64,000 nucleotides of DNA, from positions 7,617 to 71,616 of the forward strand of contig JAZSIR010000001.1 of the NCBI GenBank assembly GCA_045533905.1. Reading direction: 5' to 3'. Below are positions 1 to 64,000 of the stretch, piece by piece; positions within the stretch are counted from its first letter, which is position 1, and every line of letters starts with the position of its first letter. Below the pieces are notes generated by a model. That model worked only from the letters and a program-made list of their open reading frames with translations, was not told the DNA's origin and did no database searches. The translations under genes and the position numbers were made by a program. This DNA is from Clostridia bacterium (GTDB taxonomy: Bacteria; Bacillota; Clostridia; UMGS1883; UMGS1540).

Positions 1-2109
1 GGTGTTATGACAGCATCTATTCAGGCAGTTATGATGCCAAAGCTTGTTCCTGACGCAGAATATATGGAATTTAATTCGATATCAGATTTGATTGCAGCAC
101 TTAACAGTAACAAAATAGATGCTTTTGGCTGCGATGAATCCTTATATACATCAATGCTTTGGGAAGGTCAGGCAGTTGACCGCATTGATGAGCCTATTGA
201 TAAAAGTAATTATGGACTTATATTCCAAAAGGGCAAAAAACTTGAGCTTCAGAACGAGGTTAATGAGTTTATTGCCACGATAAGTGCAGACGGAACGCTT
301 AAAGCGTTGGAAGAAAAATGGTTTGGTGCGAAAGAACCGACAGAGTTTGCATCATATGAAAACTTAAATGGAACAAAGGGCACAATTACAGTTGCCACCA
401 ATTCTGCTTCCATGCCGTTTGTATATCGCAAAAATAATAAATTTGTCGGCTTTGATATTGAATTTATTACCGCCTTTGCCAAAGAATACGGCTATAATAT
501 TAAGTTTGAAGATACAGAATTTGCAGCTATTCTCAGCGGTGTTGGGTCAGGAAGATATGACCTTGGTATATCGGGCATTACCATAACCGATGAAAGAAAA
601 GAAAGTATGGACTTTTCTGATGTTTACCACGTAGAAGATCTTGCTGTAATTATAAGAAGAGAAGCAGGTGCAGATGAACTTTCGCAGTTTAACAGCGCAA
701 CACTCGGTGTTGTTACAGGCTCACTATACGGTGGATATTCTAAAGAGCAGTTCCCGGGCGCAAGCATCAAAGAGTTTAACAACTTCTCTGATGTTCTTGT
801 TGCCTTAAAGCAAGGCAAAGTTGACGGGATTATGCTTGATAAACCAAACTTTAACTCCGTTGCACGAACAGACAAGAGCCTTAAATGTATCATAGTTCCC
901 GCATATTCTGTGGAAATCGGTTTCGGATTCCAGAAAAATGACGGTGGCGATGCACTTCAGGCACAGATGAACGAGTTTTTGGCAAAGCTTGATAGCGATG
1001 GTACAACAGAGAAGCTCATAGATAAATGGTATGGCGAAACAGAGCCGGAAGAGACTATTGCATTAGAAGAACTTAAGGCAAACGAAAAGACACTTAATGT
1101 ATCTATCGACACAACAAGAAAGCCTTTTGTATATATGTATAAAGGAAAACCTGTGGGATTTGAAATTGAAGTCCTTTATATGTTCTGTAAGGAATATGGC
1201 TACAATGTAAATATCTCGGATGTTTCCTTTGCATCAGGACTTGCAGGCTTGGCAAGTGAAAAATATGACCTTGTTTGTGGCGGACTTTATATGACGCCTG
1301 AAAGAAAAGAAAGTGTAAACTTCTCCAATCCTTATATGAACGCAGAAGTTGTTATGGCAAAATGCGAAAGGTCAGGATTTGATAACTTTATGTTATCCAT
1401 TAAGGAGAGCTTTGAAAAAACCTTTGTAAGAGAGCAAAGATGGAAGCTGATTGTAGAGGGTATTTGCACCACAATGATTATAAGCTTGTTCTCCGCTTTG
1501 GGCGGAACACTACTTGGCTTTGCGCTTTATATGGCGGCACGCAGCAAGAAGAAGTGGCTCTCTAAACTTGCTAAAGGAATAGCAAAAGTGTATTCCACAA
1601 TTATTGCAGGCACACCTACGCTCGTTGTACTTATGCTTTTGTTCTATGTGGTATTCACTTCTCCCGATATGAGTGGAATTGTAGTTGCAATCGTCGGCTT
1701 TATACTGACCTTCGGCTCATTTGTTTACGATAATCTTGCATTAACCGTGTCAGGCGTTGACAACGGACAACTTGAAGCTGCATATGCTCTCGGCTATTCA
1801 AGAAACAGAACATTTTTCAGAATCATTCTGCCGCAGGCAATGAAGATGTTTGTGCCAAGTTATTCGGGCGAAATTGTAAACCTCATAAAAGCAACATCCG
1901 TTGTTGGTTATATAGCAGTAAACGACTTAACCAAAATGGGAGATATTATCAGAGGTAATACATACGAAGCTTTCTTCCCGCTTATTGCAGTTGCAGTAAT
2001 TTACTTTGCAATCACATGGGTTATAGCAGGACTTCTCGGAATTTTAAGAAAGAAAACCGAACCAAAAAGAAGAAAGAATAAAAACATATTAAAGGGGGTT
2101 GTAAGATGA
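1..2109 (+). CDS. Polar amino-acid ABC transporter with fused substrate-binding domains and permease (GlnP-like). The 5' end runs off the window.
   Basis: Frame 1 is open from nt 1, and the protein begins in the middle of a type-II binding domain (...EEKWFG). Next come one complete SBD (TITVATNSASMPFVY...DKWYG) and an N-lobe-only SBD of about 95 aa (LNVSIDTTRKPFVY...NPYM). The C-terminal part is a His/Glu/Gln/Arg-type permease with EAA loop EAAYALGYSRNRTFFRIILPQA. Confidence 0.8.
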   Translation, partial: GVMTASIQAVMMPKLVPDAEYMEFNSISDLIAALNSNKIDAFGCDESLYTSMLWEGQAVDRIDEPIDKSNYGLIFQKGKKLELQNEVNEFIATISADGTLKALEEKWFGAKEPTEFASYENLNGTKGTITVATNSASMPFVYRKNNKFVGFDIEFITAFAKEYGYNIKFEDTEFAAILSGVGSGRYDLGISGITITDERKESMDFSDVYHVEDLAVIIRREAGADELSQFNSATLGVVTGSLYGGYSKEQFPGASIKEFNNFSDVLVALKQGKVDGIMLDKPNFNSVARTDKSLKCIIVPAYSVEIGFGFQKNDGGDALQAQMNEFLAKLDSDGTTEKLIDKWYGETEPEETIALEELKANEKTLNVSIDTTRKPFVYMYKGKPVGFEIEVLYMFCKEYGYNVNISDVSFASGLAGLASEKYDLVCGGLYMTPERKESVNFSNPYMNAEVVMAKCERSGFDNFMLSIKESFEKTFVREQRWKLIVEGICTTMIISLFSALGGTLLGFALYMAARSKKKWLSKLAKGIAKVYSTIIAGTPTLVVLMLLFYVVFTSPDMSGIVVAIVGFILTFGSFVYDNLALTVSGVDNGQLEAAYALGYSRNRTFFRIILPQAMKMFVPSYSGEIVNLIKATSVVGYIAVNDLTKMGDIIRGNTYEAFFPLIAVAVIYFAITWVIAGLLGILRKKTEPKRRKNKNILKGVVR

Positions 2110-3197
2110 TTAAGATAAATCACTTAAAGAAAGAATATGCAAATGTTACTCCCTTAAAGGATGTAAATGTTCATATTCATAAGGGCGATGTCATTTCTAT
2201 TATTGGTCCTTCAGGCACCGGTAAATCAACCCTTATCAGATGTATCAATATGCTTGAAACTCCCACTTCCGGCGATATTTTCGTTAACGGTGAACGAATT
2301 ACCGACAAAAAATGTAACATAAACAAAATCCGTCAGAAGATGGGTATGGTGTTCCAATCCTTCAATTTGTTTAACCACATGAACATTATTGAAAACATTA
2401 TGGCAGCACCTATGGACTTACTTAAAAAATCAAAGCAGGATGCTTATGACGACGGTATGGAGCTTCTTCGCACAGTTGGTCTTGCAGATAAAGCCTTTAA
2501 CTATCCCGATGAGCTTTCAGGCGGTCAGAAACAGCGTGTTGCCATAGCAAGAGCACTCGCAATGGAACCCGAAATAATACTCCTTGATGAGCCGACATCG
2601 GCGCTCGATCCCACAATGGTCGGTGAAGTTCAGGCGGTAATTAAAGACCTTGCAAAAAAAGGCTTAACTTTAATGATAGTAACTCACGAAATGCGATTTG
2701 CAAGAGAAATTGCAAACAGAGTTTTCTATATGGATGAAGGCGGTGTTTATGAAGACGGAACACCTGAAGAAATCTTCGATAATCCAAAGCGAGAAAAGAC
2801 AATCAGATTTATTAAGCACCTTAAAGTATTTGAAAATCTTATCACCTCAAAGGATTTCGACTTTATAGGCTTTAATACATCTTTAGAAGAATTCGGCAGA
2901 CGAAATCAGGTTCCGCAGGAAACCATTTACCGCGCACAGTCGGTATTTGAAGAACTTGTTGTGCAATGTCTTCTTCCAAAGCTTGAGGAAGAGTTTACTC
3001 TAAGTATTGCCTTTGAATATTCTCAAGATGAAGAAACACTTTCGATGATTATGAAATATGACGGAGAACATTTCGATGTACGAAATACACCTAATGTTAT
3101 TTCGTTTGCTATTGCTGAAAATGCATCAGAAAGCATTGATTATACTGAGTGTAACGACGGTAATTTTACAAACCTCGTGACGGTGAAAATCAAATAA
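2106..3197 (+). CDS. Amino-acid ABC transporter ATP-binding protein (GlnQ-like) with an extra C-terminal domain of about 120 aa
   Basis: Walker A GPSGTGKST, signature LSGGQKQRVAIARAL, Walker B ILLDEPTSALD, H-loop VTHEM. ATGA overlap with the upstream permease. Residues about 241-363 lie beyond a normal NBD. Confidence 0.9.
   Translation: MIKINHLKKEYANVTPLKDVNVHIHKGDVISIIGPSGTGKSTLIRCINMLETPTSGDIFVNGERITDKKCNINKIRQKMGMVFQSFNLFNHMNIIENIMAAPMDLLKKSKQDAYDDGMELLRTVGLADKAFNYPDELSGGQKQRVAIARALAMEPEIILLDEPTSALDPTMVGEVQAVIKDLAKKGLTLMIVTHEMRFAREIANRVFYMDEGGVYEDGTPEEIFDNPKREKTIRFIKHLKVFENLITSKDFDFIGFNTSLEEFGRRNQVPQETIYRAQSVFEELVVQCLLPKLEEEFTLSIAFEYSQDEETLSMIMKYDGEHFDVRNTPNVISFAIAENASESIDYTECNDGNFTNLVTVKIK
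2826..3194 (+). other. RsbW/SpoIIAB-like (GHKL-fold) pseudo-kinase module fused to ABC ATPase 1
   Basis: Hand alignment to the stand-alone kinase at 13992-14402: QSVFEELVVQC vs IDIAIDELFGNI. FTLSIAFEYSQDEETLSMIMKYDGEHFDV vs ATVRVEVTEDPLAVVITFIDNGVPYDP. IDYTECNDGNFTNLVTVKIK vs IAYEYKDGHNILKIKK. It lacks the N-box Asn and the GGLG box. Confidence 0.5.
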
Positions 3198-3209
3198 CGA
3201 GGTGATAAA

Positions 3210-3563
3210 TTGGAACAGTATAATTTTTCAAACAGCAATATTGACCTTGCCTGTGAGGATGTTGGCGTTTTTCTGACATCGGTCGGAGTGGAAAAACGCG
3301 AAGTTTTGCGAAACAAACTCACCCTTGAGGAAATACTCCTTGAATACCAAGCAAAGTTTGGTGAAGAAGCGAACTTTAAGGTAAGATGCGTAAACCGCTT
3401 TATGACCATCAAGGTTGAGTTAATTGTTTCGGGACGGGTTTACAATCCGCTTGAAAAGAACGAGGAAGAAAACATCATACATGGAATTTTGGCAGGTATC
3501 GGTCTTGCCCCCTCATACGGATACAGAAACGGAAAGAATTATATCATTTTCACTCCCAAGAAA
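3210..3563 (+). other. RsbW-like pseudo-kinase module at the N-terminus of symporter 1
   Basis: NIDLACEDVGVFLTSV / KLTLEEILLEY / FKVRCVNRFMTIKVELIVSGRVYNPLEK / YGYRNGKNYIIF are collinear with NIETVTDFVNEQLEAF / IDIAIDELFGNI / ATVRVEVTEDPLAVVITFIDNGVPYDPLAK / YEYKDGHNILKI of the kinase at 13992-14402. Confidence 0.5.
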
Positions 3564-4781
3564 AAACCGTTGTCAAGCACGGTTAAAATGGGTGTGGCGA
3601 TTGGACTTTCGCTCATTTGCGGTTTTTTCCTTAATCTTCTGCCCGATTCAGTTAGAGCAGGTGCAAGCAAATATGTACTTTCGCCTGTGACCGATGCGTT
3701 TATGGGATTGATTTCGGCTGTATCGATTCCGCTGATTTTCTTGTCTGTCCTTGGTAGCATCTGCTCTATGGGCAACATGGAAACTCTCGGCAAAATTGGA
3801 AAAAAGACCATTAAAACTATTCTCCTGTATTTGACGGCGTTCAGTATACTTATGACAGCACTTGGAAGCTTGTTCTTTCACGTACAGTGGGGTGGCGGAG
3901 GAGCATCAGGTTTCTCACAGGTTTTCGATTTGATTTATAACATCATTCCATCGAATATGTTTGAACCTTTTATAACGGGAAATACTCTGCAGCTTATCTT
4001 CATTTCCATTATAGTTGGACTTGCAATGCTTGTCCTTTCGACAAGAGTGAACGGTGTTTTCAAACTTGTCGAACAGTTGGGCGCGATTGTGCAAACAATT
4101 ATGTCAGGACTTTCATCTATGCTGCCGATTTTGATTTTTGTACTCTTTACGGGAATGATATCCGGCGGAGAGTTCGGAACTCTGCTTGATTCTTGGAAGA
4201 TTATTGCAGTTTTCCTGTTGCTCGTTATGGTTTACTATGCAACAACTGTTTTGTACATTGCATTTAATAAAAAAATTTCGCCGGCTTTGCTATTAAAAAA
4301 GACATGGAAGACGCTTATTATTGCTCTTACAACTGCATCTTCTGCTGCGGCATTCCAAAAAAATATTCGCGATTCAAACAAAAAGTTTGGTATTGACAAA
4401 CGTCTCGCGGAATTTGGGGCATCCTTGGGACAAGTGTTGTTCAGCCCTGCTGATGTTGCTATTCTCATTGCAATGGAGGTTGGGTTTGCGGAAATGTATG
4501 GCATTGCGATCACTCCGCAGTTTTTAATCATTGCGTTGATCACGAACCTACTTTTGTCATTTTCCATTCCTCCCGTACCCGGAGGCTCTGTGATGGGATA
4601 CACTATTGCATTCACACAGCTTGGTATTCCTTTGGAGGTTATGGGTGTTGTTCTTGCCTTGGATGCGATCATTGATTTTCCGGCAACAGCGTGCAACATT
4701 TCGGGATGGCAGCTTACAATGATTGAGGTTGCTGACTCGCTCGATATGCTCGATAAAGAAACACTTTGCAAAAAGAGATGA
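3210..4781 (+). CDS. Dicarboxylate/amino-acid:cation symporter (DAACS/SDF family), paralog 1, with an extra N-terminal soluble domain
   Basis: TTG start 6 nt after GAGGTG. Multiple hydrophobic segments. SDF-type motifs TTASSAAAF, PPVPGGSVMGYT, DAIIDFPATACNISG. The first ~118 aa are non-membrane. Confidence 0.85.
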   Translation: MEQYNFSNSNIDLACEDVGVFLTSVGVEKREVLRNKLTLEEILLEYQAKFGEEANFKVRCVNRFMTIKVELIVSGRVYNPLEKNEEENIIHGILAGIGLAPSYGYRNGKNYIIFTPKKKPLSSTVKMGVAIGLSLICGFFLNLLPDSVRAGASKYVLSPVTDAFMGLISAVSIPLIFLSVLGSICSMGNMETLGKIGKKTIKTILLYLTAFSILMTALGSLFFHVQWGGGGASGFSQVFDLIYNIIPSNMFEPFITGNTLQLIFISIIVGLAMLVLSTRVNGVFKLVEQLGAIVQTIMSGLSSMLPILIFVLFTGMISGGEFGTLLDSWKIIAVFLLLVMVYYATTVLYIAFNKKISPALLLKKTWKTLIIALTTASSAAAFQKNIRDSNKKFGIDKRLAEFGASLGQVLFSPADVAILIAMEVGFAEMYGIAITPQFLIIALITNLLLSFSIPPVPGGSVMGYTIAFTQLGIPLEVMGVVLALDAIIDFPATACNISGWQLTMIEVADSLDMLDKETLCKKR

Positions 4782-4790
4782 GGTGGTTAA

Positions 4791-5144
4791 TTGGAACAGT
4801 ATAATTTTTCAAACAGCAATATTGACCTTGCCTGTGAAGAAGTCGGTGAGTTTCTTTCCAAAGTCGGTGTAGAACGACGCGAGGCTCTCCGAACAAAGCT
4901 CACATTTGAGGAAGTATTGCTTGAATACCAATCCAAGTTCGGAGAGGAAGCCACCTTCAAGGTGAGACTTCTGAAACGCTTGTCCTCTATAAAGGTCGAG
5001 ATCATCGTAGAAGGAGAATCCTACAACGCTCTTGTCAAAAACAGCGACGAGGGTGACGTGATACAAGGTCTGCTTGCAGGTATCGGTCTTGCTCCTACTT
5101 GGAATTACAAGAACGGTAAAAATTACATCGTATTTATACCAAAG
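4791..5144 (+). other. RsbW-like pseudo-kinase module at the N-terminus of symporter 2
   Basis: Same block structure as 3210-3563: NIDLACEEVGEFLSKV, KLTFEEVLLEY, FKVRLLKRLSSIKVEIIVEGESYNALVK, WNYKNGKNYIVF. Confidence 0.5.
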
Positions 5145-6365
5145 AAAAAACCGCTGTCCGGCACGGCCAAAATGGTCGGTGCAATCGGACTTGCGGTGAT
5201 TTGCGGAATTATCTTAAATCTCTTGCCAGACGGAATCAGAGCAGGCGCAAACGATTATGTGCTAACACCCGTAACGAATGCGTTTGTGGGACTTATCTCA
5301 GCAGTATCAGGGCCGCTGATCTTCCTATCGGTTCTCGGCAGTATCTGCTCCATGGGCAATATGGAAACCCTCGGCAAGATCGGAAGTAAGACGATTAAGG
5401 TTATCCTTCTTTATATGACGGTAATCGCAGTATTGATGACCGCATTCGGCTGCCTGTTTTATCACATTGAAATGGGTGGCGGAGGGACATCGAGCTTCTC
5501 GCAGATTCTCGATTTGATCTATGACATCATTCCGTCAAATCTGTTTGAACCCTTTGTAACCGGAAATGCTTTGCAGCTGATCTTCATTTCCATCATGGTC
5601 GGACTTGCAATGCTTGTCCTATCGTCGAGAGTCAGTGGCGTGTTCAAGCTCGTGGAACAGCTCAGCTCCATCGTGCAAACGATTATGTCGGGGCTGTCCT
5701 CAATGCTTCCGATTCTGATATTTGTTCTCTTTACGGGAATGATTTCAAGCGGTAACCTTGGTGCAATTCTCGATTCTTGGAAGATGATATTAGTCATCGT
5801 GCTAATGATTGTAGTTTACTACGTACTGAATCTTCTGCGAATCTCCCTTATGAAAAAGATACCGCCGGCTTTGCTGATGAAGAAAGCGTGGCAGACACTT
5901 CTCATTGCACTTACCACCGCATCCTCGGCTGCCGCGTTCGGTACGAACACCCGTGATGCAAACAAAAAGCTTGGTATTGACAAAAAGCTTGTTGAGTTCG
6001 CAACTCCCATCGGTCAGGTATTGTTTATGCCCGGATATGTCGCCATGCTTTTTTGTATGGAAATGGGCTTTGCGGAATCCTACGGTCTTCCGATTACTCT
6101 ACCGTGGATATTTATCGCTCTTATCACAAATCTTTTGTTATCATTTGCAGTCCCGCCCGTGCCCGGTGGTGCAATGATGGGATTTACGATTGCTTTTACA
6201 CAACTCGGCATTCCTATGGAGGTTATGGGTATTGCGTTGGCGGTGAACGCTATCATTGATTTCCCCTGTACAGCCTGCAATGTTTCAGGATGGCAGCTTA
6301 CTCTTATTGATGTTGCTGACTCACTTAATATGTTGGATAAAGAATCATTACATAAAAATAATTAA
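4791..6365 (+). CDS. DAACS/SDF-family symporter, paralog 2 (tandem duplicate of 3210-4781), with the same N-terminal extra domain
   Basis: Collinear with paralog 1 over its full length. Same TTG start context. Motifs TTASSAAAF, PPVPGGAMMGFT, NAIIDFPCTACNVSG. Confidence 0.85.
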   Translation: MEQYNFSNSNIDLACEEVGEFLSKVGVERREALRTKLTFEEVLLEYQSKFGEEATFKVRLLKRLSSIKVEIIVEGESYNALVKNSDEGDVIQGLLAGIGLAPTWNYKNGKNYIVFIPKKKPLSGTAKMVGAIGLAVICGIILNLLPDGIRAGANDYVLTPVTNAFVGLISAVSGPLIFLSVLGSICSMGNMETLGKIGSKTIKVILLYMTVIAVLMTAFGCLFYHIEMGGGGTSSFSQILDLIYDIIPSNLFEPFVTGNALQLIFISIMVGLAMLVLSSRVSGVFKLVEQLSSIVQTIMSGLSSMLPILIFVLFTGMISSGNLGAILDSWKMILVIVLMIVVYYVLNLLRISLMKKIPPALLMKKAWQTLLIALTTASSAAAFGTNTRDANKKLGIDKKLVEFATPIGQVLFMPGYVAMLFCMEMGFAESYGLPITLPWIFIALITNLLLSFAVPPVPGGAMMGFTIAFTQLGIPMEVMGIALAVNAIIDFPCTACNVSGWQLTLIDVADSLNMLDKESLHKNN

Positions 6366-6384
6366 AAGAAAGAGGTAGATTACT

Positions 6385-6681
6385 ATGACTATCGAAAAAA
6401 ACTTAAACGGAACCGAACTGACAGTTGCCATTGTTGGCAGACTTGACACAACAACCGCACCTGAACTTGAAGCATCTTTAAAAGAAAGCTTTACTGGTGT
6501 AGAAAAACTTGTGCTTGATTTTGCTTCACTTGAGTATCTTTCTTCTGCAGGACTTCGTGTTCTTCTGGCGGCTCAGAAGGCAATGAACAAGCAGGGCGAA
6601 ATGATTATTAAGAATGTAAACGAAACCATCAATGAAATCTTTGAAGTAACGGGATTTATTGATATTTTGACAATCGAATAA
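6385..6681 (+). CDS. STAS-domain anti-sigma-factor antagonist (SpoIIAA/RsbV-like), copy 1
   Basis: 98 aa of typical STAS length. Phospho-serine loop LEYLSSAGLRVLL. RBS AGAGG 9 nt upstream. Confidence 0.85.
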   Translation: MTIEKNLNGTELTVAIVGRLDTTTAPELEASLKESFTGVEKLVLDFASLEYLSSAGLRVLLAAQKAMNKQGEMIIKNVNETINEIFEVTGFIDILTIE

Positions 6682-6701
6682 TTGCTTAGGGAGGGCTTTG
6701 T

Positions 6702-7595
6702 ATGCCGAATTACGATTTTTTGCTTGAGCATAAGCTGAAGGAACTGAATAGTGAGTTTGCATATCGGCATACCTGCTGTATGTCACTTTTTGAGCAAATG
6801 CTGAAAAGGTTTCTCGCCGTATTCCCAACATTTACCGATCATACACTCCTACATACTTTGAGTGTGACAAACATATCAAACCAACTGCTTCGTGAAAATG
6901 TTATGAAATTAAATGCAAGCGAGATATACATATATCTTATGGCGTGTGCTTTGCATGATATTGGAATGGGTGTTTCGGACAAGGACATTGGCTCATTTAT
7001 TGATGCATCCGGTCTCAGAGGATATGTAAACGAACATCCTGAAATATCTAAGCCTAATTTGATACGCAAATTTCACAACGATTTTTCAGCACAGTTTGTA
7101 AAAAAGTATTGGGAGATACTTGAGATACCAAATAAGCGGTATGCTGATGCGATTGCTGAGGTCGGACGAGGGCACAGAAAGACGGATTTGATGGATGAAG
7201 CACTTTATCCTACAGATTACGAACTTGGTGACGGAAGCAAAGCGAATCTTGCCTTGCTTGCGGCACTTATACGACTTTGCGATGAGCTTGATATAGCATC
7301 GGACAGAAACCCTGATTTGCTGTATGATACCGAAACTATGGAGGGTATGAGCGAGAAGGATGTATTTGAGTTTTCCAAGCACGAGGCTATCCATACGCTA
7401 AAGTTTAGTGAGGATAATATTGTGGTTATTGCTGACACAGATAAACCGGATATTGCCGATGGAGTTATAGAGGCGATCCGTACTGTTAAAGAAACTCTTG
7501 AATATTGTCTTTCTGTAATCAGCAAACGTAGTGATTTTCAAATTGATTGCGAAACAATAAAACTGATATTAAATGATAAAGAAGTAGAGGTGTAA
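6702..7595 (+). CDS. HD-domain metal-dependent phosphohydrolase
   Basis: H...HD...D ligand pattern (DHTLLHTL, CALHDIGM, RLCDELD). No further family assignment is possible by eye. Confidence 0.65.
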   Translation: MPNYDFLLEHKLKELNSEFAYRHTCCMSLFEQMLKRFLAVFPTFTDHTLLHTLSVTNISNQLLRENVMKLNASEIYIYLMACALHDIGMGVSDKDIGSFIDASGLRGYVNEHPEISKPNLIRKFHNDFSAQFVKKYWEILEIPNKRYADAIAEVGRGHRKTDLMDEALYPTDYELGDGSKANLALLAALIRLCDELDIASDRNPDLLYDTETMEGMSEKDVFEFSKHEAIHTLKFSEDNIVVIADTDKPDIADGVIEAIRTVKETLEYCLSVISKRSDFQIDCETIKLILNDKEVEV

Positions 7596-7599
7596 AAAT

Positions 7600-8313
7600 A
7601 TGGCAACTGCACATATAAATGCAAAACCGGAGGATTTCGCAAAAACGGTGCTTATGCCCGGCGATCCTCTCCGCGCAAAGCTGATCGCGGAAAAATATCT
7701 TGAAAACGCTGTACTTGTAAATAATGTCAGAGGCGTTCAGGGCTATACGGGTACATATAAGGGCAAACGAGTGTCCGTTATGGCGAGTGGTATGGGAATG
7801 CCGTCAATGGGTATTTATTCTTATGAGCTTTACAAGTTTTTCGGAGTAGAAAACATTATTCGTATTGGTTCAGCAGGTGCTCTTAATACCGATATTTATG
7901 TTCGTGATGTTGTAATCGGTATGGGTTGTTCTACTGATTCCAATTTTGCGGCAAATTACAAGCTTCCCGGAACTTTTGCTCCACTTTGCAGCTACAAACT
8001 GATGGACGCTTGTGTTGAAAGTGCAAAAGAAATGGGTGTAACATATCACGTGGGCAACCTTCTTTCGTCAGATATTTTCTATGGTGATGACGAAACGGCA
8101 AACGACGCCTGGGCAAAGATGGGTGTTATGGCAATAGAGATGGAGGGTGCGGCACTTTATATGAATGCTGCGCGTCTTGGCAAAAACGCCCTTGTTATTT
8201 GTACCGTATCCAATCACATAATCACGGGCGAGGAAACTACTGCTGAGGAAAGACAGAATTCCTTTGGTGAAATGATTACATTGGCACTTGAAACCGCCTT
8301 GAAGTTAGACTGA
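7600..8313 (+). CDS. deoD: Purine nucleoside phosphorylase, DeoD type
   Basis: 237 aa. N-terminus HINAKPEDFAKTVLMPGDPLRAK, plus RIGSAGAL and AIEMEGAALY, all characteristic of hexameric PNP. Confidence 0.9.
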   Translation: MATAHINAKPEDFAKTVLMPGDPLRAKLIAEKYLENAVLVNNVRGVQGYTGTYKGKRVSVMASGMGMPSMGIYSYELYKFFGVENIIRIGSAGALNTDIYVRDVVIGMGCSTDSNFAANYKLPGTFAPLCSYKLMDACVESAKEMGVTYHVGNLLSSDIFYGDDETANDAWAKMGVMAIEMEGAALYMNAARLGKNALVICTVSNHIITGEETTAEERQNSFGEMITLALETALKLD

Positions 8314-8327
8314 CGGAGGGGGTACTG

Positions 8328-8966
8328 ATGGTAGAAATATTGAAGGGACTTGGCATCACCGTTTTTCTGACTGTTGCATGCTTTATAACAGCATCCTTGA
8401 TTGGAGCATTAACTTGTGCCGGCTTTTGCTCTAAAAACAAAATAGTCAGAACGGTATGCAAGATTTATAATGGCTTGGTGATTAAGATTCCTCCGCTCGT
8501 TATGTTAATGCTTTTCGCATTAGTCGTTATGGGCGACCGTAATAAAGGAACTATATTTATTGCTTTTGTAGGACTGTCTCTTTTTGTTGCAGCAAATCTT
8601 ACCGGTGTTTTCTGTGGCGGTGTTTTTTCCGTTGCAAATGGAGAAATTGAAGCGGCTCGCACGTTGGGAATGAACAAGATTCAAACATTTTTTCATGTTA
8701 TGTTACCTCAGATAATTGAAAACATTGTTCCGGTATATATGTCAATGTTTGTGATGTGTATGCAGATTACAAGTGTGGCATCCGTTATTGGAGTAGGTGA
8801 ATTTCTTAGCGTAACCGATGGTATTTCCGATGCTGTAATTGGAATTGTGATTTCGATTTCAGGTTATTTTGTTATTGGAACACTCGGTGATTTCGTTATC
8901 ACCCGTATAGGAAAGATAAAACATATTAAAGCAAAGGATTATCCTGGAAAGGCGGAGGTGAGATAA
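8328..8966 (+). CDS. Amino-acid ABC transporter permease (no adjacent binding protein)
   Basis: 212 aa, hydrophobic, with EAA loop EIEAARTLGMNKIQTFFHVMLPQ. Immediately followed by an ATPase gene. Confidence 0.8.
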   Translation: MVEILKGLGITVFLTVACFITASLIGALTCAGFCSKNKIVRTVCKIYNGLVIKIPPLVMLMLFALVVMGDRNKGTIFIAFVGLSLFVAANLTGVFCGGVFSVANGEIEAARTLGMNKIQTFFHVMLPQIIENIVPVYMSMFVMCMQITSVASVIGVGEFLSVTDGISDAVIGIVISISGYFVIGTLGDFVITRIGKIKHIKAKDYPGKAEVR

Positions 8967-8967
8967 G

Positions 8968-10059
8968 ATGAGTCTTGTAGAAATAAAAAATCTTACCAAG
9001 CGTTTCGGAGATAATCTTATTTGGGAGAATGTCAACGAATCTATCGAAAAAGGCGATGTGATAGTTATTGTCGGTAACTCGGGTTGCGGAAAGACAACTT
9101 TCCTTCGGTGTATCAATATGCTTGAAACACCTTCATCCGGTCAGATTTTCATTGATGGTGATGAAATAACTGCAGTCGGTGCTGATATTGATAAAATTCG
9201 CAGTAAAATGGGTATGGTGTATCAGAATTTCAATTTGTTCTCACATCTTACTGTACTTGAAAACATTATTAAGGCACCAATGGTGGTTAATAAGATTCCC
9301 AAGGAGCAGGCAATCAAGGAAGGTATGGAATATCTTCGTATGGTAGGTATGCAAGAGAAAGCAGATTTTATGCCCGATCAGCTTTCGGGCGGACAGAAAC
9401 AGCGTGTGGCAATTGCCCGTTGTCTTGCTATGAAGCCTGAAATCATTCTGTTTGACGAACCGACAAGCGCACTTGATCCTACAATGGTGGATGAGGTTCT
9501 TGCGGTTATTAGAAATCTTGCTAAGAGTGGGTTCACTTGTGTAATTGTAACCCACGAAATGGCATTTGCTAAAAGTGTGGCAAGTAAAATCATCTTCTTT
9601 GCTGACAGAGGAATTTATGAGGAGGCACCGCCTGTTGAGTTTTTTGAGCATCCCAAAAGAGAAAAAACAGTTGCCTTTGTTCGCAAACTCAAGACCTATA
9701 CCTACGAGTCTGAGGTTTGCAATATCGATCTTTATACACTTTTAGTTCAGGTCAACAATTATTGTAGTAAATATGCATTTCCGCTTAAATCTGCAAACCG
9801 TTTTCAATTAGTAGTGGAAGAACTTTTAACCTGTTTGCAAAGTATTGGCGGAGATGGCGAGATGAACTTGACTGTGGCGTATGAAGATACCACAGGCAAA
9901 AAAGAAATTATTTTGCGCGAAAAAGTGTGTAAGGGAAATATACTTGATGCGGAGCAGATGGACGAACTGAGTCTGATGCTTATTAAGAACTGTGCATCCG
10001 ATATTAAGCACTGCGTTGAAAACGGATATAATGTATTAACAATTGAAATAAAAGAATAG
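8968..10059 (+). CDS. Amino-acid ABC transporter ATP-binding protein, paralog 2, with the same extra C-terminal domain
   Basis: Walker A GNSGCGKTT, LSGGQKQRVAIARCL, ILFDEPTSALD, VTHEM. 363 aa, the same length as 2106-3197. Confidence 0.9.
   Translation: MSLVEIKNLTKRFGDNLIWENVNESIEKGDVIVIVGNSGCGKTTFLRCINMLETPSSGQIFIDGDEITAVGADIDKIRSKMGMVYQNFNLFSHLTVLENIIKAPMVVNKIPKEQAIKEGMEYLRMVGMQEKADFMPDQLSGGQKQRVAIARCLAMKPEIILFDEPTSALDPTMVDEVLAVIRNLAKSGFTCVIVTHEMAFAKSVASKIIFFADRGIYEEAPPVEFFEHPKREKTVAFVRKLKTYTYESEVCNIDLYTLLVQVNNYCSKYAFPLKSANRFQLVVEELLTCLQSIGGDGEMNLTVAYEDTTGKKEIILREKVCKGNILDAEQMDELSLMLIKNCASDIKHCVENGYNVLTIEIKE
9688..10056 (+). other. RsbW-like pseudo-kinase module fused to ABC ATPase 2
   Basis: NIDLYTLLVQVNNYCS / QLVVEELLTCL / MNLTVAYEDTTGKKEIILREK / IKHCVENGYNVLTIEIK are collinear with the kinase at 13992-14402. 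No N-box Asn and no GxGxG box. Confidence 0.5.
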
Positions 10060-10082
10060 AATTTTCGGCAAGTGAGGTTTTT

Positions 10083-11771
10083 ATGAAACGATTGTTGTAT
10101 GGCGGTACGGTTGTTAATGTGTTCACAGGCGAGCTTGAGCAAACGAACGTGCTGATAGAAAAAGATAAAATTGTAGGTGTTGGTGCATATTCTCCCGATG
10201 ATGCGGATATGACCGAGGATATTACAGGAAAGTACATATGCCCCGGATTTATTGACGGTCATATTCACATTGAAAGCACGATGTTGACACCCTCAGAGCT
10301 TGCAAGACTGTGTATGCCTCACGGAACTACCGCAATCGTTGCCGATCCTCACGAGATTGCCAATGTATGCGGTATGGATGGCATCAAATATATGATGGAA
10401 GCAAGTAGCGGTATCCCTCTCTCGGTTTATTTTACATTGCCTTCCTGCGTTCCCGCAACACCGTTTGATGAATCGGGTGCGGTGCTTGAGGCGGACGATA
10501 TCAGACCACTGTACGAAAACAAGCGAGTTGTAGGACTTGCCGAAATGATGAACTATCCCGGAGTTCTCCTTGGAACGAGCGATGTGTATAACAAAATCGG
10601 TGATGCAATAGAACACGGAAAAGTCATTGATGGCCACGCCCCCTTCTTGTCAGGAAAAGAACTTGATAAATACATTTGTGCAGGTATTACGAGTGACCAC
10701 GAGTGCTCGGATGTGGGTGAAGCGATAGAAAAAATCAGAAAAGGTCAATGGGTGATGATTCGCCAAGGAACGGCTGCTCGTAACCTTGCAGAGCTATTGC
10801 CATTGTTTGATGATGCTTATAGCCATAGATGCGTTCTTGTCACCGATGACCGTCATCCCGCAGACCTTATAAGAGACGGACATATTGATAATATCATCCG
10901 TCTTGCCGCCCGAGGCGGGAAATCAGTTATTACGGCAATTAAAATGGCTACGATACAGGCAGCTCAGTGCTTCGGTTTGCGATTCGTTGGGGCTGTTGCT
11001 CCCGGTTACCGTGCAGATCTTCTTGTACTAAACGACCTTAATGCAGTTGATATTGAAGACGTTTATTCAAAGGGAGAAAAGGTTGTAGAGCGAGGGCAAA
11101 TGAAAGCGTTTGACCGTCCCAAAATTGACGGGGGGTTGTGCGAAACAGTACATAACTCGTTCCATACAAAAGAATTGACGATTGCTGATTTTCACATTGA
11201 AGAAAATAGCAACAAATGTCGAGTGATAGAGATTATTCCCGGTCAGCTTCTCACGGGGGAACAAGTGTGTGAGATTGATTGGAGCAAGAGGAACGGCATT
11301 GACACCACGAGAGACATTCTTAAACTCGCGGTTATTGAAAGACACAAAAACACAGGTCATATTGGACTTGGCTTTATTAAGGGTATTGGAATAAAAAATG
11401 GTGCTATTGCATCCTCCGTATCTCACGATTCACACAATATTATTGTGATTGGCTCAAATGACGAGAATATGGTGATTGCCGCAAATAACATCCGTAAGAA
11501 TGGTGGTAATGTAGTTGTTTCTGCCGGAAAGATTATTGCCGACATGGCATTGCCGATAGCAGGTCTTATGACCAATCTTTCAGGCGAGGAAATTGCCCTT
11601 GCCAATGAAAATGTACGCAAAGCCGTGTATGAGCTTGGCGTGTCGAGGAATATCGAACCTTTTATGAATATGGCGTTTGTGAGTCTGCCTGTAATTCCGT
11701 CACTCAAAATGACGACGCAGGGGCTTGTGAACGTAGATAAACAAGAAAGAATATCGCTTTACTGCGATTAA
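10083..11771 (+). CDS. ade: Adenine deaminase
   Basis: 562 aa. Amidohydrolase HxH motif in GFIDGHIHIESTMLTP. Length and layout match the adenine deaminase family. Confidence 0.85.
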   Translation: MKRLLYGGTVVNVFTGELEQTNVLIEKDKIVGVGAYSPDDADMTEDITGKYICPGFIDGHIHIESTMLTPSELARLCMPHGTTAIVADPHEIANVCGMDGIKYMMEASSGIPLSVYFTLPSCVPATPFDESGAVLEADDIRPLYENKRVVGLAEMMNYPGVLLGTSDVYNKIGDAIEHGKVIDGHAPFLSGKELDKYICAGITSDHECSDVGEAIEKIRKGQWVMIRQGTAARNLAELLPLFDDAYSHRCVLVTDDRHPADLIRDGHIDNIIRLAARGGKSVITAIKMATIQAAQCFGLRFVGAVAPGYRADLLVLNDLNAVDIEDVYSKGEKVVERGQMKAFDRPKIDGGLCETVHNSFHTKELTIADFHIEENSNKCRVIEIIPGQLLTGEQVCEIDWSKRNGIDTTRDILKLAVIERHKNTGHIGLGFIKGIGIKNGAIASSVSHDSHNIIVIGSNDENMVIAANNIRKNGGNVVVSAGKIIADMALPIAGLMTNLSGEEIALANENVRKAVYELGVSRNIEPFMNMAFVSLPVIPSLKMTTQGLVNVDKQERISLYCD

Positions 11772-11804
11772 AAATAATAATAATTTAGAAAGAGGTAATT
11801 TATA

Positions 11805-12101
11805 ATGACTATCGAAAAGAACTTAAGCGGTACAGAACTTAATGTAAAGGTGTCAGGCAGACTTGACACAACAACCGCACCGGAACTTGAAGCAGAAGTT
11901 ATGGGCGCAATCTCAGGTGTAACAAAACTTGTACTTAACTTTGAAGCACTTGAGTACCTTTCATCTGCAGGACTCAGAGTACTGCTTCAGGTACAAAAGA
12001 TAATGAACAAGCAGGGTGAGATGATTATTAAGAACGTAAACGAAACAATCAATGAGATTTTTGAAGTAACAGGATTCATTGATATTCTGACGATTGAATA
12101 A
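11805..12101 (+). CDS. STAS-domain anti-sigma-factor antagonist, copy 2
   Basis: 98 aa paralog of 6385-6681. Same LEYLSSAGLRVLL loop. The last 32 aa are identical to copy 1. Confidence 0.85.
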   Translation: MTIEKNLSGTELNVKVSGRLDTTTAPELEAEVMGAISGVTKLVLNFEALEYLSSAGLRVLLQVQKIMNKQGEMIIKNVNETINEIFEVTGFIDILTIE

Positions 12102-12144
12102 GGTGAACTCCAATGAACCAAACAAGTATTGGAGGGATATACCT

Positions 12145-13995
12145 ATGAAACCAAAAAAGCAAACAAGCATTTCCTACAACTTCCTAAAATGGCTCTTATT
12201 CTTGATGCTCGTCGCCTTTATTGCCACAACCGTGTTCCTGTGGGTATTCCAAACACGACTCGCAAACAACAATGCCGACAATCTCTTGCGGTTGAACATC
12301 ACTGATGTCAAGGCAGACATAAAAGACGCCACCAACGACCATATGCTTGAGATCGTTCGCAACATATCGGCAGAGCTTGACGATATAGATGCAGATACCG
12401 CATCAGAAGAAGAAATGAGTGCACGAATTGCGGAAATGCTCACACGGTACGATGTAACGGAGATTGATATTATCAACAGTAAAGGTATCATCGTGGCGTG
12501 TAATATCGAATCTTTCGTCGGCTTCGATATGGCATCGGGCGAGCAATCCAAAGAGTTCTTGGTGTTGCTCGAAGGCGAAAAGGAAATGGTGCAGGAATTT
12601 CAAGCTCAGTCCTATGACAGCTCCATTGAGCGTAAGTATGCAGGCGCATCGCTTACAAACGGCGGTCTTGTGCAGATTGGTTATGACTACGCGCATTTGC
12701 AGGCGAGCGTTGACCACGAGGTTGTTTCGCTCACCCGTAACCGTCACGTGGGCAACAACGGACGAGTTCTGATTGTTGACCAAGATAAAAACATTGTCAG
12801 CAATGTCAAAGGAATTGACCGTAAAAAACTTGATTTAGAAGCGTTCGGAATAAAACCCGGCTCTGTTCAATCAGGACAACGTGTTACCGCAAACGTAGAG
12901 GGTGTTGATTTCTACTGTATGGCAGAAATGGCCGAAGGCTACTACATTATATCCGCAATACCGGTTAAAGAAGTAACCATCACACGAAATATGGTTGTCA
13001 TTATGGCAGTTGCGGTTGAAATGCTGATATTTATTGCCCTGACGCTTCTTGTCTATCTTTTGATAAAGAAACAGATCGTCGTCAGCGTGAACCGTATCAA
13101 CCATTCGCTATCGGAGATCACAAACGGAAACCTTGATGTTACGATGGACGTGCGTAACAATTTGGAATTTGACTCACTTTCCAACGACATCAACGCAACG
13201 GTAGATACTTTGAAGCGGTACATCAAGGATGCAGAAGAACGCATCGACGCAGAGCTTGCCTTTGCAAAAGCCATTCAGCACTCGGCGTTGCCGTCTGTAT
13301 TCCCGCCTTATCCGAATAGAAAAGAGTTCGAGATCTTCGCCACGATGCACACGGCAAAAGAGGTTGGCGGTGATTTCTACGATTTCTATTTTGTAGACGA
13401 AGATAACCTTGCGTTCTTGATAGCAGACGTATCCGGCAAGGGTGTCCCTGCGGCAATGTTTATGATGCAATCCAAGACCATCATCAAGAGCTGTGCCGAG
13501 TCGGGCATGAGCGTTGAGCAGGTATTCACCGTTGCCAACGAAAAGCTCTGCGAGGGCAATGATGCAGGTATGTTCGTTACCGCCTGGATGGGTATTCTGA
13601 ATACCAAAACCGGCAAGGTACTCTTTGCCAATGCCGGACATAACCCGCCTCTTGTCAAACACGCAGACGGTACATACGAATATCTCAAATCCCGTGCAGG
13701 TTTTGTGCTTGCAGGTATGGAGGGTGTTCGCTACCGCAAGAATGAAGTTGAGCTTGCACCCGGTGATGCGATTTATCTCTACACCGACGGTGTTACCGAA
13801 GCAACCGATCTGAACACCGAGCTTTACGGAGAAGATCGTCTGCATATCGTTCTTGAAAAATACAAAGATGCAGCACCGCAAGTGATCTGTGATGAAGTCA
13901 AAAAGGATGTAGACGCCTTCGTCGGGGAAGCTCCGCAGTTTGATGACATTACAATGCTTGCGCTGAAATACTACGGGAAGGAGGATGCACAATGA
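12145..13995 (+). CDS. Membrane sensor PP2C/SpoIIE-family serine phosphatase (RsbU-like): TM, extracytoplasmic domain, TM, HAMP-like linker, PP2C
   Basis: ATG at 12145 lies 8 nt after GGAGGG; the track ORF starts earlier at a TTG. Two TM segments flank about 270 aa. PP2C motifs GGDFYDF, ADVSGKGVPAA, TDGVTEA, FDDITML. Confidence 0.85.
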   Translation: MKPKKQTSISYNFLKWLLFLMLVAFIATTVFLWVFQTRLANNNADNLLRLNITDVKADIKDATNDHMLEIVRNISAELDDIDADTASEEEMSARIAEMLTRYDVTEIDIINSKGIIVACNIESFVGFDMASGEQSKEFLVLLEGEKEMVQEFQAQSYDSSIERKYAGASLTNGGLVQIGYDYAHLQASVDHEVVSLTRNRHVGNNGRVLIVDQDKNIVSNVKGIDRKKLDLEAFGIKPGSVQSGQRVTANVEGVDFYCMAEMAEGYYIISAIPVKEVTITRNMVVIMAVAVEMLIFIALTLLVYLLIKKQIVVSVNRINHSLSEITNGNLDVTMDVRNNLEFDSLSNDINATVDTLKRYIKDAEERIDAELAFAKAIQHSALPSVFPPYPNRKEFEIFATMHTAKEVGGDFYDFYFVDEDNLAFLIADVSGKGVPAAMFMMQSKTIIKSCAESGMSVEQVFTVANEKLCEGNDAGMFVTAWMGILNTKTGKVLFANAGHNPPLVKHADGTYEYLKSRAGFVLAGMEGVRYRKNEVELAPGDAIYLYTDGVTEATDLNTELYGEDRLHIVLEKYKDAAPQVICDEVKKDVDAFVGEAPQFDDITMLALKYYGKEDAQ

Positions 13996-14402
13996 AAGAA
14001 CTAACCATTGCCGCAACAGTAGAAAACATTGAAACTGTAACGGACTTCGTAAACGAACAGCTTGAAGCGTTTGATTGCCCTATGAAAGCACAGATGCAGA
14101 TCGACATTGCCATCGACGAGCTTTTCGGCAACATTGCGCACTATGCGTACAATCCCGATGTAGGAGAAGCGACCGTTCGCGTGGAGGTTACCGAAGATCC
14201 TCTTGCCGTGGTAATCACCTTTATTGATAACGGCGTACCTTACGATCCTCTTGCAAAAGCCGAGCCCGACACAACGCTTTCCGCAGAGGAAAGAGACATC
14301 GGTGGTCTTGGCATCTATATGGTGAAGAAGTCTATGGACGACATTGCCTATGAATACAAAGACGGACACAACATTTTGAAAATCAAGAAGAATTTGAATT
14401 AA
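13992..14402 (+). CDS. Anti-sigma regulatory factor-type Ser/Thr kinase (RsbW/SpoIIAB-like, GHKL ATPase)
   Basis: 136 aa. N-box DELFGNIAHY, G1-like IDNGVPYDP, G2 GGLGIYMV. ATGA overlap with the phosphatase gene. Confidence 0.8.
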   Translation: MKELTIAATVENIETVTDFVNEQLEAFDCPMKAQMQIDIAIDELFGNIAHYAYNPDVGEATVRVEVTEDPLAVVITFIDNGVPYDPLAKAEPDTTLSAEERDIGGLGIYMVKKSMDDIAYEYKDGHNILKIKKNLN

Positions 14403-14415
14403 AGGATTATTGCAA

Positions 14416-16602
14416 ATGAAGAACTTAAACAAAAAACTTTTGACCTTCGGTATAGTTTTGTGTATGCTTCTCTCGTGTTTTTCGGGAGTGGTATTTGCAA
14501 AGGATATCGAAACAATCGTTATTCTTTATGAAAACGATGTTCATTGTGCAGTAGAGGGTTATTCTAAACTTGCAGCAATGAAAAATGAATTATCAGAAGA
14601 TTATGAATATGTAGGCGTTGTATCCTCCGGCGACTTTGTTCAGGGCGGAACTCTTGGTGCAGTTTCTCGTGGTGAATACATAGTAAGCCTTATGAACCTT
14701 GTGGGATATGATGCCGTAACACTTGGTAATCACGAATTTGATTATAAGCTCCCACGCCTTGATGAACTTGCAGAATTGATGAACACCGAACCTATCTCTT
14801 GTAACTTTCAAAAGATAGGTGAAACTGAATCATATTTTGAGCCGTATTCCATCGTAACCTACGGTGATGTGGATATAGCATATATCGGTATCACAACACC
14901 ATCTACATTGTCCTCATCGTCACCTGCACAGTTTAAGGGTGAAAATGGTGAGTATATTTACACATTCAATGTAGATACCCTTTACGATGTGGTACAGGCA
15001 AGTATTGATTCTGCAAAGGAAGATGGTGCTGATTACATAATCGCCCTTTCTCATATTGGATATGAAGAAGATGAGCAGTATGAGGATGTTGTTGACTTAA
15101 TTGAAAACACATACGGATTTGATGTTGTTCTTGATGCTCATTCTCACTCTGTTATTGAAAATATGAAGCTGACCGATGAGGGCGGAAATGAGGTTGTTCT
15201 TACCTCAACAGGCACAAAGTTTGAAAATATCGGCAAGCTTACAATTTCAGGCGGTGAGATAACAACAGAGCTTATAGAAACTGAGAACTACACAAACACA
15301 GATACAACCGTTGATGCAAAACTTGCGGAAATAAACGAAGCATATTCTGCTCTCGGTAATCGCAAGATTGGTGAAAGCGAAATAGAGCTTATCACGAACG
15401 ATGCGGACGGAAACCGCCTTGTTAGGACAACAGAAACCAATCTCGGCAATTTGTGTGCAGATGCAATTAAAACAGTAACGAAAGCTGATATTGCCTATGT
15501 AAACGGCGGCGGAATCCGTGCACCGATTGAAATTGGCGAAGTATCGTTCAATGACATTTTTAGTGTTTTTCCATTTAACAATCAGATTGTTGTAGCAGAA
15601 ATGACAGGTCAGAAAATACGCGATATGCTTGAAATGTCACTTATGAATTATCCGGCAGAAGATGGCTCTTTCCCTCATGTTGCAGGACTAACATTTTCGG
15701 TTAATAAATCCATTCCAACATCTGTTAAAACAGACGAAAACACAGTTTTTACAGGCGTTGACGGTGAGTATAGAGTTTATGATATTAAAGTATTAAATGA
15801 AGACACAGGCGAATACGAGCCTATTAAACTCGACGGAACATACTCCTTTGCAAGCTTCAACTACTTTGTTTTAGACCAAGGCGGCGGTATGAGTATGTTT
15901 GACGGTGTAAAAATATTAAAGAATGACGGAATGCTTGATGTTGAAGCGTTAGAAACATACATCACAGAAAACCTTGGCGGTGTTATCGGCGAAGAATATG
16001 CAGAGGTAGATAACAGAATCAACTTTACAGACGGTGAAGATGCACTTAATAAGTTCACCGATTTGTCCGATGATGCTTGGTATAGTGATTCTGCAAAGTA
16101 TGTTTTGGAAAACGGTCTTATGAAAGGCGTAACAGATACCACCTTTGCACCAAACGAAAACTTAACAAGAGCAATGCTTGTTACAGTTCTTTACCGTGCA
16201 GAAAATGAACCTGCCACAAACCGCAGCATTCCTTTCTCTGATGTTGATACGGGTGCTTACTATGCAAGTGCAGTTTCTTGGGCAAAGCAGAACGGTATTG
16301 TAAACGGTGTAACAGAAACAGAATTTGCACCGAATGACAATATCACCCGTGAACAGATTGCGGCAATTATGCACAGATACGCACAGTACAAGGGTTATGA
16401 TGTCAGCGTAGGAGAAAACACAAATATTCTTTCCTATGACGATTTTGACAGCATTTCCGAGTATGCAATAGCTTCTATGCAGTACGCTTGCGGCAGCGGC
16501 TTGATTAAGGGTAAATCAGAAAGCACCCCCAATCCGCTTGATAATGCTACAAGAGCAGAAATAGCAGCAATACTTCACAGATTTATTGAAGTGAATAAGT
16601 AA
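14416..16602 (+). CDS. Secreted 5'-nucleotidase/metallophosphoesterase anchored by three C-terminal SLH domains
   Basis: Signal peptide MKNLNKKLLTFGIVLCMLLSCFSGVVFA. Calcineurin-like motifs GDFVQGG and GNHEFD. C-terminal SLH repeats (FTDLSDDAWY..., FSDVDTGAYY..., FDSISEYA...). Confidence 0.85.
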   Translation: MKNLNKKLLTFGIVLCMLLSCFSGVVFAKDIETIVILYENDVHCAVEGYSKLAAMKNELSEDYEYVGVVSSGDFVQGGTLGAVSRGEYIVSLMNLVGYDAVTLGNHEFDYKLPRLDELAELMNTEPISCNFQKIGETESYFEPYSIVTYGDVDIAYIGITTPSTLSSSSPAQFKGENGEYIYTFNVDTLYDVVQASIDSAKEDGADYIIALSHIGYEEDEQYEDVVDLIENTYGFDVVLDAHSHSVIENMKLTDEGGNEVVLTSTGTKFENIGKLTISGGEITTELIETENYTNTDTTVDAKLAEINEAYSALGNRKIGESEIELITNDADGNRLVRTTETNLGNLCADAIKTVTKADIAYVNGGGIRAPIEIGEVSFNDIFSVFPFNNQIVVAEMTGQKIRDMLEMSLMNYPAEDGSFPHVAGLTFSVNKSIPTSVKTDENTVFTGVDGEYRVYDIKVLNEDTGEYEPIKLDGTYSFASFNYFVLDQGGGMSMFDGVKILKNDGMLDVEALETYITENLGGVIGEEYAEVDNRINFTDGEDALNKFTDLSDDAWYSDSAKYVLENGLMKGVTDTTFAPNENLTRAMLVTVLYRAENEPATNRSIPFSDVDTGAYYASAVSWAKQNGIVNGVTETEFAPNDNITREQIAAIMHRYAQYKGYDVSVGENTNILSYDDFDSISEYAIASMQYACGSGLIKGKSESTPNPLDNATRAEIAAILHRFIEVNK

Positions 16603-16620
16603 ATAGCAAAATGGCACTAA

Positions 16621-16648
16621 GGAGTGAGTCGAAAGGCTCACTCCTTTT
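16621..16648 (+). terminator. Rho-independent terminator ending the 16.6-kb + strand gene array
   Basis: GGAGTGAG-tcgaaagg-CTCACTCC followed by TTTT. Confidence 0.7.
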
Positions 16649-16784
16649 ACATACCCTCATATTAAAATATGGTCCACATTAATCAAAGAAAAGGACTTTG
16701 AAAAAACTTCGTAGACTTATGTCATCTTCTGTGGTATGTTTGTGTTGCCGAAAAGGTAAATACAAATTTAGGAGATGAAATTTT

Positions 16785-17339
16785 ATGAAGAAAAAAGTAT
16801 TATGTACGGCATTGGCAGTGACTATGTTGCTAACAACAACTGCATCGGCAACTGCAAAACCTTGGTGGCTCAGTAAATACCGAGTAACTTTCGACAATGA
16901 ACTTGGAATCGTAGGAAATGTAACCTTAACCTTCGCCTCAGACGGCGGTAGCTTTATCAGGCCAATAACCAAAAGATATGGCGAGAGCATCAGTCTTGAA
17001 AGTTATGTACCAACAAAATACGGTTACACATTCAAAGGATGGTTCACAGATCCAAGAACAAAGCAAAATCAGGTAACAACATTCAAATTCACAAAGCCTG
17101 ATGTGCTTTACGCTAAGTGGCAGCCTAACCCACAGGAGCCTATAAATCCGAATGACGAAATCATAGCAAAAGATACCTGCTACCTCACGGACGAAGAAAC
17201 AAAAATACGAAATGAAATTATAGAAGAAAAGAATAAGACATACATCGAAGGCTTCGGTTATGTAGCTCCAAGTAAAACAAAAACAATCATCGTAGACTCA
17301 GGCGGTGATATAAATAAAATGGTCGGCACAATGGAATAA
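16785..17339 (+). CDS. Small secreted protein with one Listeria-Bacteroides-type repeat
   Basis: Signal-like N-terminus MKKKVLCTALAVTMLLTTTASA. Repeat signature YGYTFKGWFTDP. RBS AGGAGA. Confidence 0.6.
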   Translation: MKKKVLCTALAVTMLLTTTASATAKPWWLSKYRVTFDNELGIVGNVTLTFASDGGSFIRPITKRYGESISLESYVPTKYGYTFKGWFTDPRTKQNQVTTFKFTKPDVLYAKWQPNPQEPINPNDEIIAKDTCYLTDEETKIRNEIIEEKNKTYIEGFGYVAPSKTKTIIVDSGGDINKMVGTME

Positions 17340-17355
17340 AAAGAATAACTTAAAT

Positions 17356-17395
17356 GGCGGTATGCTCGAGATTACCTCGAACATACCGCCGTTTT
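17356..17395. terminator. Hairpin terminator between convergent genes
   Basis: GGCGGTATGcTCGAG-attac-CTCGAaCATACCGCC followed by GTTTT. Confidence 0.6.
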
Positions 17396-17400
17396 GTATC

Positions 17401-18507
17401 TTATATTTCTTTCAGTAGCCTGATGGCTTCATCAAGTGAAATTTCTCCGGACTCGCCACGATCTTTAATATCCATAGCCAATGTACTCTGTTCAAGCCAC
17501 TTGGAATAATCCAATCCGCTTGATTTTCGCTTAGCCAATCGATCGTAAGTTCTGTCATATTCTTTTTTTATTGGAGACCTGAATTCATCTGAGTTTTCTT
17601 TTTTGTGAGCACCTACCTTGCTGCATGTCCTGCCTTTCGGATCGTTAGGAGCCACTCTGTTGCAATAGTGGGTATCATGACCTGTTGGCAAAAGAAAAAA
17701 ACGTTTGCAATTATGACATCTTTTCGGTGAGTGTTTAACATTTAATCCTCTGAACAGGTCTGAATTTAAAAAGCCGCCAATAGACCTGAAAATGACTCTT
17801 TCTGCCAATATATAATTTTCTTTGCAATCAGGATCAGGACAAGTGACATATTCAATATTTGCCGGCATTTCTGCTTTAAATGTAATTGCAGGATATTTCG
17901 GGATAAGAGATTCAAGATTTTGCTGTAATTCGCTATTATTCAGAAACTGATATATTGCGTGTGCAAAATGTGCAGGGGTTCTTGCAGTAACATTTTCTAT
18001 ATATAAATCAACAAATGCAGATGCATATATTTTAAAAATCAGTATTTCATCATTGATTGATAACAAGCCTACTAAAATTCTGTTTAATATGCTTCTGCTC
18101 TCGCTTTTGGGATGGGTTTCATATATTTCCCTGAACTCCGATATATATCTTCTTTTATCAAATTCAAAGCGGTCATATAAAGGCAGGCTAAGGATAACAT
18201 CTAATGCCTTGCTTAGATATGGAGCAAAGCCATCAAAACTGCATGATGATATAATCATTAAATTTGATTCGTATTCCCCATATAGTTTTTCTAGAAACGC
18301 TTTCCTTAAATTTGATAATACTGTTTTCAAATTATCAAGCTGTTCGTCAGATAGCTCCAGAATTTCAGTTGAAATCTGACCAAGCGAGACCTTTTCTTTT
18401 CCGATAATGACATAATCTTTATAAAATTGTGCCGTTATATATCCAAAATCAAATGGTTTTTCATCTAAACTTTTTATACTTGCCATATACTCACTTCCAC
18501 GATACAT
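17401..18507 (-). CDS. Hypothetical protein with a C-terminal Cys/His cluster, next to the recombinase module
   Basis: 368-aa ORF; an alternative start MASIKSL is at 18486. Cluster CPDPDC...RCHNCKRFFLLPTGHDTHYCNRV...RTCSKVGAHKK suggests zinc binding. I cannot assign a family with confidence. Confidence 0.5.
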   Translation of the reverse strand: MYRGSEYMASIKSLDEKPFDFGYITAQFYKDYVIIGKEKVSLGQISTEILELSDEQLDNLKTVLSNLRKAFLEKLYGEYESNLMIISSCSFDGFAPYLSKALDVILSLPLYDRFEFDKRRYISEFREIYETHPKSESRSILNRILVGLLSINDEILIFKIYASAFVDLYIENVTARTPAHFAHAIYQFLNNSELQQNLESLIPKYPAITFKAEMPANIEYVTCPDPDCKENYILAERVIFRSIGGFLNSDLFRGLNVKHSPKRCHNCKRFFLLPTGHDTHYCNRVAPNDPKGRTCSKVGAHKKENSDEFRSPIKKEYDRTYDRLAKRKSSGLDYSKWLEQSTLAMDIKDRGESGEISLDEAIRLLKEI

Positions 18508-18549
18508 ATTTTATAATTCCACTACTTTTGAAAATGGCGGCAAAATCGA

Positions 18550-18578
18550 TTGACGCACATCTTGCGATATGTTAGAAT
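18550..18578 (+). promoter_or_regulatory. Sigma-A-type promoter upstream of the recombinase operon
   Basis: TTGACG, 17 nt, TAGAAT, with an extended-10 TGn (tgtTAGAAT). Confidence 0.55.
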
Positions 18579-18794
18579 AGCCACACAACAAATTATACAC
18601 GATACAAATAAAAATGTCAATCGTGGAAATTGAACCTTGAAAACTTAATAGCCGAACCGCAAGGGATACATTCTCGGGGAAGTGTCGCCACGATATGAGC
18701 GCACCAAGAGATGAAAATACGATGTCGGTGTCAAACAAGGCAGGAGGTCAGGAACTGTAGCGGAAGTCGGTGCTAAAATAATTATATGAAGGGA

Positions 18795-18959
18795 ATGATG
18801 TTTATGAAATCTATGAATATAGAGATAGAAAAGGCTGTTGCCAAGGCTATGATTTTAAACCTGTTAAAAGCAAACCTTATAAGCGATGAGGAAGCAAACA
18901 AGCTGATAGATAAAGCCTTTGATGCATTAAGCGAGCCTTTAATAGAAAACTCAGCATAA
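18795..18959 (+). CDS. Small hypothetical ORF (51-54 codons) preceding the recombinases
   Basis: Below the track cutoff. ATG codons at 18795, 18798 and 18804. Peptide MKSMNIEIEKAVAKAMILNLLKANLISDEEANKLIDKAFDALSEPLIENSA, predicted helical. Confidence 0.35.
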   Translation: MMFMKSMNIEIEKAVAKAMILNLLKANLISDEEANKLIDKAFDALSEPLIENSA

Positions 18960-19051
18960 TCTTTTAGTTTTTGTTTAATATTTGTCTGGATATATTAAGT
19001 TATTTGTGGTATTGTTGTCTTGAAAAAAATATGGAAAGGAGTGTGAGGCTG

Positions 19052-20593
19052 ATGTCAGAAGTAATTGTTATCCAAGGAAATCATACAAAAAACGAACCTG
19101 TGTTAAAGCGAGTATCCGCTTATGCCAGAGTAAGCTCTGCTTCAGACGAACAGCAATACTCCTTCCATAATCAGGTTCAGCACTTTACAAGCTTGATACA
19201 GGGAAATCCCGATTGGAAATATGTAGACATATATGCCGATGAAGGTGTAACCGGCACAAGAGAGGACAAACGCAGTGAATTCAACCGAATGATAAGAGAT
19301 GCCGAGGATGGACTGATGGACATTATCATTACAAAATCAGTCTCACGCTTCGGCAGAAATGTTTCAGAGTGCCTAAGAACAGTAAAACATCTCAAGGATA
19401 TTGGAGTTACCGTGATATTCGAAGAGGAAGGTCTTGATTCGGGAAAGCCTGCTGACTTTACAATGATATCTGTAAAAGCAGCAATGGCAGAACAGGAATC
19501 AATCTCTACTGCTGAGAACGGCAGAATGGCAAACCGCCAGAGAATGAAGATGGGTACATTTGTTCAAAGCAATCCTCCAATCGGTTATACATTAAACGGC
19601 ACGGAATTCGAGGTTAACGAGGAACAAGCCGATGTTATCAAACGAATATTTGCCGAATACCTGTCAGGAAGTGGTACAAGCAAAATTGCCGATGGGCTTA
19701 TGAAAGATAAAATTCCCAATAAGTATGGCAAGGTGCATTGGACACCGCAAAGTGTCAGCTATATCATAAATAACCCAAGATACAAAGGCGGTGCCCTGTT
19801 CCAGAAATCCTTTAAGACAGGATTTCCGTATAAGAAAAAGAAGAACACAGGCGAACTGCCGATGTATTATGCAGAGGATGCCAATATCCCCATAGTAAGT
19901 GCAGAAGACTTTGACAAAGCAGCCGAGCTTATGCAGACAAGGCGTGAAAAGCATGCCCAGGAAAACAACGAGAATGCAAGTATCTTTGCAAAGAAGATAT
20001 ATTGCAGGCACTGCGGTTCCACTTATCGATATAAAAATGGTACAGATACATGGGTATGCAGAACACACGATAAAGGCACAGACAAATGTCAGGCAATGCC
20101 TGTAAGCGAAGAAATGCTTAAAAAGGCATTTGTTCAAATGTATAATAAGCTGAAAGCAAATTATGAGCATATCCTTCTCCCGTTCTTAACACAGGTAGAG
20201 GCTATGAAGATAAACAAGGCAGAGCAAGATAGAATTGCTGATATCAACATGCAAATAGCACAGAATACAGAGCAGGTTTTATCGCTCCGAAGACTAAAGA
20301 GTCAGGAGCTGATAGAGCCTGCTTTCTATATTCAGGAGCTTAACCGCTTTGATAAGCAAACAATGGAACTTCGGAAAAAGAAAAATGCCATACTGCACAA
20401 CAACCGATATGATGACATTATCTCAAAGACCAGAAAAATCATAAGAGAAATGGAATCGGCTTGTGCAATAGGCAAATTCGATGCTGATAGCTTCAAAAAT
20501 CTTGTAAGCAGAATTGAAGCAGATAATGAAATAATAACCTTTATCCTCATAAACGGAATGGGGCTTGAGGTTAGCAAAAAGGAGGTGTTATAA
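19052..20593 (+). CDS. Large serine recombinase 1
   Basis: Start MSEVIVIQ follows AAAGGAG; the track ORF is extended upstream. Catalytic motif AYARVSSASDEQ, SVSRFGRN, recombinase domain, zinc ribbon CRHCGS...CRTHDKGTDKC, coiled-coil C-terminus. Confidence 0.9.
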   Translation: MSEVIVIQGNHTKNEPVLKRVSAYARVSSASDEQQYSFHNQVQHFTSLIQGNPDWKYVDIYADEGVTGTREDKRSEFNRMIRDAEDGLMDIIITKSVSRFGRNVSECLRTVKHLKDIGVTVIFEEEGLDSGKPADFTMISVKAAMAEQESISTAENGRMANRQRMKMGTFVQSNPPIGYTLNGTEFEVNEEQADVIKRIFAEYLSGSGTSKIADGLMKDKIPNKYGKVHWTPQSVSYIINNPRYKGGALFQKSFKTGFPYKKKKNTGELPMYYAEDANIPIVSAEDFDKAAELMQTRREKHAQENNENASIFAKKIYCRHCGSTYRYKNGTDTWVCRTHDKGTDKCQAMPVSEEMLKKAFVQMYNKLKANYEHILLPFLTQVEAMKINKAEQDRIADINMQIAQNTEQVLSLRRLKSQELIEPAFYIQELNRFDKQTMELRKKKNAILHNNRYDDIISKTRKIIREMESACAIGKFDADSFKNLVSRIEADNEIITFILINGMGLEVSKKEVL

Positions 20594-21457
20594 ATGGCAA
20601 ACCGTTACCTTGCATTCGGCTACAAAATAGCTGACGGCAAACTTTGTGTTGAAGAAACTGAGGCAGAACTTGTAAAGGCGACCTTTACACTGTATGCGGC
20701 AGGAAAATCCTACAGCCAAATTGCTGAAAGATTTACCTTAAGCGGAATCAGATACAACATTGATTTTGACAAATGGAATAAAAATATGGTAAAGCGGATA
20801 ATTGAAAACGATAAATATATCGGCAGGAACGGTTATCCGCAAATCATAGAAGAAAAGCTCTATAACAAGGCGAACAAGACAAGAATTTCAAAAGTCATAA
20901 ATAAACCGCCTGAAAAAGCAGAGCTTGACAACTTCCTTCGGTCTCATTCGGAATGCCCGGTTTGCAGCTCCCCGATAAAAAGGCAGAATCAATGCTACGG
21001 CGAGAATAGGTCTGTGGCATATAAATGTACCAATTCTGTATGCCCGGCGAAATCTGTTAAAGAGAATCGACTTGTAAATCTCATAACGGAATTGCTTAAC
21101 GAAATTGCAAATGATTTAAGTCTTGCAGATGAACCTGTTATAACCGCAATTCCCGATGATGAACTGACAGACGATATGGCAAACGATATCTACATAAAAA
21201 TGCTGACGGAATACGATAAGGATGAAGTGCTTGCAGACATATATGAGCTTGCAAAATTCAAATTCCGAAACAGTATCAAAACAGATATGAGTGCAGTTAC
21301 AGAAAGAATAAAAAAAGAGCTTTGCAAGTATGGGATACTTACAGAGCCTCATCTTCCGCTTATGCAGAAAATTATATCAAAATTCTATGTAGGCGGTCAG
21401 GAAGAGCTTTCTATACTGCTTACCAATGGAAAATTAATAACAAGGAGTGTGAATTAA
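20594..21457 (+). CDS. Serine-recombinase-family protein lacking the catalytic resolvase domain (recombinase domain plus zinc ribbon only)
   Basis: Starts one nt after the stop of recombinase 1. Begins at the recombinase-domain block LAFGYKIADGKLCVEETEAELVKATFTLYAAGKSYSQIAERF. Zinc ribbon CPVCSS...YKCTNSVCPAK. No YxRVS nucleophile motif. Confidence 0.75.
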   Translation: MANRYLAFGYKIADGKLCVEETEAELVKATFTLYAAGKSYSQIAERFTLSGIRYNIDFDKWNKNMVKRIIENDKYIGRNGYPQIIEEKLYNKANKTRISKVINKPPEKAELDNFLRSHSECPVCSSPIKRQNQCYGENRSVAYKCTNSVCPAKSVKENRLVNLITELLNEIANDLSLADEPVITAIPDDELTDDMANDIYIKMLTEYDKDEVLADIYELAKFKFRNSIKTDMSAVTERIKKELCKYGILTEPHLPLMQKIISKFYVGGQEELSILLTNGKLITRSVN

Positions 21458-21459
21458 AG

Positions 21460-23064
21460 ATGGCAAATGTAATCGAAATACCTGCAACAAAATCATATTT
21501 CGGGCATAGTGCAAAGCGAGTCCTGAATGTGGGTGCTTATGCGAGAGTCAGCACCGAGGCGGAGCAACAAGCAAAAAGCTTTGAAACTCAGGTTGAACAC
21601 TATACCAAACTGATCAAAGAAACTACCGGTTGGAAATTTGTAGATGTATATGGCGATGAAGGTATCAGCGGAACCTCTATATACAACCGACCAGAGTTTC
21701 AGAGAATGATGAATGATTGCAGAAAAGGCAGGCTGGACTTAATAATAATTAAATCAGTATCAAGATTCGGCAGAAATTCCGCCGAGAGCTTACAATGTAT
21801 CAGAGAACTTAAGGATTTAGGTGTCGGAGTAATATTTGAAAAGGAAGGTATCAATACCCTCAACTATACGACCGAGATGTTCATTGCACTGCATACCATA
21901 TTCGCTCAATCCGAAAGTGAGTCGATGAGTGAAAATATAAAAATGGGCAGAAGTTACAGATACCGTGAGGGTAAGTGCTGCTATAACTTTAACGGAGTAT
22001 ACGGCTTCAGTCAGGACGATGAAAAAAACATATCAGTGGAAATCGGCAAAGCAATCAATGTCAGGTTCATCTTCGACTGCTTCATAAAAGGTATGAGCAT
22101 AGAACAAATTGTCAATGCACTTGCCGAAAGAGAAATCCCCTCTCCGAGAGGTAAAGAAAGATGGTCGCCCGGCTCAGTGGAAAGAATACTTAAGAATGAA
22201 AAATATGCAGGTGATGTTCTGACCTCAAAGACATTAACTCTTGATCCAATCTCAAAGAAAAAGGTAAAGAACACAGGTCAGGCTCCGCAGTATTATATCA
22301 GAGACCATCATCCGCCAATCGTAGAACGAGAACTGTTCGACAGTGTACAAGAGGAAATTAGCCGACGTGGATGTATCAAAAAGTTTGATAAAAAACAAAG
22401 CTATGGAAAATACAGCGGGAAATTTCCTTACAATGACTTAATATTCTGTGGTGAGTGCGGTGCCAAATACAGACGAACAGAATGGAAAACCCGTAGCGGT
22501 GATAAGAAATATGTGTGGCGATGCCTGAACAGAATTCAGAACGGACAAGATTGCTGTAAGAATTCTCCTTCCATCAACAATAACTTTATGAATGAGGTTA
22601 CGCTCGAAGCTATCAATGCGATATACACAAGTAGAAAAAGAGTAAAGGACATATTAAAAAGCTCAATCGCCTCTCTACTCGGGGATACCGAACAGCCAAA
22701 GATAAGTGCAAATATGGAAAAGCTTAATCTAATGAGCGACAGAATGCGTGAGGCTATATACCAAAATGCTAACGGTGAAATATCAACGGACGAGCTTGAC
22801 AGAATATGTCTGGAAGTAAAGATGGAATCGCAAAGACTGCGTCAAGAGAATAAGGAATATGAGATGGAGAGAAAGATGAAATCAACCGAGTCATCTAAGC
22901 TGAAGCTTATCTTCAAAGCCATTGATGGTATGGAAGATAAGGTGAGCGAGATTGATACACCTCTCATTCGAAGCATCATCGAAAGATACGAGGTTGTGTC
23001 AAAGAAAAAGATGATCATATGGTTCATCGGCGACATACCTTATGAGGTTGACCTACCGAAATAA
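21460..23064 (+). CDS. Large serine recombinase 2 (third gene of the trio)
   Basis: Start MANVIEIP follows AGGAG. Catalytic AYARVSTEAEQQ, SVSRFGRN, zinc ribbon CGECGAKY...WRCLNRIQNGQDCC, coiled-coil tail. Confidence 0.9.
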   Translation: MANVIEIPATKSYFGHSAKRVLNVGAYARVSTEAEQQAKSFETQVEHYTKLIKETTGWKFVDVYGDEGISGTSIYNRPEFQRMMNDCRKGRLDLIIIKSVSRFGRNSAESLQCIRELKDLGVGVIFEKEGINTLNYTTEMFIALHTIFAQSESESMSENIKMGRSYRYREGKCCYNFNGVYGFSQDDEKNISVEIGKAINVRFIFDCFIKGMSIEQIVNALAEREIPSPRGKERWSPGSVERILKNEKYAGDVLTSKTLTLDPISKKKVKNTGQAPQYYIRDHHPPIVERELFDSVQEEISRRGCIKKFDKKQSYGKYSGKFPYNDLIFCGECGAKYRRTEWKTRSGDKKYVWRCLNRIQNGQDCCKNSPSINNNFMNEVTLEAINAIYTSRKRVKDILKSSIASLLGDTEQPKISANMEKLNLMSDRMREAIYQNANGEISTDELDRICLEVKMESQRLRQENKEYEMERKMKSTESSKLKLIFKAIDGMEDKVSEIDTPLIRSIIERYEVVSKKKMIIWFIGDIPYEVDLPK

Positions 23065-23101
23065 CGGCAGGTCCTTTTTACAAGAAATTTTCAAAAAGGC
23101 C

Positions 23102-23130
23102 TTGTAAAAAATATAGTTTTATGGTAGAAT
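23102..23130 (+). promoter_or_regulatory. Outward-facing promoter-like element downstream of the recombinases
   Basis: TTGTAA, 17 nt, TAGAAT, with TGn (tggTAGAAT). It overlaps an inverted repeat, so it may instead be part of a terminator or att structure. Confidence 0.3.
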
Positions 23131-23246
23131 AAATCTTGTAAAAGAGATTTATTCTGCCTTTGGAATTGATAAGGGTAAAACCTTGAAACCCGCTTGAAAT
23201 CAAGCAAAAATTAATGTGGCAGTAAAATCATATCGTTCTTACACGT

Positions 23247-23275
23247 CGGAGCAAAGTACGCTTTGCTCCGTTTTT
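23247..23275 (+). terminator. Rho-independent terminator
   Basis: CGGAGCAAAG-tacg-CTTTGCTCCG followed by TTTTT. Confidence 0.65.
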
Positions 23276-23437
23276 CTTTTATAAGAAAAACATTCGCCTA
23301 CTTCCTCTCCCCTCCTTTTCGCAAAAGGTCACGTTCAAGTCGGCTATTCGCTTGTAAACGCGCTCATAACGCCTTTTTTCACTACCAACCTTTTGCGAGT
23401 GTGCCTTCGGCACGATCTGTATTGTTATGTATAAAAA

Positions 23438-23467
23438 GGGCAGATTTTATAGAAATCTGCCCTTTTT
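23438..23467 (-). terminator. Bidirectional hairpin terminator directly after the stop at 23469
   Basis: AAAAA-GGGCAGATTT-tatag-AAATCTGCCC-TTTTT. Confidence 0.65.
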
Positions 23468-23507
23468 CTTATTTTTCTATTTGCTTTTTCACAAGGCTTT
23501 CGTCCCA
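23461..23507. repeat. Direct repeat copy A: imperfect duplicate of the acyl-CoA synthetase 3' end (candidate att/integration-site sequence)
   Basis: On the minus strand, GAAAGCCTTGTGAAAAAGCAAATAGAAAAATAAgaaaaagg compares with copy B GAAAGCCTCGTAAAAAAGCAAATCGAGAAATAAgaaaagg. There are 4 substitutions, all synonymous, and 1 indel. Confidence 0.8.
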
Positions 23508-26500
23508 TCCATATTCTTTAATATATGTATCTGCCTCTTTTAGGGCCTTTTTGTCTGTGTAGGCATCATACGAGAAGATACCGTCCTCGACCATTTTCTC
23601 AATCGTCGGTAGCGCTTCGTCAGGGGTTGCCTTGGCTTCAAGGATTGTGCGAACGGTCTGCGATACTTTCTTGTTTTTTCCTGTTTTCTGAGGCACTTGT
23701 ATGTCTCTGTGCGGTTTTTCTCCGCTTGGGATTGCGCCGTACCTTTCTATAAGCTCGTTGTAAAGTTCAGTACTTACGTGCCCTTTCTCTACATACTTTG
23801 CCAACTTGCGTTTGGCGGCCTCGTCCCCTTTTTGCAAGCCTTGAATGGTGGCAACATATTCCCTCTCCGAGAGCATGCCTTTGAGAGAAAAATCACTCTT
23901 GACTTTTTGTTCGGGATGTGCTACACTCTTGTTAAGGTCAGCACTTGTGTGCCCTGCCTCAGCATCTGTATTGATGCTTGCAGGGAAAGTGTTGGCCGTT
24001 TCTTTTTCCCAAACCCTGTGCACCCAGAATTTGTTTTTCTGCGGTGATTTTTTAATATCTAGGCGGATGGTAACGTCTTTTCCGTCGACCTCCAGCGTAT
24101 GCTCGATGTACGCAAATTTTTTATTATCGCTGTTTCCGTATTGGTTTTGAACATTATCAGCAACAAGACGTCCTTTCTCGATGATTTCTGGTAATCTCCT
24201 TATCGTAGCAAGCTTTGTAATTTTCTTATTCTTACCGAGACGTGCATAATTTTTCAAATTAAATGTCTCGTCGATTCCGCTTTTATTTGTTTCAATAATC
24301 ATACCGGAATCTTCGTTGACGTCTACTCTTTTTCGCTTCTCGGTATCTGTAAAAAAGTTTTCCCCGAGAAGAGTTTTTAGCACTTGTCTTTGCACGTGAA
24401 TGTAATCCCCAGGCGCGTCAATCCCAAAACTTTCAAAGGTGCTTTTAACAAACTCGTCCGAATAGTTGCTCTCACGCCTCGCGGGGACGCTTTCAACCGC
24501 TTTTATATAGTCGGAGTCTTTGAGAGAAAAATCACTCTTGACAATTTTTTGGGGGTGTGATATATTATCCCTAGAGTAGTTCTCTTTAACGTCTTGGACG
24601 TACGCCTTGCGGATTTCATGCAAATCAGCGAGATATTGAGAACTACTCTGTTTTTTATGTATAGCATCAATCAAGCCATACAGGTTTGGAATACTATCTA
24701 TCCCCGTTTTTACCATTTGCTTGTTAATAAGAAGTTTTTCTCTGTTATATTCCGTTGTTATTGCTTCGACATAATAAATCACATCACCCGGCATTACTTT
24801 TACATAAATCAAACCCGGATCACCATTTGCGTTTGTTTTGTAAAATACTTTATCGTAATTTTCAACAATATACGGAATTAGCTCAACATCTGCTTCGGTA
24901 ACAGGGTATTTTTCATTTGTTTTTTTGCCGTGGGAGTTCTTGATATGCCGAATATCATTATCGCGCAACGCATGAGAATAACCCGATATATCCACATCAG
25001 AAGATACTTCATTTATCAAATCCCTTCCAACCTTTAGGAATTTAATGTAAGATTTTTCATTATCGTTTAGATAGGCTTTTTCTATGTACCGGTTGATGTC
25101 AGATTGCGTAACCTCAAAATCAAACACTTTATCCGCATATCCTAATGTCTTCAAGGAAAAGTCCACACCGCCCTCTGGAGCGGTGTTCTTTTGTCCGTCT
25201 ATTCTCTTGAGTGAATAGCTCTTTTCTTCCGATTCTCTGAAGAGATTTTCGAGGACATTTCTAAAAGCTCGGCTTCCGTTGCGTTGGGATTGTCTCGGCA
25301 AAACTCCAACATTTTGATTGTGTCTTCCGCCTCCCAGGTTTCGAAGATTATTTTGACTACTGTTGACATTTTGCAACCAACTTCCTTGAGATACCCTTTG
25401 AGCAAAACTTGGTTTTCCGTTAATACCCTTGCCATCTTCTTCGTCCTCCAATAAATCAATTAAAATATCTAATTCAAAGCTTCCGTCATCGCCTTTTCTT
25501 TCGTAGAGGATTGTAGGATGTTCTGGGGTTTCCGTGCTGTATATGGCAAACAAAGCTTCTCCGTCAATTCTGCCTTTATACCAACATCCAACCGTATCTG
25601 CGATTCTTTTAGGTTCGTGATTCTCAACCTGCCGAATCCAGTCTTCCAGCATTTTGAACTGCGTTGCGTTCAAATCTGTGCGCCATTTTAACGAATAGCT
25701 TGTATTTCCATTATACTCCGCTCCCATGTTTTTTTCAAGAGTATCGGAGGAATTCTCTTTTTTGAGAGAAATTTCATTCTTGACAGAATTTGAATTTTGT
25801 GGTATATTGTCATTAGAAACACTATCCCGTGTAGCCTGTCTTTCGGCAGGCAATCTGGTCATTCTTTCGAGAAGACCAATCTCGGCGGTAGTGTTTTCTT
25901 CAATCCCAACAATATCGTATAGGTATTTGTTGCCATCAGAAGCATTCCTAATCAACAGCTCGACATCAAAAGCTCGTACCTTTGTTATCTTTCCTCGATT
26001 ATCTTTTATCGGGAAAGCAAAGGAATTAGCATAACGATACATACCATACTTCGCATCCTTATTATGTGTGTGCTGCGTCTTTTCCCACCTGCGATTCGTA
26101 GCTGTTTCTATCAATTCTCCAAAGCCGTCAACAGCTTTATTTTTACCTCTTGCGGCGGTGCGATTAACCCTACGGAGAAAAGTGGTGTACTTCGAATGCG
26201 TGTACTCTTGCGGCAAATCCTCGCCAATGTAGACCTTCTGCCCACTTTCTATAATCGTATAAACTTCGCCTATATGTTGTGCAATGTAGCCTGCAACAGC
26301 TTGATGGCTGTTTAATTGCTTGTTGGTCAGTCCACTTTCTTCAATCCATACAAAGCTCTTGCCATCAACATTTTTCAAGCTAAAGTCTACGCCGTCCTCT
26401 GTGTCGGTGTTTTTTTGTGCCTCTGCGGTCTGTTTAGTATGAGCCTTTGCTTCCACCGCCTTTTTGTTTTCCACAGCCTTTGCGACAGCAGTCTCAAACA

Positions 26501-27566
26501 TATCGCGAAGACTTGTGATTTCGTCAAGCTTTGGCTGAATCTTTGCTTTTTCTTTGGCGCTCTTGCCTGCAAGAAAATCACGAATTTTCCTAATCATCTC
26601 GGCAAGATACTCAATGTACTTCCGCAAGCCTTGCTTTGCCTTTTCGTCCGTGCCGTTGATGATGCTGTCAATAGCCTTATGGAATCGCGCCTCATCGTTG
26701 CCGTAAAGGTAGAGAATGTTGTTTGCAGAAACTTCTTCCATTGCCTTTGCAAGAGATATTTCCTCGCCCTGTGCGGCGTATGCACTTCGTTTTTGGTCTG
26801 CAACGGTAAATATAGACGGCTCATTGCCGGCAATGTGATTATACATCGCATACACAAACGCGCTGCCTTCTTCAGGGGCAAGGTCGACAACTCTATGCAG
26901 CGCTATTTCGTGCGCCGCATGGAAGACAATAGATACCTTCTGCCCGCCCACTTCTCTTTCAAAATCGAAGTCAATAGGCACTTCCCCCGTTTGCCTGTTG
27001 TACTCGGCGTTGCCTTTTAGGCCCTTTGCCATATACGCCTTTACGCCAAGTCCTTCTGCTAAAAGATTGAGCGTTGCAACCTCGCTTTGTTTAACATCGC
27101 TCGGCAGGTTTTCCGCAAGAACGCCGCTTTCCATATTTACAACTGCATTTCTAAACCTTTCTTTGGCGGCGAGGTCTTCCATTTTTCTGTCCATCTGCCC
27201 TGCCGTGAACGCATCTTCTTGTGCTTTGGATATAAATACGTCCTTGCCTTTTTTAACATTCAAGTCCGGTTGCTTAAAGCCTGTCATGTACGATGCCTTG
27301 ACCTCTTCCAGCACTTTGTTAAAGGTTGCCCCGTCTGCATTCGAATAATTGGCCACAAGTTTCGCCCCTTCCTCGCCAAACCCCGTGACCTTTCTTACCT
27401 CGTCGGCGGTTATCTCCACGCCGTTCTCGGTGAGGACATCTAGTGTTTCGCTGCTTACGATTCCTCTTCTGCGGTTTTCAAGAAGGGTGTAACCGTCTAC
27501 TCGATTTTTTCTACCGCGCCCATTGCCTTCCTTATACGCAAAAAGGCTGTGAAACCTAGGTTTCAC
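23469..27566 (-). CDS. Polyvalent protein of conjugative-element or phage type, apparently 5'-truncated. Its last 10 codons are supplied by repeat copy A.
   Basis: 1365-aa ORF made of modules separated by recurring (D)FSLK linkers, six in total. Nuclease-like motif SHALRDNDIRHIKNSHG. No credible RBS or ATG at the 5' end: a GTG inside a palindrome, 9 nt after the upstream stop. Confidence 0.6.
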   Translation of the reverse strand: MKPRFHSLFAYKEGNGRGRKNRVDGYTLLENRRRGIVSSETLDVLTENGVEITADEVRKVTGFGEEGAKLVANYSNADGATFNKVLEEVKASYMTGFKQPDLNVKKGKDVFISKAQEDAFTAGQMDRKMEDLAAKERFRNAVVNMESGVLAENLPSDVKQSEVATLNLLAEGLGVKAYMAKGLKGNAEYNRQTGEVPIDFDFEREVGGQKVSIVFHAAHEIALHRVVDLAPEEGSAFVYAMYNHIAGNEPSIFTVADQKRSAYAAQGEEISLAKAMEEVSANNILYLYGNDEARFHKAIDSIINGTDEKAKQGLRKYIEYLAEMIRKIRDFLAGKSAKEKAKIQPKLDEITSLRDMFETAVAKAVENKKAVEAKAHTKQTAEAQKNTDTEDGVDFSLKNVDGKSFVWIEESGLTNKQLNSHQAVAGYIAQHIGEVYTIIESGQKVYIGEDLPQEYTHSKYTTFLRRVNRTAARGKNKAVDGFGELIETATNRRWEKTQHTHNKDAKYGMYRYANSFAFPIKDNRGKITKVRAFDVELLIRNASDGNKYLYDIVGIEENTTAEIGLLERMTRLPAERQATRDSVSNDNIPQNSNSVKNEISLKKENSSDTLEKNMGAEYNGNTSYSLKWRTDLNATQFKMLEDWIRQVENHEPKRIADTVGCWYKGRIDGEALFAIYSTETPEHPTILYERKGDDGSFELDILIDLLEDEEDGKGINGKPSFAQRVSQGSWLQNVNSSQNNLRNLGGGRHNQNVGVLPRQSQRNGSRAFRNVLENLFRESEEKSYSLKRIDGQKNTAPEGGVDFSLKTLGYADKVFDFEVTQSDINRYIEKAYLNDNEKSYIKFLKVGRDLINEVSSDVDISGYSHALRDNDIRHIKNSHGKKTNEKYPVTEADVELIPYIVENYDKVFYKTNANGDPGLIYVKVMPGDVIYYVEAITTEYNREKLLINKQMVKTGIDSIPNLYGLIDAIHKKQSSSQYLADLHEIRKAYVQDVKENYSRDNISHPQKIVKSDFSLKDSDYIKAVESVPARRESNYSDEFVKSTFESFGIDAPGDYIHVQRQVLKTLLGENFFTDTEKRKRVDVNEDSGMIIETNKSGIDETFNLKNYARLGKNKKITKLATIRRLPEIIEKGRLVADNVQNQYGNSDNKKFAYIEHTLEVDGKDVTIRLDIKKSPQKNKFWVHRVWEKETANTFPASINTDAEAGHTSADLNKSVAHPEQKVKSDFSLKGMLSEREYVATIQGLQKGDEAAKRKLAKYVEKGHVSTELYNELIERYGAIPSGEKPHRDIQVPQKTGKNKKVSQTVRTILEAKATPDEALPTIEKMVEDGIFSYDAYTDKKALKEADTYIKEYGWDESLVKKQIEK
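27549..27566. repeat. Perfect 18-bp palindrome at the island/chromosome junction (terminator stem or recombination core)
   Basis: GTGAAACCTAGGTTTCAC lies 9 nt downstream of the synthetase stop. On the minus strand it is followed by AGCCTTTTT. Confidence 0.8.
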
Positions 27567-27568
27567 AT

Positions 27569-27614
27569 CCTTTTCTTATTTCTCGATTTGCTTTTTTACG
27601 AGGCTTTCGCCGCA
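27569..27614. repeat. Direct repeat copy B (native 3' end of the acyl-CoA synthetase gene)
   Basis: See copy A. Copy B uses the GC-richer synonymous codons (CTC, GTA, ATC, GAG). Confidence 0.8.
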
Positions 27615-29204
27615 GTATTTTTCGCGGAGTTTCGGTTTTTCGATTTTGCCGGTGGGGTTGCGCGGTACATCGGCGAAGATGATGCGGCGCGGTCTTTTAT
27701 ATCGTGGAAGTGCCTGACAAAACGCTTCGATATCTGCTTCCGTGCAGGTGCTGCCGGGCTGCAGTTCGATAATGGCCGCGGCAATCTCGCCGAGTCTGTC
27801 ATCCGGAAGGCCGATAACGCCCACGTCCTTAATCTCGCGGTTTGTGCGGAGAAAATCTTCAATCTGCACAGGGTAGAGGTTTTCGCCGCCTGTGATGATA
27901 ACGTCTTTTTTGCGGTCTACGAGGAAAATGAAGCCATCCGCATCTTCCATGGCCATATCGCCTGTGTAGAGCCAGCCGTCGTGCAGTACCGCATTTGTGG
28001 CCACCTCATCGCGATAATAGCATTTCATAACGCCGGGGCCTTTTACTGCAAGTTCCCCCACTTCGCCACGAGAAACGGTGCTTCCGTTTTCGTCAATAAT
28101 CTTCGTTTCCCAAAGATGACCGGCAATACCGATGGCGCCCACCTTATGTATATTCTCTACGCCAAGATGTACACAGCCGGGGCCGATAGATTCGGAAAGC
28201 CCGTAATTGGTATCATATGCGTGATTCGGGAAACGCTCACGCCAGCGCTTTATAAGGCTCGGCGGTACCGGCTGTGCGCCGATATGCATGAGCCGCCAAG
28301 AAGCAAGGTCATATTCTTCTATATTGACATCGCCGCGGTCAATCGCATCGAGAATATCCTGCGCCCACGGCACGAGAAGCCATACGATAGATGCCTTTTC
28401 CTCGGAAGCGGCTTTTAAAATCCACTCCGGCTTTACGCCGCGAAGAAGCACTGCTTTGCCGCCGACCAGAAAGCTTCCGAACCAATGCATCTTCGCGCCG
28501 GTATGATACAGCGGCGGAATGCAGAGGAACACATCGTCCTTCGTTTGCCCGTGGTGTTTATTTTCCGTAATGCACGAGGATATGAGGCTTCTGTGTGCAT
28601 GCAAAATAGCCTTGGGGAAGCCTGTGGTGCCGGAAGAAAAGTAGATGGCCGCATCGTCCTCTTCCGAAAGCGGTGCATCCGTAAAGTCTGCACACATTTC
28701 GGGGAGGCGCCCGTTATAATCTACGGCAAAATCGGGTGTATCCTCACCCACAAAGATATATTGTTTCACGCCGGGCATATCGCCCTTGGCCGCGGTTACG
28801 CGTTCTGTAAACTCAGGGCCAAAGATCAAAACATCCACCTCAGCAAGACCCGAGCAATAGGAAATTTCATCTGCTGCATAGCGGAAATTCATAGGCACGG
28901 CCAGTGCGCCCGTTTTGAGAATACCAAAATAGATGGGAAGCCACTCGAGGCAGTTCATAAGAAGGATTGCAACCTTATCCCCCTTCTTGATGCCAAGCGC
29001 TGTGAGCATATTGGCAAAGCGGCAGGCGCTTTCGTCAAACTCGCGCCATGTGATTTCGCGGCGCCCTGCATTTTTTGCGGCCGCTTCCACTAGCTCAAAA
29101 TCGCGCCAAGCCTGCTTTTCACGCACCTCGGGGCTGATTTCTACAAGCGCCGCACAGCTACCGTACTTCCTTGCATTTTCTCTTAAAACCTCAGTAATAA
29201 CCAT
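27576..29204 (-). CDS. AMP-dependent acyl-CoA synthetase/ligase
   Basis: AMP-binding motif YFSSGTTGFPKAILHAH, plus YGLSE, YTGD and PTGKIEKPKLRE. Start MVITEVL at 29204 follows GGAAGGA; the track ORF starts 8 codons earlier. Confidence 0.85.
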   Translation of the reverse strand: MVITEVLRENARKYGSCAALVEISPEVREKQAWRDFELVEAAAKNAGRREITWREFDESACRFANMLTALGIKKGDKVAILLMNCLEWLPIYFGILKTGALAVPMNFRYAADEISYCSGLAEVDVLIFGPEFTERVTAAKGDMPGVKQYIFVGEDTPDFAVDYNGRLPEMCADFTDAPLSEEDDAAIYFSSGTTGFPKAILHAHRSLISSCITENKHHGQTKDDVFLCIPPLYHTGAKMHWFGSFLVGGKAVLLRGVKPEWILKAASEEKASIVWLLVPWAQDILDAIDRGDVNIEEYDLASWRLMHIGAQPVPPSLIKRWRERFPNHAYDTNYGLSESIGPGCVHLGVENIHKVGAIGIAGHLWETKIIDENGSTVSRGEVGELAVKGPGVMKCYYRDEVATNAVLHDGWLYTGDMAMEDADGFIFLVDRKKDVIITGGENLYPVQIEDFLRTNREIKDVGVIGLPDDRLGEIAAAIIELQPGSTCTEADIEAFCQALPRYKRPRRIIFADVPRNPTGKIEKPKLREKYCGESLVKKQIEK

Positions 29205-29348
29205 GTATACCGTCCTTCCGTACTGCATAATGTACTATTTATACAGTATACCGCAAAAAAAGGAGTTTGTAAATACCCAAAATTTCTTTTCGCATACTTT
29301 TTCTGTTTGTGCACAAGATAAGAAAAGTATATAAAAAGGAGAACCCCA

Positions 29349-30596
29349 ATGTCTCTCATCCGCATCCGTCCCACGGGGCCGCTTTCGGGCACTGTGCGCA
29401 TTGCCGGTGCCAAAAATGCGGCGCTCCCTATCCTTGCCGCAACGCTTTTAGCCTCTTCCCCCTGCACGCTCTATGAAATCCCGCCGCTCTCCGATGTGTA
29501 CAATATGCTGGAAATTATCAAAAAACTCGGCGCGGTATGTTTGCCTTCTTCAAAAGGGCTTCACATTGACACGCGCGGCGTGCAAAACCTCGAAGCCGCC
29601 TACACGGATACAAGCCGCCTTCGTGCCTCTTTTCTCATTGCGGGGCCGCTTCTTGCCAAGTACGGCCGCTTCAAAATTGCGCTTCCCGGCGGCTGTAAAA
29701 TCGGCACGCGCCCTATCGACCTCCATCTGAAAGGCTTTGCCGCGATGGGCGCGCAGCTTACACATACACACGGCTATATAGAAGCAGAAGCTGCCCGGCT
29801 TCGGGGCGCAAATATATATCTGGACTTCCCGAGTGTTGGGGCAACGGAAAACATCATGCTGGCCGCGTGCCTCGCTGACGGGCAGACCGTAATTGAAAAC
29901 GCGGCAGTGGAGCCGGAAATCACCGACCTTGCAACCTTTCTGTCCCGTATGGGTGCAGAGGTGCGCGGTGCCGGCACGGATACTGTCAAGATATGGGGAA
30001 AGCCTTCTCTGCACGCCGCCGAGCACACCATCATTCCCGACAGGATTGAGGCCGGCACCTTTATGGTGGCCGCGGCCATTACGGGAGGGCGGGTGGAACT
30101 TCGAAACATTGTGCCCGAGCATATAAAGCCGCTTTCGGCAAAGCTTCGTGAAATGGGCGTGCGGATTACGGAAAGTGAGACCTCCGCCCTTATAGAGGCC
30201 GGTGCGGAGCTTATACCCACCGATATCAAAACGCTTCCCTTCCCCGGTTTCCCCACGGACATGCAGTCCCAGCTTTGTGCGCTTATGAGTGTGGCGCAGG
30301 GCACGGGCATTATCACGGAAACGGTTTTTGAAAATCGTTTCATGCACGTAAACGAGCTTCGGCGTATGGGCGCCGACATTACTATTGAAGGGCGCGCCGC
30401 CATCGTGAAAGGAAGGGCGCATCTTATGGGTACGCGCGTGGCCGCCCCAGACCTTCGTGCCGGTGCGGCGCTTGTGCTTGCGGGCCTTGTGGCCGACGGC
30501 GAAACAGAAATCGAAGGTGCAGAATATATTGCGCGGGGGTACGCGCATTTCCCTGAGAAGCTCCGTGCGCTTGGAGCAGATATGCAGGCAAGATAA
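29349..30596 (+). CDS. murA: UDP-N-acetylglucosamine 1-carboxyvinyltransferase
   Basis: 415 aa. GAKNAALPILAATLLA and active-site Cys context LPGGCKIGTRPIDLHL. Confidence 0.92.
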   Translation: MSLIRIRPTGPLSGTVRIAGAKNAALPILAATLLASSPCTLYEIPPLSDVYNMLEIIKKLGAVCLPSSKGLHIDTRGVQNLEAAYTDTSRLRASFLIAGPLLAKYGRFKIALPGGCKIGTRPIDLHLKGFAAMGAQLTHTHGYIEAEAARLRGANIYLDFPSVGATENIMLAACLADGQTVIENAAVEPEITDLATFLSRMGAEVRGAGTDTVKIWGKPSLHAAEHTIIPDRIEAGTFMVAAAITGGRVELRNIVPEHIKPLSAKLREMGVRITESETSALIEAGAELIPTDIKTLPFPGFPTDMQSQLCALMSVAQGTGIITETVFENRFMHVNELRRMGADITIEGRAAIVKGRAHLMGTRVAAPDLRAGAALVLAGLVADGETEIEGAEYIARGYAHFPEKLRALGADMQAR

Positions 30597-30628
30597 AAGA
30601 GACATACCAAACGGTATGTCTCTTTTTT
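30597..30628. terminator. Bidirectional terminator between murA and the vanZ-like gene
   Basis: AAGAGACATACC-aaac-GGTATGTCTCTT followed by TTTT. Confidence 0.7.
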
Positions 30629-31115
30629 ACGCGGTTTTATGAAAGTGCTTACAAATTTTTCTTCCAAGCGTTACAAGTGTAATGCTGAAAAGCGCGCCTG
30701 CCGTATCGATGCAGACATCAAAAAATTCACAGCTTCGGCCTTTGACAAAGTTCTGGTGTACCTCATCACTCACCGCATACAAAACACAGATGAGAAGTGC
30801 CCAAAGCCACACGCCTTTTTTGTTCCGGAAGGAAATGGCGGTGCAGAGGGCAAAAATACCCAGTACAAAATAAAGACAGAAGTGCGCCGTTTTTCGCACG
30901 ATGCGCGTCATAAGTGACTGCGTTTTCGGCTTGTTTGTGTCGAGCTTCGGGAATACCTTTTTCACCACCGCTTCCACCTTCTTTTGTACGGCGCCGCTTA
31001 CGGCAGATGACTTTTTCGCCGGCTGTGCGGAAAAGAAAAAAATCACGCCCATCCAGAGGCACAAAAGCACGAGGCTCAGTATTCTTTTAAACACCAGAAG
31101 TTCTCCTTTCCACAA
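30627..31115 (-). CDS. VanZ-family membrane protein
   Basis: 162 aa with 4 hydrophobic segments. Motif SDEVHQNFVKGRSCEFFDVCIDTAGA is typical of VanZ-like proteins. Confidence 0.7.
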   Translation of the reverse strand: MWKGELLVFKRILSLVLLCLWMGVIFFFSAQPAKKSSAVSGAVQKKVEAVVKKVFPKLDTNKPKTQSLMTRIVRKTAHFCLYFVLGIFALCTAISFRNKKGVWLWALLICVLYAVSDEVHQNFVKGRSCEFFDVCIDTAGALFSITLVTLGRKICKHFHKTA

Positions 31116-31121
31116 ATGACA

Positions 31122-31147
31122 TTGGCGGGGCGTTTTTGCCCCGCCAA
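31122..31147 (-). terminator. GC-rich hairpin after the SLH gene (weak U-tract)
   Basis: TTGGCGGGGC-gttttt-GCCCCGCCAA. Confidence 0.4.
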
Positions 31148-31154
31148 GCCTTTC

Positions 31155-34079
31155 CTAGTAACGGAAAATGATAATTGCCTTTACATTGTAGGAACCTGTG
31201 TAGTAGACCAGAATCTGCGATGCAGAATCTGCATTGTTTGTAATTGAATACGGCTGAATGTTGCCCTCAAGGCTTACATCCATCTGTACCTTCATATCGT
31301 CCTTCACGGCCGTATAGTCATACAGGAACACTTTGGCATTCTTGACATTATCAAAGAGGAACTCGTCTACTCTCTGGATACCGCCTTCGTCCTCTTTGAT
31401 GGTCGGAACCAGCGACAGGGACATCTGCCCGTTTTCTTCCTTTTCGAAGCCCATCGCCGTGCCGAACAAGAAGCCGCCTGCTGTCGCAGAATCTAACACT
31501 GTATCTACTTTGAAGATTCGTGCCTCTTTTGCGGCTTTTGCCACCTCTTCAAGTTCGCCACGAAGCGGCGTGGAAACCTCAACGCCATCGCAGTTGAACA
31601 CGGTTGCTTTCGTTGTGCCAAAATCTATGAGCTGCTGCGTATCGCTGACTTCGCCATCTGCGACTGCATACCGGAACATATCGCCTTGCTGATACTTACC
31701 GCGGAGCATTTCCTCTTTGGTGCTGCGGACATCCACTGCCGAACCGCCGGGGAATGTAAGACCTGAAACCCTATCCATAATTTCTGCAGTTTCATCGTCA
31801 CGCACGCTGGAAACCTCTGTTGCAATCATAATGGGCGATTTCGTGTTAATAGCTGCGCTACCCGCAAAAATACCGCCCGAGTAGGAAATGGCATACTTTG
31901 CGATTTTCGTACTGCCGACATTAAACGCTTCCATCTGATATTTCGTATTGCTCGTAAAGGAATTCCGGATGAAATATTTGGAGGTGTCTGTAACATCCAT
32001 CGGGATTTCCAGAACCTTGGTGGAAGAGTTTGCAATAAAGGCTACCTTCCCCTGCCCGTTTTCAAAACGGCCACTCGTGGTGTGCTTCAGTACATTTTCT
32101 CCATCCTGCTCTACCGTGTTATCCTGCGGATAGGAAACATCCAGAGAAAGGTCGGAGGAATTCTTCTTATTGAGAATCGTATCAATCGTGTCAATCTTTC
32201 CTGCAGAAGTTTTACTGTAACGAATCATCTGCGAATACGGCGTGACCATAATGCCGGCTTCCGCTTTTCCCTCGTTGTAAATGGTGGCCGCATCTTCCAG
32301 AGCCTTTAAGGCATCTGCAGGTTCGCGATACAGCTCGCCGTCAATCGTTACAGGGTCAGCAAGTACCATCGTCTGGCGCTTGGTTGTGCCCGTGATACCG
32401 TAGAAGGTAGCATATACGCTTCCGCTTTTGCCGGCTTCCTTATCCGCATCAATGAGAAATGCAAGATACGTTGTACTTTGCGCTGTGGACACGGTTGCCG
32501 CAGCGATTTTGCCTTCCATATCAAGGTATACGGAAACCTGTTCGCCAAGCTTCATTTCCGGCTTTGTGCCCGTATAGCGGGCATAGTTATCAGCAATAGC
32601 ATAATAGGCATTTCCGATTTTTCTTCTGCCGTCTCCGTCGACTTCCGTGATTTTGCCGGTGACTTTTTTCGTGGAAACAACGCCATTCCAAATGCCCTTG
32701 CCTTCTGCCGTGGGCTTGGAGCGCATAACGCTAATAACATTCCACTGAGAGAGCGAATTAATGATAGCTTCGGGCGTATCGGTGTTTCCCTGCTTTGTCA
32801 GCGAAAAATGTACGCCGGAATTTTTATAAGGGATCTCGAGTGTGCCCGCGTTGTACTTTCCGTACACCTTCGGCGGGTTCATATTCTTATCCGCGCTGTT
32901 CACTACGAAGTTTTCGTACTCGGTTACGAAGGCTACTTCGGCATCGCCGTCACCATCGTTACAAATAAGTTCCACGATTGCGGAGCCAAGGTCACCGAAG
33001 TCATCCGTATCATACGTAGCATCGTGCTTGCCGTTATAAATAACCTCTACATCTTCAATCCCCATTTTCTGGGCTCGTCCGCCTTTTTCGGCATAGTAGG
33101 TGACGATTCCGTCAGAAACGGTCTCGATCATATCCGATGTGAGCCTTACCTCTTCCGTTTTGGTTATGGTAATCTGGGATATTTCAAGGGTATCATCCAT
33201 GCCCGGTTCTACATAAGCACTGATTTTTCTGCCGAGGATGGACATTGTATCATACCCTTCGGGTACATTATAAAGTTTTTCTTCGCCTTTGACTTCTACC
33301 AGAATGCGATCTTTGGCAAGGCTTGTATCCCCGCCGTAAATACCGGTCTGCGGTACGCCCGTAACAATACCGGTGATCTGTTCTTTGCCTTGGAACTTAT
33401 CGAGGGCTGTCTGCGAGTCCGAAATAATATTGCCATCGGCATCTGTTTCTATAATTTCAACGCGCAGGCAGTTGTTTGTGAGAATCGCAACTGTGCCACG
33501 GGAGGCATAGTCCTCCACATTATTGACGGAAGCGTTCTTCAGAATGCCCTGTTCAGCCGCCACGGCCATATAGCCCGAATACCACGGGGCGCCCGGTGCC
33601 GTGCGGCGTTGTGCCATATCTCCATAACCCAGGGAGCAGACAAGCATCTTTACGATTTCCGTATATCTGACGGGTGCATCCGGTTGGAATGTGCCGTCGG
33701 TATAGCCGTTTACAATCTTCTGGTCTGCCGCAAGCTTAATGTACTTTTTGGCCCAGTGCGCTGCATCGTCCACATCCGGGAATCCGGAGGGAACTGTATC
33801 GAATGCAATGCTCTCCTGCCCGAGGAAAGAAATGATGATTTTGGAAACCTCGCCGCGCGTAATGGTGTTATCCGCGCGGAAGGTACCATCCTCGTACCCG
33901 TTGATAATGCCGAGCTTGACAAGCTCTGTAACAGCCTTTCCCACCGTGCTGCCGGCATCAATGTCTGTAAGATTTACCGCGCCCGTCGCCGTTTCTTCCG
34001 CAAAAACACCGAGAGGCACAAGCGAAAACAGCATCAAAACGCTCATAAGTGCCGCTAAAATTCTTTTTCGAATCTGCAT
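31155..34079 (-). CDS. SLH-domain cell-surface protein (974 aa)
   Basis: Signal peptide MQIRKRILAALMSVLMLFSLVPLGVFA. N-terminal SLH repeats (LTDIDAGSTVGKAV..., FPDVDDAAHWAKKYI...). Confidence 0.8.
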   Translation of the reverse strand: MQIRKRILAALMSVLMLFSLVPLGVFAEETATGAVNLTDIDAGSTVGKAVTELVKLGIINGYEDGTFRADNTITRGEVSKIIISFLGQESIAFDTVPSGFPDVDDAAHWAKKYIKLAADQKIVNGYTDGTFQPDAPVRYTEIVKMLVCSLGYGDMAQRRTAPGAPWYSGYMAVAAEQGILKNASVNNVEDYASRGTVAILTNNCLRVEIIETDADGNIISDSQTALDKFQGKEQITGIVTGVPQTGIYGGDTSLAKDRILVEVKGEEKLYNVPEGYDTMSILGRKISAYVEPGMDDTLEISQITITKTEEVRLTSDMIETVSDGIVTYYAEKGGRAQKMGIEDVEVIYNGKHDATYDTDDFGDLGSAIVELICNDGDGDAEVAFVTEYENFVVNSADKNMNPPKVYGKYNAGTLEIPYKNSGVHFSLTKQGNTDTPEAIINSLSQWNVISVMRSKPTAEGKGIWNGVVSTKKVTGKITEVDGDGRRKIGNAYYAIADNYARYTGTKPEMKLGEQVSVYLDMEGKIAAATVSTAQSTTYLAFLIDADKEAGKSGSVYATFYGITGTTKRQTMVLADPVTIDGELYREPADALKALEDAATIYNEGKAEAGIMVTPYSQMIRYSKTSAGKIDTIDTILNKKNSSDLSLDVSYPQDNTVEQDGENVLKHTTSGRFENGQGKVAFIANSSTKVLEIPMDVTDTSKYFIRNSFTSNTKYQMEAFNVGSTKIAKYAISYSGGIFAGSAAINTKSPIMIATEVSSVRDDETAEIMDRVSGLTFPGGSAVDVRSTKEEMLRGKYQQGDMFRYAVADGEVSDTQQLIDFGTTKATVFNCDGVEVSTPLRGELEEVAKAAKEARIFKVDTVLDSATAGGFLFGTAMGFEKEENGQMSLSLVPTIKEDEGGIQRVDEFLFDNVKNAKVFLYDYTAVKDDMKVQMDVSLEGNIQPYSITNNADSASQILVYYTGSYNVKAIIIFRY

Positions 34080-34162
34080 AGGAAGTTCCTCCTTTTCCTG
34101 CTTTAAGCGTATTTCTATTGTACCATTTTATCCCCCGAAAAGTCAACAACTATTTCGAAGTA

Positions 34163-34945
34163 TTATTCTTCCACGTTTGCCTTTTTCCGTGCGCGATAGA
34201 GGAATATGCCGCCTATCACAAGGACGAGTGAAAAAACCTGCGAAATGCGGAGATTTCCGAGCCAGAGGCTGTCCGCCCGCAGTCCTTCAATGAAGAAGCG
34301 CCCAATCCCGTAGCCGACCATATAAAGACTTGCGGCGCGCCCTTCGAAGCCACGCTTTTTCCGCGTAAACCACAAAAAGAGGAAAAGAGCAAGATTCCAA
34401 AGGGATTCATACAAAAATGTAGGATGTACCGCTTTGCCGTCTACAAGCATACGCCACGGAAGATTCGTAATTTCGCCGTATGCTTCGGCGTTGACGAAAT
34501 TCCCCCATCTGCCGATGCACTGCCCGATAAGGAATCCGTATGCACCGATATCGAGAAATTTCCAGACCGGCAGTTTATGTTTTTTCGTATAGCAAATGCC
34601 TGCAAGTAAGGCCCCGATGACACCGCCGTAAATGGCGATGCCGCCCTCCCATATGTAAAACACAGACAAAAGGTTGTCCTTATACTCCGAAAAAGAAAAG
34701 AGAACGTAATAAAGGCGGGCGCCCACAATGGCCGCAGGAAGCCCCCACAAAACCATATTATAAAGATGGTCGGGGTCCTCACCGAGACGCTTTGTTTCTC
34801 TTGTCCCGATCAAAAGTGCCGCAATAATGCCGAGCATAATAATAAGCGCATACCAGCGGATGCCCCCGCTTCCAAACGGAAGCGGTATGGCAATCTCATG
34901 TAGTGTGAAGGAAAGGCCGAGGCCCGGGAATGCTATCTTATTCAT
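34163..34945 (-). CDS. lgt: Prolipoprotein diacylglyceryl transferase
   Basis: 260 aa. IRWYALIIMLGI and Lgt signature GRWGNFVNAEAYG. Confidence 0.9.
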   Translation of the reverse strand: MNKIAFPGLGLSFTLHEIAIPLPFGSGGIRWYALIIMLGIIAALLIGTRETKRLGEDPDHLYNMVLWGLPAAIVGARLYYVLFSFSEYKDNLLSVFYIWEGGIAIYGGVIGALLAGICYTKKHKLPVWKFLDIGAYGFLIGQCIGRWGNFVNAEAYGEITNLPWRMLVDGKAVHPTFLYESLWNLALFLFLWFTRKKRGFEGRAASLYMVGYGIGRFFIEGLRADSLWLGNLRISQVFSLVLVIGGIFLYRARKKANVEE

Positions 34946-36209
34946 TTTCTTCCCCTCCCTTTTTCGGTTTTACAACGGAAAGGACGCATTTTGAAGCTGC
35001 AAGTCCGCCGCCGAGTGCCGCGGTTACATCTGAAAGCGTAAGCGCGCGCAAAACATCAGGGTAAGAGAGAAAATCGCCGCCGCGAAAGGCCATCGGCACA
35101 AAATTGTGCGCAATTTTCTCGGTGCTGTCCATCATACGGATCACGGTGCCCAAAGCGTTCTTTCTTGCTCTTTCAAATTCCGCCTCTCCGATGCCTTCTC
35201 TGCGCACCTTTTCCACGCGGTCTAAAATCCTGTCACGAACAACACGCGGGTTTTCGCTTTCCCCTTCTATTGCCAAAAATGCATACCCGCGCCCTGCGCT
35301 ATAGCCGCAGGAAACATCTTCGCCGATGAGGCCTTCGCCGTAAAGCTCTTTGAAAAGAGAGGTGCTTTTGCCGAAAAGGATGGACCCGAGCACTTCATAC
35401 ACGGCATCTGCAAAAACGGGGTCTTCCATAGGTTTCTCCTTAAAGCATACGGAAAACATCGGGCGCGAAACCATAAATTCGGCTTCCACTTCCGCTTTTA
35501 CAATTTCCTCGCCTTCTTCCGGAAGGCTCCACTCAAGAGCTGGCGAGCGTCTTTCTGCCGCCGTCTCCTCTACAACCTTCTGCACTTTTTCCGGTTCTAC
35601 ATCACCCGCAACGAATAAAATCATATTTTCGGGTGCATAGAACGCGTTATAGCACTGATACAAAAGTGTTTTATCGATTTTGGCGATGGATTCCTGATCG
35701 CCTGCAATATCAATCCGAATGGGATGGGTGCTGTACATTGCGCGAAGTGCCGAGAAAAAGCAGTTCCACGCCGGATCATCGCGGTACATATCAATTTCCT
35801 GCCCGATGATACCCTTTTCCTTTTCTACATTTTCTTCCGTAAAATACGGATTTTGCACAAACCGAATCAGAACCGAAAGTGCCTCGTACACATTCGAGGT
35901 GGCGGAGAAGAGATATCCCGTCATATCAAACGACGTGTATGCATTGGCAGAGGCGCCAAGTGCCGAGAATTTCTCAAATACATTCCCCTCTTCCTCTTCA
36001 AAGAGCTTATGCTCCAGAAAATGTGCTACACCGTCCGGCACGCGGATTTTTACGCTGTCCGCCGTAAAGGCAGTGTTGACAGAGCCGAAATCTGCCGCAA
36101 AAAGAGCAAAGCTCTTTCCAAATCCTTTTTTGGGAAGCACAAAGACGCGAAGACCGCTTTTATGCTTGAAATCATACAGTGTTTCACCGATGGAAGGATA
36201 TGTTTTCAT
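34938..36209 (-). CDS. M16-family zinc peptidase (catalytic subunit type)
   Basis: Inverted zinc motif HxxEH present (GVAHFLEHKLF). 8-nt overlap with lgt. Confidence 0.8.
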   Translation of the reverse strand: MKTYPSIGETLYDFKHKSGLRVFVLPKKGFGKSFALFAADFGSVNTAFTADSVKIRVPDGVAHFLEHKLFEEEEGNVFEKFSALGASANAYTSFDMTGYLFSATSNVYEALSVLIRFVQNPYFTEENVEKEKGIIGQEIDMYRDDPAWNCFFSALRAMYSTHPIRIDIAGDQESIAKIDKTLLYQCYNAFYAPENMILFVAGDVEPEKVQKVVEETAAERRSPALEWSLPEEGEEIVKAEVEAEFMVSRPMFSVCFKEKPMEDPVFADAVYEVLGSILFGKSTSLFKELYGEGLIGEDVSCGYSAGRGYAFLAIEGESENPRVVRDRILDRVEKVRREGIGEAEFERARKNALGTVIRMMDSTEKIAHNFVPMAFRGGDFLSYPDVLRALTLSDVTAALGGGLAASKCVLSVVKPKKGGEENE

Positions 36210-37492
36210 ACTTCTTTCCCTCCTTTTCCGTTTAAGAAGTAAACCGTATCCATAAAAATGCGCCCGGCAACTGCCGCAACGTCTTCCTTTCTGACTGCCA
36301 GAATCTTATCAATGACGCGGTCAATTTCTATAATATCACCAAACGGGAGCTGACGGCGGTGGTATCCCATAAGCTGGGAGGGCGAATCCTTGCAGGCGCG
36401 AAGATCCGAGATGGCACCCTGCACCGCGCCCGAAAATTCCGCATCGGTAATATTTCCCTTTCGGATTTCCGCTTCTTCCGCGCGGATAGCTTCCAGCGCC
36501 ACGGCGTACTTCGAAAAAGAAATGCCCGACTGCACAAACATAAGCCCCTTGGCGCGTTCAAGCCCCGAGGATGCATAATAGCAAAGGCTCATCTTCTCGC
36601 GCACGTTATTGAAAAGCTTTGAGGCGGTGCCGCCGCCGAACACGCGGTTATACAGCATCAGGGCATACATGTCGTCCGAAGAAGGGTCCACATCCACACG
36701 GTAGCCGATAACGAGTTTTCCCTGGAGAACCGCTTCCTTGTCCTCCACATAGCGGACTTCGTCTGCAGTCTTTCGCAGTGCTCCCGGGTATTCTGCGCTT
36801 CGCGCACCCAGCTTTTCGGCAAGGCGTTCTGCGCCACTGCGAGCCGCCGCTTCCTCAAAATTGCCGGACACAAAAATATCTACGCGAGCCGAAGAGAGCA
36901 TCTCGCGGTATATCTGATAAGCGCTTTCAGGGGTGATGCGCGGCAGGTCCTCCTCCCGCCCGTCAGCACGGATAGCATACGGCTCCCCTTTACACATTTC
37001 CTCGGCGCAGCGAACGAGGGCATACCGTCTTTTATCGTTCACAATGCCACGAATATCTTCCAAAAGCGCCTCTTTTTCACGGGTTAACACTGCCGCATCA
37101 AACCCCTCGCCTTCGGTGCGGGGGGAAAGAATGATATCGGAAAGCAGGTTTTGCATCTTTTCAAAAAGCGGTTCGCCTGCATAGGCATCGGCGATGGAAT
37201 CGGCTACAAAATACACCGTCTGCATTTCGCCCGATTTTTCTACGCCTGTATGCAGTTTCGTACCGTACAGCTCCTCGAGGTACAGATGAAGCGCCGACCG
37301 ATCAGAAAATTTCGAGTTGCCCGCCGTCAGCATTTTCGGCAAAAGTGCAAGCGCGGTTGCCTTTTCTTCTGCGAGCGGCATATGAAAATAGATGCCGATA
37401 ACACTGTTTTTGAACTTTTTGTCCGGCAGCATACAAAGCGTTATTCCGTTTTTAAGTGTTCGTTTTTGTATATCCACAGAGCTTCCTCCCAT
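36206..37492 (-). CDS. M16-family peptidase homolog without the HxxEH motif (non-catalytic partner type)
   Basis: Collinear M16 fold-length protein. No HxxEH at the equivalent N-terminal position. 4-nt overlap with the downstream M16 gene. The exact start is uncertain because the ORF overlaps the upstream gene by 52 nt. Confidence 0.7.
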   Translation of the reverse strand: MGGSSVDIQKRTLKNGITLCMLPDKKFKNSVIGIYFHMPLAEEKATALALLPKMLTAGNSKFSDRSALHLYLEELYGTKLHTGVEKSGEMQTVYFVADSIADAYAGEPLFEKMQNLLSDIILSPRTEGEGFDAAVLTREKEALLEDIRGIVNDKRRYALVRCAEEMCKGEPYAIRADGREEDLPRITPESAYQIYREMLSSARVDIFVSGNFEEAAARSGAERLAEKLGARSAEYPGALRKTADEVRYVEDKEAVLQGKLVIGYRVDVDPSSDDMYALMLYNRVFGGGTASKLFNNVREKMSLCYYASSGLERAKGLMFVQSGISFSKYAVALEAIRAEEAEIRKGNITDAEFSGAVQGAISDLRACKDSPSQLMGYHRRQLPFGDIIEIDRVIDKILAVRKEDVAAVAGRIFMDTVYFLNGKGGKEV

Positions 37493-38613
37493 AAAATTTC
37501 TTTCTTAGTATTTGCAGGGTTCTTGATGGCATACATAAAAAGTTTTCCGAGTGCCTCGCCGATTTCCCTGCCGGAAAAACCGATTTCCGCAAGGTCCCTG
37601 CCTGAAATTGGAAGTTCCGCCATATGCATTAAAGTGCCGTTTTCCTTTGCGCATATCCATTCTTTCTCAGCCGCCGCGTCCTGCAAAAAATCAAAAAGCT
37701 CTTCCGCGGACGAATGTTTAAGAGACGCGACATCAAAAACTATGCTTTCGCCCCTTTTATAGGCAGAAAGCTCCTCTGCGGAAAGAACGAGTGCACGCGG
37801 GGCATGCAAAGACCGCAGTGTTTCCGCGGCATCCTCGTCCAGAAGGTGCGCCCATTTTGCCGAAAGCGTGCGACACGCCGCAACCTTCTGAAATGTCGAT
37901 GCAGAAAGCGAGGCCTTTGGCACAGTGACGCGAAAGACGACCTCAGCCGCCGAAAGCGCCGAAAAATTGGCATACGTAAGGAGCTTTGTAAGTTCGGCAA
38001 AAATCCGCTCGCGGCTTATATCCTGCAGCGTAGCCGCCATTTCCCTGGCCGCTTTTTCCGTTTCTTCTTCCACAGAAAACGAAAGCTGCGCCGCAAAGCG
38101 AAAAAGGCGCAGGATGCGAAGGGCATCCTCTCCAAACCGCTGGCGCGGATCCCCCACCGTGCGAAGAAGCTTCTTTTCAAGGTCGGCTTCTCCTGAAAAC
38201 GGGTCATACACCCCGCTTTCAGGGCTATACGCTATGGCGTTTACGGTGAAATCCCGCCTTTTTAGATCTTCGTCAATCTCCGAAAGAAAATCCACGCTGT
38301 CCGGCCTTCTTTTATCGGTGTATGCACCGTCTTTCCGAAAGGTGGTAACTTCTATCGCACCCTCATCGGTTACAACTGTTACTGTGCCGTGCAAAAGCCC
38401 GGTATCATAGGTGTGCGGAAAAAGGCGCTTTACTTCCTCCGGCCGTGCGGAGGTGGCCACATCATAGTCGTGCGGCGTGCGGGACAAAAGAAGGTCCCTT
38501 ACACATCCGCCTACCGCATAGGCACGAAAACCCGCGTCCGTAAGTGTTTTACATATTGCTTCCACGTGCCGGGGCAGTGGCAAGTATCTCATCTTTTCTT
38601 TCATATTTTTCAA
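37441..38613 (-). CDS. cca: tRNA nucleotidyltransferase (CCA-adding) / poly(A) polymerase family protein
   Basis: GGCVRDLLLSRTPHDYDVAT nucleotidyltransferase head motif and RRDFTVNA. The start may be a downstream Met (38604 or 38592). Confidence 0.75.
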   Translation of the reverse strand: MKNMKEKMRYLPLPRHVEAICKTLTDAGFRAYAVGGCVRDLLLSRTPHDYDVATSARPEEVKRLFPHTYDTGLLHGTVTVVTDEGAIEVTTFRKDGAYTDKRRPDSVDFLSEIDEDLKRRDFTVNAIAYSPESGVYDPFSGEADLEKKLLRTVGDPRQRFGEDALRILRLFRFAAQLSFSVEEETEKAAREMAATLQDISRERIFAELTKLLTYANFSALSAAEVVFRVTVPKASLSASTFQKVAACRTLSAKWAHLLDEDAAETLRSLHAPRALVLSAEELSAYKRGESIVFDVASLKHSSAEELFDFLQDAAAEKEWICAKENGTLMHMAELPISGRDLAEIGFSGREIGEALGKLFMYAIKNPANTKKEILWEEALWIYKNEHLKTE

Positions 38614-39694
38614 AAATAAAATCTCCCAGACGCTTCATAGGGTTTCGCTCGCTTATGGTGCGAATCCCCTCCCGAAGGTTTTCACGCCGCCAATCATTCT
38701 GCAAAAACTGGTATACTGCCTCCTCAATCGGGCAAGTACTCGAAACAGCCATCGCAAGGCCGTTATTGACAAGGAACTCGCGATTTCTGTCCTCATGCCC
38801 CGGAATCGGGTTCATCAGAATGGTCGGCACCCCTTTGACAAGGCTTTCCGAAAGCGTAATCCCGCCCGGCTTTGTAATCATAAGGTCAGCCGCATCCATC
38901 ATCACATCCACATTGTCTACATACTCGTAAGCATACAAAGTATGCGCCGTTTTCAGCCGGTCGATATCGCGCTTCGCTTTCCTGTTTTTGCCGCAGACAC
39001 AAAGAAGCTGAAAATCATCCTGTATCTTATCAATCTGGCGTATGCTCTTTGTCATATTGCCGTAGCCCATACTGCCCATCATCACCAAAATCGTGGTTTT
39101 ATTCTCGATGCCGAGCGCCGCACGTGCCTCCGCTTTGGAAACGGACGTGGTGAATTTTTCCCGCACGGGAATCCCAAACGGCAAAATCTTATACTCCGAA
39201 ATTCCCTTCCGGATGCACTGGTAATTCAGGAGGGATGATGCGGTCACATAATAGTCAAGCCTTGTATTCTCCCAGTACGGATGCATCGTGAAGTCTGTTA
39301 CGATACCGAAGGTGGGGATTTCCCCGAGTTCTGCTTCCAGATATGTCAGATGGAGCGCCGCAAAAAGATGTGTGGTAATAATCACATCAGGCGAGAAGGA
39401 TTCGATATGACGAAGAAGCTTCTGCCCCACAACACTGTTGGCAATGCGGCTTAAGGGAATACCGTGGTGCTCGCTCTTTTCTGCAAGGCGGTACGCTCTT
39501 CTGTACATACCGGTTGCATACTGCGTGCCCACAAGATATCCCTTTTCAAGAGAATCGCTGAGAAGCGGGTTTGTTGCCTTATAGGCATCCAGCACGCGGC
39601 ACTCATGCCCGCGGGTTTCGAAATACTCGGAGATGGCCATTGCAGTCTGCGTATGACCCTGACCGGTTGAAATTGTTAAAACTAAAATTTTCAA
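38549..39694 (-). CDS. MGDG-synthase-family (GT28) diacylglycerol glycosyltransferase, UgtP-like
   Basis: MKILVLTISTGQGHTQTAMAISEYF N-terminal motif and C-terminal ITKPGGITLSE. Confidence 0.75.
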   Translation of the reverse strand: MKILVLTISTGQGHTQTAMAISEYFETRGHECRVLDAYKATNPLLSDSLEKGYLVGTQYATGMYRRAYRLAEKSEHHGIPLSRIANSVVGQKLLRHIESFSPDVIITTHLFAALHLTYLEAELGEIPTFGIVTDFTMHPYWENTRLDYYVTASSLLNYQCIRKGISEYKILPFGIPVREKFTTSVSKAEARAALGIENKTTILVMMGSMGYGNMTKSIRQIDKIQDDFQLLCVCGKNRKAKRDIDRLKTAHTLYAYEYVDNVDVMMDAADLMITKPGGITLSESLVKGVPTILMNPIPGHEDRNREFLVNNGLAMAVSSTCPIEEAVYQFLQNDWRRENLREGIRTISERNPMKRLGDFIFEKYERKDEILATAPARGSNM

Positions 39695-39804
39695 AACACT
39701 TCCGCCTTTCCTGTGTCACCAAAAAAGTGGCGTTTACATACTATACTATTGAAACAGCGGTGTGCTGTTTTACAGTACTATCAATATTTAAGGAGGACTT
39801 ACAC

Positions 39805-39954
39805 ATGGGTTTATTTGGTGGATGTGGCAACAACAACGGTAATTCCTGTCTCTGGATTATCATCATTCTGATCCTCATCTTCTGCTGCGGCTGCGGCTCG
39901 AACAATCTCGTAGGTGGCTGCCAGAGCAACTGCGGCAACGGTTGCTGCGACTAA
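39805..39954 (+). CDS. Tiny Cys-rich membrane peptide 1 (49 aa)
   Basis: AAGGAGGA lies 8 nt upstream of the ATG. Peptide MGLFGGCGNNNGNSCLWIIIILILIFCCGCGSNNLVGGCQSNCGNGCCD has 9 Cys and a central hydrophobic helix. Confidence 0.6.
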   Translation: MGLFGGCGNNNGNSCLWIIIILILIFCCGCGSNNLVGGCQSNCGNGCCD

Positions 39955-39989
39955 GAGAATCTCTATCTAGCTTTCAGAAAGGAGTATAC

Positions 39990-40118
39990 ATGATGAACTG
40001 CGGTCTTTCTTGCGGAAACAACAGCAATAACTGCTGTGAATGGATTTGGTGGATTCTTATCATCTATGTTTTCTTGAACTGCTTCTGCGGCGGTTGTAAC
40101 AACCAGAGCTGCTGCTAA
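39990..40118 (+). CDS. Tiny Cys-rich membrane peptide 2 (42 aa)
   Basis: AAAGGAG lies upstream. Peptide MMNCGLSCGNNSNNCCEWIWWILIIYVFLNCFCGGCNNQSCC has 9 Cys and the same architecture as peptide 1. Confidence 0.6.
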   Translation: MMNCGLSCGNNSNNCCEWIWWILIIYVFLNCFCGGCNNQSCC

Positions 40119-40134
40119 ATCCGAAAGGGCACTG

Positions 40135-40158
40135 CATCGGGCGAAGTTTCGCCCGATG
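40135..40158. terminator. Hairpin between the peptide genes and rdgB (poor U-tracts)
   Basis: CATCGGGCGAA-gt-TTCGCCCGATG. Confidence 0.35.
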
Positions 40159-40169
40159 TAGCCTTCCCG

Positions 40170-40745
40170 CTATTTTTCAAGATATGCGCGAAACTTTGCC
40201 AGCGCTCGCGAGCGGTGGCTGATTTCATTTTTTATTTCGGGCGAAAGTTCCCCGAAGGTTTTGCCGTATTCCGGAATGTAAAATACGGGGTCATACCCAA
40301 AGCCGTTCGTGCCGTGCGGTGAAAACGAGATTACACCGCGACATTCGCCGCGAAAGACCTTTTCCTCCCCTTCGGGCGTGACATAGGCGATAACAGATAC
40401 GAATGCCGCCCCACGTGCTGCTTCGGGAATTTCCTGCATGGCGAGAAGAAGCTTCTCCACATTTTTTTCGTCTGTGGCGTCTTCCCCCGCATACCGTGCC
40501 GAATAAATGCCGGGCGCGCCGGAAAGGGCATCTACCGCAAGCCCCGAATCATCCGCAATCGCGGCTTTTCCCGTAGCGTGCATCACAGCGCGCGCCTTAA
40601 TCAGCGCATTTTCCTCAAAGCTTGCACCATCTTCTATTATTTCTTCCGTAAATCCTGCTTCCCGCATAGTAATAAGTTCATAGGAAGGCAGAATTTTGCG
40701 GAATTCTTTCATTTTACCCATATTTCCTGTTGCAACCACCAGCAT
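40170..40745 (-). CDS. rdgB: Non-canonical purine NTP pyrophosphatase (XTP/dITP diphosphatase)
   Basis: 191 aa. VVATGNMGKMKEF, SFEENALIKA and FGYDPVF motifs of the Ham1/RdgB family. Confidence 0.88.
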   Translation of the reverse strand: MLVVATGNMGKMKEFRKILPSYELITMREAGFTEEIIEDGASFEENALIKARAVMHATGKAAIADDSGLAVDALSGAPGIYSARYAGEDATDEKNVEKLLLAMQEIPEAARGAAFVSVIAYVTPEGEEKVFRGECRGVISFSPHGTNGFGYDPVFYIPEYGKTFGELSPEIKNEISHRSRALAKFRAYLEK

Positions 40746-40765
40746 TTTCGTTTCTCCTTTTGGGG

Positions 40766-40888
40766 CTATCGGATAATCGGCAGAAATTTTCTTGCGATTT
40801 CCTCTACGCCGTAAGTATTCGGATGCACCTCGTCTGCAGAGATAAAGGACATATCCCCAAGAACAAAGCGCCCGTTTATGTAGGTCAC
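40766..40888 (-). pseudogene. Possible remnant of the C-terminus of an SGNH/GDSL hydrolase
   Basis: 40-codon GTG-initiated frame VTYINGRFVLGDMSFISADEVHPNTYGVEEIARKFLPIIR. ADEVHPNxxG resembles SGNH block V (DxxHPxxxG). No upstream catalytic blocks. Confidence 0.25.
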
Positions 40889-40916
40889 ATTTTATAGTGC
40901 ATTCCTTTTCCCCAAT

Positions 40917-41402
40917 TTATTTTTCTTCCGCCACAACAAACAAAGTCGAGTATTCTTCCACATCATAGTCGCCCGCGGCGCGAAAATCCATAAATTCTTT
41001 TTTGAGGCAGTATTCGCCGGGCGAAAGTTTGCCGTACAGATACTCCCAGTCTACCGAAAACTCGGTAGTTTCATTTTTCCGGATGATATAGGCCATTGCA
41101 TTCCACGTGTAATTTTCGATAATTGTGCTGACCGGTTCCCAGTCTTCGCCCTTTTTTTCAAAAAGCACAAAGTCCGCCCCTGTCTGAAGCTGGCCCGTAG
41201 GTTTGCCGCCTTTCTGTGTCACACGGATTTTTATACCGCCGGCGGTTACATTTTCTGCCGAAAGCGTAAGACCCCAGTCATATGTCTTCGATTCTTCTAC
41301 ATATACGGAAGTGGGGCCCTCTGCCCCGCCGATAGGGCTCTCGCCCGCGCAGCCCGAAAGAAGGCAAAGCGCCGAAAGCAGTATGAGAGATATTCGTTTC
41401 AT
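40917..41402 (-). CDS. Lipoprotein, function unknown
   Basis: Start MKRISLILLSALCLLSGC (lipobox LLSGC) at 41402 follows GGAAAGGAAG. The longer track ORF is an upstream extension. Confidence 0.65.
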   Translation of the reverse strand: MKRISLILLSALCLLSGCAGESPIGGAEGPTSVYVEESKTYDWGLTLSAENVTAGGIKIRVTQKGGKPTGQLQTGADFVLFEKKGEDWEPVSTIIENYTWNAMAYIIRKNETTEFSVDWEYLYGKLSPGEYCLKKEFMDFRAAGDYDVEEYSTLFVVAEEK

Positions 41403-41428
41403 ATTTTCTTCCTTTCCCCAAAGTGCTC

Positions 41429-42373
41429 CTACAGTAAGCCCAGAAAGCTTAAAAGGAACGTCCAGCCGAACAGGGTGATAAGGCACAGCGCTGAAGAAAT
41501 AACTACCAGGTGCGCCGCCAGCTGCTCGTCCCCACCCGTTTGCTGCGCCATCGTAAAGGACGACACGGCAACAGGTGCACCAAAGGTAATGAGCACACAA
41601 ACGAGTGCTTCACCACGGATGCCGAGGCAGGCGGCCGCGGAAAGTGCCAGAAGCGGAATCCATATGAGCTTTGCACTGACGGTAACCGTGATTTCTTTTA
41701 TACATTTCCGTATCGACTGATATTCAAACTCCGCGCCGAGCGCGATGAGTGCAAGCGGCGTTGCCACCGCGGCAACATCCTTTACTGAACTTTCGAGTAG
41801 CGAAGGCAATCGAAGATCCAAAAGCAAAAAGCCAACACCGAAAAGGCATGCTATAATTAAGGGGTTTTTGAAAATTTCCTTGACCATATGCATAGTGGAA
41901 GGGCGACCCTCGCCGTTTCCGAACCAGGTGAGCGCAAAGATGGCCAGAATATTAAAAATCGGCACGACCACGCTTACCATGAGAGATGCCACGCCGCCCG
42001 CCCCGCTTCCATAGAGGTATCCCACGAAAGGAAGCCCCAAAAGTGCGAAGTTCGAGCGAAAGGTTCCCTGCAGTATTACGCCCCTTTTTGCATTTTCCTT
42101 TGCGGTGCACATTGCCACCGCATACCCGAGGGCGAAATTTATAAGAATTGCGATAATGGTGAAGAGAACGAGCTTTCCATCAAAGATACTGCCAAGGTCC
42201 GTTTTATACAGATTATAAAATAAAAGCACAGGCAAAAAGACTTTGAAAACCATTTTATTCATCGTATCAAAGCCTCTTTTATCGGTAAGCTTTATCTTTT
42301 TCAGAAAATAGCCGATAAGCATCAGCACAAAGAGAGGCGCCACGGCATTATATGACAGCTGTAAGCTTTCCAA
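41429..42373 (-). CDS. AEC-family (auxin efflux carrier-like) transporter
   Basis: About 10 hydrophobic segments, N-terminus ...YNAVAPLFVLMLIGYFLKK. TTG start 7 nt after GGAGGA. Confidence 0.7.
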   Translation of the reverse strand: MESLQLSYNAVAPLFVLMLIGYFLKKIKLTDKRGFDTMNKMVFKVFLPVLLFYNLYKTDLGSIFDGKLVLFTIIAILINFALGYAVAMCTAKENAKRGVILQGTFRSNFALLGLPFVGYLYGSGAGGVASLMVSVVVPIFNILAIFALTWFGNGEGRPSTMHMVKEIFKNPLIIACLFGVGFLLLDLRLPSLLESSVKDVAAVATPLALIALGAEFEYQSIRKCIKEITVTVSAKLIWIPLLALSAAACLGIRGEALVCVLITFGAPVAVSSFTMAQQTGGDEQLAAHLVVISSALCLITLFGWTFLLSFLGLL

Positions 42374-42395
42374 TTGTTTTCCTCCGTACGCTTTT

Positions 42396-43064
42396 TTAGA
42401 TCTTATAGGCCTTTTCGGTAGGAATGGCGAACACAATGCCGTTTGCTTCTGAAGTAAGGCCGAACGCCCCGTTTACATCCTGCATAATCCGGCGGCTTGT
42501 TTCAAGCGGTGCAAGGATACAAAGGATTTCGCGCTCACCCTCGATATTTGTTTTGCCCATTGCGGCAAACTGCTCAACCTCGGCAAGGCGCCCTTTGATG
42601 ATCGTGCCGCCGGTGGCACCTGCTTTTCTTGCAGTATGCATTACGTCCTCGGCGTAGCCTTCATTTACAGATATGAAAATCAAATTGTTATGATGCTCGT
42701 TTTTCATTGCGCCATCTCCTTTTTCTGCGTTTACATCGTTATTGAAGCCGAGCACCTCCGTGAGAAGTCTGCTCGCGGCGGAAACCCCCAGAATAATCAT
42801 AAGACCGCCGTATTTTGAGTGGCTCTCAAAGGCCGTGCCGAAATTCGCCATCATCGTTTTGACAACACCCTCCGCGCCGAGGCTTATGATGATATCTTTA
42901 TCGTGTGAACCAAGGCCGAAGATGTCCATCATTTCCGTAGGTGCCGTGCCGAGGCCGACCGATTGGAAATTGATACGGATATCGTTCTTTTCGAGTTCTT
43001 TTATCAGTTTTTGTCCTTTATCCCGTTCTACAATGGATAAAAGGAACATCGGTTTTTTGCTCAT
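42396..43064 (-). CDS. Tandem P-II-like (two ferredoxin-like domains) regulatory protein
   Basis: Two repeats of the P-II-like pattern: MFLLSIVERDKGQKLIKELEKNDIRINFQSVGLG and NLIFISVNEGYAEDVMHTARKAGATGGTIIKGR. 4-nt overlap with the upstream membrane-protein gene. Confidence 0.55.
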   Translation of the reverse strand: MSKKPMFLLSIVERDKGQKLIKELEKNDIRINFQSVGLGTAPTEMMDIFGLGSHDKDIIISLGAEGVVKTMMANFGTAFESHSKYGGLMIILGVSAASRLLTEVLGFNNDVNAEKGDGAMKNEHHNNLIFISVNEGYAEDVMHTARKAGATGGTIIKGRLAEVEQFAAMGKTNIEGEREILCILAPLETSRRIMQDVNGAFGLTSEANGIVFAIPTEKAYKI

Positions 43065-44584
43065 ACGCTCTCCTCCTCATCAAAGAACAGAATATCATCC
43101 TCGAGCATACTGATTTCGGTGTGAAGCCTCTGCAGCATGCGGGCACGTCTTCTCCTTTCAAAAAGGCCTAATGTCTGAATCGTGATGAGCGGTGTCATCG
43201 CAATCATCGCTACAATGCCGAAGGCATCCATCATCACATTGCCTCCGATGGCCTCGCAGGCACCCATTGCAAACGGAAGCATAAAGGTCGATGTCATCGG
43301 ACCGCTCGCAACGCCGCCCGAGTCAAACGCGATGCCGGTATAGATGTGCGGCACGAAAAAGCTGATGACAATGGATATGGCATATCCCAAAATCAAAAAC
43401 GGCATAATCGGCATCCCCGTAAGAACACGGAGCATAGAGATGCCCACAGAAATCGAAACGCCGACGGAAAGCGCCGTTGCTACGGCTTTCTGGGAAATAG
43501 CGCCGTTTGTAATTTCGCTGACCTGTCTTTTTAAGGAGTGCACCGCAGGCTCTGCAGAAACCACGAAGTAGCCCATCACCATACCGACGGGAATAAGCAT
43601 CGCGCGAAAGGAACCCCCGGCAAGCTTTGCGCCGATAAGGCGGCCTGCGGGCATAAAGCCGACGTTGGCGCCCGTCAAAAAAAGTACAAGCCCTATATAG
43701 GTGTATACAAAACCGACGGACATTTTGAGAACATTATGAATATGGAATCTCCTTGTGATAAGCTGAAAGACAAGAAAGACCAAAACAATCGGCACAAACG
43801 CCATCAAAACCTCTTTTGCATATTTCGGGAGCCAGTGTGCAAACTCGCCGAAAGCTTCCGTAGTTGTGGTAATTTCCGTCATCGTATAGGTCGAGGTGGC
43901 AGCGTGGGGCCTGAAGAAAATGCTAAGAAGAAGCACCGACAAGATGGGACCGATACTGCAAAGTGCTACAAGACCGAAGCTGTTTTCGCCGCTATGCTTA
44001 CCACCCTTGACAGAGGCAAGACCTGCACCGAGCGCCATAATAAAGGGCACCGTGATGGGTCCGGTGGTAACGCCGCCCGAATCAAAGGCTGTAGGTACAA
44101 ATTCGGCCGGTGCAAAGAAGGAAAGGCCGATAATTAAGATGTAGAAAATAAGCAAAAGTGTGCGAAGTGGGATATTCTTTTTGTTCCGGACAAGCGTGAT
44201 ACTGAGAAAAACACCGACGCCGATACCGACACAGTTTATAAGAAGTGCATTCGGAATGGTAGGCACCTGCTCGGCAAGCACCTGCAGATCCGGTTCCGAC
44301 ACGGTAATCAGAAAGCCGAGAACGCCGCAGATAATAAGCGGCAGCAAAATTTTGCTGTTTTTATTGAGAGACTTCCCGATGCCATCGCCAAGCGGTTCCA
44401 TCGATATGCCGGAACCTACCGTAAAAAAGCCCATTCCGAGGATCAGAAGAATTGTGCCGAATAAAAACAGAACGAGCACCCCGGCATCGAGCGTTACTGC
44501 GGTGACAGACAGAATTAAAACAATAATCGCAATCGGCAAAACCGAGGAAAGCGATTCTTTGGCAGATGCATAAATATGTGACAT
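43061..44584 (-). CDS. Internally duplicated integral membrane protein (DUF1538-like)
   Basis: Start MSHIYASAKE at 44584. Two halves each carry FDSGGV(T/A)(T/S)GP(I/M)T (AFDSGGVTTGPITVPF and AFDSGGVASGPMTSTF). Confidence 0.55.
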   Translation of the reverse strand: MSHIYASAKESLSSVLPIAIIVLILSVTAVTLDAGVLVLFLFGTILLILGMGFFTVGSGISMEPLGDGIGKSLNKNSKILLPLIICGVLGFLITVSEPDLQVLAEQVPTIPNALLINCVGIGVGVFLSITLVRNKKNIPLRTLLLIFYILIIGLSFFAPAEFVPTAFDSGGVTTGPITVPFIMALGAGLASVKGGKHSGENSFGLVALCSIGPILSVLLLSIFFRPHAATSTYTMTEITTTTEAFGEFAHWLPKYAKEVLMAFVPIVLVFLVFQLITRRFHIHNVLKMSVGFVYTYIGLVLFLTGANVGFMPAGRLIGAKLAGGSFRAMLIPVGMVMGYFVVSAEPAVHSLKRQVSEITNGAISQKAVATALSVGVSISVGISMLRVLTGMPIMPFLILGYAISIVISFFVPHIYTGIAFDSGGVASGPMTSTFMLPFAMGACEAIGGNVMMDAFGIVAMIAMTPLITIQTLGLFERRRRARMLQRLHTEISMLEDDILFFDEEESV

Positions 44585-44666
44585 GCAAACGACTCCTTGC
44601 CCTAAACCCACACGGATTTTTCTATGTATATCCTGACGGTTTTCTGCAAATTCACAGTTATAGTTT

Positions 44667-44695
44667 ATTATACCATATTCTTCTCTTTTTTGCAA
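44667..44695 (-). promoter_or_regulatory. Promoter for the DUF1538/P-II/AEC operon
   Basis: On the minus strand: TTGCAA, 17 nt, TATAAT, with TGn (tggTATAAT). Confidence 0.5.
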
Positions 44696-44730
44696 TTTTT
44701 TTGAAAAAAATAAAAAATTAAAAAAAAGAC

Positions 44731-44759
44731 TTGTATATTTCAAAAAGTTATGCTATAAT
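44731..44759 (+). promoter_or_regulatory. Promoter for rpmB
   Basis: TTGTAT, 17 nt, TATAAT, with extended-10 (tgcTATAAT). Confidence 0.6.
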
Positions 44760-44803
44760 GTATCTGTTTCAGTATGGAAACGAACCGAAGGAGGTGTATA
44801 TAT

Positions 44804-44989
44804 ATGGCAAAGTGTGATATCTGCGGAAAGGGCGTTTCGTTTGGCATTCAGGTCAGCCACTCGCACAGAAGAGCAAATAAGATGTGGAAATCGAACATCA
44901 GAACAGTTAAGGCTATCGTTGGTGGTACGCCGAAAACGGTGCATGTTTGTTCCCGTTGTCTGCGCTCGGGTCTTGTGACACGCGCTTAA
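44804..44989 (+). CDS. rpmB: 50S ribosomal protein L28
   Basis: MAKCDICGKGVSFGIQVSHSHRRANKMWKSNIRTVKA... 61 aa. GGAGG RBS. Confidence 0.92.
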   Translation: MAKCDICGKGVSFGIQVSHSHRRANKMWKSNIRTVKAIVGGTPKTVHVCSRCLRSGLVTRA

Positions 44990-45004
44990 TTCGTTTGGTT
45001 TGAG

Positions 45005-45038
45005 AAGAAGATATTTCCTCGCGAATATCTTCTTTTTT
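45005..45038 (+). terminator. Rho-independent terminator after rpmB
   Basis: AAGAAGATATT-tcctcgcg-AATATCTTCTT followed by TTTT. Confidence 0.75.
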
Positions 45039-45067
45039 CATTTAGAGAGAAACATAGAAAGGACTTT

Positions 45068-45958
45068 TTGAAAGTGAAAAGAAAACGTCGCTGGGGTGAC
45101 CGCAAAGACGGGAGACGCCTTCGTACTCTCCCCCCGATGTCTATGGTTTCCCCCTATATTATGAAAACACGCGCAGGCGCGCAAAATAAAGTGCATTATA
45201 CGTTGGATATTGCAAAGGTAGAAGACTATATCCGTAAAAAACGTGCCGAAGGGCTTAAGAGTTTTGGCGTTCTGCACGTACTCGTAGCCGCCTATGTGCG
45301 GACCGTGGCCGCAAGGCCCGCTATCAACCGCTTTATCTCCGGGCAGAAGATTTTTGCCCGCCACGACATTGAAACGGTGATGGCGATTAAAATGTCGATG
45401 ACGCTCGATGCGCCCGACACGATGATTAAGCTGAAGTTTGCACCGTCGGCAACGGCGGACGATGTATACCATGCTTTTGTAAAGGAAATTGATGCAAACC
45501 GTGGTGAAGGTGCTGCGGAGGAAAGCGATTTTGATAAGCTCGCACGTATTCTCCGCTACATCCCGGGGCTTCTTCTTCGCTTTACGGTTTCGATTCTGAC
45601 CTTCCTCGATTACTTCGGACATCTGCCGCGGTTTTTGACGAATTTAAGCCCGTTCCATGGCTCGATGGTCATTACCTCTATGGGGTCACTTGGTATTCCG
45701 CCGATTTACCATCATCTGTATGACTTTGGCAACGTACCGATTTTCATCGCGTACGGCGCAAAGAAAAAGATGATTGTACCGCAAAGAGGCACGTGCGAGC
45801 CGGAGTACAAGAAGTTTCTGGACTTTACGGTGACTACGGACGAGCGCATTTGTGACGGATACTATTTCGCCTCTGCCCTAAAGTATCTGTGCAGCATTCT
45901 CGAAAATCCGGATGTTTTAGACACGCCCCCGGAAAAGGTTATTGAAGATATTGAATAG
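45068..45958 (+). CDS. Stand-alone 2-oxoacid-dehydrogenase E2-type acyltransferase catalytic-domain homolog with an altered active-site motif
   Basis: About 296 aa. Basic N-terminus KRKRRWGDRKDGRRLR. C-terminal TTDERICDGYYFASAL corresponds to the DHRxxDG motif with His replaced by Glu. Confidence 0.55.
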   Translation: MKVKRKRRWGDRKDGRRLRTLPPMSMVSPYIMKTRAGAQNKVHYTLDIAKVEDYIRKKRAEGLKSFGVLHVLVAAYVRTVAARPAINRFISGQKIFARHDIETVMAIKMSMTLDAPDTMIKLKFAPSATADDVYHAFVKEIDANRGEGAAEESDFDKLARILRYIPGLLLRFTVSILTFLDYFGHLPRFLTNLSPFHGSMVITSMGSLGIPPIYHHLYDFGNVPIFIAYGAKKKMIVPQRGTCEPEYKKFLDFTVTTDERICDGYYFASALKYLCSILENPDVLDTPPEKVIEDIE

Positions 45959-45967
45959 ACAAGATAA

Positions 45968-45999
45968 GGGACTGAAAACCTCGGTTTTCAGTCCCTTTT
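45968..45999. terminator. Terminator between convergent genes (E2-like and mutL)
   Basis: GGGACTGAAAACC-tcg-GTTTTCAGTCCC followed by TTTT. Confidence 0.7.
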
Positions 46000-46002
46000 G
46001 TA

Positions 46003-47913
46003 TTATACAATGCGGCGGAATTGTTTCTCTATTTCCTTTTTTGTGAGTGACAGAATAATCGGTCTCCCGTGCGGGCAGGTGGCAATGCCTTCCAGAAGAA
46101 GTGCCTTCTTCACAAGAACCTCCTGCTCCTTTTCGGAAAGGTACCGGCCGCCTTTTAAGGCCGCCTTGCAGGCGATGCTCTCGAGAGCTTCCATCTCGGC
46201 AGTGGTCTTGGTGTCCCGTCTTGCGGAAAGTCTGTCGATAATTTCCAGAAATGCGGCGGAGACATCGGTATCGGAAAGTGCCGTGGGCACCATACTGATT
46301 TTGACAATCCCCGTGCCGAACTCCTCGGCATCAAAGCCGATTTTCTGCACAAGTGCTTCGTTTTCAAGAAATACAGACATTTCGCTCGGCGAAAGCCGCA
46401 CATTCGTAGGCATCAGAAGCATCTGGCTGTCCACGCCCTTACCCTTTATATCTTCAAGGAGGGCATTATATAAGATACGCTCGTGCGCTGCGTGCTGATC
46501 AACTAAAATGAGCTTTCCTTCTGCTTCGGCCACGATATAGGTATCAAATGCCTGCCCCAAAATGCGCACAAACGGCTCCGGCTCGGGTGCGGGCACAGCT
46601 TCGGCTTTACCTTCGACTGTAGATTCCGGTACGCGTGCGGGCGCAGGTGTTACCGCAGTTTCCTTCTTCTCAGGAAACTCCGGAAGCGGAACTTCCACGG
46701 AAATACGCGGTGCAGAGCACATCTCTTCTCTTTCTCCGGCATAGGAATATGCGGGCGGCGGCGTCACGGTCACCGTGCGCGGCGACTCTCTCTTTTCCGG
46801 CGTTTCTGGCGTGGCAGCACGCGGCTTTGTGGGCGCTGAAGGCGGTACGACTTCGGTCTGCACCGGAGAAGCCGTCTCCCTCTTCGGCGGAGGCGTCGTT
46901 TCTATATGCAGCGTGCGCGTATCGCGGATCGCATAGAGCGAATTTTTCGTACCCCAGTAAATCACATCAAAAATGGGCTTGTCATTTGCAAACTTGATTT
47001 CCGCTTTCGAAGGATGTACATTCACATCACAAAGTGCAGGGTCAATATTGATATGTAAAACGGCCACAGGGAATCTTCCTGTCATAATCTGACCGCGGTA
47101 TGCCTCCATAAGCGCTATGGAGAAGCTTTTATGCATAACACTTCTGCCGTTGACAAAGAAAATCTGAAACGTGCGGTTCGGCCTTGTCAGCTCACTTTTG
47201 CCAATGAGCCCCGTAATCTGCACGCCGTCCTGCGCATAGGAGACGGGAAGCATTGCCTCGGCATAGTCACGCCCGAAAAGCGCCAGAACTGCATTTTGTA
47301 GCTCGCCGTCACCGGGCGTGAAAAAGATTTCTTTGCCGTTTACAATAAAGCGAAAGGAAATATCCGGGCGTGCGAGGGCGATTTTACGGACAATCTCCTC
47401 CGCATAGCCTGCTTCAACACTGTCTTTTTTCAGAAACTTCATTCTTGCCGGCGTATTAAAGAATAAATCACGAACAACAACGCTTGTGCCGTCGGGACAG
47501 CCGCAAGGCTCGAGCAGCGGCTCGCCGCCACCTCGTACGGCGGCGCGCGTTCCCATTGCATCCTCGCGGCGCTTTGTTATGATTTCCACTTCCGCCACAG
47601 CCGCGATACTGTAAAGAGCCTCCCCGCGAAAGCCGAGTGTTACGATGCTTTCGAGATCCTCTTCCGTTTCTATCTTACTCGTTGCATGGCGCAAAAACGC
47701 CGTGGGTACATCCTCTTCGGCCATACCGCGGCCGTTATCGGTGACCCGCATATATGTAATGCCGCCACGGCGCAGCTCCACGGTAATATGGCTCGCCAAA
47801 GCGTCAATTGCATTTTCCACAAGTTCTTTTATAACAGATGCCGGGCGTTCTACCACCTCGCCCGCAGCAATAAGCGCCGCAACTTCAGGCGCCAGTTTTC
47901 TGATTTCTGCCAT
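46003..47913 (-). CDS. mutL: DNA mismatch repair protein MutL
   Basis: IAAGEVVERPASVIKELVENAIDA GHKL N-terminus. Pro-rich linker. C-terminal dimerisation domain with QAFDTYIV and DQHAAHERI. Confidence 0.92.
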   Translation of the reverse strand: MAEIRKLAPEVAALIAAGEVVERPASVIKELVENAIDALASHITVELRRGGITYMRVTDNGRGMAEEDVPTAFLRHATSKIETEEDLESIVTLGFRGEALYSIAAVAEVEIITKRREDAMGTRAAVRGGGEPLLEPCGCPDGTSVVVRDLFFNTPARMKFLKKDSVEAGYAEEIVRKIALARPDISFRFIVNGKEIFFTPGDGELQNAVLALFGRDYAEAMLPVSYAQDGVQITGLIGKSELTRPNRTFQIFFVNGRSVMHKSFSIALMEAYRGQIMTGRFPVAVLHINIDPALCDVNVHPSKAEIKFANDKPIFDVIYWGTKNSLYAIRDTRTLHIETTPPPKRETASPVQTEVVPPSAPTKPRAATPETPEKRESPRTVTVTPPPAYSYAGEREEMCSAPRISVEVPLPEFPEKKETAVTPAPARVPESTVEGKAEAVPAPEPEPFVRILGQAFDTYIVAEAEGKLILVDQHAAHERILYNALLEDIKGKGVDSQMLLMPTNVRLSPSEMSVFLENEALVQKIGFDAEEFGTGIVKISMVPTALSDTDVSAAFLEIIDRLSARRDTKTTAEMEALESIACKAALKGGRYLSEKEQEVLVKKALLLEGIATCPHGRPIILSLTKKEIEKQFRRIV

Positions 47914-47963
47914 ACTGTTTCCTCGCTTTTCTCTCGTTCTCTCCGTGCCCGCTAGAACAAAAA

Positions 47964-47990
47964 GGCAAATGAAAACTCATTTGCCTTTTT
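47964..47990 (-). terminator. Bidirectional terminator after spoVG
   Basis: AAAAA-GGCAAATGA-aaac-TCATTTGCC-TTTTT. Confidence 0.7.
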
Positions 47991-48001
47991 GTTTTGGCAG
48001 A

Positions 48002-48277
48002 TTACTCTGCGTCGTCTTGTTGCAGAAGCGTTTCTTCGTACTTACGAAGAATGGCACTCTGAAGAAGCTCTCGCATTTCGGCATTGATCGGGTGCGCAAC
48101 GTCCTTAAAAACACCCTCAGGCGTTTTTCTGCTAGGCATTGCTATGAACAGCTTGTCTTGACCTTCAATTACTTTGATGTCATGGATTACGATAGCGTTA
48201 TCGAAGGTTACAGAAACAACCGCCTTCATTTTGCCCTCTGCCGTCATCCGCCTGACGCGGATATCCGTGATGTCCAT
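48002..48277 (-). CDS. spoVG: Septation/sporulation regulator SpoVG
   Basis: [51 protein letters not shown]... the canonical SpoVG sequence. Confidence 0.92.
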
Positions 48278-48335
48278 GAATGCATCTCCTCCCGTTTATG
48301 TAGGTCAGAAGCGTCTCTAACCCCGCTTATTTACT

Positions 48336-48364
48336 ATTTTATCAAATAAAAAATAAAATTTCAA
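48336..48364 (-). promoter_or_regulatory. Candidate promoter for spoVG
   Basis: On the minus strand: TTGAAA, 17 nt, TAAAAT, within a very AT-rich divergent intergenic region. Confidence 0.4.
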
Positions 48365-48454
48365 CAAAAATTACAATTTTATTGTATTTTTTTTATTTTT
48401 TAGTGTATAATATATATAATAGTATATTCTGATTTGGGAAAGGACAACATCGAA

Positions 48455-49825
48455 ATGGCATTTTTATTATCTTCCTTACCGCACGGCGCACATATTCATT
48501 TTATCGGCATAGGCGGCATCAGTATGAGCGGCCTCGCCGACATACTAATAGACCGAGGCTTTCGCGTAAGCGGTTCTGATGTGCGCGAATCCCGCCTTAC
48601 GGAGCATCTCCGTACGCGCGGTGCCACCGTGTACATAGGCCAACGTGCAGAAAACATCCAAAATCCGGATGCCGTTGTATACTCGGCAGCCATAAAGCCG
48701 GATAACGAGGAATTTCGCGCGGCCGAGGAATGCGGCGCGCCTTTGTTTGACCGTGCAACGCTGATGGGCGCGATCATGAAGCTTTATAAATACCCCGTAG
48801 CAATTGCGGGCACACACGGCAAAACCACAACCACCTCCATGATGACGCATATTGCACTCGCAGCTGACCTTGACCCCACCATTTCCCTTGGCGGGGAGCT
48901 TTCTGCCATCGGCGGCAACATCCGCGTTGGCGGCGGCGAGCATTTTATTTGCGAGGCTTGTGAATACCACCAGAGCTTTCTGCGGTTTTTTCCGCTTGTA
49001 AGTATTATTTTAAATGTAGAAGAGGATCATCTCGATTACTTTAGAGATCTTGACCATATTATGGATACTTTCCGCGGTCTCGCGGATTTAACGCCGCCGG
49101 AAGGGGCCGTAATCATCAATGCCGATGACGAAAACACCTGTACAGCAGTGTCGGAAAGTTCTGCCCGCATTATCACCGCTTCTGTACGGGACAAGTCAAA
49201 AGACTTTGTGGCCGTAGATATCGAAACGGATGAAGCCGGCTTCCCCGCCTTCTCCGTTTTAGAGTATGGAGAGAATCTCGGGCGCATTACGCTCTCCGTT
49301 TTCGGTATGCATAATGTATCAAATGCTCTTTGCACCGTGGCCGCTGCGCGTTTTCTCGGTATTCCGTTCTCGGCCATTTCGAAAGGGCTTGCTGCCTTCA
49401 CAGGTGTTGGCCGCCGATTTGAAATCAAGGGCACGAAAGACGGCGTTATGGTGGTAGATGATTATGCGCATCACCCCACAGAAATTGCCGCTACACTTCG
49501 CGTAGCGCAGGAGACCGCAAAAGGGCGCGTGTGGTGCATTTTTCAGCCGCACACCTATACGAGGACCAAAACACTGTTTGACGACTTTAAAACGGTATTT
49601 TCAAACACAGGCGTACTTATGTTAGACATTTATGCCGCCCGTGAAAAGGATACGGGACTTGTAAGCGCAAAAGAGCTTGCGGATGCAACGCCGGGCGCTA
49701 TGTACCTTCCCTCCTTTGAGGCGTGCGCCGCATACCTTCTTGAAAATGTCAGAGAGGGAGATATGGTGCTGACGATGGGCGCGGGCGATGTATACCGCAT
49801 CGGCGAAATGTTTTTAAAAAAATGA
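48455..49825 (+). CDS. murC: UDP-N-acetylmuramate--L-alanine ligase
   Basis: Start MAFLLSS follows GGAAAGGA. Motifs HFIGIGGISMSGLA and GTHGKTTTTSM. Confidence 0.9.
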   Translation: MAFLLSSLPHGAHIHFIGIGGISMSGLADILIDRGFRVSGSDVRESRLTEHLRTRGATVYIGQRAENIQNPDAVVYSAAIKPDNEEFRAAEECGAPLFDRATLMGAIMKLYKYPVAIAGTHGKTTTTSMMTHIALAADLDPTISLGGELSAIGGNIRVGGGEHFICEACEYHQSFLRFFPLVSIILNVEEDHLDYFRDLDHIMDTFRGLADLTPPEGAVIINADDENTCTAVSESSARIITASVRDKSKDFVAVDIETDEAGFPAFSVLEYGENLGRITLSVFGMHNVSNALCTVAAARFLGIPFSAISKGLAAFTGVGRRFEIKGTKDGVMVVDDYAHHPTEIAATLRVAQETAKGRVWCIFQPHTYTRTKTLFDDFKTVFSNTGVLMLDIYAAREKDTGLVSAKELADATPGAMYLPSFEACAAYLLENVREGDMVLTMGAGDVYRIGEMFLKK

Positions 49826-49840
49826 ACAGATATACAAAAA

Positions 49841-49869
49841 GGCTTTAGCAAATAGCTAAAGCCTTTTTT
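49841..49869. terminator. Bidirectional terminator between murC and the SLH gene
   Basis: AAAAA-GGCTTTAGC-aaata-GCTAAAGCC-TTTTTT. Confidence 0.75.
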
Positions 49870-49870
49870 C

Positions 49871-51202
49871 TTATTGCTCCGGCATTTTCATAATGCCAAA
49901 TTCGTCTTTGAGCCAGAGAAGTACTTCTCCATCGAGGGATGCCAGGCCTAAATTGAACTGACCTTTCAGTGTTGTATCCTTTCGGATGGTTTCGTACAGA
50001 CCCTTTGCAATATCCACCTGTGCTTTGATTTCAGGTGTTTTAAACATAAACTGCCTGTCAATGATAGCCTTATCTTCATACGTTAATACATCTATAATGC
50101 AGTCATGAATCGTTGTGATTAAGAGATACGGCTCAACGCCGGAAAACTCATTGAGATGTGCACTTATGTCGTCACGCACAAATCTGAGCTGGTCGGCCAT
50201 CGCCTTGTTTTCGAGCGCGTAGTTCGGCGTGGGCGTCGGTTTCGGCGTAGCCGTTGCAGTGGGCTTCGGAGAAGCGGTTGCAGTAGGTTTCGGCGTAGCT
50301 GTTGCAGTAGGCTTCGGAGAAGCGGTTGCGGTAGGCTTCGGAGAAGCGGTTGCGGTAGCACTCGGGCTCGTAGTTGCCGTGGGTGCAGGGCTTGCCGTGG
50401 GCGCAGGAGAAGCCGAAGGGCTCTGTGTGGGAACCGGTGTGGCTGTAGGTGTGGGCGTTGTGCCGCCGACAACATTGTTGCCGCCGCCTCCACCGCCGCC
50501 TCCACCGCCGCCACCGCCGCCTCCGCCGCCGGAGGAGCTTGTGGGTTTGGGTGTAGGCGTGGGAACTACAGGCACATAGAGATTTGCAAACATCTGGCAA
50601 AACTCAGCTCTTGTTATGTTTTGCGTAGCACGGAAGGTGTTCCCCGCTTCCAGCGAAACGAATGCATTTCCAAGCGCGGCCTGTACATACGGAACGGCCC
50701 ACTCGGAAACCACGTCACTGATTTCGGTTTTAATCCCCAAGTCAAAAAGAGCTGCCGTGCGGCAAAGGATAGCGCACGCTTGTTCTCTTGTTACCATATT
50801 CTGGCCGCGGAAGGTGCCGTCCTCATACCCTACGATGTAGCCGGCCTTCTTGGCAATCAGTACATAGTCATAATACCAGTCCTCAGCCGTTACATCCGAA
50901 AAACCGGTAGCGTCTTTTTCAGTGTAGGCGAAAATGGCATTTACAATCTTGGAAAGCTCTGCACGTGTGATGGGAGCATCCGGTCGGAATGTACCGTCGC
51001 CATATCCAAGCAAAATGCCGCCGTCGGCAAGCTTGTAGATGGCTTTTCCTGCATCTGTGTTCTTATCTACATCCGTAAACACAATGGGAGTTTTCGTCTC
51101 CGCCGAGCGTGCGGAAAGCTCTGTTGCAGAAACGGATGCAAGTGTGGCGAACACTGTCATGGCAATTGCCAGAAACAATGCGCCTTTTCTTGAAGGTTTC
51201 AT
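49871..51202 (-). CDS. SLH-domain surface protein with a Gly17 tract and Pro/Thr/Ala-rich tandem repeats
   Basis: Signal peptide. Three SLH repeats (FTDVDKNTDAGKAIY, FSDVTAEDWYYDYV, ISDVVSEWAVPYV). Low-complexity linker and a C-terminal globular domain. Confidence 0.8.
   Translation of the reverse strand: MKPSRKGALFLAIAMTVFATLASVSATELSARSAETKTPIVFTDVDKNTDAGKAIYKLADGGILLGYGDGTFRPDAPITRAELSKIVNAIFAYTEKDATGFSDVTAEDWYYDYVLIAKKAGYIVGYEDGTFRGQNMVTREQACAILCRTAALFDLGIKTEISDVVSEWAVPYVQAALGNAFVSLEAGNTFRATQNITRAEFCQMFANLYVPVVPTPTPKPTSSSGGGGGGGGGGGGGGGGGNNVVGGTTPTPTATPVPTQSPSASPAPTASPAPTATTSPSATATASPKPTATASPKPTATATPKPTATASPKPTATATPKPTPTPNYALENKAMADQLRFVRDDISAHLNEFSGVEPYLLITTIHDCIIDVLTYEDKAIIDRQFMFKTPEIKAQVDIAKGLYETIRKDTTLKGQFNLGLASLDGEVLLWLKDEFGIMKMPEQ
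50226..50530 (-). repeat. In-frame coding tandem repeats: a 24-nt unit (TATASPKP) about 5 times, plus 17 consecutive Gly codons (50480-50530)
   Basis: ggcttcggagaagcggttgcagta-type units recur from about 50226 to 50350. NCC triplets run uninterrupted from 50480 to 50530. Confidence 0.85.
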
Positions 51203-51223
51203 TTTGTTCCCTCCTTGTTCTGA

Positions 51224-51260
51224 AAATCCGCCACGGCCACACGGCTGTGGCGGATTTTTT
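51224..51260 (-). terminator. Terminator after the giant SLH gene
   Basis: AAATCCGCCAC...GTGGCGGATTT stem. T-tracts on both strands. Confidence 0.65.
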
Positions 51261-51262
51261 GA

Positions 51263-54200
51263 TTAAAATTCAAGTTTTCTCGTGATGCGAAGTGTGATAT
51301 TTGCGAAATTTACGCGAAAATCATCTCTTGTAGCGATGTCATCCGCGGTCTCCGGTACGCGGAAGGGTTCCACACCTTCCTCTGCGATGAGGCAAAGAAG
51401 ATCGTATACAGAATCCACAGTGCCTGTCACTCTACCCGAATTCTTGATTTCATCCATGCGGTCGGCCAGTGTGCCGAATCCGCCGCGGCCGGCAAAGAGT
51501 TCACCAAGCGATGTGCTTTCGAACTTGTTGACTGCTGTGCGGAGCTTGCCGGAATCAATCAGCTTCTTGAGAGCTTCCTGCGTCTTTGCTTCGAACTGAT
51601 AGAAGAGCGTATAGAGAGAATCCATTGTGATAACCGGTTCTTCCTGCCCTACAATCCAGTCGGTAAGCTTCTGTACCTTTTCGTTATTTTCAATGTCACC
51701 CGAGAGGATCAGTTCATCCACGCGCGAGCCGAGATAACGTTCTACGAGTCCCTGCAATTTTGCGCGGTTCTTAGAAAGCAGATCGGAAATCTGGCTTACC
51801 TGCGAAATGAGCGAATCTATGCGACCGGGAAGCGTTCCGTCGTTTTCGAAGGCTTCTAAAAGCTCACGGATCTTTGCATATGCCGCATCGGCTTTATCAA
51901 AGAGCGCGCTGTAAACCGCCGCAAACTCTGTCGGCGTTACGTTGTTATCATCACCGTACCAGGTGAGTGCATCGTCCGCAACAAGGAATGTTGCATAGAT
52001 GTAATCGTAATAATCCATAACATCCTTTACCGTGTAGCCTGTGAGCGTTTCGCTCCGGAGCGCCGGGTTATATGTGAGAAGGCTGTCAACAATGCTCGTT
52101 TCCACCAGATACTTAAGGTAAATGTTTTCATCGTAGCGAACACCGAGATCCCGGATCTTCTCTTCAGCCTTTGCCTGCGCCTTTTCATAGATCGGCACTA
52201 CGATTTCATTGATTACGTCGATTTTCCATGTAAGCGAGGTTGTGTACTTCGCCGGAGCACCGGTATTTCTTGCTCTGTCAATAGCGGCTTCGAGACCATC
52301 GCAGTACTCGTCACGGATTTCAGTGAAGAAGCCGTTGATGCGGTCCTTGCCGAGGATGTTGACCATCTTCGAAAGGATTGCATTATCCGTCTGCTCCAGT
52401 GCGGAATCGAGAGAGAGCGAACGGATGGCACCGGCAATGGCAATGACCATCGAAAGATTACCGCTGTTGATTTCAAATTCTTTCTTTGTTAGAAGACTTG
52501 TTAAAAGTGTATCGTACTCTGTAGTCTGGCTGATCTCGGTGTAAACGCTGTCTGCAAATGCAATCTTATCTTCAAGACGGCTAATGTACGCCTTCACAAG
52601 CGTCTCGTTAATTACGGAAGACAAATCGAATGTAGCGAGCACTTCTGTGATCAGCGCGCGGTTATCATGAATAAATTCTGCCGTAATATTGTCGATAAAT
52701 CCACCGACTTCTGTTGCAATTTCCGCGGGCGTTGCATCCTCGTTGATATAGGTCGTAGCCATAGATTCGAGCGTGGAAGCCTGCGCCGGATCTGCAATAA
52801 AGGTCTCCAGTTCTGCACGAATAAGTGTGACGTTTGCGGAGTCTGCCCCGAGGAACTTTGCGGTGTATCTGTTGAGATCGGACAGCGAGATCGTGCCAAC
52901 ACTGGTAACGAGCAGCCCCTCTACCATGGTTCTGTTTTCCGCTACCGCGGTTGCCATGTAGCCGGTGATTGCAGTGTTCGACATCGTGGGAATGTACGCC
53001 GCAAGTTTTGTCTTTAACGTTTCCTTTGCGTTCGGAACCGTATTGAACATGCTTGTGAGATTTGTAGCAATCTGTTCCTTTGTAAGGCCGCCTACATATG
53101 TCTTAATCAGGGCCTTCATTTCTGCGCCTTCACAATTTCCGGCGATGAAGGAAGACATTGTGGCCGTGCTTACTTTCCCATCCGTTACGGCATCAATCAA
53201 GGCCTTTTCCACGTCTCCGTAGACGGTGCTGCCTGCTGCCTGCACCATAGGAACGAGCTTTGAAATCAAGAGGCTGTAATTGGCATCCTGTTTTACAATG
53301 CCTTCGGCCATTGCGCGGTTTGTCGATACAAATTCGCGAATAACCGCAGCAATATCGTCCTGCTTGGTTTCGTCATGGAGCATTACGTTCTTGAGCGTTT
53401 CAAGATGTCCCTTAATGGTATAAATTTCATCTGTGCTTTCTACGTTAGTAGCTTTTACAATTTCGCCAACGCATGTAATAAGGATTTCTTCAATAACAGA
53501 TGCTACATTCGCGTTGAGAGAAGAATCTTCCGTGAGATACTTTTCTACGTATTCCACCATCTTAGCTTCAATAATGCTGTTAATCTTAGCATCGGTAATG
53601 GTGTTACCGGCGGCCAAAGCATCGAGCATTTCTACCTTGTAGGCGTCGAATTCGCTTCTTGCTGTTGCGAGGATTTCGTCGCGTGCGGCAGAATTGGTAT
53701 ACAGGTCATCCTTAAACATCTGCTGGTTTGCGCCTGCGTAATTCGTGGAGCCGTAAATAGCTGCAATCCCCGGGTTTGTAGCATACATTTCGTCATACAA
53801 ATCCGAAAGCATAGCTTCTACTTCTGTCTGCGTGATAAAGCCTTCAAAGGCACTCGCATCTACCCCACTCTGGCCGCAGATGTAGGCGTACAATGCAGAC
53901 TCATTCGGAACCACAGCGCTGAATGTGATGGAATTTAAAACTTCTGTACGCATCGCGCCACGGATATCTGTCGGTTCCTGACCGGGAAGCGGCTTGGAAA
54001 TCAAGAGTTTGAAGTTTGTGTCAGCCTTTACACGGTTTAAAATGTTCGTTTTAAACGCGGTGTTGCCGGCAAGGAGTGCTTCGATATCCGTCTTTATATC
54101 GCCGTGATGGAGGTTATCAACCACATGGTCATGGAAAATTGTGGAATGCAGAAGTGCATCAATAAATGCATCATTGGCAACAACTGCATCGATAAGTGCA

Positions 54201-57200
54201 TCGCGAAATGCCGTGTTTGCCAGGACCTTATCGATAAAGGTGTCTGCAAGAAGCATTGTGGCGATCATGTCCTTTACAGTGGTTTCCTGCAAAATGGTCG
54301 AGAGCGAGCTGCTCATCAAAATCGCTTTGCGAACATTGGTACCTGTAGATGTAGTGGTATCCAAAATAGCTGCTTTGACTTCTGTCAACACCGTGTTCAT
54401 CATAACTGAGCTTGTGCTCTTAAGGTCGGCGCAAATTACGTTTACAAGTTCGTCGCTTCCTTTAATATAGGTTACAACAGCGTCGCTTGCCGTTCCCGCG
54501 GCAAGGTCACCAATAAGTGCTTCCGCAATGGTCGTCTTAATCGTGCCATTTTCGCGAATCTCCGCAATAACAAAGTCACGCAGGGGGTCTTCCGGCGCTG
54601 TGTTCGAAAGCGAGGTAATCAGTGTATTTACAAAGCGCTTCTGCAAATCGCTTCCTTCTGTTTTGAGAAGACCGTCAAGATAGGTAAGCGCGGAAGTTTT
54701 GAGCGCGGATTGTTTCTCTACATCCTGCAAATCTGCGAGAAGTTGATTTACAATTCTTGTGCGGAATTCCCCGTTGGTTGTCAGGTAATTTACAACGAAC
54801 GAAAGCATCTTCGAAGGCGTTGCCGTAAGGTCTGTTACAATGTAATTTACAATCTGCGGCTTGAACTCTTCTGTTTTTACGAGGTTTGCAAGTTCTTCAT
54901 CCGTCATCGCGCCAATGAGACCGGATACATCGATCGTGCCCGCGAGATCCGCTACGTCAATCATGCTGAAGAGGTTATCAAGCTTTGCCTCGTCACTTAC
55001 AGTATCGCGGACAAACTGGCGAACCATGCTGTCAGCCGTGTTTCTCTTTACAAAGGTAGAAATCGGCAAGGAAATCTCCGAAACCTTGATGTTCAAATCT
55101 TCGTCGATAAGACCTGCGTTCGAAAGCTTTTCGATAAGCTGCACCTTTGTTTCATCGTACCGCGGAATCATATCGAGCGTAATGGCCTTTTCAAGCTGCT
55201 GTCTGCCGGCTTTCGCCATATCCTTGACGGAATTCATTGCGCGCGTGCTTGCATTGTAAAACGCCTGCACGTAGAGCGGCTCGGGCATGTCGCGGATAAG
55301 CGCTGTGATAGCTATACTATCGAGAAGAATGTATACATTGGTATCTTCTGTAAGAACGACCTCTGTAGTGAAGGGTACGAGTGTATTTGTATCATCTACA
55401 TACCAAAGAGAACCCTCTGTCTTGTGTGTGTATTCGTTGCCGGCGTATACAGAGGCGAGGCTCGCAGTCTCAGAATACCCTGTCTTATAAAACTGCGTCA
55501 TATCCGGAAGGTCTGCTTCCGAAAGTGTGCCGCCTACATAGGTACCGGAAGTTTTTACATTCAGAATTTCGTTGTAGCCGCGGAAGAACTTAACGACTAC
55601 CGGAGGCTTCGGTACGAAGTTCGGGAAAAGTTCAATTACATCCGGTGTTTCGTCTGTAACTTCAAAGCCCGTAAACTCTGTGCCGTCCGCAAGAATCCAG
55701 CCGCCCATCATCTGGGAAGGATCGCTTACGACTACCTTGTCGAAGTCTGCAAGCGGCGTAATGCTTGCATTTAAGATGGTGTATTCCGTAGTCGGTACAT
55801 AGCCATCTACGAAAGTGGCGTTATAGTGCACCGTGTATGTGATAATTTCAAAGTCTGCATATACATCGACTGTCGTGCCCATACCGGCTGCGACGGCGAG
55901 TGTGGCATCATACGGAACGTAACTTACGTTGCCGCCGTTTTCGACGCGCATAAACCAACCGAGGAAGGTATAACCGGTGCGGTGTACCTTATCAAGTTCC
56001 GGGAAGGTGTAGGCTGTTTCAATGTCGAAGTCCACGCCCGGCGTAAAGCCCGTGACAAAGTCGGTAAAGGCTGTACCGTCCATATTCTTAAAGACAACTC
56101 TGTACGGAATCTTTTCCCATACTGCACGAAGCGTAATGCCTTCGGCCACGGTCATATCAGCAGTAACTGCAAGCTCGGTGACATCCGCGCCCGAAGCATC
56201 CTTCCAGCCGAGGAATCTCCAGCCGAGTCTTTCAATATTTTCATCTGCCGGCAAAACTGTGGTGCCCTGATTCAGAATTGTAAAGTTTGCAGGGGCGGTA
56301 TATCCGTCCTTATAATAGGCAAACGGCGTGGTGCCGTCCGCATCCATAAAGTGAATCGGATATGTGTTCAGGGTATAATTGGAATATACCTTCATGCCGG
56401 AGGTAAGAACTGTGCCCGCGAGAACAGCTGTGCCATCTTCATATTTCCAATTGAAGGTATACCCGAGGGTATCCGCAAAGGTCAGACTTTCAATTACGCT
56501 GCCCTTGGCTACCTTCTTTTCCACATCGTCCACATAGATGGTAATCGGCCCGTCAATCCAGACTGCCTTTAAGGTAAGCCCTTCTGTCGTAGTCAGATCT
56601 TCTGTAACGGCAAGCGCAGTTACTGGCGTACCCGAAAGTGTCTGCCAGCCGTCAAGTGCAAAGCCATCTCTCTCCACATTGTCATTTTGGGGAAGAACAA
56701 TCGTGCTCTGATTTTCTACCGTGAAGCTTACGGGAGCGGTGTATCCGTCCTTATAGTAGGCAAACGGCGTTGCACCGTCCGCATCTACAAAATGCAGCGG
56801 ATACACATTCAGTGCATAGTTTGTGAAAATCTTCATACCGGCGGTGAGAACGGTTTCCGGGAGAACGGGGTCCCCGTTTTCATATTTCCAGCTGAAGGTG
56901 TAACCGAGTCTGTCTTCATACGAAATGCTTTCAATCTTGCTGCCTGCGCGGACGGCTTTGGTTACGTTATCTACATAAATGGTAATCCAGGAAGAACCGG
57001 CACCGCCTGAGCCGGGCTTTGCAAGGAAGCTTGCGCGTGTTTTCTCTAAAAGACCGGTAAATACGGCTTCATCGCGGTAATTCATAAAGGGCGTTACGCC
57101 GTTTACGTTGTTTACCACAACATTTTCGCCTAAAGTTGTATTCTGAATCGTAATGGTACCACCGCGGGCTAAAAGGCGCTTTTCCACCTTGATGCCTTTG

Positions 57201-57943
57201 AGAAGGACATCTTCATCCATCGCGCCGTCACCGATCACAAGGTCACTTGTAACAGAAAGGCCTTCGAGGGTTACATTGCCGGTGCGGAGCACCACAATGC
57301 CTGCAAGGTCTTCTTTATATGTACCTTCTTCTGTGATGTAGGTACGAATGGCATTGTGCATAAACTGAGCAAATTCCTCGCGCGTGATGAGAGCGCCGGG
57401 ATTTACATTGCCGAGATCGTCCCCGTTTACATAGCCGCGGGAAACAAGAGCAGCCATACCGTCCTTCGCCCAATCGGAAATCTTGGCGTTATCGCCGAAC
57501 TTTGCAAGACTTTCGTGATTCGTGCTTTCCAGAACGAGGACACGGGATACTGCCGTGAACACTTCTTCTCTGGTAATATTATGGTCAGGATGCATCAGGG
57601 TCGCGCTGACGCCCTGCATAGCCCCCATCTTGACTACCTTTGCAATATAGTCATAATACCAGGCTGCGCGGCTCACATCCGAATACCCGGAAATATCTGC
57701 ACGCGTTTCCGCCCCGAAGGCACGGACTATAATCGCGGCAAATTCTGCTCTTGTGAGCTTGCCTGTCGGTCTGATTTCTCCGTTCTCATAGCCATTCAAA
57801 AGGCCATTGTCGACGGCTGCCGTCATAGCCTCTTTTGACCAGCCGGTCGGAAAATCCACAAACGTTGCCGCCTGGACAAAGCTTGCGGGGATGAGCGATA
57901 ACAAAAGTACTGTCGCTACCACTAAACTAATAAGTCGCTTCAT
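51263..57943 (-). CDS. Giant SLH-domain cell-surface protein (2226 aa)
   Basis: Signal peptide MKRLISLVVATVLLLSLIPASFVQA. Three SLH repeats. Duplicated Listeria-Bacteroides-type repeat units (GYTFSWKYENGDPV / GYTFNWKYEDGTAV). A long Ala/Leu/Thr-rich, probably helical region. Confidence 0.85.
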   Translation of the reverse strand: MKRLISLVVATVLLLSLIPASFVQAATFVDFPTGWSKEAMTAAVDNGLLNGYENGEIRPTGKLTRAEFAAIIVRAFGAETRADISGYSDVSRAAWYYDYIAKVVKMGAMQGVSATLMHPDHNITREEVFTAVSRVLVLESTNHESLAKFGDNAKISDWAKDGMAALVSRGYVNGDDLGNVNPGALITREEFAQFMHNAIRTYITEEGTYKEDLAGIVVLRTGNVTLEGLSVTSDLVIGDGAMDEDVLLKGIKVEKRLLARGGTITIQNTTLGENVVVNNVNGVTPFMNYRDEAVFTGLLEKTRASFLAKPGSGGAGSSWITIYVDNVTKAVRAGSKIESISYEDRLGYTFSWKYENGDPVLPETVLTAGMKIFTNYALNVYPLHFVDADGATPFAYYKDGYTAPVSFTVENQSTIVLPQNDNVERDGFALDGWQTLSGTPVTALAVTEDLTTTEGLTLKAVWIDGPITIYVDDVEKKVAKGSVIESLTFADTLGYTFNWKYEDGTAVLAGTVLTSGMKVYSNYTLNTYPIHFMDADGTTPFAYYKDGYTAPANFTILNQGTTVLPADENIERLGWRFLGWKDASGADVTELAVTADMTVAEGITLRAVWEKIPYRVVFKNMDGTAFTDFVTGFTPGVDFDIETAYTFPELDKVHRTGYTFLGWFMRVENGGNVSYVPYDATLAVAAGMGTTVDVYADFEIITYTVHYNATFVDGYVPTTEYTILNASITPLADFDKVVVSDPSQMMGGWILADGTEFTGFEVTDETPDVIELFPNFVPKPPVVVKFFRGYNEILNVKTSGTYVGGTLSEADLPDMTQFYKTGYSETASLASVYAGNEYTHKTEGSLWYVDDTNTLVPFTTEVVLTEDTNVYILLDSIAITALIRDMPEPLYVQAFYNASTRAMNSVKDMAKAGRQQLEKAITLDMIPRYDETKVQLIEKLSNAGLIDEDLNIKVSEISLPISTFVKRNTADSMVRQFVRDTVSDEAKLDNLFSMIDVADLAGTIDVSGLIGAMTDEELANLVKTEEFKPQIVNYIVTDLTATPSKMLSFVVNYLTTNGEFRTRIVNQLLADLQDVEKQSALKTSALTYLDGLLKTEGSDLQKRFVNTLITSLSNTAPEDPLRDFVIAEIRENGTIKTTIAEALIGDLAAGTASDAVVTYIKGSDELVNVICADLKSTSSVMMNTVLTEVKAAILDTTTSTGTNVRKAILMSSSLSTILQETTVKDMIATMLLADTFIDKVLANTAFRDALIDAVVANDAFIDALLHSTIFHDHVVDNLHHGDIKTDIEALLAGNTAFKTNILNRVKADTNFKLLISKPLPGQEPTDIRGAMRTEVLNSITFSAVVPNESALYAYICGQSGVDASAFEGFITQTEVEAMLSDLYDEMYATNPGIAAIYGSTNYAGANQQMFKDDLYTNSAARDEILATARSEFDAYKVEMLDALAAGNTITDAKINSIIEAKMVEYVEKYLTEDSSLNANVASVIEEILITCVGEIVKATNVESTDEIYTIKGHLETLKNVMLHDETKQDDIAAVIREFVSTNRAMAEGIVKQDANYSLLISKLVPMVQAAGSTVYGDVEKALIDAVTDGKVSTATMSSFIAGNCEGAEMKALIKTYVGGLTKEQIATNLTSMFNTVPNAKETLKTKLAAYIPTMSNTAITGYMATAVAENRTMVEGLLVTSVGTISLSDLNRYTAKFLGADSANVTLIRAELETFIADPAQASTLESMATTYINEDATPAEIATEVGGFIDNITAEFIHDNRALITEVLATFDLSSVINETLVKAYISRLEDKIAFADSVYTEISQTTEYDTLLTSLLTKKEFEINSGNLSMVIAIAGAIRSLSLDSALEQTDNAILSKMVNILGKDRINGFFTEIRDEYCDGLEAAIDRARNTGAPAKYTTSLTWKIDVINEIVVPIYEKAQAKAEEKIRDLGVRYDENIYLKYLVETSIVDSLLTYNPALRSETLTGYTVKDVMDYYDYIYATFLVADDALTWYGDDNNVTPTEFAAVYSALFDKADAAYAKIRELLEAFENDGTLPGRIDSLISQVSQISDLLSKNRAKLQGLVERYLGSRVDELILSGDIENNEKVQKLTDWIVGQEEPVITMDSLYTLFYQFEAKTQEALKKLIDSGKLRTAVNKFESTSLGELFAGRGGFGTLADRMDEIKNSGRVTGTVDSVYDLLCLIAEEGVEPFRVPETADDIATRDDFRVNFANITLRITRKLEF

Positions 57944-57957
57944 TGTGTTCTCCCTTC

Positions 57958-58668
57958 CTAATCCATATATCGGTTAATAAAATATGCTTTCTTTGCTTTT
58001 TTCTCATTCAGATATGCACTTTCAAGCTTATCTGCAATGCTTTCATCCTGTCCGCTTTTCTTTGCAGCCTCGCGTACCTCTTCCAAAATGGCATATACCA
58101 CAGCGTCACATTCATTTTCCCATGCTACCACCTGCGAGAGATACTGGTTCAAAAGCCTTTGCTTTGCACCTTTTTTCTCCTCCGGCGACATCGCAATGTA
58201 AAGACCTCTTACCTGTGCCTCTACCCCATCGAGTTTGCCGAGATACATATTCTTCTGTACATACAGCTTCGCGATGGCTTCGGAAACTGTCTTGTCCATC
58301 ACACTCGGCGTCGGCGATGCGGTCACACCCGGTGTTGGATCCGGCCCCTCCTCTTTCGGTTCCTCCTTGGAGGTGAGCCGGTTTACAATTTCCTCTTCCG
58401 TCATCGTGCCTTCCTCCAGCGCCTTTTGCTCTTCTGGCGTAAGGTCACGTACCACGATTTCTTTGCTGTCTATATATTCCTGCAGGTCCTCTTTTGCACC
58501 CTCCAGCTGACGGTCTATATCCTCCTGCGAATACCGGAGCGCATCGAAAAATGCCTCAATGCTGTTCCGGTTTTGATACAGAATCCCCAGAAGAATAAGG
58601 AGTACGACCAGCAGAATGCACAGTACAATTTTCAGAGCTTTTTTCATACTTTTCTCCTTTTTGGACAC
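57958..58668 (-). CDS. Membrane-anchored hypothetical protein
   Basis: N-terminal TM ALKIVLCILLVVLLILLGILY, then charged, probably helical regions and a Pro/Thr linker. Confidence 0.55.
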   Translation of the reverse strand: MSKKEKSMKKALKIVLCILLVVLLILLGILYQNRNSIEAFFDALRYSQEDIDRQLEGAKEDLQEYIDSKEIVVRDLTPEEQKALEEGTMTEEEIVNRLTSKEEPKEEGPDPTPGVTASPTPSVMDKTVSEAIAKLYVQKNMYLGKLDGVEAQVRGLYIAMSPEEKKGAKQRLLNQYLSQVVAWENECDAVVYAILEEVREAAKKSGQDESIADKLESAYLNEKKAKKAYFINRYMD

Positions 58669-58770
58669 ACCACTCCACTATTTAAATGTATTCCAATATA
58701 TTATACAAGGTTTCCATTCAAAAGTCAAGAATAATTCTACGAATTTACGCTTTTTTTATGTTCAAAAAAA

Positions 58771-58818
58771 AGCAAATCCCTTTCCCGGAAATCCGGGCGG
58801 GATTTGCTTGTTTTTTTT
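58771..58818 (-). terminator. Terminator after the gene at 58828
   Basis: AGCAAATCCC...GGGATTTGCT stem with nested CCCGGAaaTCCGGG. An A-tract and a T8-tract flank it. Confidence 0.75.
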
Positions 58819-58827
58819 GTATTTTTC

Positions 58828-60018
58828 TTAATCCGTAAGGTTATCAAAATAGCCCTGTACCAAAACAATCGGCGTGCCCTTATCGCCCGAGCCGCTCGTA
58901 AGGTCGCACAAGGAACCGATAAGGTCTGTAAGGCGACGCGGCGTAGTCCCCTGCGAGGCCATATTCCCGACAAGGTCGCCATCTTTTTTACGGATAGCAT
59001 CGGCGATGGCATCGTTTAAGGCCTTGCCGGAAAGATTTGCAAAATCATTGTCGGCAAGATACTTGAGCTTCAGCTCGTTCGGCGTACCTTCAAGCCCCTT
59101 TGTATAGGCGGGCGACACAACCGGGTCGGCAAGCTCCCAGATTTTTCCGATCGGATCACGGAATGCACCGTCCCCGTACACCATAACCTCTACACGCTTG
59201 CCGCTTGCGGCATACAGCTTTTCCTGGATAGTGTCTACAAGAGCAAAGCACTCCTGCGGGAAGAGCTTTACTGTGTCTTCCGTGGATTTATTCGAGCCTA
59301 AAAGCCCGTATCTTTCGTTAAAGCCGCTGCCGTCTACGGAAGTGTTCATAATTTCATCCAGGCCCAGAACCCGTTTGGCGCCTGCCGCAAGGAGGATGCG
59401 CTTTGTGCGGGCACGGGAGTGAATGTCGCAGTTTAAAACTGTATCGGTATAGCGAAGGATTACACGCGGGTCATTGGCCAGAAGGATTTCCACCTCGGCG
59501 CCGCACGCGCGGATGAGGTCTCCGTAGTAGCGGACATAATCCACACCCGTGAAAGGATGGGGATTTTCGCCAAAGAGCTCTCTGTATTTTTCTTCAGTCA
59601 GAACATCCGAATAGGGATTAATGCCGGCTTCATCAAGCTGGTCAAGCGAAACGAGTGCATTGCCGACCTCGTCGCTCGGATAGTTGAGCATCAGCACAAT
59701 CTTCTTTGCGCCCTTTGCAATGCCGCGAAGGCAGATGGCGAAACGGTTACGGCTGAGAATCGGGAAGATAACGCCAATGGTTTCACCGCCGAGCTTTGTC
59801 TTTACATCCTTTGCGATCGCTTCCACGGAAGCATAATTGCCCTGCGCGCGGGCTACGACGGATTCGGTTACGGCAACCACATCACGGTCACGAAGAGCAA
59901 AGCCTTCGGATTCAGCCGCTTCCAAAACGCTATTTACAACGATAGAGGCAATATCATCACCCTCGCGGATAATCGGGCAACGGACACCTCTTGAAACTGT
60001 ACCAATTTTTCTTTCCAT
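58828..60018 (-). CDS. CofE-like (F420-0:gamma-glutamyl ligase family) protein
   Basis: Start MERKIGTV follows GGAGGG. N-terminal RGVRCPIIREGDDIASIV...DRDVVAVTESVVARAQGN matches my memory of the family. Assignment from memory only. Confidence 0.45.
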   Translation of the reverse strand: MERKIGTVSRGVRCPIIREGDDIASIVVNSVLEAAESEGFALRDRDVVAVTESVVARAQGNYASVEAIAKDVKTKLGGETIGVIFPILSRNRFAICLRGIAKGAKKIVLMLNYPSDEVGNALVSLDQLDEAGINPYSDVLTEEKYRELFGENPHPFTGVDYVRYYGDLIRACGAEVEILLANDPRVILRYTDTVLNCDIHSRARTKRILLAAGAKRVLGLDEIMNTSVDGSGFNERYGLLGSNKSTEDTVKLFPQECFALVDTIQEKLYAASGKRVEVMVYGDGAFRDPIGKIWELADPVVSPAYTKGLEGTPNELKLKYLADNDFANLSGKALNDAIADAIRKKDGDLVGNMASQGTTPRRLTDLIGSLCDLTSGSGDKGTPIVLVQGYFDNLTD

Positions 60019-60124
60019 AAAAAATCCCTCCGACTTCTTGACATTTCTGTCTACGCTCATTATAATACAAATATAGCTATTAGTAAAGCAGATAATTTTT
60101 AGAACAGTGATAAGGAGAGCTTAT

Positions 60125-61000
60125 ATGAAAGCAAAGCCGGATGCCTACCGCATTTTTTATGAAACGGCGCGTTTTTCTTCCTTTTCTGCCGCCGCAGAGC
60201 ATTTATACATCTCGCAGTCTGCCATTTCGCAGTGTATCCGTAATCTGGAAAAGGATTTGCAGACGCAGCTTTTTGTGCGCTCAAGGCGCGGTGCCGTACT
60301 CACGGCGGAGGGACAGCTTCTTTTTGAGAAGGTAGAAAGCGCGATGCAGGCGCTCGACCAGGGCGAGATGCTTCTGGCGCGCCGCCGCCATCTGGAAAGC
60401 GGCTCGCTTGTGATTGCGGCCGCCGATACAATTACAAGTCATTATCTCCTCCCCTATCTCGAAAAATTCCACGCGGCGTACCCGGGGATTCGCATTGAAA
60501 TGGCAAACTCCTATTCCTCCCACATGCTGCAGCTTGTAAAAGAAGGTGCGGCTGAGCTTGCTTTCGTGAACCTACCGGCTGAGGAGGAGGCGCTTTGCAT
60601 TGCCCCTTGTCTTGAAATCCATGATATTTTTGTTGCAGGTGCAGAATATGACGTGCAGGATAGCTATACCTGGGAAGAAATTGCGAAGGAGCCTCTTATT
60701 TTGCTCGAAACACATTCCTCTTCCCGCCGGTACCTTGACCATGCTTTTGCCCTTCAAAATATACCGCTCACGCCGCAAATTGAGGTGGCGGCACACGACC
60801 TTCTTATCCGTTTTGCCTCGATTCATTTAGGCGTTTCGTGTGTGGTGGAGGAATTTGCAAAAGAAAGCATCGCGCGAGGACTGATTCGTCCCTTGCCGCT
60901 CACGCCGCCCCTTGCTCCTCGTCATATCGGCTATGCACACCTTCGAAACACGCCGCTTTCCCCTGCCGCAAAGGCTTTTTTAAAGCTGATAAAAAAATAG
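60125..61000 (+). CDS. LysR-family transcriptional regulator
   Basis: HTH FSAAAEHLYISQSAISQCIRNLEKDL, then a substrate-binding-type C-terminal domain. ATG follows AAGGAGAG. Confidence 0.85.
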   Translation: MKAKPDAYRIFYETARFSSFSAAAEHLYISQSAISQCIRNLEKDLQTQLFVRSRRGAVLTAEGQLLFEKVESAMQALDQGEMLLARRRHLESGSLVIAAADTITSHYLLPYLEKFHAAYPGIRIEMANSYSSHMLQLVKEGAAELAFVNLPAEEEALCIAPCLEIHDIFVAGAEYDVQDSYTWEEIAKEPLILLETHSSSRRYLDHAFALQNIPLTPQIEVAAHDLLIRFASIHLGVSCVVEEFAKESIARGLIRPLPLTPPLAPRHIGYAHLRNTPLSPAAKAFLKLIKK

Positions 61001-61004
61001 AAAA

Positions 61005-61031
61005 AGCGCCAAACTTTTGTTTGGCGCTTTT
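61005..61031. terminator. Bidirectional terminator between the LysR and MATE genes
   Basis: AGCGCCAAAC-tttt-GTTTGGCGCT followed by TTT. Confidence 0.75.
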
Positions 61032-61033
61032 GA

Positions 61034-62398
61034 TTATGCCGCATACATTTTTTGGAATGCTTTTTTACGAACACAAAGGAAGCAAATGTAATGCACTATA
61101 ACAACAACCACCCAAGAAATCGGCCAACAGAGGAAAAGCATCTCTATAGTGTGGTGGAGAGGCAAAATGAGCGCAATCCACAAAAGACGCAGGCCGCAGG
61201 CACCCACGAGAGAGTTTACGGTGCTGAGGGTAGAATAGCCGAGACCGCGAAGCACGCCGCTCATGACCTCCATCATACCACACAGAAAATACGGAAGCCC
61301 CGTATAGATCATGCGAATAACACCGAAATCAATAGCCTCCGGCGAATCTGTGATGTAAATGCGAAGAAGCGGCCGCGCAAACAGGACGGTAATCGCACCG
61401 AGCAAGGCACCGACAACGCTTGTACACGCAAGAAGCGTGTACATGGATGTATATACGCGTTTTTCGTTTTTGGCGCCGTAGTTTTGGCCTACTGCCGTTA
61501 CGGTCGCCTGCGAGAAGGCGTTCATTGCCGTATACACAAACCCTTCAATGTTGGACCCTGCGGCGCCACCTGCAATGGCAGCCTTGCCGAAGGAGTTTAC
61601 GCCGGACTGAATCGTTACGTTCGCAACGGCAAACAGTGTGCTCTGAATCCCCGACGGCACCCCGATTTTGAGGATCTCCAAAATTTCCTCCTTATAGGCG
61701 CGGATTTTAGAAAGTGTGAGTCTGTACATACCGTTTGTATGAATAAGGGCATAAATAACGGCAAACGCAGAAAGGTAATTGGAAACGCCCGTAGCAATGG
61801 CAACGCCCACAACATCCATATGAAATACAATGACCAAAACGAGATTTAAAATTACATTTACGATGCCGGTGAGTGCCAATATGTAAAGGGGACGCTTGGT
61901 ATCACCCACCCCGCGAAGAACAGAAGCACCAAAGTTATAGACAAGCGTTCCGGGAAGACACAAAAAGATAATGCGTATATACAAAACTGCGCCGTCGAAA
62001 ACTCTTCCCTCGGGCGTACCCATAAGCCGAAGCATAGGGGCAGAAATCAAAAGACCTACCACAAGGGCAATCACGCCTACAGCAAGACTGAGGAATACTG
62101 TAGTATGTACAGCACGGCGAACGCCGGCCGCATCCTTCGCGCCATATTTTCTTGCCACAACAACGCCCGCTCCTATGGAAAGCCCGACGCAGAAATTGAG
62201 AACCAGTGTGTTTAGAGAGCTCGTGGCCCCTACCGATGCCATCGCATCACTTCCTGCAAAACGGCTGACCACAATAAGGTCTGCCGCATTATAGAGAAGC
62301 TGCAAAATGTTTCCCAAAATCAGGGGAATTACAAACCGAATTACATTTTCGAAAATAGAGCCCCGGGTCATATCGATTTCGCTTTTATGCTTTCGCAT
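61034..62398 (-). CDS. MATE-family efflux transporter
   Basis: 12 hydrophobic segments. N-terminus GSIFENVIRFVIPLILGNILQLLYNAADLIVVSRF. ATG (MRKHKS) 6 nt after GGAGGGG. Confidence 0.85.
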   Translation of the reverse strand: MRKHKSEIDMTRGSIFENVIRFVIPLILGNILQLLYNAADLIVVSRFAGSDAMASVGATSSLNTLVLNFCVGLSIGAGVVVARKYGAKDAAGVRRAVHTTVFLSLAVGVIALVVGLLISAPMLRLMGTPEGRVFDGAVLYIRIIFLCLPGTLVYNFGASVLRGVGDTKRPLYILALTGIVNVILNLVLVIVFHMDVVGVAIATGVSNYLSAFAVIYALIHTNGMYRLTLSKIRAYKEEILEILKIGVPSGIQSTLFAVANVTIQSGVNSFGKAAIAGGAAGSNIEGFVYTAMNAFSQATVTAVGQNYGAKNEKRVYTSMYTLLACTSVVGALLGAITVLFARPLLRIYITDSPEAIDFGVIRMIYTGLPYFLCGMMEVMSGVLRGLGYSTLSTVNSLVGACGLRLLWIALILPLHHTIEMLFLCWPISWVVVVIVHYICFLCVRKKAFQKMYAA

Positions 62399-62579
62399 CT
62401 TTTGCCCCTCCAAATTCGCTTGTTACACTTATTATACACCCCAAAATCAAATATGCAAGTGAAAACACGTAAAAAAACAATGAAAACTCGCATATTTTGC
62501 GACATCTCCTGCAAAAAGACCTTGCGACGCTTTTTAAAATATGATAAAATAAATGTATACCTAAGAAAGAGGGATAAAT

Positions 62580-63458
62580 ATGAAAGAGATACGGCTTTGC
62601 GAGGCATGTATGCATTGCCTGATTAAAAAATTTACCAAAGCATATCCGGATAGCATAGACGAGCGCACAAAGCTTTCGTATATACAGGGCGTACTCGCTT
62701 GTATCGCACGCGCCGATGTAGAAATGAGCGCGCCGGAGATTGTGCCGGAAATAGAAAAAGTCTGGGAAAAGCATTTTGGGCCGCAAAAGGAATTTGCAGA
62801 AATCAAGCGGCACTTTAATCTTTTGCTTCTCTCTATGGAAGATGCGCTTTGGAAGAAGATTTCCGAAAGTGACCGGCCCCTTCTCTCAGCTCTCCAGTAT
62901 GCGATGATGGGCAATTACATTGATTTCGGCGCTGTGGAAAACGTAACAGAAGAAGCCCTTCTGGGCTTTATGGAAGACGCGGAAAACATCGTGCCGGACA
63001 AGGCTGTTTTTGAAATGCTTTTGCACGATTTGGAAAATGGGAAAAAGCTTATTTATCTTACGGATAACTGCGGCGAAATTGTACTTGACAAGCTTTTTCT
63101 CCGCACCATTGTAGAGATATATCCGCATCTGGATGTAAAAGCGATTGTGCGCGGCTTCCCTGTTCTCAATGATGCCACGATGGAAGATGCCGAAATGATA
63201 GGTCTTTCGGATGTGGTGCCCGTTTTAGATAACGGCTCCCCCATTGCCGGCACGTGCCTCGGGAAAATTTCGAAAGAAGCGGAGAACGAGATTGAAGGTG
63301 CCGATATTATCCTTGCAAAGGGGCAGGGAAATTTCGAAACGCTTCTCCACTCGGGCAAAAATATATATTATATTTTTATGTGCAAATGTCTTTTGTTTGC
63401 CGAGAGATTTGGTGTGCCACAATATACGGGTATGCTCAAAAATGAGCGTCTTTTGTAA
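62580..63458 (+). CDS. DUF89/ARMT1-like damage-control phosphatase family protein
   Basis: Motifs DNCGEIVLDKLF and KGQGNFETL. Confidence 0.65.
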   Translation: MKEIRLCEACMHCLIKKFTKAYPDSIDERTKLSYIQGVLACIARADVEMSAPEIVPEIEKVWEKHFGPQKEFAEIKRHFNLLLLSMEDALWKKISESDRPLLSALQYAMMGNYIDFGAVENVTEEALLGFMEDAENIVPDKAVFEMLLHDLENGKKLIYLTDNCGEIVLDKLFLRTIVEIYPHLDVKAIVRGFPVLNDATMEDAEMIGLSDVVPVLDNGSPIAGTCLGKISKEAENEIEGADIILAKGQGNFETLLHSGKNIYYIFMCKCLLFAERFGVPQYTGMLKNERLL

Positions 63459-63472
63459 AAGGAGATGACGAT

Positions 63473-64000
63473 ATGCAGGAATATACTTGTGATGTTCTGA
63501 TTTTAGGCGGCGGGCCTGCTGGGTATACAGCTGCGCTCTATGCTGCAAGAGCCGGCCTTTCGGCCATCGTTGTGGAAAAAATGGCTGCCGGCGGGCAGAT
63601 GGCCATCACGCCCGAAATTGATAACTATCCCGGATTTGATGCGGGTATTTCCGGTTTTGAGCTCGGTATGCAGATGCAAAAAGGTGCCGAGCGGTTTGGT
63701 GCGCGCACGGTGCAGGGCGAGGTTCTTTCAATAGAACTTGAAAGCACTTTGAAGGTTGCCGAAACACGCACAGCCCGTTTTGAATCCAAAAGCGTAATTC
63801 TCGCCACGGGCGCAAGTCCCCGAAAGCTCGGCCTGCCGAATGAAGAAGCTCTTATCGGGCGTGGCGTGAGCTACTGCGCAAATTGCGATGGGATGTTCTA
63901 CCGCGACAAAACCGTTGTGATTGTAGGCGGCGGCAACACCGCAGCAGAGGATGCGCTCCTCCTTTCTAAAATTTGCAAAAAGGTCATCCTTGTGCACAGA
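63473..64000 (+). CDS. trxB: Thioredoxin-disulfide reductase, 3' end beyond the window
   Basis: My own translation: MQEYTCDVLILGGGPAGYTAALYAARAG... (FAD GxGxxG), redox CANCDG, second GGGNTAAEDA (NADPH). The frame stays open to nt 64000. Not in the supplied ORF track. Confidence 0.88.
   Translation, partial: MQEYTCDVLILGGGPAGYTAALYAARAGLSAIVVEKMAAGGQMAITPEIDNYPGFDAGISGFELGMQMQKGAERFGARTVQGEVLSIELESTLKVAETRTARFESKSVILATGASPRKLGLPNEEALIGRGVSYCANCDGMFYRDKTVVIVGGGNTAAEDALLLSKICKKVILVHR

Follow-up and report, generated by a model that had tools for sequence, protein, structure and literature searches.

Large, multi-domain polyvalent proteins that combine LPD and PBECR modules were reportedly recognised in conjugative elements and phages by Iyer and colleagues in 2017. 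In the bacterial order concerned here, tandems of remnants and elements reduced to their recombinases are common (PMC12084326). Triplets of recombinase genes have been reported to sit at the extremity of their element, beside the target (PMC4701971). We compared these systems with a stretch of 64,000 nucleotides, called the window below, which contains a compositional break. At this break DNA from two lineages of uncultured gut Clostridia meets, across some 11 kb of decayed mobile-element sequence. The original prediction, in which the break is the edge of one large island with a transporter and partner-switching cluster as cargo, is not supported.

The compositional border

Consistent with the original prediction, sliding-window G+C, change-point analysis, GC3 and tetranucleotides all distinguish the DNA left of 27.57 kb from that on its right. 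A single change-point model separates 40.9% G+C on the left from 49.4% on the right (log-likelihood gain 227), and the 1-kb G+C profile is concordant with this result. GC3 averages 0.40 over the 12 left genes, 0.38 over those of the mobile elements and 0.535 over the 24 genes on the right (Mann-Whitney p = 1e-5). Right-hand genes range from 0.49 to 0.60, and three left genes (second SDF symporter, SpoIIE and RsbW) come near them with 0.50-0.53. Tetranucleotide distances are 0.30-0.39 between left and right and 0.14-0.25 within the right part. By these three measures (G+C, GC3, tetranucleotides) the left block is unlike the adjoining DNA, as an island would be. The drop left of 27.6 kb is real, though weaker than first reported: 60-nt lines had been said to contain 26-27 G+C on the left and 38-39 on the right, counts that are too high, the averages being 24.7 and 29.7, with just 4% of the right lines at 38 or more.

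The break had been placed at the stop of a "synthetase" gene, which encodes an acyl-CoA ligase and opens the right block:

27576..29228, minus strand: AMP-binding acyl-CoA ligase (Pfam AMP-binding, AMP-binding_C)
29349..64000, no strand assigned: core chromosomal block of about 49% G+C (Pfam)

Statistically, the best break lies at 26.39-26.62 kb, within a 1,365-aa ORF, and a break at 27,575 is 11 log-likelihood units worse. The N-terminal module of this ORF is G+C-richer, also in homologues from other places, and explains the offset; the ligase stop (27,576-27,578) therefore remains the structural border, whereas the statistical optimum does not coincide with it.

The best non-self match of the ligase is 86% identical in amino acids and 77% in nucleotides, and the divergent pairing of ligase and murA is kept in four loci (L077-L080). 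The block further encodes MurA, VanZ, SLH proteins, Lgt, two M16 peptidases, the CCA-adding enzyme, MGDG synthase, Ham1, MutL, MurC, a 2,226-aa SLH protein, LysR, MatE and others. Its housekeeping proteins were singletons at 90%-identity clustering in all six cases tested, a status that is imperfect evidence, the 5'-nucleotidase of the left block being also a singleton despite 96% relatives. No relatives of the right genome closer than 86% in amino acids were found in the searched collections, and the nearest ones have just the murA-ligase gene pair in common.

The left block and its relatives

The left block (nt 1-16,602) has the following features:

1..3197, plus strand: amino-acid ABC transporter (Pfam SBP_bac_3 with BPD_transp_1, ABC_tran)
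3210..6365, plus strand: two tandem sodium:dicarboxylate-family symporter paralogues (Pfam SDF, twice)
6385..12101, plus strand: two STAS antagonist genes around a purine-salvage block (Pfam)
12094..14402, plus strand: HAMP-SpoIIE (PP2C) phosphatase and RsbW-like kinase (Pfam SpoIIE, HAMP, HATPase_c_2)
14410..16602, plus strand: SLH-anchored 5'-nucleotidase (Pfam Metallophos, 5_nucleotid_C, SLH)

The ABC transporter locus consists of a gene for a solute-binding/permease fusion followed by an ATPase gene (2106-3197). The fusion gene is probably truncated by the window start, as suggested by the lack of a stop codon ahead of the ATG at nt 7 and by the length of the ORF in relatives (about 1,000 aa). 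The two SDF copies are 70-76% identical in DNA (repeat families D1 and D2). The STAS genes (6385-6681 and 11805-12101) have stretches 82-97% identical between copies (D3, D10, D19) and enclose genes for HD-CE, purine nucleoside phosphorylase, permease, ATPase and adenine deaminase; most of this arrangement, without the adenine deaminase, is present in locus L008. Next come the HAMP-SpoIIE gene (12,094-13,995) and the HATPase_c_2 gene (13,992-14,402). The locus thus combines the components of an RsbU/V/W-type module (PP2C phosphatase, STAS antagonist, anti-sigma kinase). The window ORFs searched with Pfam yielded no sigma-factor domain, hence no adjacent gene for a cognate sigma factor. By function (transport, nucleoside scavenging, signalling), the left genes are accessory. 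SLH proteins are encoded in both halves of the window, as originally noticed and as Pfam agrees.

The gene order ABC transporter, STAS, SpoIIE, RsbW, with the 5'-nucleotidase added in some species, recurs in the species representatives of the genome scan and is kept across dozens of related species; many of the scanned loci have SpoIIE-RsbW in the vicinity of the ABC transporter and STAS genes. Nine of the ten left proteins tested belong to 90%-identity clusters of 42-1,051 members, with matches up to 96-98%, and some sequences occur exactly on up to 68 contigs. The nearest relatives therefore differ between the sides, as would be expected of an island (9/10 proteins clustered on the left, 6/6 singletons on the right). 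Left DNA is 88-94% identical to loci of 40-42% G+C (88-90% for the nearest genome loci of the ABC transporter), and the cluster is closest to genomes with 39-42% G+C and farther from the versions of the same cluster at 47-51%. The 5'-nucleotidase gene, the final gene of this low-GC block, has best matches of 96-94% in amino acids. In the closest relative (L181, 93.6% nucleotide identity over 13,780-16,596) homology ends at the 5'-nucleotidase stop codon, and the same genes are present with no mobile element behind them. No mobility genes were found by Pfam in these 16.6 kb. Taken together, the left cluster reads as an ordinary chromosomal segment of a common lineage of about 40% G+C.

Two small elements between the blocks

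The first element lies next to the left block:

16619..16646, plus strand: terminator-like hairpin in the gap between the 5'-nucleotidase gene and the cassette (-20 to -21 kcal/mol, z = -5)
16650..17341, plus strand: Listeria-Bacteroides-repeat protein cassette (Pfam Flg_new, DUF6550)
17401..18507, minus strand: DUF6076 protein (Pfam DUF6076)
18786-18959, plus strand: 57-aa ORF directly upstream of the recombinase triplet
18971..23064, plus strand: triplet of large serine recombinase genes (Pfam Resolvase, Recombinase, Zn_ribbon_recom; PHROG integrase)
23230..23425, no strand assigned: conserved non-coding element of about 190 nt (70-78% identical to L001:11056-11224 and L107:1041-1219)

The cassette gene (16785-17339) encodes a 184-aa secreted protein with Listeria-Bacteroides repeats. 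At least 25 metagenome loci contain the cassette (77-97% identity). To its right they have mobile-element genes, and the sequences to its left are unrelated (his operon, RNase J region, GGDEF-EAL gene, SLH genes, SpoIIE-RsbW). In other samples the cassette is up to 97% identical over 100-nt stretches. Homology stops sharply: an alignment of 11 loci, among which six or more unrelated left flanks occur, places the left end at about 16,597-16,655, and the hairpin is common to seven of these 11. The junction of SLH gene end, hairpin and cassette is also present in a low-GC genome locus (L002) and in a metagenome contig (L120). The cassette marks the left end of the recombinase element, whose border is at about 16.65 kb; nt 1-16,602 are therefore not part of it.

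The DUF6076 family is a regular neighbour of the cassette in mobile elements and stands behind it in L101, L103 and L107. In L101 an AAA_25 protein and a relaxase lie behind these two genes, and L103 has the same order as here, including three recombinases (47-52% identical in amino acids). The three adjacent, co-oriented large serine recombinase genes of the window occupy 18971-20593, 20594-21457 and 21460-23064 (the third from its likely start). Resolvase, Recombinase and Zn-ribbon domains were assigned to the first and third products and Recombinase only to the middle one, which is without the catalytic domain. Plasmid-borne recombinases come no closer than about 37% identity to the triplet. 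Between 16.6 and 27.6 kb, Pfam and PHROG revealed no relaxase, coupling protein or VirB4. The right end of the element is bounded to 23,065-23,230, comparable loci stopping short of or at the third recombinase. The non-coding element beyond is also intergenic in two unrelated loci, L001 and L107, and matched no Rfam family at threshold. The recombinase element is consequently compact (about 6.5 kb), not one of at least 23 kb including nt 1-16,602, and its recombinases are some 4.5 kb leftward of the break, not at the break itself. The border at about 16.65 kb and the gene order conserved in relatives both argue against the transporter and partner-switching cluster as cargo.

The second element adjoins the ligase gene:

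23433..23467, minus strand: terminator hairpin behind the left copy of the ligase 3' end (-20.3 kcal/mol, z = -8)
23464..23507, minus strand: left copy of a 44-nt direct repeat (38/44 nt identical to 27,571-27,614)
23469..27566, minus strand: polyvalent protein remnant, 1,365-aa ORF (Pfam PBECR3 nuclease, LPD3)
27540..27575, minus strand: hairpin with a 20-bp palindrome, ligase gene terminator by prediction (-17.8 kcal/mol, z = -5)
27571..27614, minus strand: right copy of the 44-nt repeat, the true 3' end of the ligase gene (repeat comparison)

The original statement that the window shows no left repeat copy does not hold: the 44-nt pair is 86% identical, against a chance expectation of about 5e-8 such pairs. 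In its left copy the polyvalent ORF runs into the final 11 codons of the ligase gene (...ESLVKKQIEK*), followed by the stop and 8 nt more; the same C-terminal peptide motif ends ligase orthologues. No third copy occurs on either strand of the 64 kb, and the pair encloses 4.1 kb only, not the whole left block as island-delimiting repeats would. The truncated polyvalent ORF is alone in this interior. It aligns with residues ~680-1,548 of a 2,389-aa homologue, homology starting at about 27,512-27,515 and stopping at 23,505; both ends are therefore missing. Comparable polyvalent remnants stand alone in L001 and L100, where the chromosomal surroundings are unrelated. As in a CIME-like remnant, the repeats are att-like, coincide with the 3' end of a host gene and enclose neither integrase nor transfer genes; the 3' end of the ligase gene appears to be a former attachment site with an att-like duplication. 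The palindrome reported at the border is present and perfect (TGTGAAACCTAGGTTTCACA, 27,548-27,567), but measures 20 bp instead of 18 bp. It forms the core of a hairpin with an A-run on one side before it and a U-run after it, as in a terminator, probably that of the ligase gene.

Origin of the junction

The anatomy of the region, the element borders and the discordant ancestry are direct results of the comparisons. From them we infer an artefactual join, i.e. a chimeric metagenome contig, to which we give a probability of roughly 45%, slightly above that of a true island; misassembly with DNA of another organism is a condition that the original prediction itself named as refuting. Read from right to left, the 49% G+C host chromosome terminates in the acyl-CoA ligase gene, whose 3' end once served as an attachment site, leaving as residue the 4.1 kb polyvalent-gene fragment between imperfect 44-nt copies, each with its own terminator. 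Leftward follow the compact element, about 6.5 kb long and without conjugation genes (three serine recombinases, the small ORF, the DUF6076 gene and the cassette), and, beyond about 16.65 kb, a chromosomal segment of the common ~40% G+C lineage. An assembler may then have fused two co-resident genomes through mobile-element DNA. The best candidate for the shared repeat would be the ~700-bp cassette, which is present in many genomic contexts and often breaks assemblies: among 29 contigs, 13 end within 400 nt of it and 8 inside it. Ancestry switches at sequence shared by several genomes (the cassette has at least six contexts), somewhere within 17.3-27.6 kb. A junction 41-mer is absent from the metagenome collection.

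Against a chimera, the contig is unbroken over 146 kb, which is some evidence for true linkage because assemblers usually break at shared repeats. A genuine linkage is a realistic possibility, if not one we would bet on, and it is the defensible form of the island idea. A low-GC relative would have supplied a 49% G+C organism with a block of 23-27 kb or more, the block's left end being beyond the window and the triplet near its right edge beside the ligase attachment site. The cluster would be flanking donor chromosome, brought by aberrant excision, cis-mobilisation or side-by-side accretion of elements. What survives of the island reading here is the foreign composition and ancestry of the block, a border at a used attachment site with an att-like duplication, and recombinases nearby. 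The triplet points toward the left att-like copy from within about 400 nt, which fits the reported habit of triplets at element extremities (PMC4701971). The left genes are accessory, and Faecalibacterium genomes often contain tandems, remnants and cis-mobilisable elements (PMC12084326). However, the usual left border of the element falls between the recombinases and the supposed cargo, and 16.6 kb without a mobility gene keep the gene order of a chromosomal locus of many species. The window has no left boundary and no third repeat copy, a site-specific serine recombinase would have to perform a rare aberrant excision, and the combination of this cassette, this DUF6076 gene and the triplet was seen in none of about 12 sampled right flanks.

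The specific version in which the triplet element, itself without transfer genes, carried at least 16.6 kb of donor chromosome of a common low-GC gut lineage into a distant, unsampled 49% G+C relative is unlikely. By such cis-mobilisation the composite would have landed beside the older remnant at the acyl-CoA ligase 3' end, bringing the nucleoside-scavenging, transport and partner-switching cluster.

We consider it very improbable that two related genomes sharing the element at this locus recombined homologously within a cell (one crossover within the element, another further left), giving a hybrid chromosome and no inserted island. Site-specific elements can occupy one locus in different species, and L002 and L120 have the same left junction with the cassette. 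The lineages are, however, about 25% apart in DNA where comparable, which makes the second crossover unlikely unless another shared element lies leftward, and nothing within the window bears on it. Finally, it is hardly credible that only 16.65-27.57 kb is foreign (two small elements) between native flanks with regional G+C variation: the element borders are well defined and the second SDF symporter, SpoIIE and RsbW have GC3 values near the right ones, but the GC3 difference persists through both stretches (16.6 kb and 36 kb), genomes of 39-42% G+C have the closest versions of the left cluster and those of 47-51% more distant ones, and close relatives exist for 9/10 left vs 0/6 right proteins.

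If the contig is chimeric, the deposited genome bin holds DNA of two organisms, and the ~700-bp cassette at mobile-element ends is an assembly and binning hazard for ruminant-gut Clostridia. If the linkage is true, a chromosomal metabolic and signalling cluster has moved between distant gut Clostridia on a minimal recombinase element, a useful yet unsurprising result, composite integrated elements being abundant in these genomes; cis-mobilisation would make it a natural case of ordinary chromosomal genes moved between gut Clostridia genera. Either way the finding is ordinary, and the evidence at present does not warrant annotation of the transporter and partner-switching cluster as cargo of an island.

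Comparison with known systems

Like polyvalent proteins, the 1,365-aa ORF has LPD3 and PBECR3 and a modular build with repeated "...DFSLK" linkers. Homologues of 2,100-2,400 aa exist and the ORF spans their middle only. Unlike them, it is an internal fragment with no proper start, its last 11 codons coming from the ligase gene, and it appears to be a relic, not a working early-entry protein.

As in the ICEs and IMEs with serine-integrase triplets described in 2016 (PMC4701971), three co-oriented adjacent genes lie near the element extremity, one or two genes away from the flank. Unlike in those, relaxase, coupling protein and VirB4 are absent here, and the middle gene has no catalytic resolvase domain.

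The abrupt switch of ancestry and G+C within mobile DNA, adjoining a multi-context cassette that often ends contigs, recalls short-read chimeric contigs at shared mobile elements, although the contig here reads through the repeat.

With respect to the tandem composite elements of Firmicutes (Faecalibacterium, PMC12084326; Streptococcus ICE/IME surveys), a common att site for both parts is not demonstrable here, and the second element has serine recombinases, for which repeats of 2-8 bp are expected. The locus is nevertheless like these composites in its remnant, which is devoid of integrase and conjugation genes and enclosed by att-like copies of a host gene's 3' end, and in the recombinase-only, conjugation-free element directly adjoining it; the Faecalibacterium hosts, moreover, fall within the same broad group of gut Clostridia.

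Composition of the two sides

The G+C shift across the window is genuine. A single change-point model of the whole window assigns 40.9% G+C to the left part and 49.4% to the right part (log-likelihood gain 227), and the step is also seen in a 1-kb G+C profile. The 12 genes of 1-16.6 kb have a mean GC3 of 0.40 and the mobile-element genes one of 0.38, as against 0.535 in the 24 genes on the right (Mann-Whitney p = 1e-5). Tetranucleotide distances are larger from left chunks to right chunks (0.30-0.39) than within either side (0.14-0.25). The sampled counts of the original prediction (26-27 and 38-39 G+C per 60-nt line) were too high: the mean count is 24.7 for left-hand lines and 29.7 for right-hand lines, of which just 4% reach 38. 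The features concerned are the following.

Features of the window
1-16,602: left block, including an amino-acid ABC transporter and two SDF symporters
6,385-6,681 and 11,805-12,101: two STAS genes flanking a 5.1-kb purine-salvage block (HD-CE, purine nucleoside phosphorylase (PNP), permease, ATPase, adenine deaminase)
12,094-14,402: HAMP-SpoIIE phosphatase and RsbW-like kinase
14,410-16,602: SLH-anchored 5'-nucleotidase
16,650-17,341: cassette, with the gene of a secreted Listeria-Bacteroides-repeat protein of 184 aa (16,785-17,339, plus strand)
middle, 16.6-27.6 kb: also a DUF6076 protein and a 57-aa ORF
18,971-23,064, plus strand: triplet of large serine recombinase genes, the middle one (20,594-21,457) without catalytic domain
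23,464-23,507 and 27,571-27,614: direct repeat of the ligase 3' end
23,469-27,566, minus strand: 1,365-aa ORF with PBECR3 and LPD3 domains
27,576-29,228, minus strand: AMP-binding acyl-CoA ligase, divergent from murA, first gene of the right block
27,576-64,000: right block, with VanZ, SLH proteins, Lgt, M16 peptidases, CCA-adding enzyme, Ham1, MutL, MurC and others

The break had been placed at the stop codon of the ligase (then called a synthetase), together with an 18-bp palindrome. Its statistical optimum lies at 26.4-26.6 kb, 1 kb to the left of that stop, and beats 27,575 by 11 log-likelihood units. This offset is explained by the N-terminal module of the 1,365-aa ORF, which is G+C-richer here as in its homologues at loci L001 and L100, and the structural border at 27.57 kb therefore stands. 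A GC3 step inside this ORF (~26.1-26.4 kb) was considered as a chimeric or recombination breakpoint and rejected, since the same module is G+C-richer in both homologues. The palindrome is present, with a length of 20 bp (27,548-27,567), and makes up the stem of a terminator-like hairpin that follows immediately on the ligase stop codon.

Gene content and relatives of the two blocks

The right block is clearly core chromosome. It also encodes a giant cell-surface protein, a 2,226-aa ORF (51,263-57,943) whose N-terminus carries three SLH domains and which also contains a Flg_new repeat and a weak GA-like match.

The first ORF of the left block (1-2,109) is probably truncated by the window edge: its relatives, at ~1,000 aa, contain additional solute-binding domains, and its own ATG at nt 7 has no stop upstream. 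The two STAS genes share stretches of 82-97% identity, and the purine-salvage block looks like an insertion accompanied by STAS gene duplication; locus L008 has most of this arrangement, without the adenine deaminase. In genomes whose RsbW is 86-90% identical, the SpoIIE phosphatase matches that of the window at only 47-49%, and Acutalibacteraceae versions match it at 57-68%; against locus L181, DNA identity falls from 93.6% to 70% inside the SpoIIE gene. Its sensor part seems to have been swapped through recombination. No sigma-factor domain was found among the ORFs of the window scanned against Pfam, and the partner-switching module has no sigma factor gene beside it.

Dozens of species representatives among uncultured Clostridia, Oscillospiraceae and Acutalibacteraceae (G+C 38-51%) share the order ABC transporter-STAS-SpoIIE-RsbW, some species with the 5'-nucleotidase as well. 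In relatives the left cluster is chromosomal, and the lineage from which it comes is well sampled. Low-GC versions of the cluster lie closest to the window (40-42% G+C; L004 88.6%, L005 90%, L181 93.6%); versions of 47-51% G+C are more distant, at 72-77%. In L181, SpoIIE, RsbW and 5'-nucleotidase are followed by a Fic gene, the mobile element is absent, and homology to the window ends at the stop codon. Both a low-GC genome (L002) and a metagenome contig (L120) carry the cassette after an SLH gene end homologous to that of the window; therefore, the left junction already exists in a low-GC genome. In the nearest genomes with long contigs (L002, L081 and L082), a DUF3089 gene comes after the 5'-nucleotidase, then a ~2,800-aa SLH protein and, in L002, the cassette; the window looks like a deletion between two SLH-coding 3' ends. 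A tyrosine integrase and excisionase module lies 1.1 kb upstream of the 5'-nucleotidase neighbourhood in L081.

Nearest relatives are discordant between the two sides. Nine of ten left proteins fall in 90%-identity clusters with other members (42-1,051 per cluster, exact sequences on at most 68 contigs), while the six right housekeeping proteins are all singletons found only on this contig. Adding the 5'-nucleotidase and the ligase gives 9/11 against 0/7 (Fisher p ~0.001), with the reservation that such clustering overlooks some close relatives, the 5'-nucleotidase being a singleton despite relatives at 96%. Matches of the 5'-nucleotidase stand at 96-94% and the best match of the ligase at 86%. 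An empty-site comparison on the right side is uninformative, the nearest relatives (86% aa) sharing the murA-ligase pair only. By composition and by nearest relatives alike, the left DNA is foreign to the right, and this part of the original prediction is well supported.

Limits of the recombinase element

The transporter and partner-switching cluster had been proposed as cargo of an island of at least 23 kb including nt 1-16,602. A metagenome scan found at least 25 close copies of the 184-aa protein (77-97% identity), and the DNA homology of the cassette-bearing loci to the window is limited to about 16,620/16,650-17,341. Their left flanks are unrelated (a his operon, an RNase J/AI-2E/BrkB region, a GGDEF-EAL gene, SLH genes, SpoIIE-RsbW), and mobile-element genes form their right flanks: DUF6076 in L101, L103 and L107, a tyrosine integrase in L104 and L105, AAA_25 and a relaxase in L101, and an IS transposase in L114. 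L103 also has three recombinases, repeating the order cassette-DUF6076-triplet of the window at ~50% protein identity. Since left flanks are unrelated and homology stops at the cassette, nt 1-16,602 lie outside the recombinase element, whose left border, judged from these alignments, lies at ~16.65 kb. The right end lies between 23,065 and ~23,230; the sequence past it holds a conserved non-coding element, then a terminator, then the left copy of the ligase end. The recombinase element measures ~6.5 kb and is devoid of conjugation genes, and the proposed cargo relationship is not supported. Overall, the original observation is confirmed in part, and its interpretation is upheld in part.

The cassette (~700 bp) consists of a promoter region and the gene of the 184-aa secreted, Flg_new/DUF6550-like protein, and is found at the edges of several kinds of mobile element (serine triplet, tyrosine integrase, relaxase-bearing element, IS) in the window, in L101-L129 and in L002. 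The 90%-identity cluster of this protein has 855 members, and many contigs end within the cassette. In the serine triplet of the window, the middle recombinase has a Recombinase domain and a zinc-finger match and lacks the catalytic resolvase domain; at most two of the triplet can be active.

The non-coding element (~190 nt) is intergenic in three unrelated loci (23,230-23,425 in the window; L001:11,044-11,240 and L107:1,030-1,232, minus strand, both chromosomal), with a mean column identity of 80% and a hairpin whose base pairing seems to be retained although the copies differ in sequence; a small RNA and a miniature repeat are both possible identities. No Rfam family matches it: nothing reached the gathering threshold, and 23,050-23,480 gave chance-level matches only. 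Among plasmids and phages, no near match of the 10-kb mobile region was found, and protein-mode searches returned only distant recombinases (~37%) and one DUF6076 match at 33.5%; IMG/VR scans with the third recombinase and DUF6076 gave relatives at 39% or less, or none. No tRNA gene that could serve as attachment site lies within the window.

A polyvalent-gene remnant at the ligase 3' end

The left repeat copy reported as missing from the window is present. The ligase 3' end (last 11 codons, stop and 8 nt; ...ESLVKKQIEK*) is duplicated in direct orientation, the two 44-nt copies being identical at 38 positions (chance expectation ~5e-8) and each followed by a strong terminator hairpin of its own. 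The C-terminal motif ...ES[LIV]VKKQIEK is common to ligase orthologues. A third copy was found neither in the window nor in the fetched loci, other than at the 3' ends of ligase orthologues. Assignment of the copies to lineages by base differences was dropped (5 informative positions, 4 against 1, not significant).

The span between the copies is exactly the 1,365-aa ORF. It aligns to residues ~680-1,548 of a homologue of 2,389 aa, lacks a methionine start and shows homology only from ~27,512 to 23,505. This ORF is therefore an internal fragment of a mobile-element polyvalent-protein gene; its reading frame terminates in borrowed ligase codons. We interpret these 4.1 kb as what is left of an element that had integrated into the ligase 3' end. 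Comparable lone fragments occur at unrelated chromosomal sites, one beside what by eye resembles a tRNA gene (L100:8,745-9,073, where remnant P0003 is followed by the apparent tRNA gene on the opposite strand). It would fit that such remnants mark old attachment sites; no direct repeats were found around those of L001 and L100. Within the ORF, a repeated DNA motif encodes "...SDFSLK"-type linkers between modules (23,880-23,936, 24,519-24,575 and 25,761-25,817), with similar "DFSLK" motifs near aa 393 and 799; these are likely module-shuffling sites.

Origin of the junction

Two readings fit everything in the window. We place first, at slightly below even odds (about 0.45), a chimeric metagenome contig joining two ancestries, which is the misassembly that the original prediction itself named as a refutation. 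The shared repeat for such a join would be the cassette, which recurs in many contexts. Of 29 metagenome contigs, 13 terminate no more than 400 nt from it (8 inside it), and copies of other samples are up to 97% identical over stretches of 100 nt; its behaviour in these communities is clearly that of a repeat. The ingredients are each observed separately, namely low-GC genomes with the SLH-gene-to-cassette junction and elements starting with the cassette. An identity scan for a mosaic breakpoint in the cassette gave a patchy pattern without clear switch, and an exact 41-mer across the 27.57 kb junction had no match in the metagenome collection.

Genuine import of the left block is a serious, somewhat less probable alternative. 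In its favour, the triplet adjoins one copy of an attachment site that has been in use, the left genes have accessory functions, this bacterial order commonly shows composite elements and cis-mobilisation, and the contig runs unbroken where assemblers would normally stop at such repeats. Against it, the usual element border falls between the recombinases and the supposed cargo, these 16.6 kb carry no mobility genes, and no left boundary lies within the window. A hybrid formed in the cell through homologous recombination is improbable, and native heterogeneity, with both composition and nearest relatives differing, slightly more so.

Comparison with known systems

None of the described elements is close to the parts of the window, the best plasmid-borne recombinase being 37% identical. 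The anatomy matches that of published surveys, which place serine-integrase triplets at one end of ICEs and defective ICEs, where the repeats measure only 2-8 bp (PMC4701971), and report tandems of elements, recombinase-only elements and remnants as frequent in Faecalibacterium (PMC12084326). All parts are of known kinds: a serine-integrase triplet module, a recombinase-only integrated element, a polyvalent-protein relic, a remnant flanked by att-like repeats at a gene 3' end, and an RsbU/V/W-type partner-switching module.

Follow-up and report, generated by a model that had tools for sequence, protein, structure and literature searches.

A sigma-factor-free partner-switching module associated with transporters that carry inactive RsbW-type kinase domains in a Clostridia bacterium

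A 64-kb stretch of DNA from a gut Clostridia bacterium (hereafter the window; the genome beyond it was not seen) carries a partner-switching module whose output is probably transport and not transcription. No sigma factor was found, and inactive copies of the switch kinase are fused to four transporters of the same gene array; taken together, these two observations make a direct action of the switch on transport probable. A broader proposal, for which doubt still slightly outweighs belief, is that such a kinase-derived docking domain makes unrelated transporters (ABC importers, SDF, MatE, and EamA) clients of one phospho-switch, so that an extracellular signal, read by the sensor phosphatase and passed on through the phosphorylation state of free STAS proteins, would open or close a whole set of uptake and efflux routes within seconds and without transcription.

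The array consists of 14 genes tightly packed on the + strand between positions 1 and 16602 of the window, with intergenic gaps of no more than 43 nt. A terminator scan of the array gave matches no more numerous than in shuffled sequence, and the existence of one transcript is inferred, a single operon not having been demonstrated. The first ORF (1–2109), truncated at the 5′ end by the window edge (its homologue in the syntenic relative L118 has 985 aa), encodes SBP_bac_3 repeats fused to an ABC permease of the polar amino-acid type (Pfam SBP_bac_3, E 2e-66; BPD_transp_1, E 8e-20), and is followed by a 363-aa GlnQ/TcyN-type ABC ATPase (2106–3197), two paralogous SDF (DAACS) symporters of 523 and 524 aa (3210–4781 and 4791–6365), and STAS protein 1 (6385–6681). 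Next come an HD-CE family HD-domain protein (6702–7595; PF24391, E 1e-34), a purine/uridine nucleoside phosphorylase family protein (7600–8313; PNP_UDP_1, E 6e-42), a 212-aa ABC permease (8328–8966; BPD_transp_1, E 6e-13), a second 363-aa ABC ATPase (8968–10059), an adenine deaminase (10083–11771; Adenine_deam_C, E 6e-58; Amidohydro_1, E 3e-34), STAS protein 2 (11805–12101), a membrane PP2C phosphatase (12145–13995), a free RsbW-type serine kinase (13992–14402) and, as the final gene, an SLH cell-wall-anchored 5′-nucleotidase (14410–16602; Metallophos, 5_nucleotid_C, and SLH). Parts of this arrangement recur elsewhere. The block of STAS, HD-CE, nucleoside phosphorylase, permease, and ATPase genes is present in L118 and was also found in loci L008 and L021; STAS lies upstream of HD-CE likewise in L010, L013, and L018, while L022 begins at HD-CE. 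The 5′-nucleotidase adjoins the module also in L018, L019, L045, L053, L056, L116, and L118.

The two STAS antagonists of the original prediction, each of 98 aa, were recovered by Pfam (STAS, E about 1e-15 to 1e-16; 1e-15 for STAS 1 and 2e-15 for STAS 2), and both are single-domain proteins with a conserved phosphorylatable serine, as in modules of the RsbV/RsbW/RsbU type. This predicted phospho-acceptor, Ser54 in the motif LEYLSSAGL, aligns with the phospho-Ser of RsbV (S56) and SpoIIAA (S58), and STAS 1 passes the NCBIfam model for the anti-sigma factor antagonist superfamily (TIGR00377; 71 bits, cut-off 53). The two proteins are 81% identical, and their genes 86% identical at the DNA level. 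Their C-terminal 32 residues are the same, 29 of them being KQGEMIIKNVNETINEIFEVTGFIDILTIE, despite synonymous differences in the DNA encoding this stretch, while their N-terminal halves diverge. Such a distribution of changes fits a shared kinase/phosphatase interface combined with diverged partner specificity.

Translational coupling of the 136-aa kinase to the phosphatase, also proposed beforehand, is supported by the ATGA overlap at 13992–13995 and by a GGAGG at 13980. The kinase matched Pfam HATPase_c_2 (E 4e-22), and its top solved-structure match by sequence was RsbW (6m36, E 1e-5). It has all that is expected of the GHKL serine kinase of a partner-switching module, with intact N-box (E43, N47), G1 (D79-x-G81), ATP lid, and G2 (GGLG, residues 104–107); among related kinases, these motif residues, the N-box Asn included, were conserved in 58 of 59, and in 26 cases among relatives the kinase was fused to the phosphatase. 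The phosphatase, whose ATG at 12145 is preceded by a GGAGG ribosome-binding site, matched the full SpoIIE/PP2C profile (E 2e-51), HAMP (E 4e-5) and, weakly, dCache_1 (E 1e-3). Its hydropathy profile placed hydrophobic segments at approximately residues 13–35 and 283–307, which upholds the membrane anchor and the HAMP linker of the original prediction and shortens the dCache-like portion outside the membrane from the ~270 aa then claimed to ~245 aa. The closest NCBIfam model was SiaA, with a score far under its cut-off. By its sequence, this protein is the SpoIIE-family PP2C that a partner-switching module needs, its activity on phosphorylated STAS being inferred.

Pseudo-kinase modules had been suspected on the transporters, and RsbW-fold domains were indeed present on all four: at the C-termini of the two ABC ATPases (approximately nt 2814–3194 and 9682–10056) and at the cytoplasmic N-termini of the two SDF symporters (approximately nt 3210–3569 and 4791–5150). 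In the ATPase 2106–3197, the ABC_tran match spans residues 17–165 only, and in the symporter 4791–6365 the Pfam SDF match starts at residue 127; the N-terminal domain of the latter is 71% identical to that of its paralogue. A Pfam search of the window transporter extensions gave no match even at E 10, and a weak precomputed PF13581 match was recorded for an ABC homologue (P0113). A local HMM assigned the pseudo-kinase domain to 2106–3197 and 4791–6365, and HMM iteration started from any one of the domain types converged on the others. Moreover, HHalign comparison of the free kinases with the ABC-borne domains reached 98.35% (E 1e-14, with the 2106–3197 protein as template), with the SDF-borne domains 97.2% and with the MatE-borne domains 99.5%, and across all class pairs it gave 96–99.5%, establishing profile homology to bona fide kinases. 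The extensions have the Bergerat fold in its anti-sigma-kinase subtype, and their nearest structural relatives are STAS-binding kinases. What they lack is the machinery of an active kinase: the N-box Asn was retained in only 5 of 30 ABC-borne and 3 of 13 MatE-borne domains and in none of the 23 SDF-borne ones, deletion of the ATP lid affected all ABC-borne and SDF-borne domains, and the G2 glycines were lost, so that the full set of N-box Asn, G1 Asp, ATP lid, and G2 glycines is not found in these extensions. Judged from these sequences, therefore, the extensions are related to RsbW in fold and descent, but they are not kinases. The residues kept in every class, (D/E)42-E43, P86, Y120, G125, and N127, lie in the core and C-terminal strands. 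The fusion points are all cytoplasmic, ahead of TM1 in the SDF symporters and on the ATPases, which are themselves cytoplasmic. The domain is also common: 930 protein clusters (at 50% identity) had a match to the SDF N-terminal domain alone, ~360-aa ABC ATPases with the C-terminal domain were found in several phyla, and relatives also carry it on MatE, EamA, and single-chain SBP-permease-ATPase proteins. The term "decoy", formerly applied to these domains, may be the wrong one, as they look like output receivers of the switch and not like sinks.

The linkage of such transporters to the module was assessed in the clade of these STAS proteins, which was found at 475 loci in species-representative genomes; the best 80 of the 475, all from gut or rumen Clostridia, were analyzed. 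A domain-bearing transporter (SDF, ABC, MatE, or EamA) was present in 40 of these best 80 loci and directly adjoined STAS in 29, and it was the same-strand neighbor of 37 of 91 STAS genes, an ABC ATPase with the domain lying immediately upstream of 10 of the 91. PP2C and kinase genes occurred in 56 and 59 of the 80, respectively. MatE transporters provided an internal control, since those with the domain adjoined a module gene in 9 of 11 cases and those without it in 1 of 10. The association was seen again in Clostridium sp. Marseille-P3244 (L004) and in a Deltaproteobacteria MAG (L116). The linkage to the STAS/PP2C/kinase module thus recurs across Clostridia families and is specific to domain-bearing transporters. 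It is not obligatory at the 8–10 kb scale: among metagenomic loci with a domain-bearing SDF, STAS, PP2C, or kinase genes were found in only about 10 of 29, many contigs being short, and in L002, L117, and a Thermotogota MAG (L115) the domain-bearing ABC ATPase belongs to an ordinary amino-acid ABC operon with no module near it. Furthermore, half of the best 80 STAS loci had no detectable domain-bearing transporter, and many of these adjoin C39 ABC exporters, from which it follows that the STAS clade has other outputs too.

In the mechanism proposed here, the free kinase would phosphorylate both STAS proteins at Ser54, and the membrane phosphatase would dephosphorylate them upon ligand sensing by its extracellular dCache-like domain; the neighboring genes make an amino acid, nucleoside, or nucleotide a plausible ligand, its identity being inferred. 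In place of an anti-sigma factor that sequesters a sigma factor, STAS would target a catalytically dead kinase paralogue on the cytoplasmic face of the transporters, here at the C-terminus of each ABC import ATPase and at the N-terminus of each SDF symporter. STAS, most likely in its unphosphorylated form, would dock on these domains and alter transporter activity, and one sensed signal could in this way set several uptake routes together at the post-translational level. The scheme starts from what was observed, namely module parts without a sigma factor, homologous RsbW-fold domains, loss of the ATP machinery, and a conserved, domain-specific linkage. STAS binding to the fused domains, its dependence on phosphorylation, and the effect on transport with its direction are all inferred, without binding, phosphorylation, or transport data. 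SDF carriers are trimers and RsbW-type proteins dimers, which makes the stoichiometry of such docking uncertain and counts against the scheme.

The earlier statement that no sigma factor is encoded in the array or elsewhere in the window withstood both searches made, that of the Pfam Sigma70 families against non-overlapping window ORFs of at least 90 aa and that of an iterated sigma HMM against all window ORFs of at least 50 aa, neither of which gave a match. Nor was one found in the 6 kb upstream in L118, which instead hold an HTH_26 protein, a LytTR response regulator, and a HATPase_c_5 kinase; no SigF-like ORF was found in 86 loci and no SigB/F-type sigma in the 80 related STAS loci, where ECF-like ORFs numbered five to six, about the chance level by a rough estimate. 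The sigma factor held by the kinase, which is part of classical partner switching, was thus found neither in the window nor in the L118 upstream region, and the related loci offer only the scattered ECF-like ORFs. Since the rest of the genome was unseen beyond these 64 kb, one encoded elsewhere cannot be excluded, and the locus might still be a canonical anti-sigma module for a distant SigB/F-like or ECF factor, with the free kinase as the real STAS partner and the extensions as unrelated regulatory or dimerization domains of RsbW ancestry. This explanation is regarded as distinctly unlikely. It can draw on a kinase with every feature of an active RsbW, on the domain-bearing ABC ATPases that have no module within 10 kb, and on the ECF-like ORF lying two genes past the kinase in L025, the only locus with such an ORF near the module; the sigma counts and the L118 upstream region nevertheless weigh against it, it leaves unexplained why domain-bearing transporters and not others sit in module operons, and the 26 kinase-phosphatase fusions better suit a dedicated STAS kinase/phosphatase pair than a sigma holder.

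The extensions could also heterodimerize with the free kinase or with PP2C-kinase fusions, tethering or inhibiting the kinase, with STAS as competitor or substrate. Direct evidence is lacking on both sides, and this arrangement seems unlikely. In its favor, RsbW-type proteins being dimeric, a dead paralogue could pair with a kinase of common fold and β-sheet core, the residues conserved in all classes lie in the core and C-terminal strands, and the window encodes one kinase for four dead domains. Two fused domains on a dimeric ABC ATPase would, however, more naturally pair together, and it is STAS, not the kinase, that is the tightest gene neighbor of domain-bearing transporters. A very improbable option is that the extensions are autonomous small-molecule sensors, acting for example in trans-inhibition like the C-terminal domains of MetN and MalK, with proximity to STAS reflecting shared physiology only. 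Against such a role, the ATP site, which is the only ligand pocket known for this fold, is no longer intact, its lid being deleted and its Asn and Gly boxes lost, the nearest structural relatives are precisely STAS-binding kinases, and the same domain occurs beside STAS on four or five unrelated transporter classes with differing substrates, even though its C-terminal place on ABC ATPases is generally that of known regulatory domains and it is widespread on ~360-aa amino-acid ABC ATPases of several phyla, not all of them near a module.

A switch that acts on transporters would share with the Bacillus RsbU/RsbV/RsbW-σB and SpoIIE/SpoIIAA/SpoIIAB-σF systems a phospho-Ser STAS protein, a GHKL-type kinase, and a SpoIIE-family PP2C, encoded by adjacent and translationally coupled genes; it differs from them in that the locus, the window, and the syntenic relatives have no sigma factor and in that the predicted alternative STAS partner is a dead kinase copy fused to membrane transporters. 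In Pseudomonas aeruginosa SiaA/SiaB/SiaC/SiaD, the output is a diguanylate cyclase without an RsbW-like docking domain, whereas the outputs proposed here are transporters with a kinase-derived receiver domain. The Mycobacterium tuberculosis regulator Rv1364c is a soluble, SigF-linked PP2C/RsbW/STAS fusion; unlike the present proteins, it has no transporter fusion, nor has its kinase domain been described as a dead docking module. SLC26/SulP transporters carry a fused STAS half as a cytoplasmic regulatory domain (PMC8256260). There, too, a membrane transporter has been joined to one member of an anti-sigma/antagonist pair, but the present case is the mirror image, with the kinase-like half fused and STAS free and phosphorylatable. 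The free STAS protein MlaB of E. coli MlaFB is reported to regulate an ABC transporter via the ATPase subunit MlaF (PMC7367683). A free STAS protein is likewise proposed to act on an ABC ATPase here, on gene adjacency only. MlaB binds the nucleotide-binding domain itself, and we know of no kinase or phosphatase in Mla, whereas in the present locus the ATPase carries an additional, separate RsbW-fold domain and the neighboring genes encode a complete phospho-switch.

To our knowledge, little post-translational control of bacterial transporters is known beyond a handful of examples such as PTS inducer exclusion, MalK, MetN, OpuA, and MlaFB, and a literature search found no paper describing partner switching with dead kinase domains on transporters. 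The locus suggests a modular form of control, in which transporters of many types can be fitted with a dead anti-sigma kinase domain through which a STAS phospho-switch reaches them. If true, the transporters under such control would form a post-translational "regulon", common among gut and rumen Clostridia and found in other phyla as well; the proposal would also assign a function to two large unannotated domains (SDF N-terminal and ABC ATPase C-terminal) and explain the many STAS, PP2C, and RsbW genes of gut Clostridia without a nearby sigma factor. The proposal is testable, given that related loci occur in cultured hosts: Blautia schinkii DSM 10518, Blautia difficilis, Roseburia intestinalis, Butyrivibrio strains, and Clostridium sp. 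Marseille-P3244.

Fourteen co-directional genes, with intergenic gaps of at most 43 nt and two overlapping pairs, occupied positions 1-16602 of the window on the + strand. Pfam matches identified them as SBP_bac_3 repeats fused to an ABC permease (1-2109), an ABC ATPase of 363 aa (2106-3197), two SDF symporters of 523 aa (3210-4781) and 524 aa (4791-6365), a STAS protein of 98 aa (6385-6681), an HD-CE protein (6702-7595), a nucleoside phosphorylase (7600-8313), an ABC permease (8328-8966), a second ABC ATPase of 363 aa (8968-10059), an adenine deaminase (10083-11771), a second STAS protein of 98 aa (11805-12101), a PP2C phosphatase (12145-13995), a HATPase_c_2 kinase (13992-14402), and an SLH-anchored 5′-nucleotidase (14410-16602). 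Pfam and the ORF layout confirmed the parts and coordinates that the original prediction, made from the sequence alone, had assigned to the STAS, phosphatase and kinase genes, with the qualification that the first ORF of the array is a gene truncated by the window edge. The proposed coupling of phosphatase and kinase was also present in the sequence, where the phosphatase stop and the kinase start overlap in an ATGA with a GGAGG 8 bases upstream. The phosphatase had been described as membrane-anchored, and this architecture held, since two hydrophobic, TM-like segments precede a HAMP and a full SpoIIE-type PP2C domain; the outside domain that these segments flank was slightly smaller than claimed, comprising ~245 residues, from about residue 36 to about residue 282, with a weak dCache_1 match. 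No riboswitch or other RNA family was found in the window with Rfam.

The ABC_tran and SDF matches were partial, leaving ~125 C-terminal residues of the ATPases and ~120 N-terminal residues of the symporters unaccounted for. When isolated, these extensions gave no meaningful Pfam match (up to an E value of 10) and no NCBIfam match, BLASTP against the free kinase provided weak hints (E 2e-4), and the SDF domain profile retrieved only noise from PDB sequences, so that fold comparison was required. Using deep alignments, AlphaFold modelled the extensions with confidence (pLDDT 92.2 and 91.7), and the profile-profile comparison of 31 free kinases with the fused domains of related loci yielded 98.35% for the ABC, 97.2% for the SDF and 99.5% for the MatE class. 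An alignment of 129 RsbW-type domains, including free kinases and transporter-borne copies, revealed that the free kinases retain the N-box Asn in 58 of 59 cases, along with Asp-x-Gly in G1, GGLG in G2 and an ATP lid with the conserved sequence DPDxTLSAEER. Among the transporter-borne copies, the N-box Asn was present in 5 of 30 ABC, none of 23 SDF and 3 of 13 MatE domains, no ABC or SDF copy retained the lid, and the G2 glycines were lost; only the (D/E)42-E43 acidic pair, P86, Y120, G125 and N127 were common to all classes. On the basis of these losses, the transporter-borne domains are pseudo-kinases.

In SpoIIAB-type kinases, the N-box Glu is adjacent to the serine that is phosphorylated. 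Provided that this placement holds, the retained Glu might hypothetically allow a dead domain to discriminate Ser from phospho-Ser. A minority of the MatE-fused domains, found in the related loci L046, L048, L056, L060 and L062, scored best against the active-kinase profile, and the MatE class overall kept the G1 Asp in 9 and the last G2 Gly in 10 of its 13 members; some of these domains may have kept their activity or may represent a transitional state toward dead domains. Moreover, some domain-bearing SDF proteins, such as the representative homologues P0242 and P0278, presented ~230 extra N-terminal residues before the dead kinase domain. These proteins were considered as ABC/SDF hybrids, which was rejected, as the extra N-terminus is a multi-TM region without ATPase.

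The conservation of this arrangement was assessed by scanning one genome per species for relatives of the STAS protein, which returned 475 loci, and the best 80 of these (65-100% identity) were annotated with HMMs from the window proteins and an ORF caller favouring ORFs with profile matches. All of these best 80 loci belonged to gut or rumen Clostridia, from Oscillospiraceae, Acutalibacteraceae, Lachnospiraceae (including Blautia, Roseburia and Butyrivibrio isolates) and Christensenella. Cultured carriers include Blautia schinkii DSM 10518, Roseburia intestinalis and Butyrivibrio sp. NC2007. PP2C was found in 56 and the kinase in 59 of the 80 loci, with 26 cases of PP2C-kinase fusion, and a dead-domain transporter was present in 40, directly beside STAS in 29; such a transporter was the same-strand neighbour of 37 of the 91 STAS genes. 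The carriers comprised SDF symporters, ABC ATPases, MatE and EamA transporters and single-chain SBP-permease-ATPase proteins. Of the MatE genes, which served as an internal control, 9 of 11 with the domain and 1 of 10 without it adjoined a gene of the module (STAS, PP2C phosphatase and free kinase). In Clostridium sp. Marseille-P3244, the gene order was STAS, MatE with the domain, GH3, PP2C and kinase, adjoined by an ABC ATPase with the domain, and the theme of STAS and domain-bearing transporter was also present in a Deltaproteobacteria MAG. The association of dead-domain transporters with the module is conserved and specific.

Regarding less common carriers, an EamA (DMT) transporter of 603 aa with a dead kinase domain was found in L018:8267-10078, and carriers beyond the main types also occurred in L046, L058, L060, L061, L069, L076 and L079. 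The single polypeptides of 1130-1394 aa combined SBP repeats, permease, ATPase and dead domain.

The absence of a sigma factor from the window, also claimed at the outset, was borne out, as no match to the Sigma70 Pfam families was found among its 46 non-overlapping ORFs of at least 90 aa, nor any match to an iterated sigma-factor HMM among all ORFs of at least 50 aa. A cognate sigma gene just upstream of the window, which was one of the refuting conditions set for the original prediction, could be addressed, only as far as the data allow, in the syntenic contig L118, which encodes an SDF protein with 89% identity and reaches 6 kb past the left edge of the window: no sigma factor was found in this extension, where the genes present instead encode an HTH_26 protein, a LytTR response regulator and a HATPase_c_5 kinase. 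No SigF-like ORF was found in the related STAS loci searched. A wider, iterated sigma HMM, replacing SigF/RpoE seeds that had overlooked an ECF-like ORF in L025, revealed only 5-6 ECF-like ORFs in the best 80 related loci, which by a rough estimate is about the number expected by chance in roughly 1.2 Mb of Clostridia DNA. The ORF of L025 (12284-12841, 185 aa), two genes downstream of the kinase, was the only sigma-type gene near the module among the 80 loci.

The STAS Ser54 aligned with S56 of RsbV and S58 of SpoIIAA. The two STAS paralogues shared an identical C-terminal stretch, with DNA differing at synonymous sites, and had differing N-terminal halves. Recent gene conversion was rejected, because the synonymous differences run throughout the protein-identical stretch; this persistence of identity, together with the divergent N-terminal halves, fits a putative common kinase/phosphatase interface combined with different transporter clients. 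In the proposed mechanism, the free kinase would phosphorylate STAS on Ser54 and the sensor phosphatase would remove this phosphate upon ligand binding by its outside domain; STAS in one phospho-state would then dock on the transporters through their cytoplasm-facing dead kinase domains and alter transporter activity. Anatomy, homology, loss of catalytic residues and synteny are observed, and the finding is judged real, with independent computational evidence in favour of the interpretation given in the original prediction; the full mechanism, in which binding, phospho-dependence and effect on transport are inferred, is considered somewhat probable.

The features expected of partner switching were met for STAS, kinase and phosphatase, and the sigma-factor feature was not met locally. 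A sigma factor might still be encoded elsewhere, the fused domains being unrelated to the switch, or the dead domains might pair with the free kinase and not with STAS, and neither possibility can be ruled out as long as the whole genome or binding data are lacking. That the transporter domains are autonomous ligand sensors fits poorly, given that their nucleotide pocket is dismantled and that the domain is shared by carriers whose substrates are unrelated and which all adjoin STAS.

The STAS-controlled transporter reading has to accommodate an incomplete linkage. The homologue search with the SDF domain alone recovered only short metagenome fragments, and the exhaustive representative search and the full-length query were informative. 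A metagenome scan starting from the SDF domain (6-sequence alignment) returned 29 loci in which an SBP-permease, an ABC ATPase and an SDF gene, the latter two with the domain, form a conserved triplet; in only ~10 of these loci did the contig, often a short one, also encode STAS, PP2C or kinase. Domain-bearing ABC ATPases also occurred in plain amino-acid ABC operons without a module within 10 kb (L002, L117 and a Thermotogota MAG). Conversely, half of the 80 STAS loci had no detectable domain-bearing transporter, and many of these adjoined a TetR regulator, an HlyD-like protein, two C39-peptidase ABC exporters and an alkylsulfatase-like protein. Either the switch therefore has further outputs or its partners are encoded elsewhere in those genomes.

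The loci with TetR, HlyD-like and C39 neighbours formed a second class with the same STAS clade, PP2C and kinase (L024-L027, L032-L038, L044 and L084; e.g., L025:867-8876), in which no dead kinase domain was detected. A recurrent 157-aa ORF beside the C39 exporters was considered as a hidden kinase-like or STAS domain and rejected, being a membrane-anchored HlyD-like protein. STAS fused to an APH-type phosphotransferase domain, at times with an intact HATPase_c_2 at the end, recurred beside the module in Clostridia and the Deltaproteobacteria MAG (L019:8199-9392, L043:3373-4980, L046, L059 and L116:13499-15769). In a more distant group (~40% identity), the domain-bearing SDF gene had a conserved ORF of ~154 aa as a companion, in most cases immediately downstream (L098:6777-7241; L101, L103, L105-L108, L111 and L113), which, judged by eye alone, resembles a stand-alone cyclic-nucleotide-binding domain.

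In its proposed working, the module is most like the partner switches that do not act on a sigma factor, represented in this comparison by SiaABCD; SypE/SypA and BtrUVW are others of this kind. The module also resembles MlaFB, in which a STAS protein regulates an ABC ATPase, and it is the mirror image of SulP/SLC26, in which the STAS half is fused to the transporter. No description of transporter-fused RsbW-like domains was found in the full-text literature searched, which did not cover all subscription journals, or in a review of STAS-only proteins, and public annotations name the proteins only as "dicarboxylate/amino acid:cation symporter" or "amino acid ABC transporter ATP-binding protein". 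The finding provides a clear, testable hypothesis, namely that abundant gut bacteria control transport post-translationally by such a switch.

As a cell-wall 5′-nucleotidase, a nucleoside phosphorylase, an adenine deaminase and an HD-domain protein sit with amino-acid-type importers and SDF carriers, the array suggests a scavenging function directed at nucleotides, nucleosides and amino acids, with substrates that are not established. The 5′-nucleotidase gene adjoined the STAS/PP2C/kinase genes in the window and in L018, L019, L045, L053, L056, L116 and L118, and this recurrence over several families and another phylum hints that extracellular nucleotides or nucleosides are part of the physiology of the switch. 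The region immediately preceding the array in L118 (3350-5942) encoded the HTH_26 protein, the LytTR response regulator, the HATPase_c_5 (AgrC-like) kinase and a 79-aa ORF, and L006 and L016 presented ORFs of comparable length (243 and 431 aa) ahead of their SDF genes; the array may be under the transcriptional control of a quorum-type two-component system.

The DNA beside the locus (16785-27566) looks like an integrated mobile element, with a DUF6076 gene (17401-18507, – strand), a tandem of three serine-recombinase ORFs (18971-23064) whose middle member has no catalytic domain, and a PBECR3/LPD3 polyvalent protein of 1365 aa (23469-27566, – strand). GC content was 0.38-0.46 from position 1 to ~26 kb, the transporter/STAS array also being low in GC, and 0.47-0.52 beyond.

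Follow-up and report, generated by a model that had tools for sequence, protein, structure and literature searches.

Within the analysed stretch of 64,000 nucleotides (hereafter the window), a co-directional array of plus-strand genes encodes two single-domain STAS proteins of 98 aa, STAS1 (6385..6681; Pfam STAS 9.7e-16) and STAS2 (11805..12101; Pfam STAS 1.6e-15), surrounded by genes for transport, purine metabolism and signalling. Upstream of STAS1 lie a fusion of solute-binding domains and a permease (7..2109; Pfam SBP_bac_3 2.4e-66, BPD_transp_1 8.1e-20), which is the partner of the first ABC ATPase in an amino-acid-type importer, ABC ATPase 1 itself (2106..3197; 363 aa, with Pfam ABC_tran at residues 17-165) and two tandem SDF symporters. 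Symporter 1 (DAACS-type; 3210..4781) matches Pfam SDF (3e-61) over residues 129-502 only, and its paralogue symporter 2 (4791..6365), which is 72% identical to it, directly precedes STAS1. The interval between the STAS genes (6702..11771) holds genes assigned by Pfam to an HD-CE protein (6702-7595), a purine nucleoside phosphorylase (7600-8313), an ABC permease (8328-8966) and an adenine deaminase (10083-11771), together with ABC ATPase 2 (8968..10059; 363 aa, 43% identical to ABC ATPase 1), and this gene order is conserved in the related loci L001, L006, L081 and L082. Directly downstream of STAS2 come a membrane sensor phosphatase with dCache_1, HAMP and SpoIIE/PP2C domains (12145..13995; Pfam SpoIIE 2.1e-51, HAMP 3.8e-05, dCache_1 0.001), presumed to be the STAS-P phosphatase, and then an RsbW-type serine kinase (13992..14402; Pfam HATPase_c_2 4.1e-22), the presumed STAS kinase, whose ATP-binding motifs are intact; its stand-alone class keeps the N-box Asn, G1 DxG and G2 GGLG. 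For the phosphatase, the ATG at 12145, with GGAGGG 7 nt upstream, is a likelier start than the TTG at 12094 of the mechanical ORF, and the gene called in L087, an identical locus, encodes 616 aa. A cell-surface 5'-nucleotidase with SLH domains (14410..16602; Pfam 5_nucleotid_C, Metallophos, SLH x3) ends the array. Of the ORFs scanned in 1-16.6 kb, none gave a Pfam match to a sigma factor, although such a gene could be present elsewhere in the genome. The operon sits in a low-GC stretch next to a mobile element, so some of the cross-taxon conservation described below could reflect horizontal spread.

As the initial annotation had reported, the two STAS paralogues, both found as plus-strand ORFs, share their last 32 amino acids. 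Overall they are identical at 79 of 98 residues and 230 of 297 nucleotides (stop codon counted). Residues 67-98 (MNKQGEMIIKNVNETINEIFEVTGFIDILTIE) are identical while 11 codons differ silently, and residues 49-61 (LEYLSSAGLRVLL) are identical with silent differences in 8 codons; the five residues that part these blocks differ at three positions (AAQKA versus QVQKI). All 19 differences fall within residues 8-66, and an identical run of at least 32 residues would be rare if they were randomly placed (p = 0.004). The silent differences quoted in the initial annotation were correct in all three examples (codons 71-73, 77-81 and 89-92). Over codons 67-98, pS is 0.62 (11 differences at 17.7 silent sites) and pN is 0, where a protein free of constraint would be expected to show about 49 replacement differences over 78 sites. 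An AF2 model of STAS2 (pLDDT 93) shows the STAS order of beta strands and alpha helices. A protein identical to STAS2 was found on at least 15 metagenome contigs, and the closest relatives of STAS1 (in L081, L003, L006 and L012) share its SDF-STAS-HD-CE context.

The 98-aa STAS proteins of gut Clostridia form a very large family, whose members are 65-98% identical between bins placed in several Clostridia families and which is far more conserved than the 'highly divergent' STAS sequences of a review. Its hypervariable columns are the 19 positions at which STAS1 and STAS2 differ, and the GRLDTTTAP and LEYLSSAGLRV blocks and the C-terminal third are nearly invariant. Indeed, mean entropy at the 19 positions was 1.69 bits versus 0.35 elsewhere across the family (p = 7e-10), and 1.76 versus 0.68 when only distant homologues were considered (p = 8e-6). 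Segments also differed in constraint across 76 homologous genes, in line with what the initial annotation had proposed, with Kn/Ks values of 0.35 for codons 1-17, 0.10 for 18-30, 0.35 for 31-48, 0.06 for 49-61, 0.21 for 62-66 and 0.13 for 67-98; codon by codon, none of these genes' positions exceeded 1. The pattern of identity and difference between STAS1 and STAS2 would thus mostly be the constraint map of the whole family and not peculiar to the pair. The complete C-terminal identity is particular to the lineage; in the syntenic relative L081, the two types of paralogue diverge from each other at 6 of the 32 C-terminal residues.

Purifying selection, and not recent gene conversion, is the explanation that the substitution pattern indicates for the C-terminal identity, because silent sites are near saturation (20 differences at 30 silent sites in codons 49-98) and hundreds of homologues show almost no variation at these residues. 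Concerted evolution between the two copies, the alternative source of an identical C-terminus, appears extremely improbable to us: nowhere in the pair is silent divergence higher than in the last 50 codons (pS 0.61-0.63), and the residues that they encode are conserved family-wide. Recombination does take place in this family, as seen in the mosaic of silent divergence, with 7 of 24 silent sites differing between STAS1 and STAS2 in the N-terminal half and 20 of 30 in the C-terminal half, versus 22 of 29 and 8 of 32, respectively, between STAS1 and its counterpart in L003. In codons 18-30, moreover, 1 of 39 nt distinguishes the paralogues, versus 6-8 nt between STAS1 and the more distant STAS1-type genes (L003, L005, L006, L012 and L009), although a within-pair scan statistic for this block was not significant (p = 0.41). 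The earlier claim of selection without recent gene conversion therefore stood for the C-terminal identity but not for the N-terminal conserved blocks, where the silent sites suggest recombination. For codons 49-98, gene conversion was ruled out by their silent divergence.

Alignment of STAS2 to SpoIIAA (1TH8, 1AUZ) placed S54, the second serine of LSSAG, at the equivalent of phospho-Ser58, and S53 at Asp57; STAS1 carries the same LEYLSSAGL block, with S54 as its putative phospho-serine. STAS1 and STAS2 are probably long-diverged copies of a single phosphorylatable STAS protein in the SpoIIAA/RsbV class. The invariant blocks coincide with the kinase-contact elements reported for SpoIIAA, RsbV and SypA, namely the beta2-alpha1 loop, the beta3-alpha2 loop and alpha3 (PMC10120452), which supports the suggestion of a shared kinase and phosphatase interface. 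The frozen face around S54 would comprise the beta2-alpha1 loop (GRLDTTT), LEYLSSAGLR, which reaches into the beginning of alpha2, and alpha3 together with the C-terminus. Beta2, the latter half of alpha1, beta3 at its ends and alpha2 along one side would be free to vary. The frozen face probably has to accommodate many partners together, namely the kinase, the phosphatase and the RsbW-like pseudokinase domains that transporters carry.

The latter domains are a less ordinary result than the pattern of the STAS pair. Four transporter proteins of the operon carry them, at the C-terminus of ABC ATPase 1 (aa 241-362) and ABC ATPase 2 (aa 243-361) and at the N-terminus of SDF symporter 1 (aa 1-116; nt 3210-3557) and symporter 2 (aa 1-117), and these copies have lost the N-box, G1 and G2 motifs for ATP binding. 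In hhalign comparisons, the SDF N-domain matched RsbW at 97.7% (E = 2e-12) and the C-domain of MatE transporters matched it at 98.3%, while STAS controls reached at most 1.2%. Pfam HATPase_c_2 matched a MatE tail at 2e-10, and an un-iterated RsbW HMM matched MatE tails at 3e-10. The same un-iterated HMM did not find the ABC C-domain, whose assignment depends on profile and transitive evidence, including an iterated HMM; its profile matched RsbW at 94.4%, the SDF N-domain at 95.7% and the MatE C-domain at 99.0%. A fold search with an AF2 model of the SDF1 N-domain, of moderate confidence (pLDDT 73) and built on a 6-sequence alignment that included the RsbW of the window, returned UsfX, SpoIIAB and RsbW as top PDB matches. 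In related loci the domain also occurs on MATE and EamA transporters; at least one transporter bearing it adjoins this STAS family in 64 of 85 sources (84 fetched loci and the window), and RsbW is fused to PP2C in many loci. The neighbouring transporters are thus predicted to bear dead-kinase domains of a STAS-binding type. Given these ATP-dead domains in an operon in which no sigma factor gene was found, transporter targets, as supposed in the initial annotation, are plausible.

On balance, and with modest confidence, we favour a partner-switching module made of the dCache-HAMP-PP2C phosphatase, RsbW and two STAS proteins, which acts on transporters through their RsbW-like pseudokinase domains. 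An extracellular ligand, possibly an amino acid or purine compound, would set PP2C activity; dephosphorylated STAS would then dock, by a face assigned from homology, on the ATP-dead domains of the SDF symporters and ABC ATPases and change transport; and RsbW would re-phosphorylate S54 and switch STAS off. What the analysis shows directly is the sequences with their homologies, the map of constraint and the association of the genes, whereas phosphorylation, binding and the direction of control are inferred.

The initial annotation had gone further, assigning the conserved half to the kinase and phosphatase and proposing that diversified N-terminal and alpha2 residues steer STAS1 and STAS2 to different transporters, a division of labour that we regard as unlikely. 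What speaks for it is mainly the STAS2 clade, in which a signature of K15, V16, S17, V32-M-G-A35, S37, T40, N45, E47 and Q62 is fixed, the differing residues sitting in beta2, alpha1, beta3 and alpha2, while most of these positions keep changing in the STAS1-type clade. Thirteen positions have non-overlapping residues in the two clades, and 12 of them are invariant in the five STAS2-clade genes compared, the exception being position 66 (I or T). At similar silent divergence, the 19 positions show a replacement change of 0.07-0.10 in the STAS2 clade versus 0.26 in the STAS1-type clade, and an MK-like table gave 11 non-synonymous to 2 synonymous fixed differences versus 47 to 107 polymorphic ones (p = 2e-4), a test biased by recombination and silent-site saturation. 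Judged by these residues, STAS2 is a narrow, derived clade and STAS1 the generic type. Position 62, moreover, aligns with SpoIIAA Arg67, a known specificity determinant common to the kinase and phosphatase interfaces; the silent backbone of the paralogues is closer in the N-terminal than in the C-terminal half, so that the variable patches stand out as islands of divergence; and transporter cassettes of relatives tend to bring their own STAS gene. Against this, the same positions vary family-wide with Kn/Ks below 1, and among about 90 STAS genes the alpha1 sequence does not track the adjacent transporter type. Genes with the STAS2 signature lie ahead of a PP2C, MatE, EamA or acyltransferase gene, depending on the strain, and no MatE or EamA transporter with a receptor domain is present in the window as a target for STAS2. 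Within the DNA fetched, loci such as L020 and L042 have one STAS together with receptor domains on SDF as well as ABC proteins, and homology points to the conserved face, rather than to the variable one, as the place where the RsbW-like domains would dock. Of the proposed target-selecting interface, the plausible transporter partners, the clade-fixed residues and position 62 thus hold up, but the variable positions are the hypervariable columns of the family, which are uncorrelated, in alpha1, with the neighbouring transporter class; target choice by the variable face is weakly supported and unproven. Since the variable residues are fixed in the STAS2 clade, STAS1 and STAS2 probably differ quantitatively in partner preference. 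One broadly compatible face leaves this fixation unexplained, which counts against the favoured module.

The signal might also run in reverse, with the RsbW-like domains as sensors (transceptors) that bind STAS or let it go depending on substrate load, thereby tuning the free STAS for RsbW and an output encoded elsewhere, the paralogues buffering stoichiometry. The gene association and ATP-dead domains fit such a circuit too, the stand-alone RsbW with its kinase motifs could hold another partner as an anti-sigma factor does, and RsbW-PP2C fusions are in keeping with it; however, the array yielded no candidate output, whether a sigma factor or a different RsbW partner, and the dCache-HAMP phosphatase already provides an input domain, and we consider this direction improbable. 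A canonical anti-sigma switch, in which redundant STAS proteins antagonize RsbW, the sigma factor is encoded elsewhere and the transporter extensions are uninvolved, would account for the classical trio of STAS, intact RsbW kinase and PP2C. M. tuberculosis RsfA and RsfB are multiple antagonists for one anti-sigma factor. Chlamydia RsbV1/RsbV2 likewise provide a precedent for several antagonists per anti-sigma factor (PMC11619594). We nevertheless hold this switch to be very improbable, as the operon scan yielded no sigma gene and the recurrent RsbW-like fusions to at least four transporter architectures beside this STAS family are hard to explain by it.

The favoured transporter-directed module resembles the Bacillus switches SpoIIAA-SpoIIAB-SpoIIE and RsbV-RsbW-RsbU in its single-domain STAS with a Ser58-aligned serine, its adjacent GHKL serine kinase with ATP motifs and its PP2C, and in that the kinase-contacting STAS elements are the conserved ones. 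Unlike these switches, the operon combines a membrane dCache-HAMP phosphatase with two STAS paralogues, no sigma factor gene having been found in it, and additional ATP-dead RsbW-like domains are borne by transporters. MlaB of the MlaB-MlaF system binds the nucleotide-binding domain directly, and no switching of it by an RsbW/PP2C pair is known. In our case, STAS would presumably dock on a distinct RsbW-like domain, which is attached to the ATPase and to secondary transporters as well. The likeness is that a small STAS protein post-translationally regulates the cytoplasmic ATPase of an ABC transporter (PMC7367683). The RsfA/RsfB-UsfX system of M. tuberculosis similarly has two STAS paralogues with distinct roles for one kinase/anti-sigma protein. 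The STAS paralogues of Chlamydia and M. tuberculosis diverge far more from each other than STAS1 and STAS2 do. In Chlamydia, RsbV1/RsbV2-RsbW-RsbU also comprises two STAS paralogues per kinase with distinct roles and a sensor phosphatase (PMC11619594), and for M. tuberculosis the UsfX-RsfB complex is available (PDB 8IH8); both are discussed as sigma-factor control, and transporter-borne receptor domains are described for neither. SypA/SypE of Vibrio fischeri (PMC10120452) and the Anabaena Hep-layer module (bioRxiv 10.64898/2026.04.08.717354) share the non-sigma use of a STAS phospho-switch, and SypA is proposed to bind another partner via the same face as the kinase (PMC10120452), but no transporter target is identified and no fused pseudokinase receptor domain described for either. 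Lastly, SLC26/SulP transporters with a C-terminal STAS domain also tie STAS-type signalling physically to membrane transport, with an inverted topology: there the STAS domain is on the transporter, whereas in the operon it is the RsbW-like partner domain that is fused to the transporter, with the STAS protein free and predicted to be phosphorylatable.

STAS1 (6385-6681) and STAS2 (11805-12101), both 98-aa open reading frames on the + strand, belong to the STAS anti-sigma-factor-antagonist class (SpoIIAA/RsbV type) with a putative phospho-serine at S54, as judged from profile matches, alignments and the predicted fold. The Pfam STAS profile (PF01740, cut-off 22.6) scored 57.9 bits for STAS1 and 57.2 bits for STAS2, and sequence matches in the PDB comprised 4HYL (1e-13), SpoIIAA 1TH8 (6e-9) and RsbV 6M36 (6.5e-8). 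Among solved structures, the nearest are SpoIIAA, RsbV and a STAS protein of Haliangium with the shared motif SSAGLRVLL. S54, the second serine of LSSAG, pairs with the SpoIIAA phospho-acceptor Ser58 in alignments to 1TH8_B and 1AUZ_A and was invariant across a 36-sequence alignment. An AF2 model of STAS2 (pLDDT 93, pTM 0.81) has the canonical STAS element order: beta1 (2-8), beta2 (11-20), alpha1 (25-35), beta3 (41-45), a short strand (49-52), alpha2 (54-70, thus beginning at the putative phospho-serine), beta4 (72-76) and alpha3 (80-89). The two proteins are not assigned to the MlaB-type regulators of ABC transporters; no Mla genes were present among the ORFs of the STAS array scanned by Pfam.

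The paralogues are identical at 79 of 98 residues and at 230 of 297 nucleotides, including the stop codon, and every one of the 19 amino-acid differences lies within residues 8-66. The initial annotation had pointed to identical C-terminal 32 residues despite silent divergence, which we confirmed: residues 67-98 carry no replacement and 11 silent codon differences, and the silent differences quoted as examples were all correct. The same holds for residues 49-61 (LEYLSSAGLRVLL), where the protein is unchanged and 8 codons differ silently. In codons 67-98, pS was 0.62 and pN 0, while some 49 replacements would be predicted for this segment if the protein were unconstrained, so the earlier proposal that selection on the protein maintains this identity is sound. 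Given this and the low probability of an identical run of at least 32 residues when the 19 differences are placed at random (p = 0.004), the pattern is real and not due to chance.

For the most part, this pattern reproduces the ordinary constraint of the whole STAS family and is not peculiar to the pair. Homologue searches with STAS1 or STAS2 returned at least 8000 matches each; nearly all of the best 120 of these were exactly 98 aa long. With one genome counted per species, at least 387 stretches encode a STAS relative, and among the matches listed the sources were mostly uncultured Oscillospiraceae, Acutalibacteraceae, Lachnospiraceae and other animal-gut Clostridia. Among 296 distinct sequences of 98 aa, column entropy averaged 1.69 bits at the 19 positions that differ between the paralogues versus 0.35 at the other 79 (p = 7e-10), and the contrast persisted when only homologues with at most 76 residues identical to either paralogue were used (1.76 versus 0.68 bits, p = 8e-6). 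GRLDTTTAP, LEYLSSAGLRV, QK.MNKQG and most of NVNETI.EIFEVTGF.D.LTIE were near-invariant down to the most distant members. When changes were counted by parsimony on a 76-gene STAS tree, Kn/Ks was 0.35 for codons 1-17, 0.10 for 18-30, 0.35 for 31-48, 0.06 for 49-61, 0.21 for 62-66 and 0.13 for 67-98, which bore out, among orthologues, the segmental difference in constraint for which the initial annotation had proposed a test. No codon exceeded 1 in this 76-gene count (the top value was 0.86, at codon 37), which indicates that, family-wide, the variable segment is under relaxed purifying selection and not under detectable positive selection.

Kinase contacts in SpoIIAA, RsbV and SypA are made by the beta2-alpha1 loop with its two acidic residues, by the beta3-alpha2 loop, which surrounds the phospho-serine and includes a conserved aromatic residue, and by alpha3 (PMC10120452). 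By homology, from the alignment and the STAS2 model, their counterparts would be the invariant blocks 18-30, 49-61 and 80-91. The variable residues lie on beta2 (13, 15-17), in the latter half of alpha1 with the loop after it (31-37), at both ends of beta3 (40, 45, 47, 48) and on one side of alpha2 (62, 63, 66). One of them, position 62 (alanine in STAS1, glutamine in STAS2), aligns with SpoIIAA Arg67, a specificity determinant within both the SpoIIE and the SpoIIAB interfaces (Bradshaw laboratory, PMC11418112), so that the split into a conserved and a variable face is probably not clean.

With dS of about 0.9 and dN of 0.15 over the whole gene, STAS1 and STAS2 form an old pair. Recent gene conversion cannot account for the C-terminal identity, since silent divergence is highest in that very half: among codons for the same residue, silent sites differ at 20 of 30 in the C-terminal half and at 7 of 24 in the N-terminal half (p = 0.013). 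The opposite trend was seen between STAS1 and its cross-genome relative in locus L003 (L numbers designate related loci fetched from other genomes or metagenome contigs), with 22 of 29 in the N-terminal and 8 of 32 in the C-terminal half (p = 1e-4). This mosaic of silent divergence indicates that recombination has shaped the STAS gene family, and the initial annotation's dismissal of gene conversion, while right for the C-terminal half, is probably wrong for the N-terminal conserved blocks. Codons 18-30 (6436-6474 and 11856-11894) differ between the paralogues at 1 of 39 nucleotides, and the distance of STAS1 is 2 nt to its closest ortholog, L081a, and 6-8 nt to STAS1-type genes further removed. 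A short conversion tract at these codons is noted only in passing: the within-pair scan statistic for the block was not significant (p = 0.41) and only the cross-genome incongruence was. Complete C-terminal identity is itself lineage-specific: L081, a syntenic metagenome relative, has 6 differences between its STAS1-type and its STAS2-type copy within the last 32 residues (74, 75, 76, 83, 92 and 94).

STAS1 resembles the family consensus, and its orthologues (L081, L003, L006, L012) are in every case flanked by an SDF transporter and an HD-CE gene (PF24391; 6702-7595 in the window). The HD-CE gene directly follows the STAS1-type gene in all six such loci, namely the window, L081, L003, L006, L012 and L017. 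STAS2 belongs to a derived and narrow clade, represented by 32 distinct sequences among the matches listed and by L001 only among the 80 genome loci kept. Within this clade K15, V16, V32-M-G-A-I36, T40, N45, E47 and Q62 are invariant or nearly so, changes being found at positions 8, 13, 63, 66, 74-76, 83, 92 and 94; the signature residues are not merely unconstrained there. At the 19 positions, replacement divergence was 0.07-0.10 in the STAS2 clade versus 0.26 in the STAS1-type clade at comparable silent divergence (both pS 0.3-0.5), and at 13 positions the residues of the two clades do not overlap. An MK-like table showed an excess of fixed replacements (replacement to silent 11:2 fixed and 47:107 polymorphic, p = 2e-4), which we take as no more than suggestive, given the saturation of silent sites and recombination among the genes. 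For the variable codons, positive selection was rejected, given that this significant test was judged biased and that the 76-gene tree showed no codon with Kn/Ks above 1. The fixed STAS2 signature is the best evidence for the diversified interface that the initial annotation had set beside a shared one, probably for the kinase and phosphatase. The proposal that transporter targets are chosen by the variable part is conjectural; the same signature gives it some support.

STAS2 is contiguous with the genes of a phosphatase and a kinase (11805-14402), and this co-directional array also contains STAS1, 5.1 kb upstream. According to Pfam, STAS2 is directly followed on the + strand by a dCache-HAMP-SpoIIE/PP2C membrane phosphatase, which extends to 13995, and then by an RsbW-type HATPase_c_2 kinase (13992-14402, +). 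The mechanical PP2C reading frame starts at a TTG at 12094 and overlaps the end of STAS2; the ATG at 12145 is the more likely start, being preceded by the Shine-Dalgarno sequence GGAGGG 7 nt upstream and agreeing with a 616-aa gene call in the identical metagenome locus L087. Of the ORFs scanned in the 16.6-kb co-directional array, none matched a sigma-factor family of Pfam. Promoter and terminator scans gave counts within about 2 SD of shuffled controls, and no strong + strand terminator was found inside the array. Between STAS2 and PP2C there is nothing in the window and in L087, an Acyl_transf_3 protein in L085, L086, L088 and L089, an LPG_synthase_C protein plus an EamA transporter with an RsbW-like tail in L082-L084, and a further STAS copy plus a MatE protein with an RsbW-like tail in L081; among these close strains, this looks like cassette-type variation. 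The array also encodes a purine nucleoside phosphorylase, an adenine deaminase and a surface 5'-nucleotidase, with a xanthine/uracil permease in relatives. In other loci, 392-aa proteins with an N-terminal STAS domain containing ISSAGLRV (L008 12391-13569, L034 12872-14050, also L029 and L078) adjoin partner-switch genes; by eye, their remainder has the look of an aminoglycoside-phosphotransferase-type kinase.

The first 26 kb or so of the window are low in GC (0.38-0.46; 0.39-0.46 for the stretch with the array), compared with about 0.50 beyond. In the region where GC changes lie three serine recombinase genes (18971-20593, 20594-21457 and 21322-23064), together with a gene on the - strand (23469-27566) for a 1365-aa polyvalent protein with PBECR3 and LPD3 domains. 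Given the low GC, the recombinases and the polyvalent-protein gene, the array may be part of, or adjoin, a mobile island. Horizontal transfer or mis-binning may account for some of the 'cross-taxon' conservation and for some odd bin labels (Alistipes, Comamonas).

The transporter genes of the array carry additional domains. Both tandem SDF symporters, SDF1 (3210-4781) and SDF2 (4791-6365), have an extra N-terminal domain of about 117 aa (3210-3557 and 4791-5141, +), and both ABC ATPases, ABC1 (2106-3197) and ABC2 (8968-10059), an extra C-terminal domain of about 120 aa (2826-3191 and 9694-10050, +). Profile-profile comparison by hhalign indicates that these extensions are homologous to RsbW: the SDF N-domain matched RsbW at 97.7% (E = 2e-12) and the ABC C-domain at 94.4% (E = 8e-8), and the ABC C-domain matched the MatE C-domain at 99.0% (E = 2.6e-18), which in turn matched RsbW at 98.3%. 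Control comparisons of the transporter-borne domains with STAS stayed at or below 1.2%. The SDF1 N-domain was modelled at pLDDT 73 from a shallow alignment to which the window's RsbW belonged; the best Foldseek matches of this model were UsfX in complex with RsfB (8IH8), SpoIIAB (1L0O/1TIL) and RsbW (6M36), with TM values of 0.6-0.7. A PDB sequence search with the SDF1 N-domain gave no meaningful match, and when the ABC2 C-domain alone served as query, a word-indexed search for homologues recovered a single protein.

Related loci extend the set of transporters that bear such domains. In some of them the gene 3' of STAS encodes a MATE transporter of 557-624 aa whose tail matches Pfam HATPase_c_2 at 2e-10, and an un-iterated RsbW HMM matched the MatE tails with E = 3e-10. 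An EamA transporter of 603 aa has an RsbW-like tail, and SBP-permease-ABC fusions of 1132-1196 aa also bear an RsbW-like domain. The window itself has a plain MatE gene in its high-GC part (61034-62413, -), which at 459 aa is too short for a tail of about 120 aa and forms an internal contrast to the tailed MatE genes beside STAS elsewhere. Of the window and the 84 fetched loci, 85 sources in all, 64 had at least one transporter with an RsbW-like domain within the DNA available. In a set of 1.84 billion proteins clustered at 50% identity, the SDF N-domain family had 426 cluster representatives, mostly proteins of about 520-545 aa. In the class consensus of the SDF N- and ABC C-domains, the N-box asparagine, the G1 aspartate (DxG) and the G2 glycines (GxGxG) are lost, whereas the stand-alone RsbW class keeps all three motifs. 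Having lost the ATP motifs, the transporter-borne domains are classed as RsbW-like pseudokinases and not as kinases. Many loci also have pairs of ABC exporters of about 730 aa after RsbW (e.g. L004 5855-10719), the first of each pair with an N-terminus that, by eye only, resembles a C39 peptidase domain; an RsbW-like domain in these exporters was considered and rejected, as their C-termini gave no match (0.3%).

From sequence and structure homology together with gene association, the locus would represent partner switching in which the partner domain sits on transporters. Given the STAS family, the linked kinase and phosphatase, the ATP-dead domains and the frozen S54 face, we infer the following scheme. 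The dCache-PP2C protein would read an extracellular ligand, the other operon genes pointing to amino-acid and purine nutrition; dephosphorylated STAS would dock by its conserved face on the transporter pseudokinase domains and thereby change transport; and phosphorylation of S54 by RsbW would release it. An S54 face that has to fit the kinase, the phosphatase and several receptor domains, that is, one face for many partners, would, if true, explain the unusual conservation of STAS. STAS1 and STAS2 would share most partners, and the residues fixed in STAS2, including position 62, may shift preference. In relatives, STAS2 precedes receptor-bearing MatE or EamA transporters, which the window does not have. 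Two observations argue against a strict code of one STAS per target: a code tying the alpha1 sequence of STAS to the class of the adjacent transporter was rejected because no correlation was visible, and in loci such as L020 and L042 a single STAS is accompanied, within the DNA fetched, by receptor domains on SDF and ABC proteins alike. Our broader hypothesis is a new output branch of partner switching, in which a free and very strongly conserved 98-aa phospho-STAS controlled by a ligand-sensing dCache-PP2C and RsbW docks on ATP-dead RsbW-like domains that became joined, in independent fusions, to four or more transporter architectures (SDF, ABC importer ATPase, MATE and EamA), and so controls nutrient uptake and efflux of gut Clostridia post-translationally, with STAS2-like paralogues, whose alternative surface of beta2, alpha1, beta3 and alpha2 is fixed, splitting control into channels. 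We put this forward tentatively, at slightly less than an even chance of being right as a whole.

The paralogue pattern taken alone is ordinary and shows which surface of the switch protein is constrained. Partner switching is understood mainly as sigma-factor release, and the role of 'orphan' STAS/RsbW/PP2C sets without a linked sigma factor is largely obscure; the locus suggests a testable answer, namely that the anti-sigma-like domain is built into the targets, i.e. the transporters. STAS1-type and STAS2-type proteins would then provide natural variants for specificity mapping, and, if the hypothesis is true, fast control of amino-acid, purine and efflux transport would be widespread in abundant uncultured gut and rumen Clostridia. 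In the literature, including a review of single-domain STAS proteins, we found no description of RsbW-like domains fused to transporters of several families beside the genes of a sensor phosphatase, a kinase and a free phospho-STAS, although an earlier description is possible. The components of the locus are standard partner-switch parts, and multiple STAS antagonists per kinase are already known from RsbV1/V2 of Chlamydia; RsfA and RsfB of M. tuberculosis are a further case of several STAS antagonists per kinase. A STAS protein that regulates an ABC transporter is also already known from MlaB-MlaF. Transporters with a STAS domain of their own are known as well, in the SLC26 family, while the arrangement described here is the inverse, with the RsbW-like partner domain placed on the transporter.
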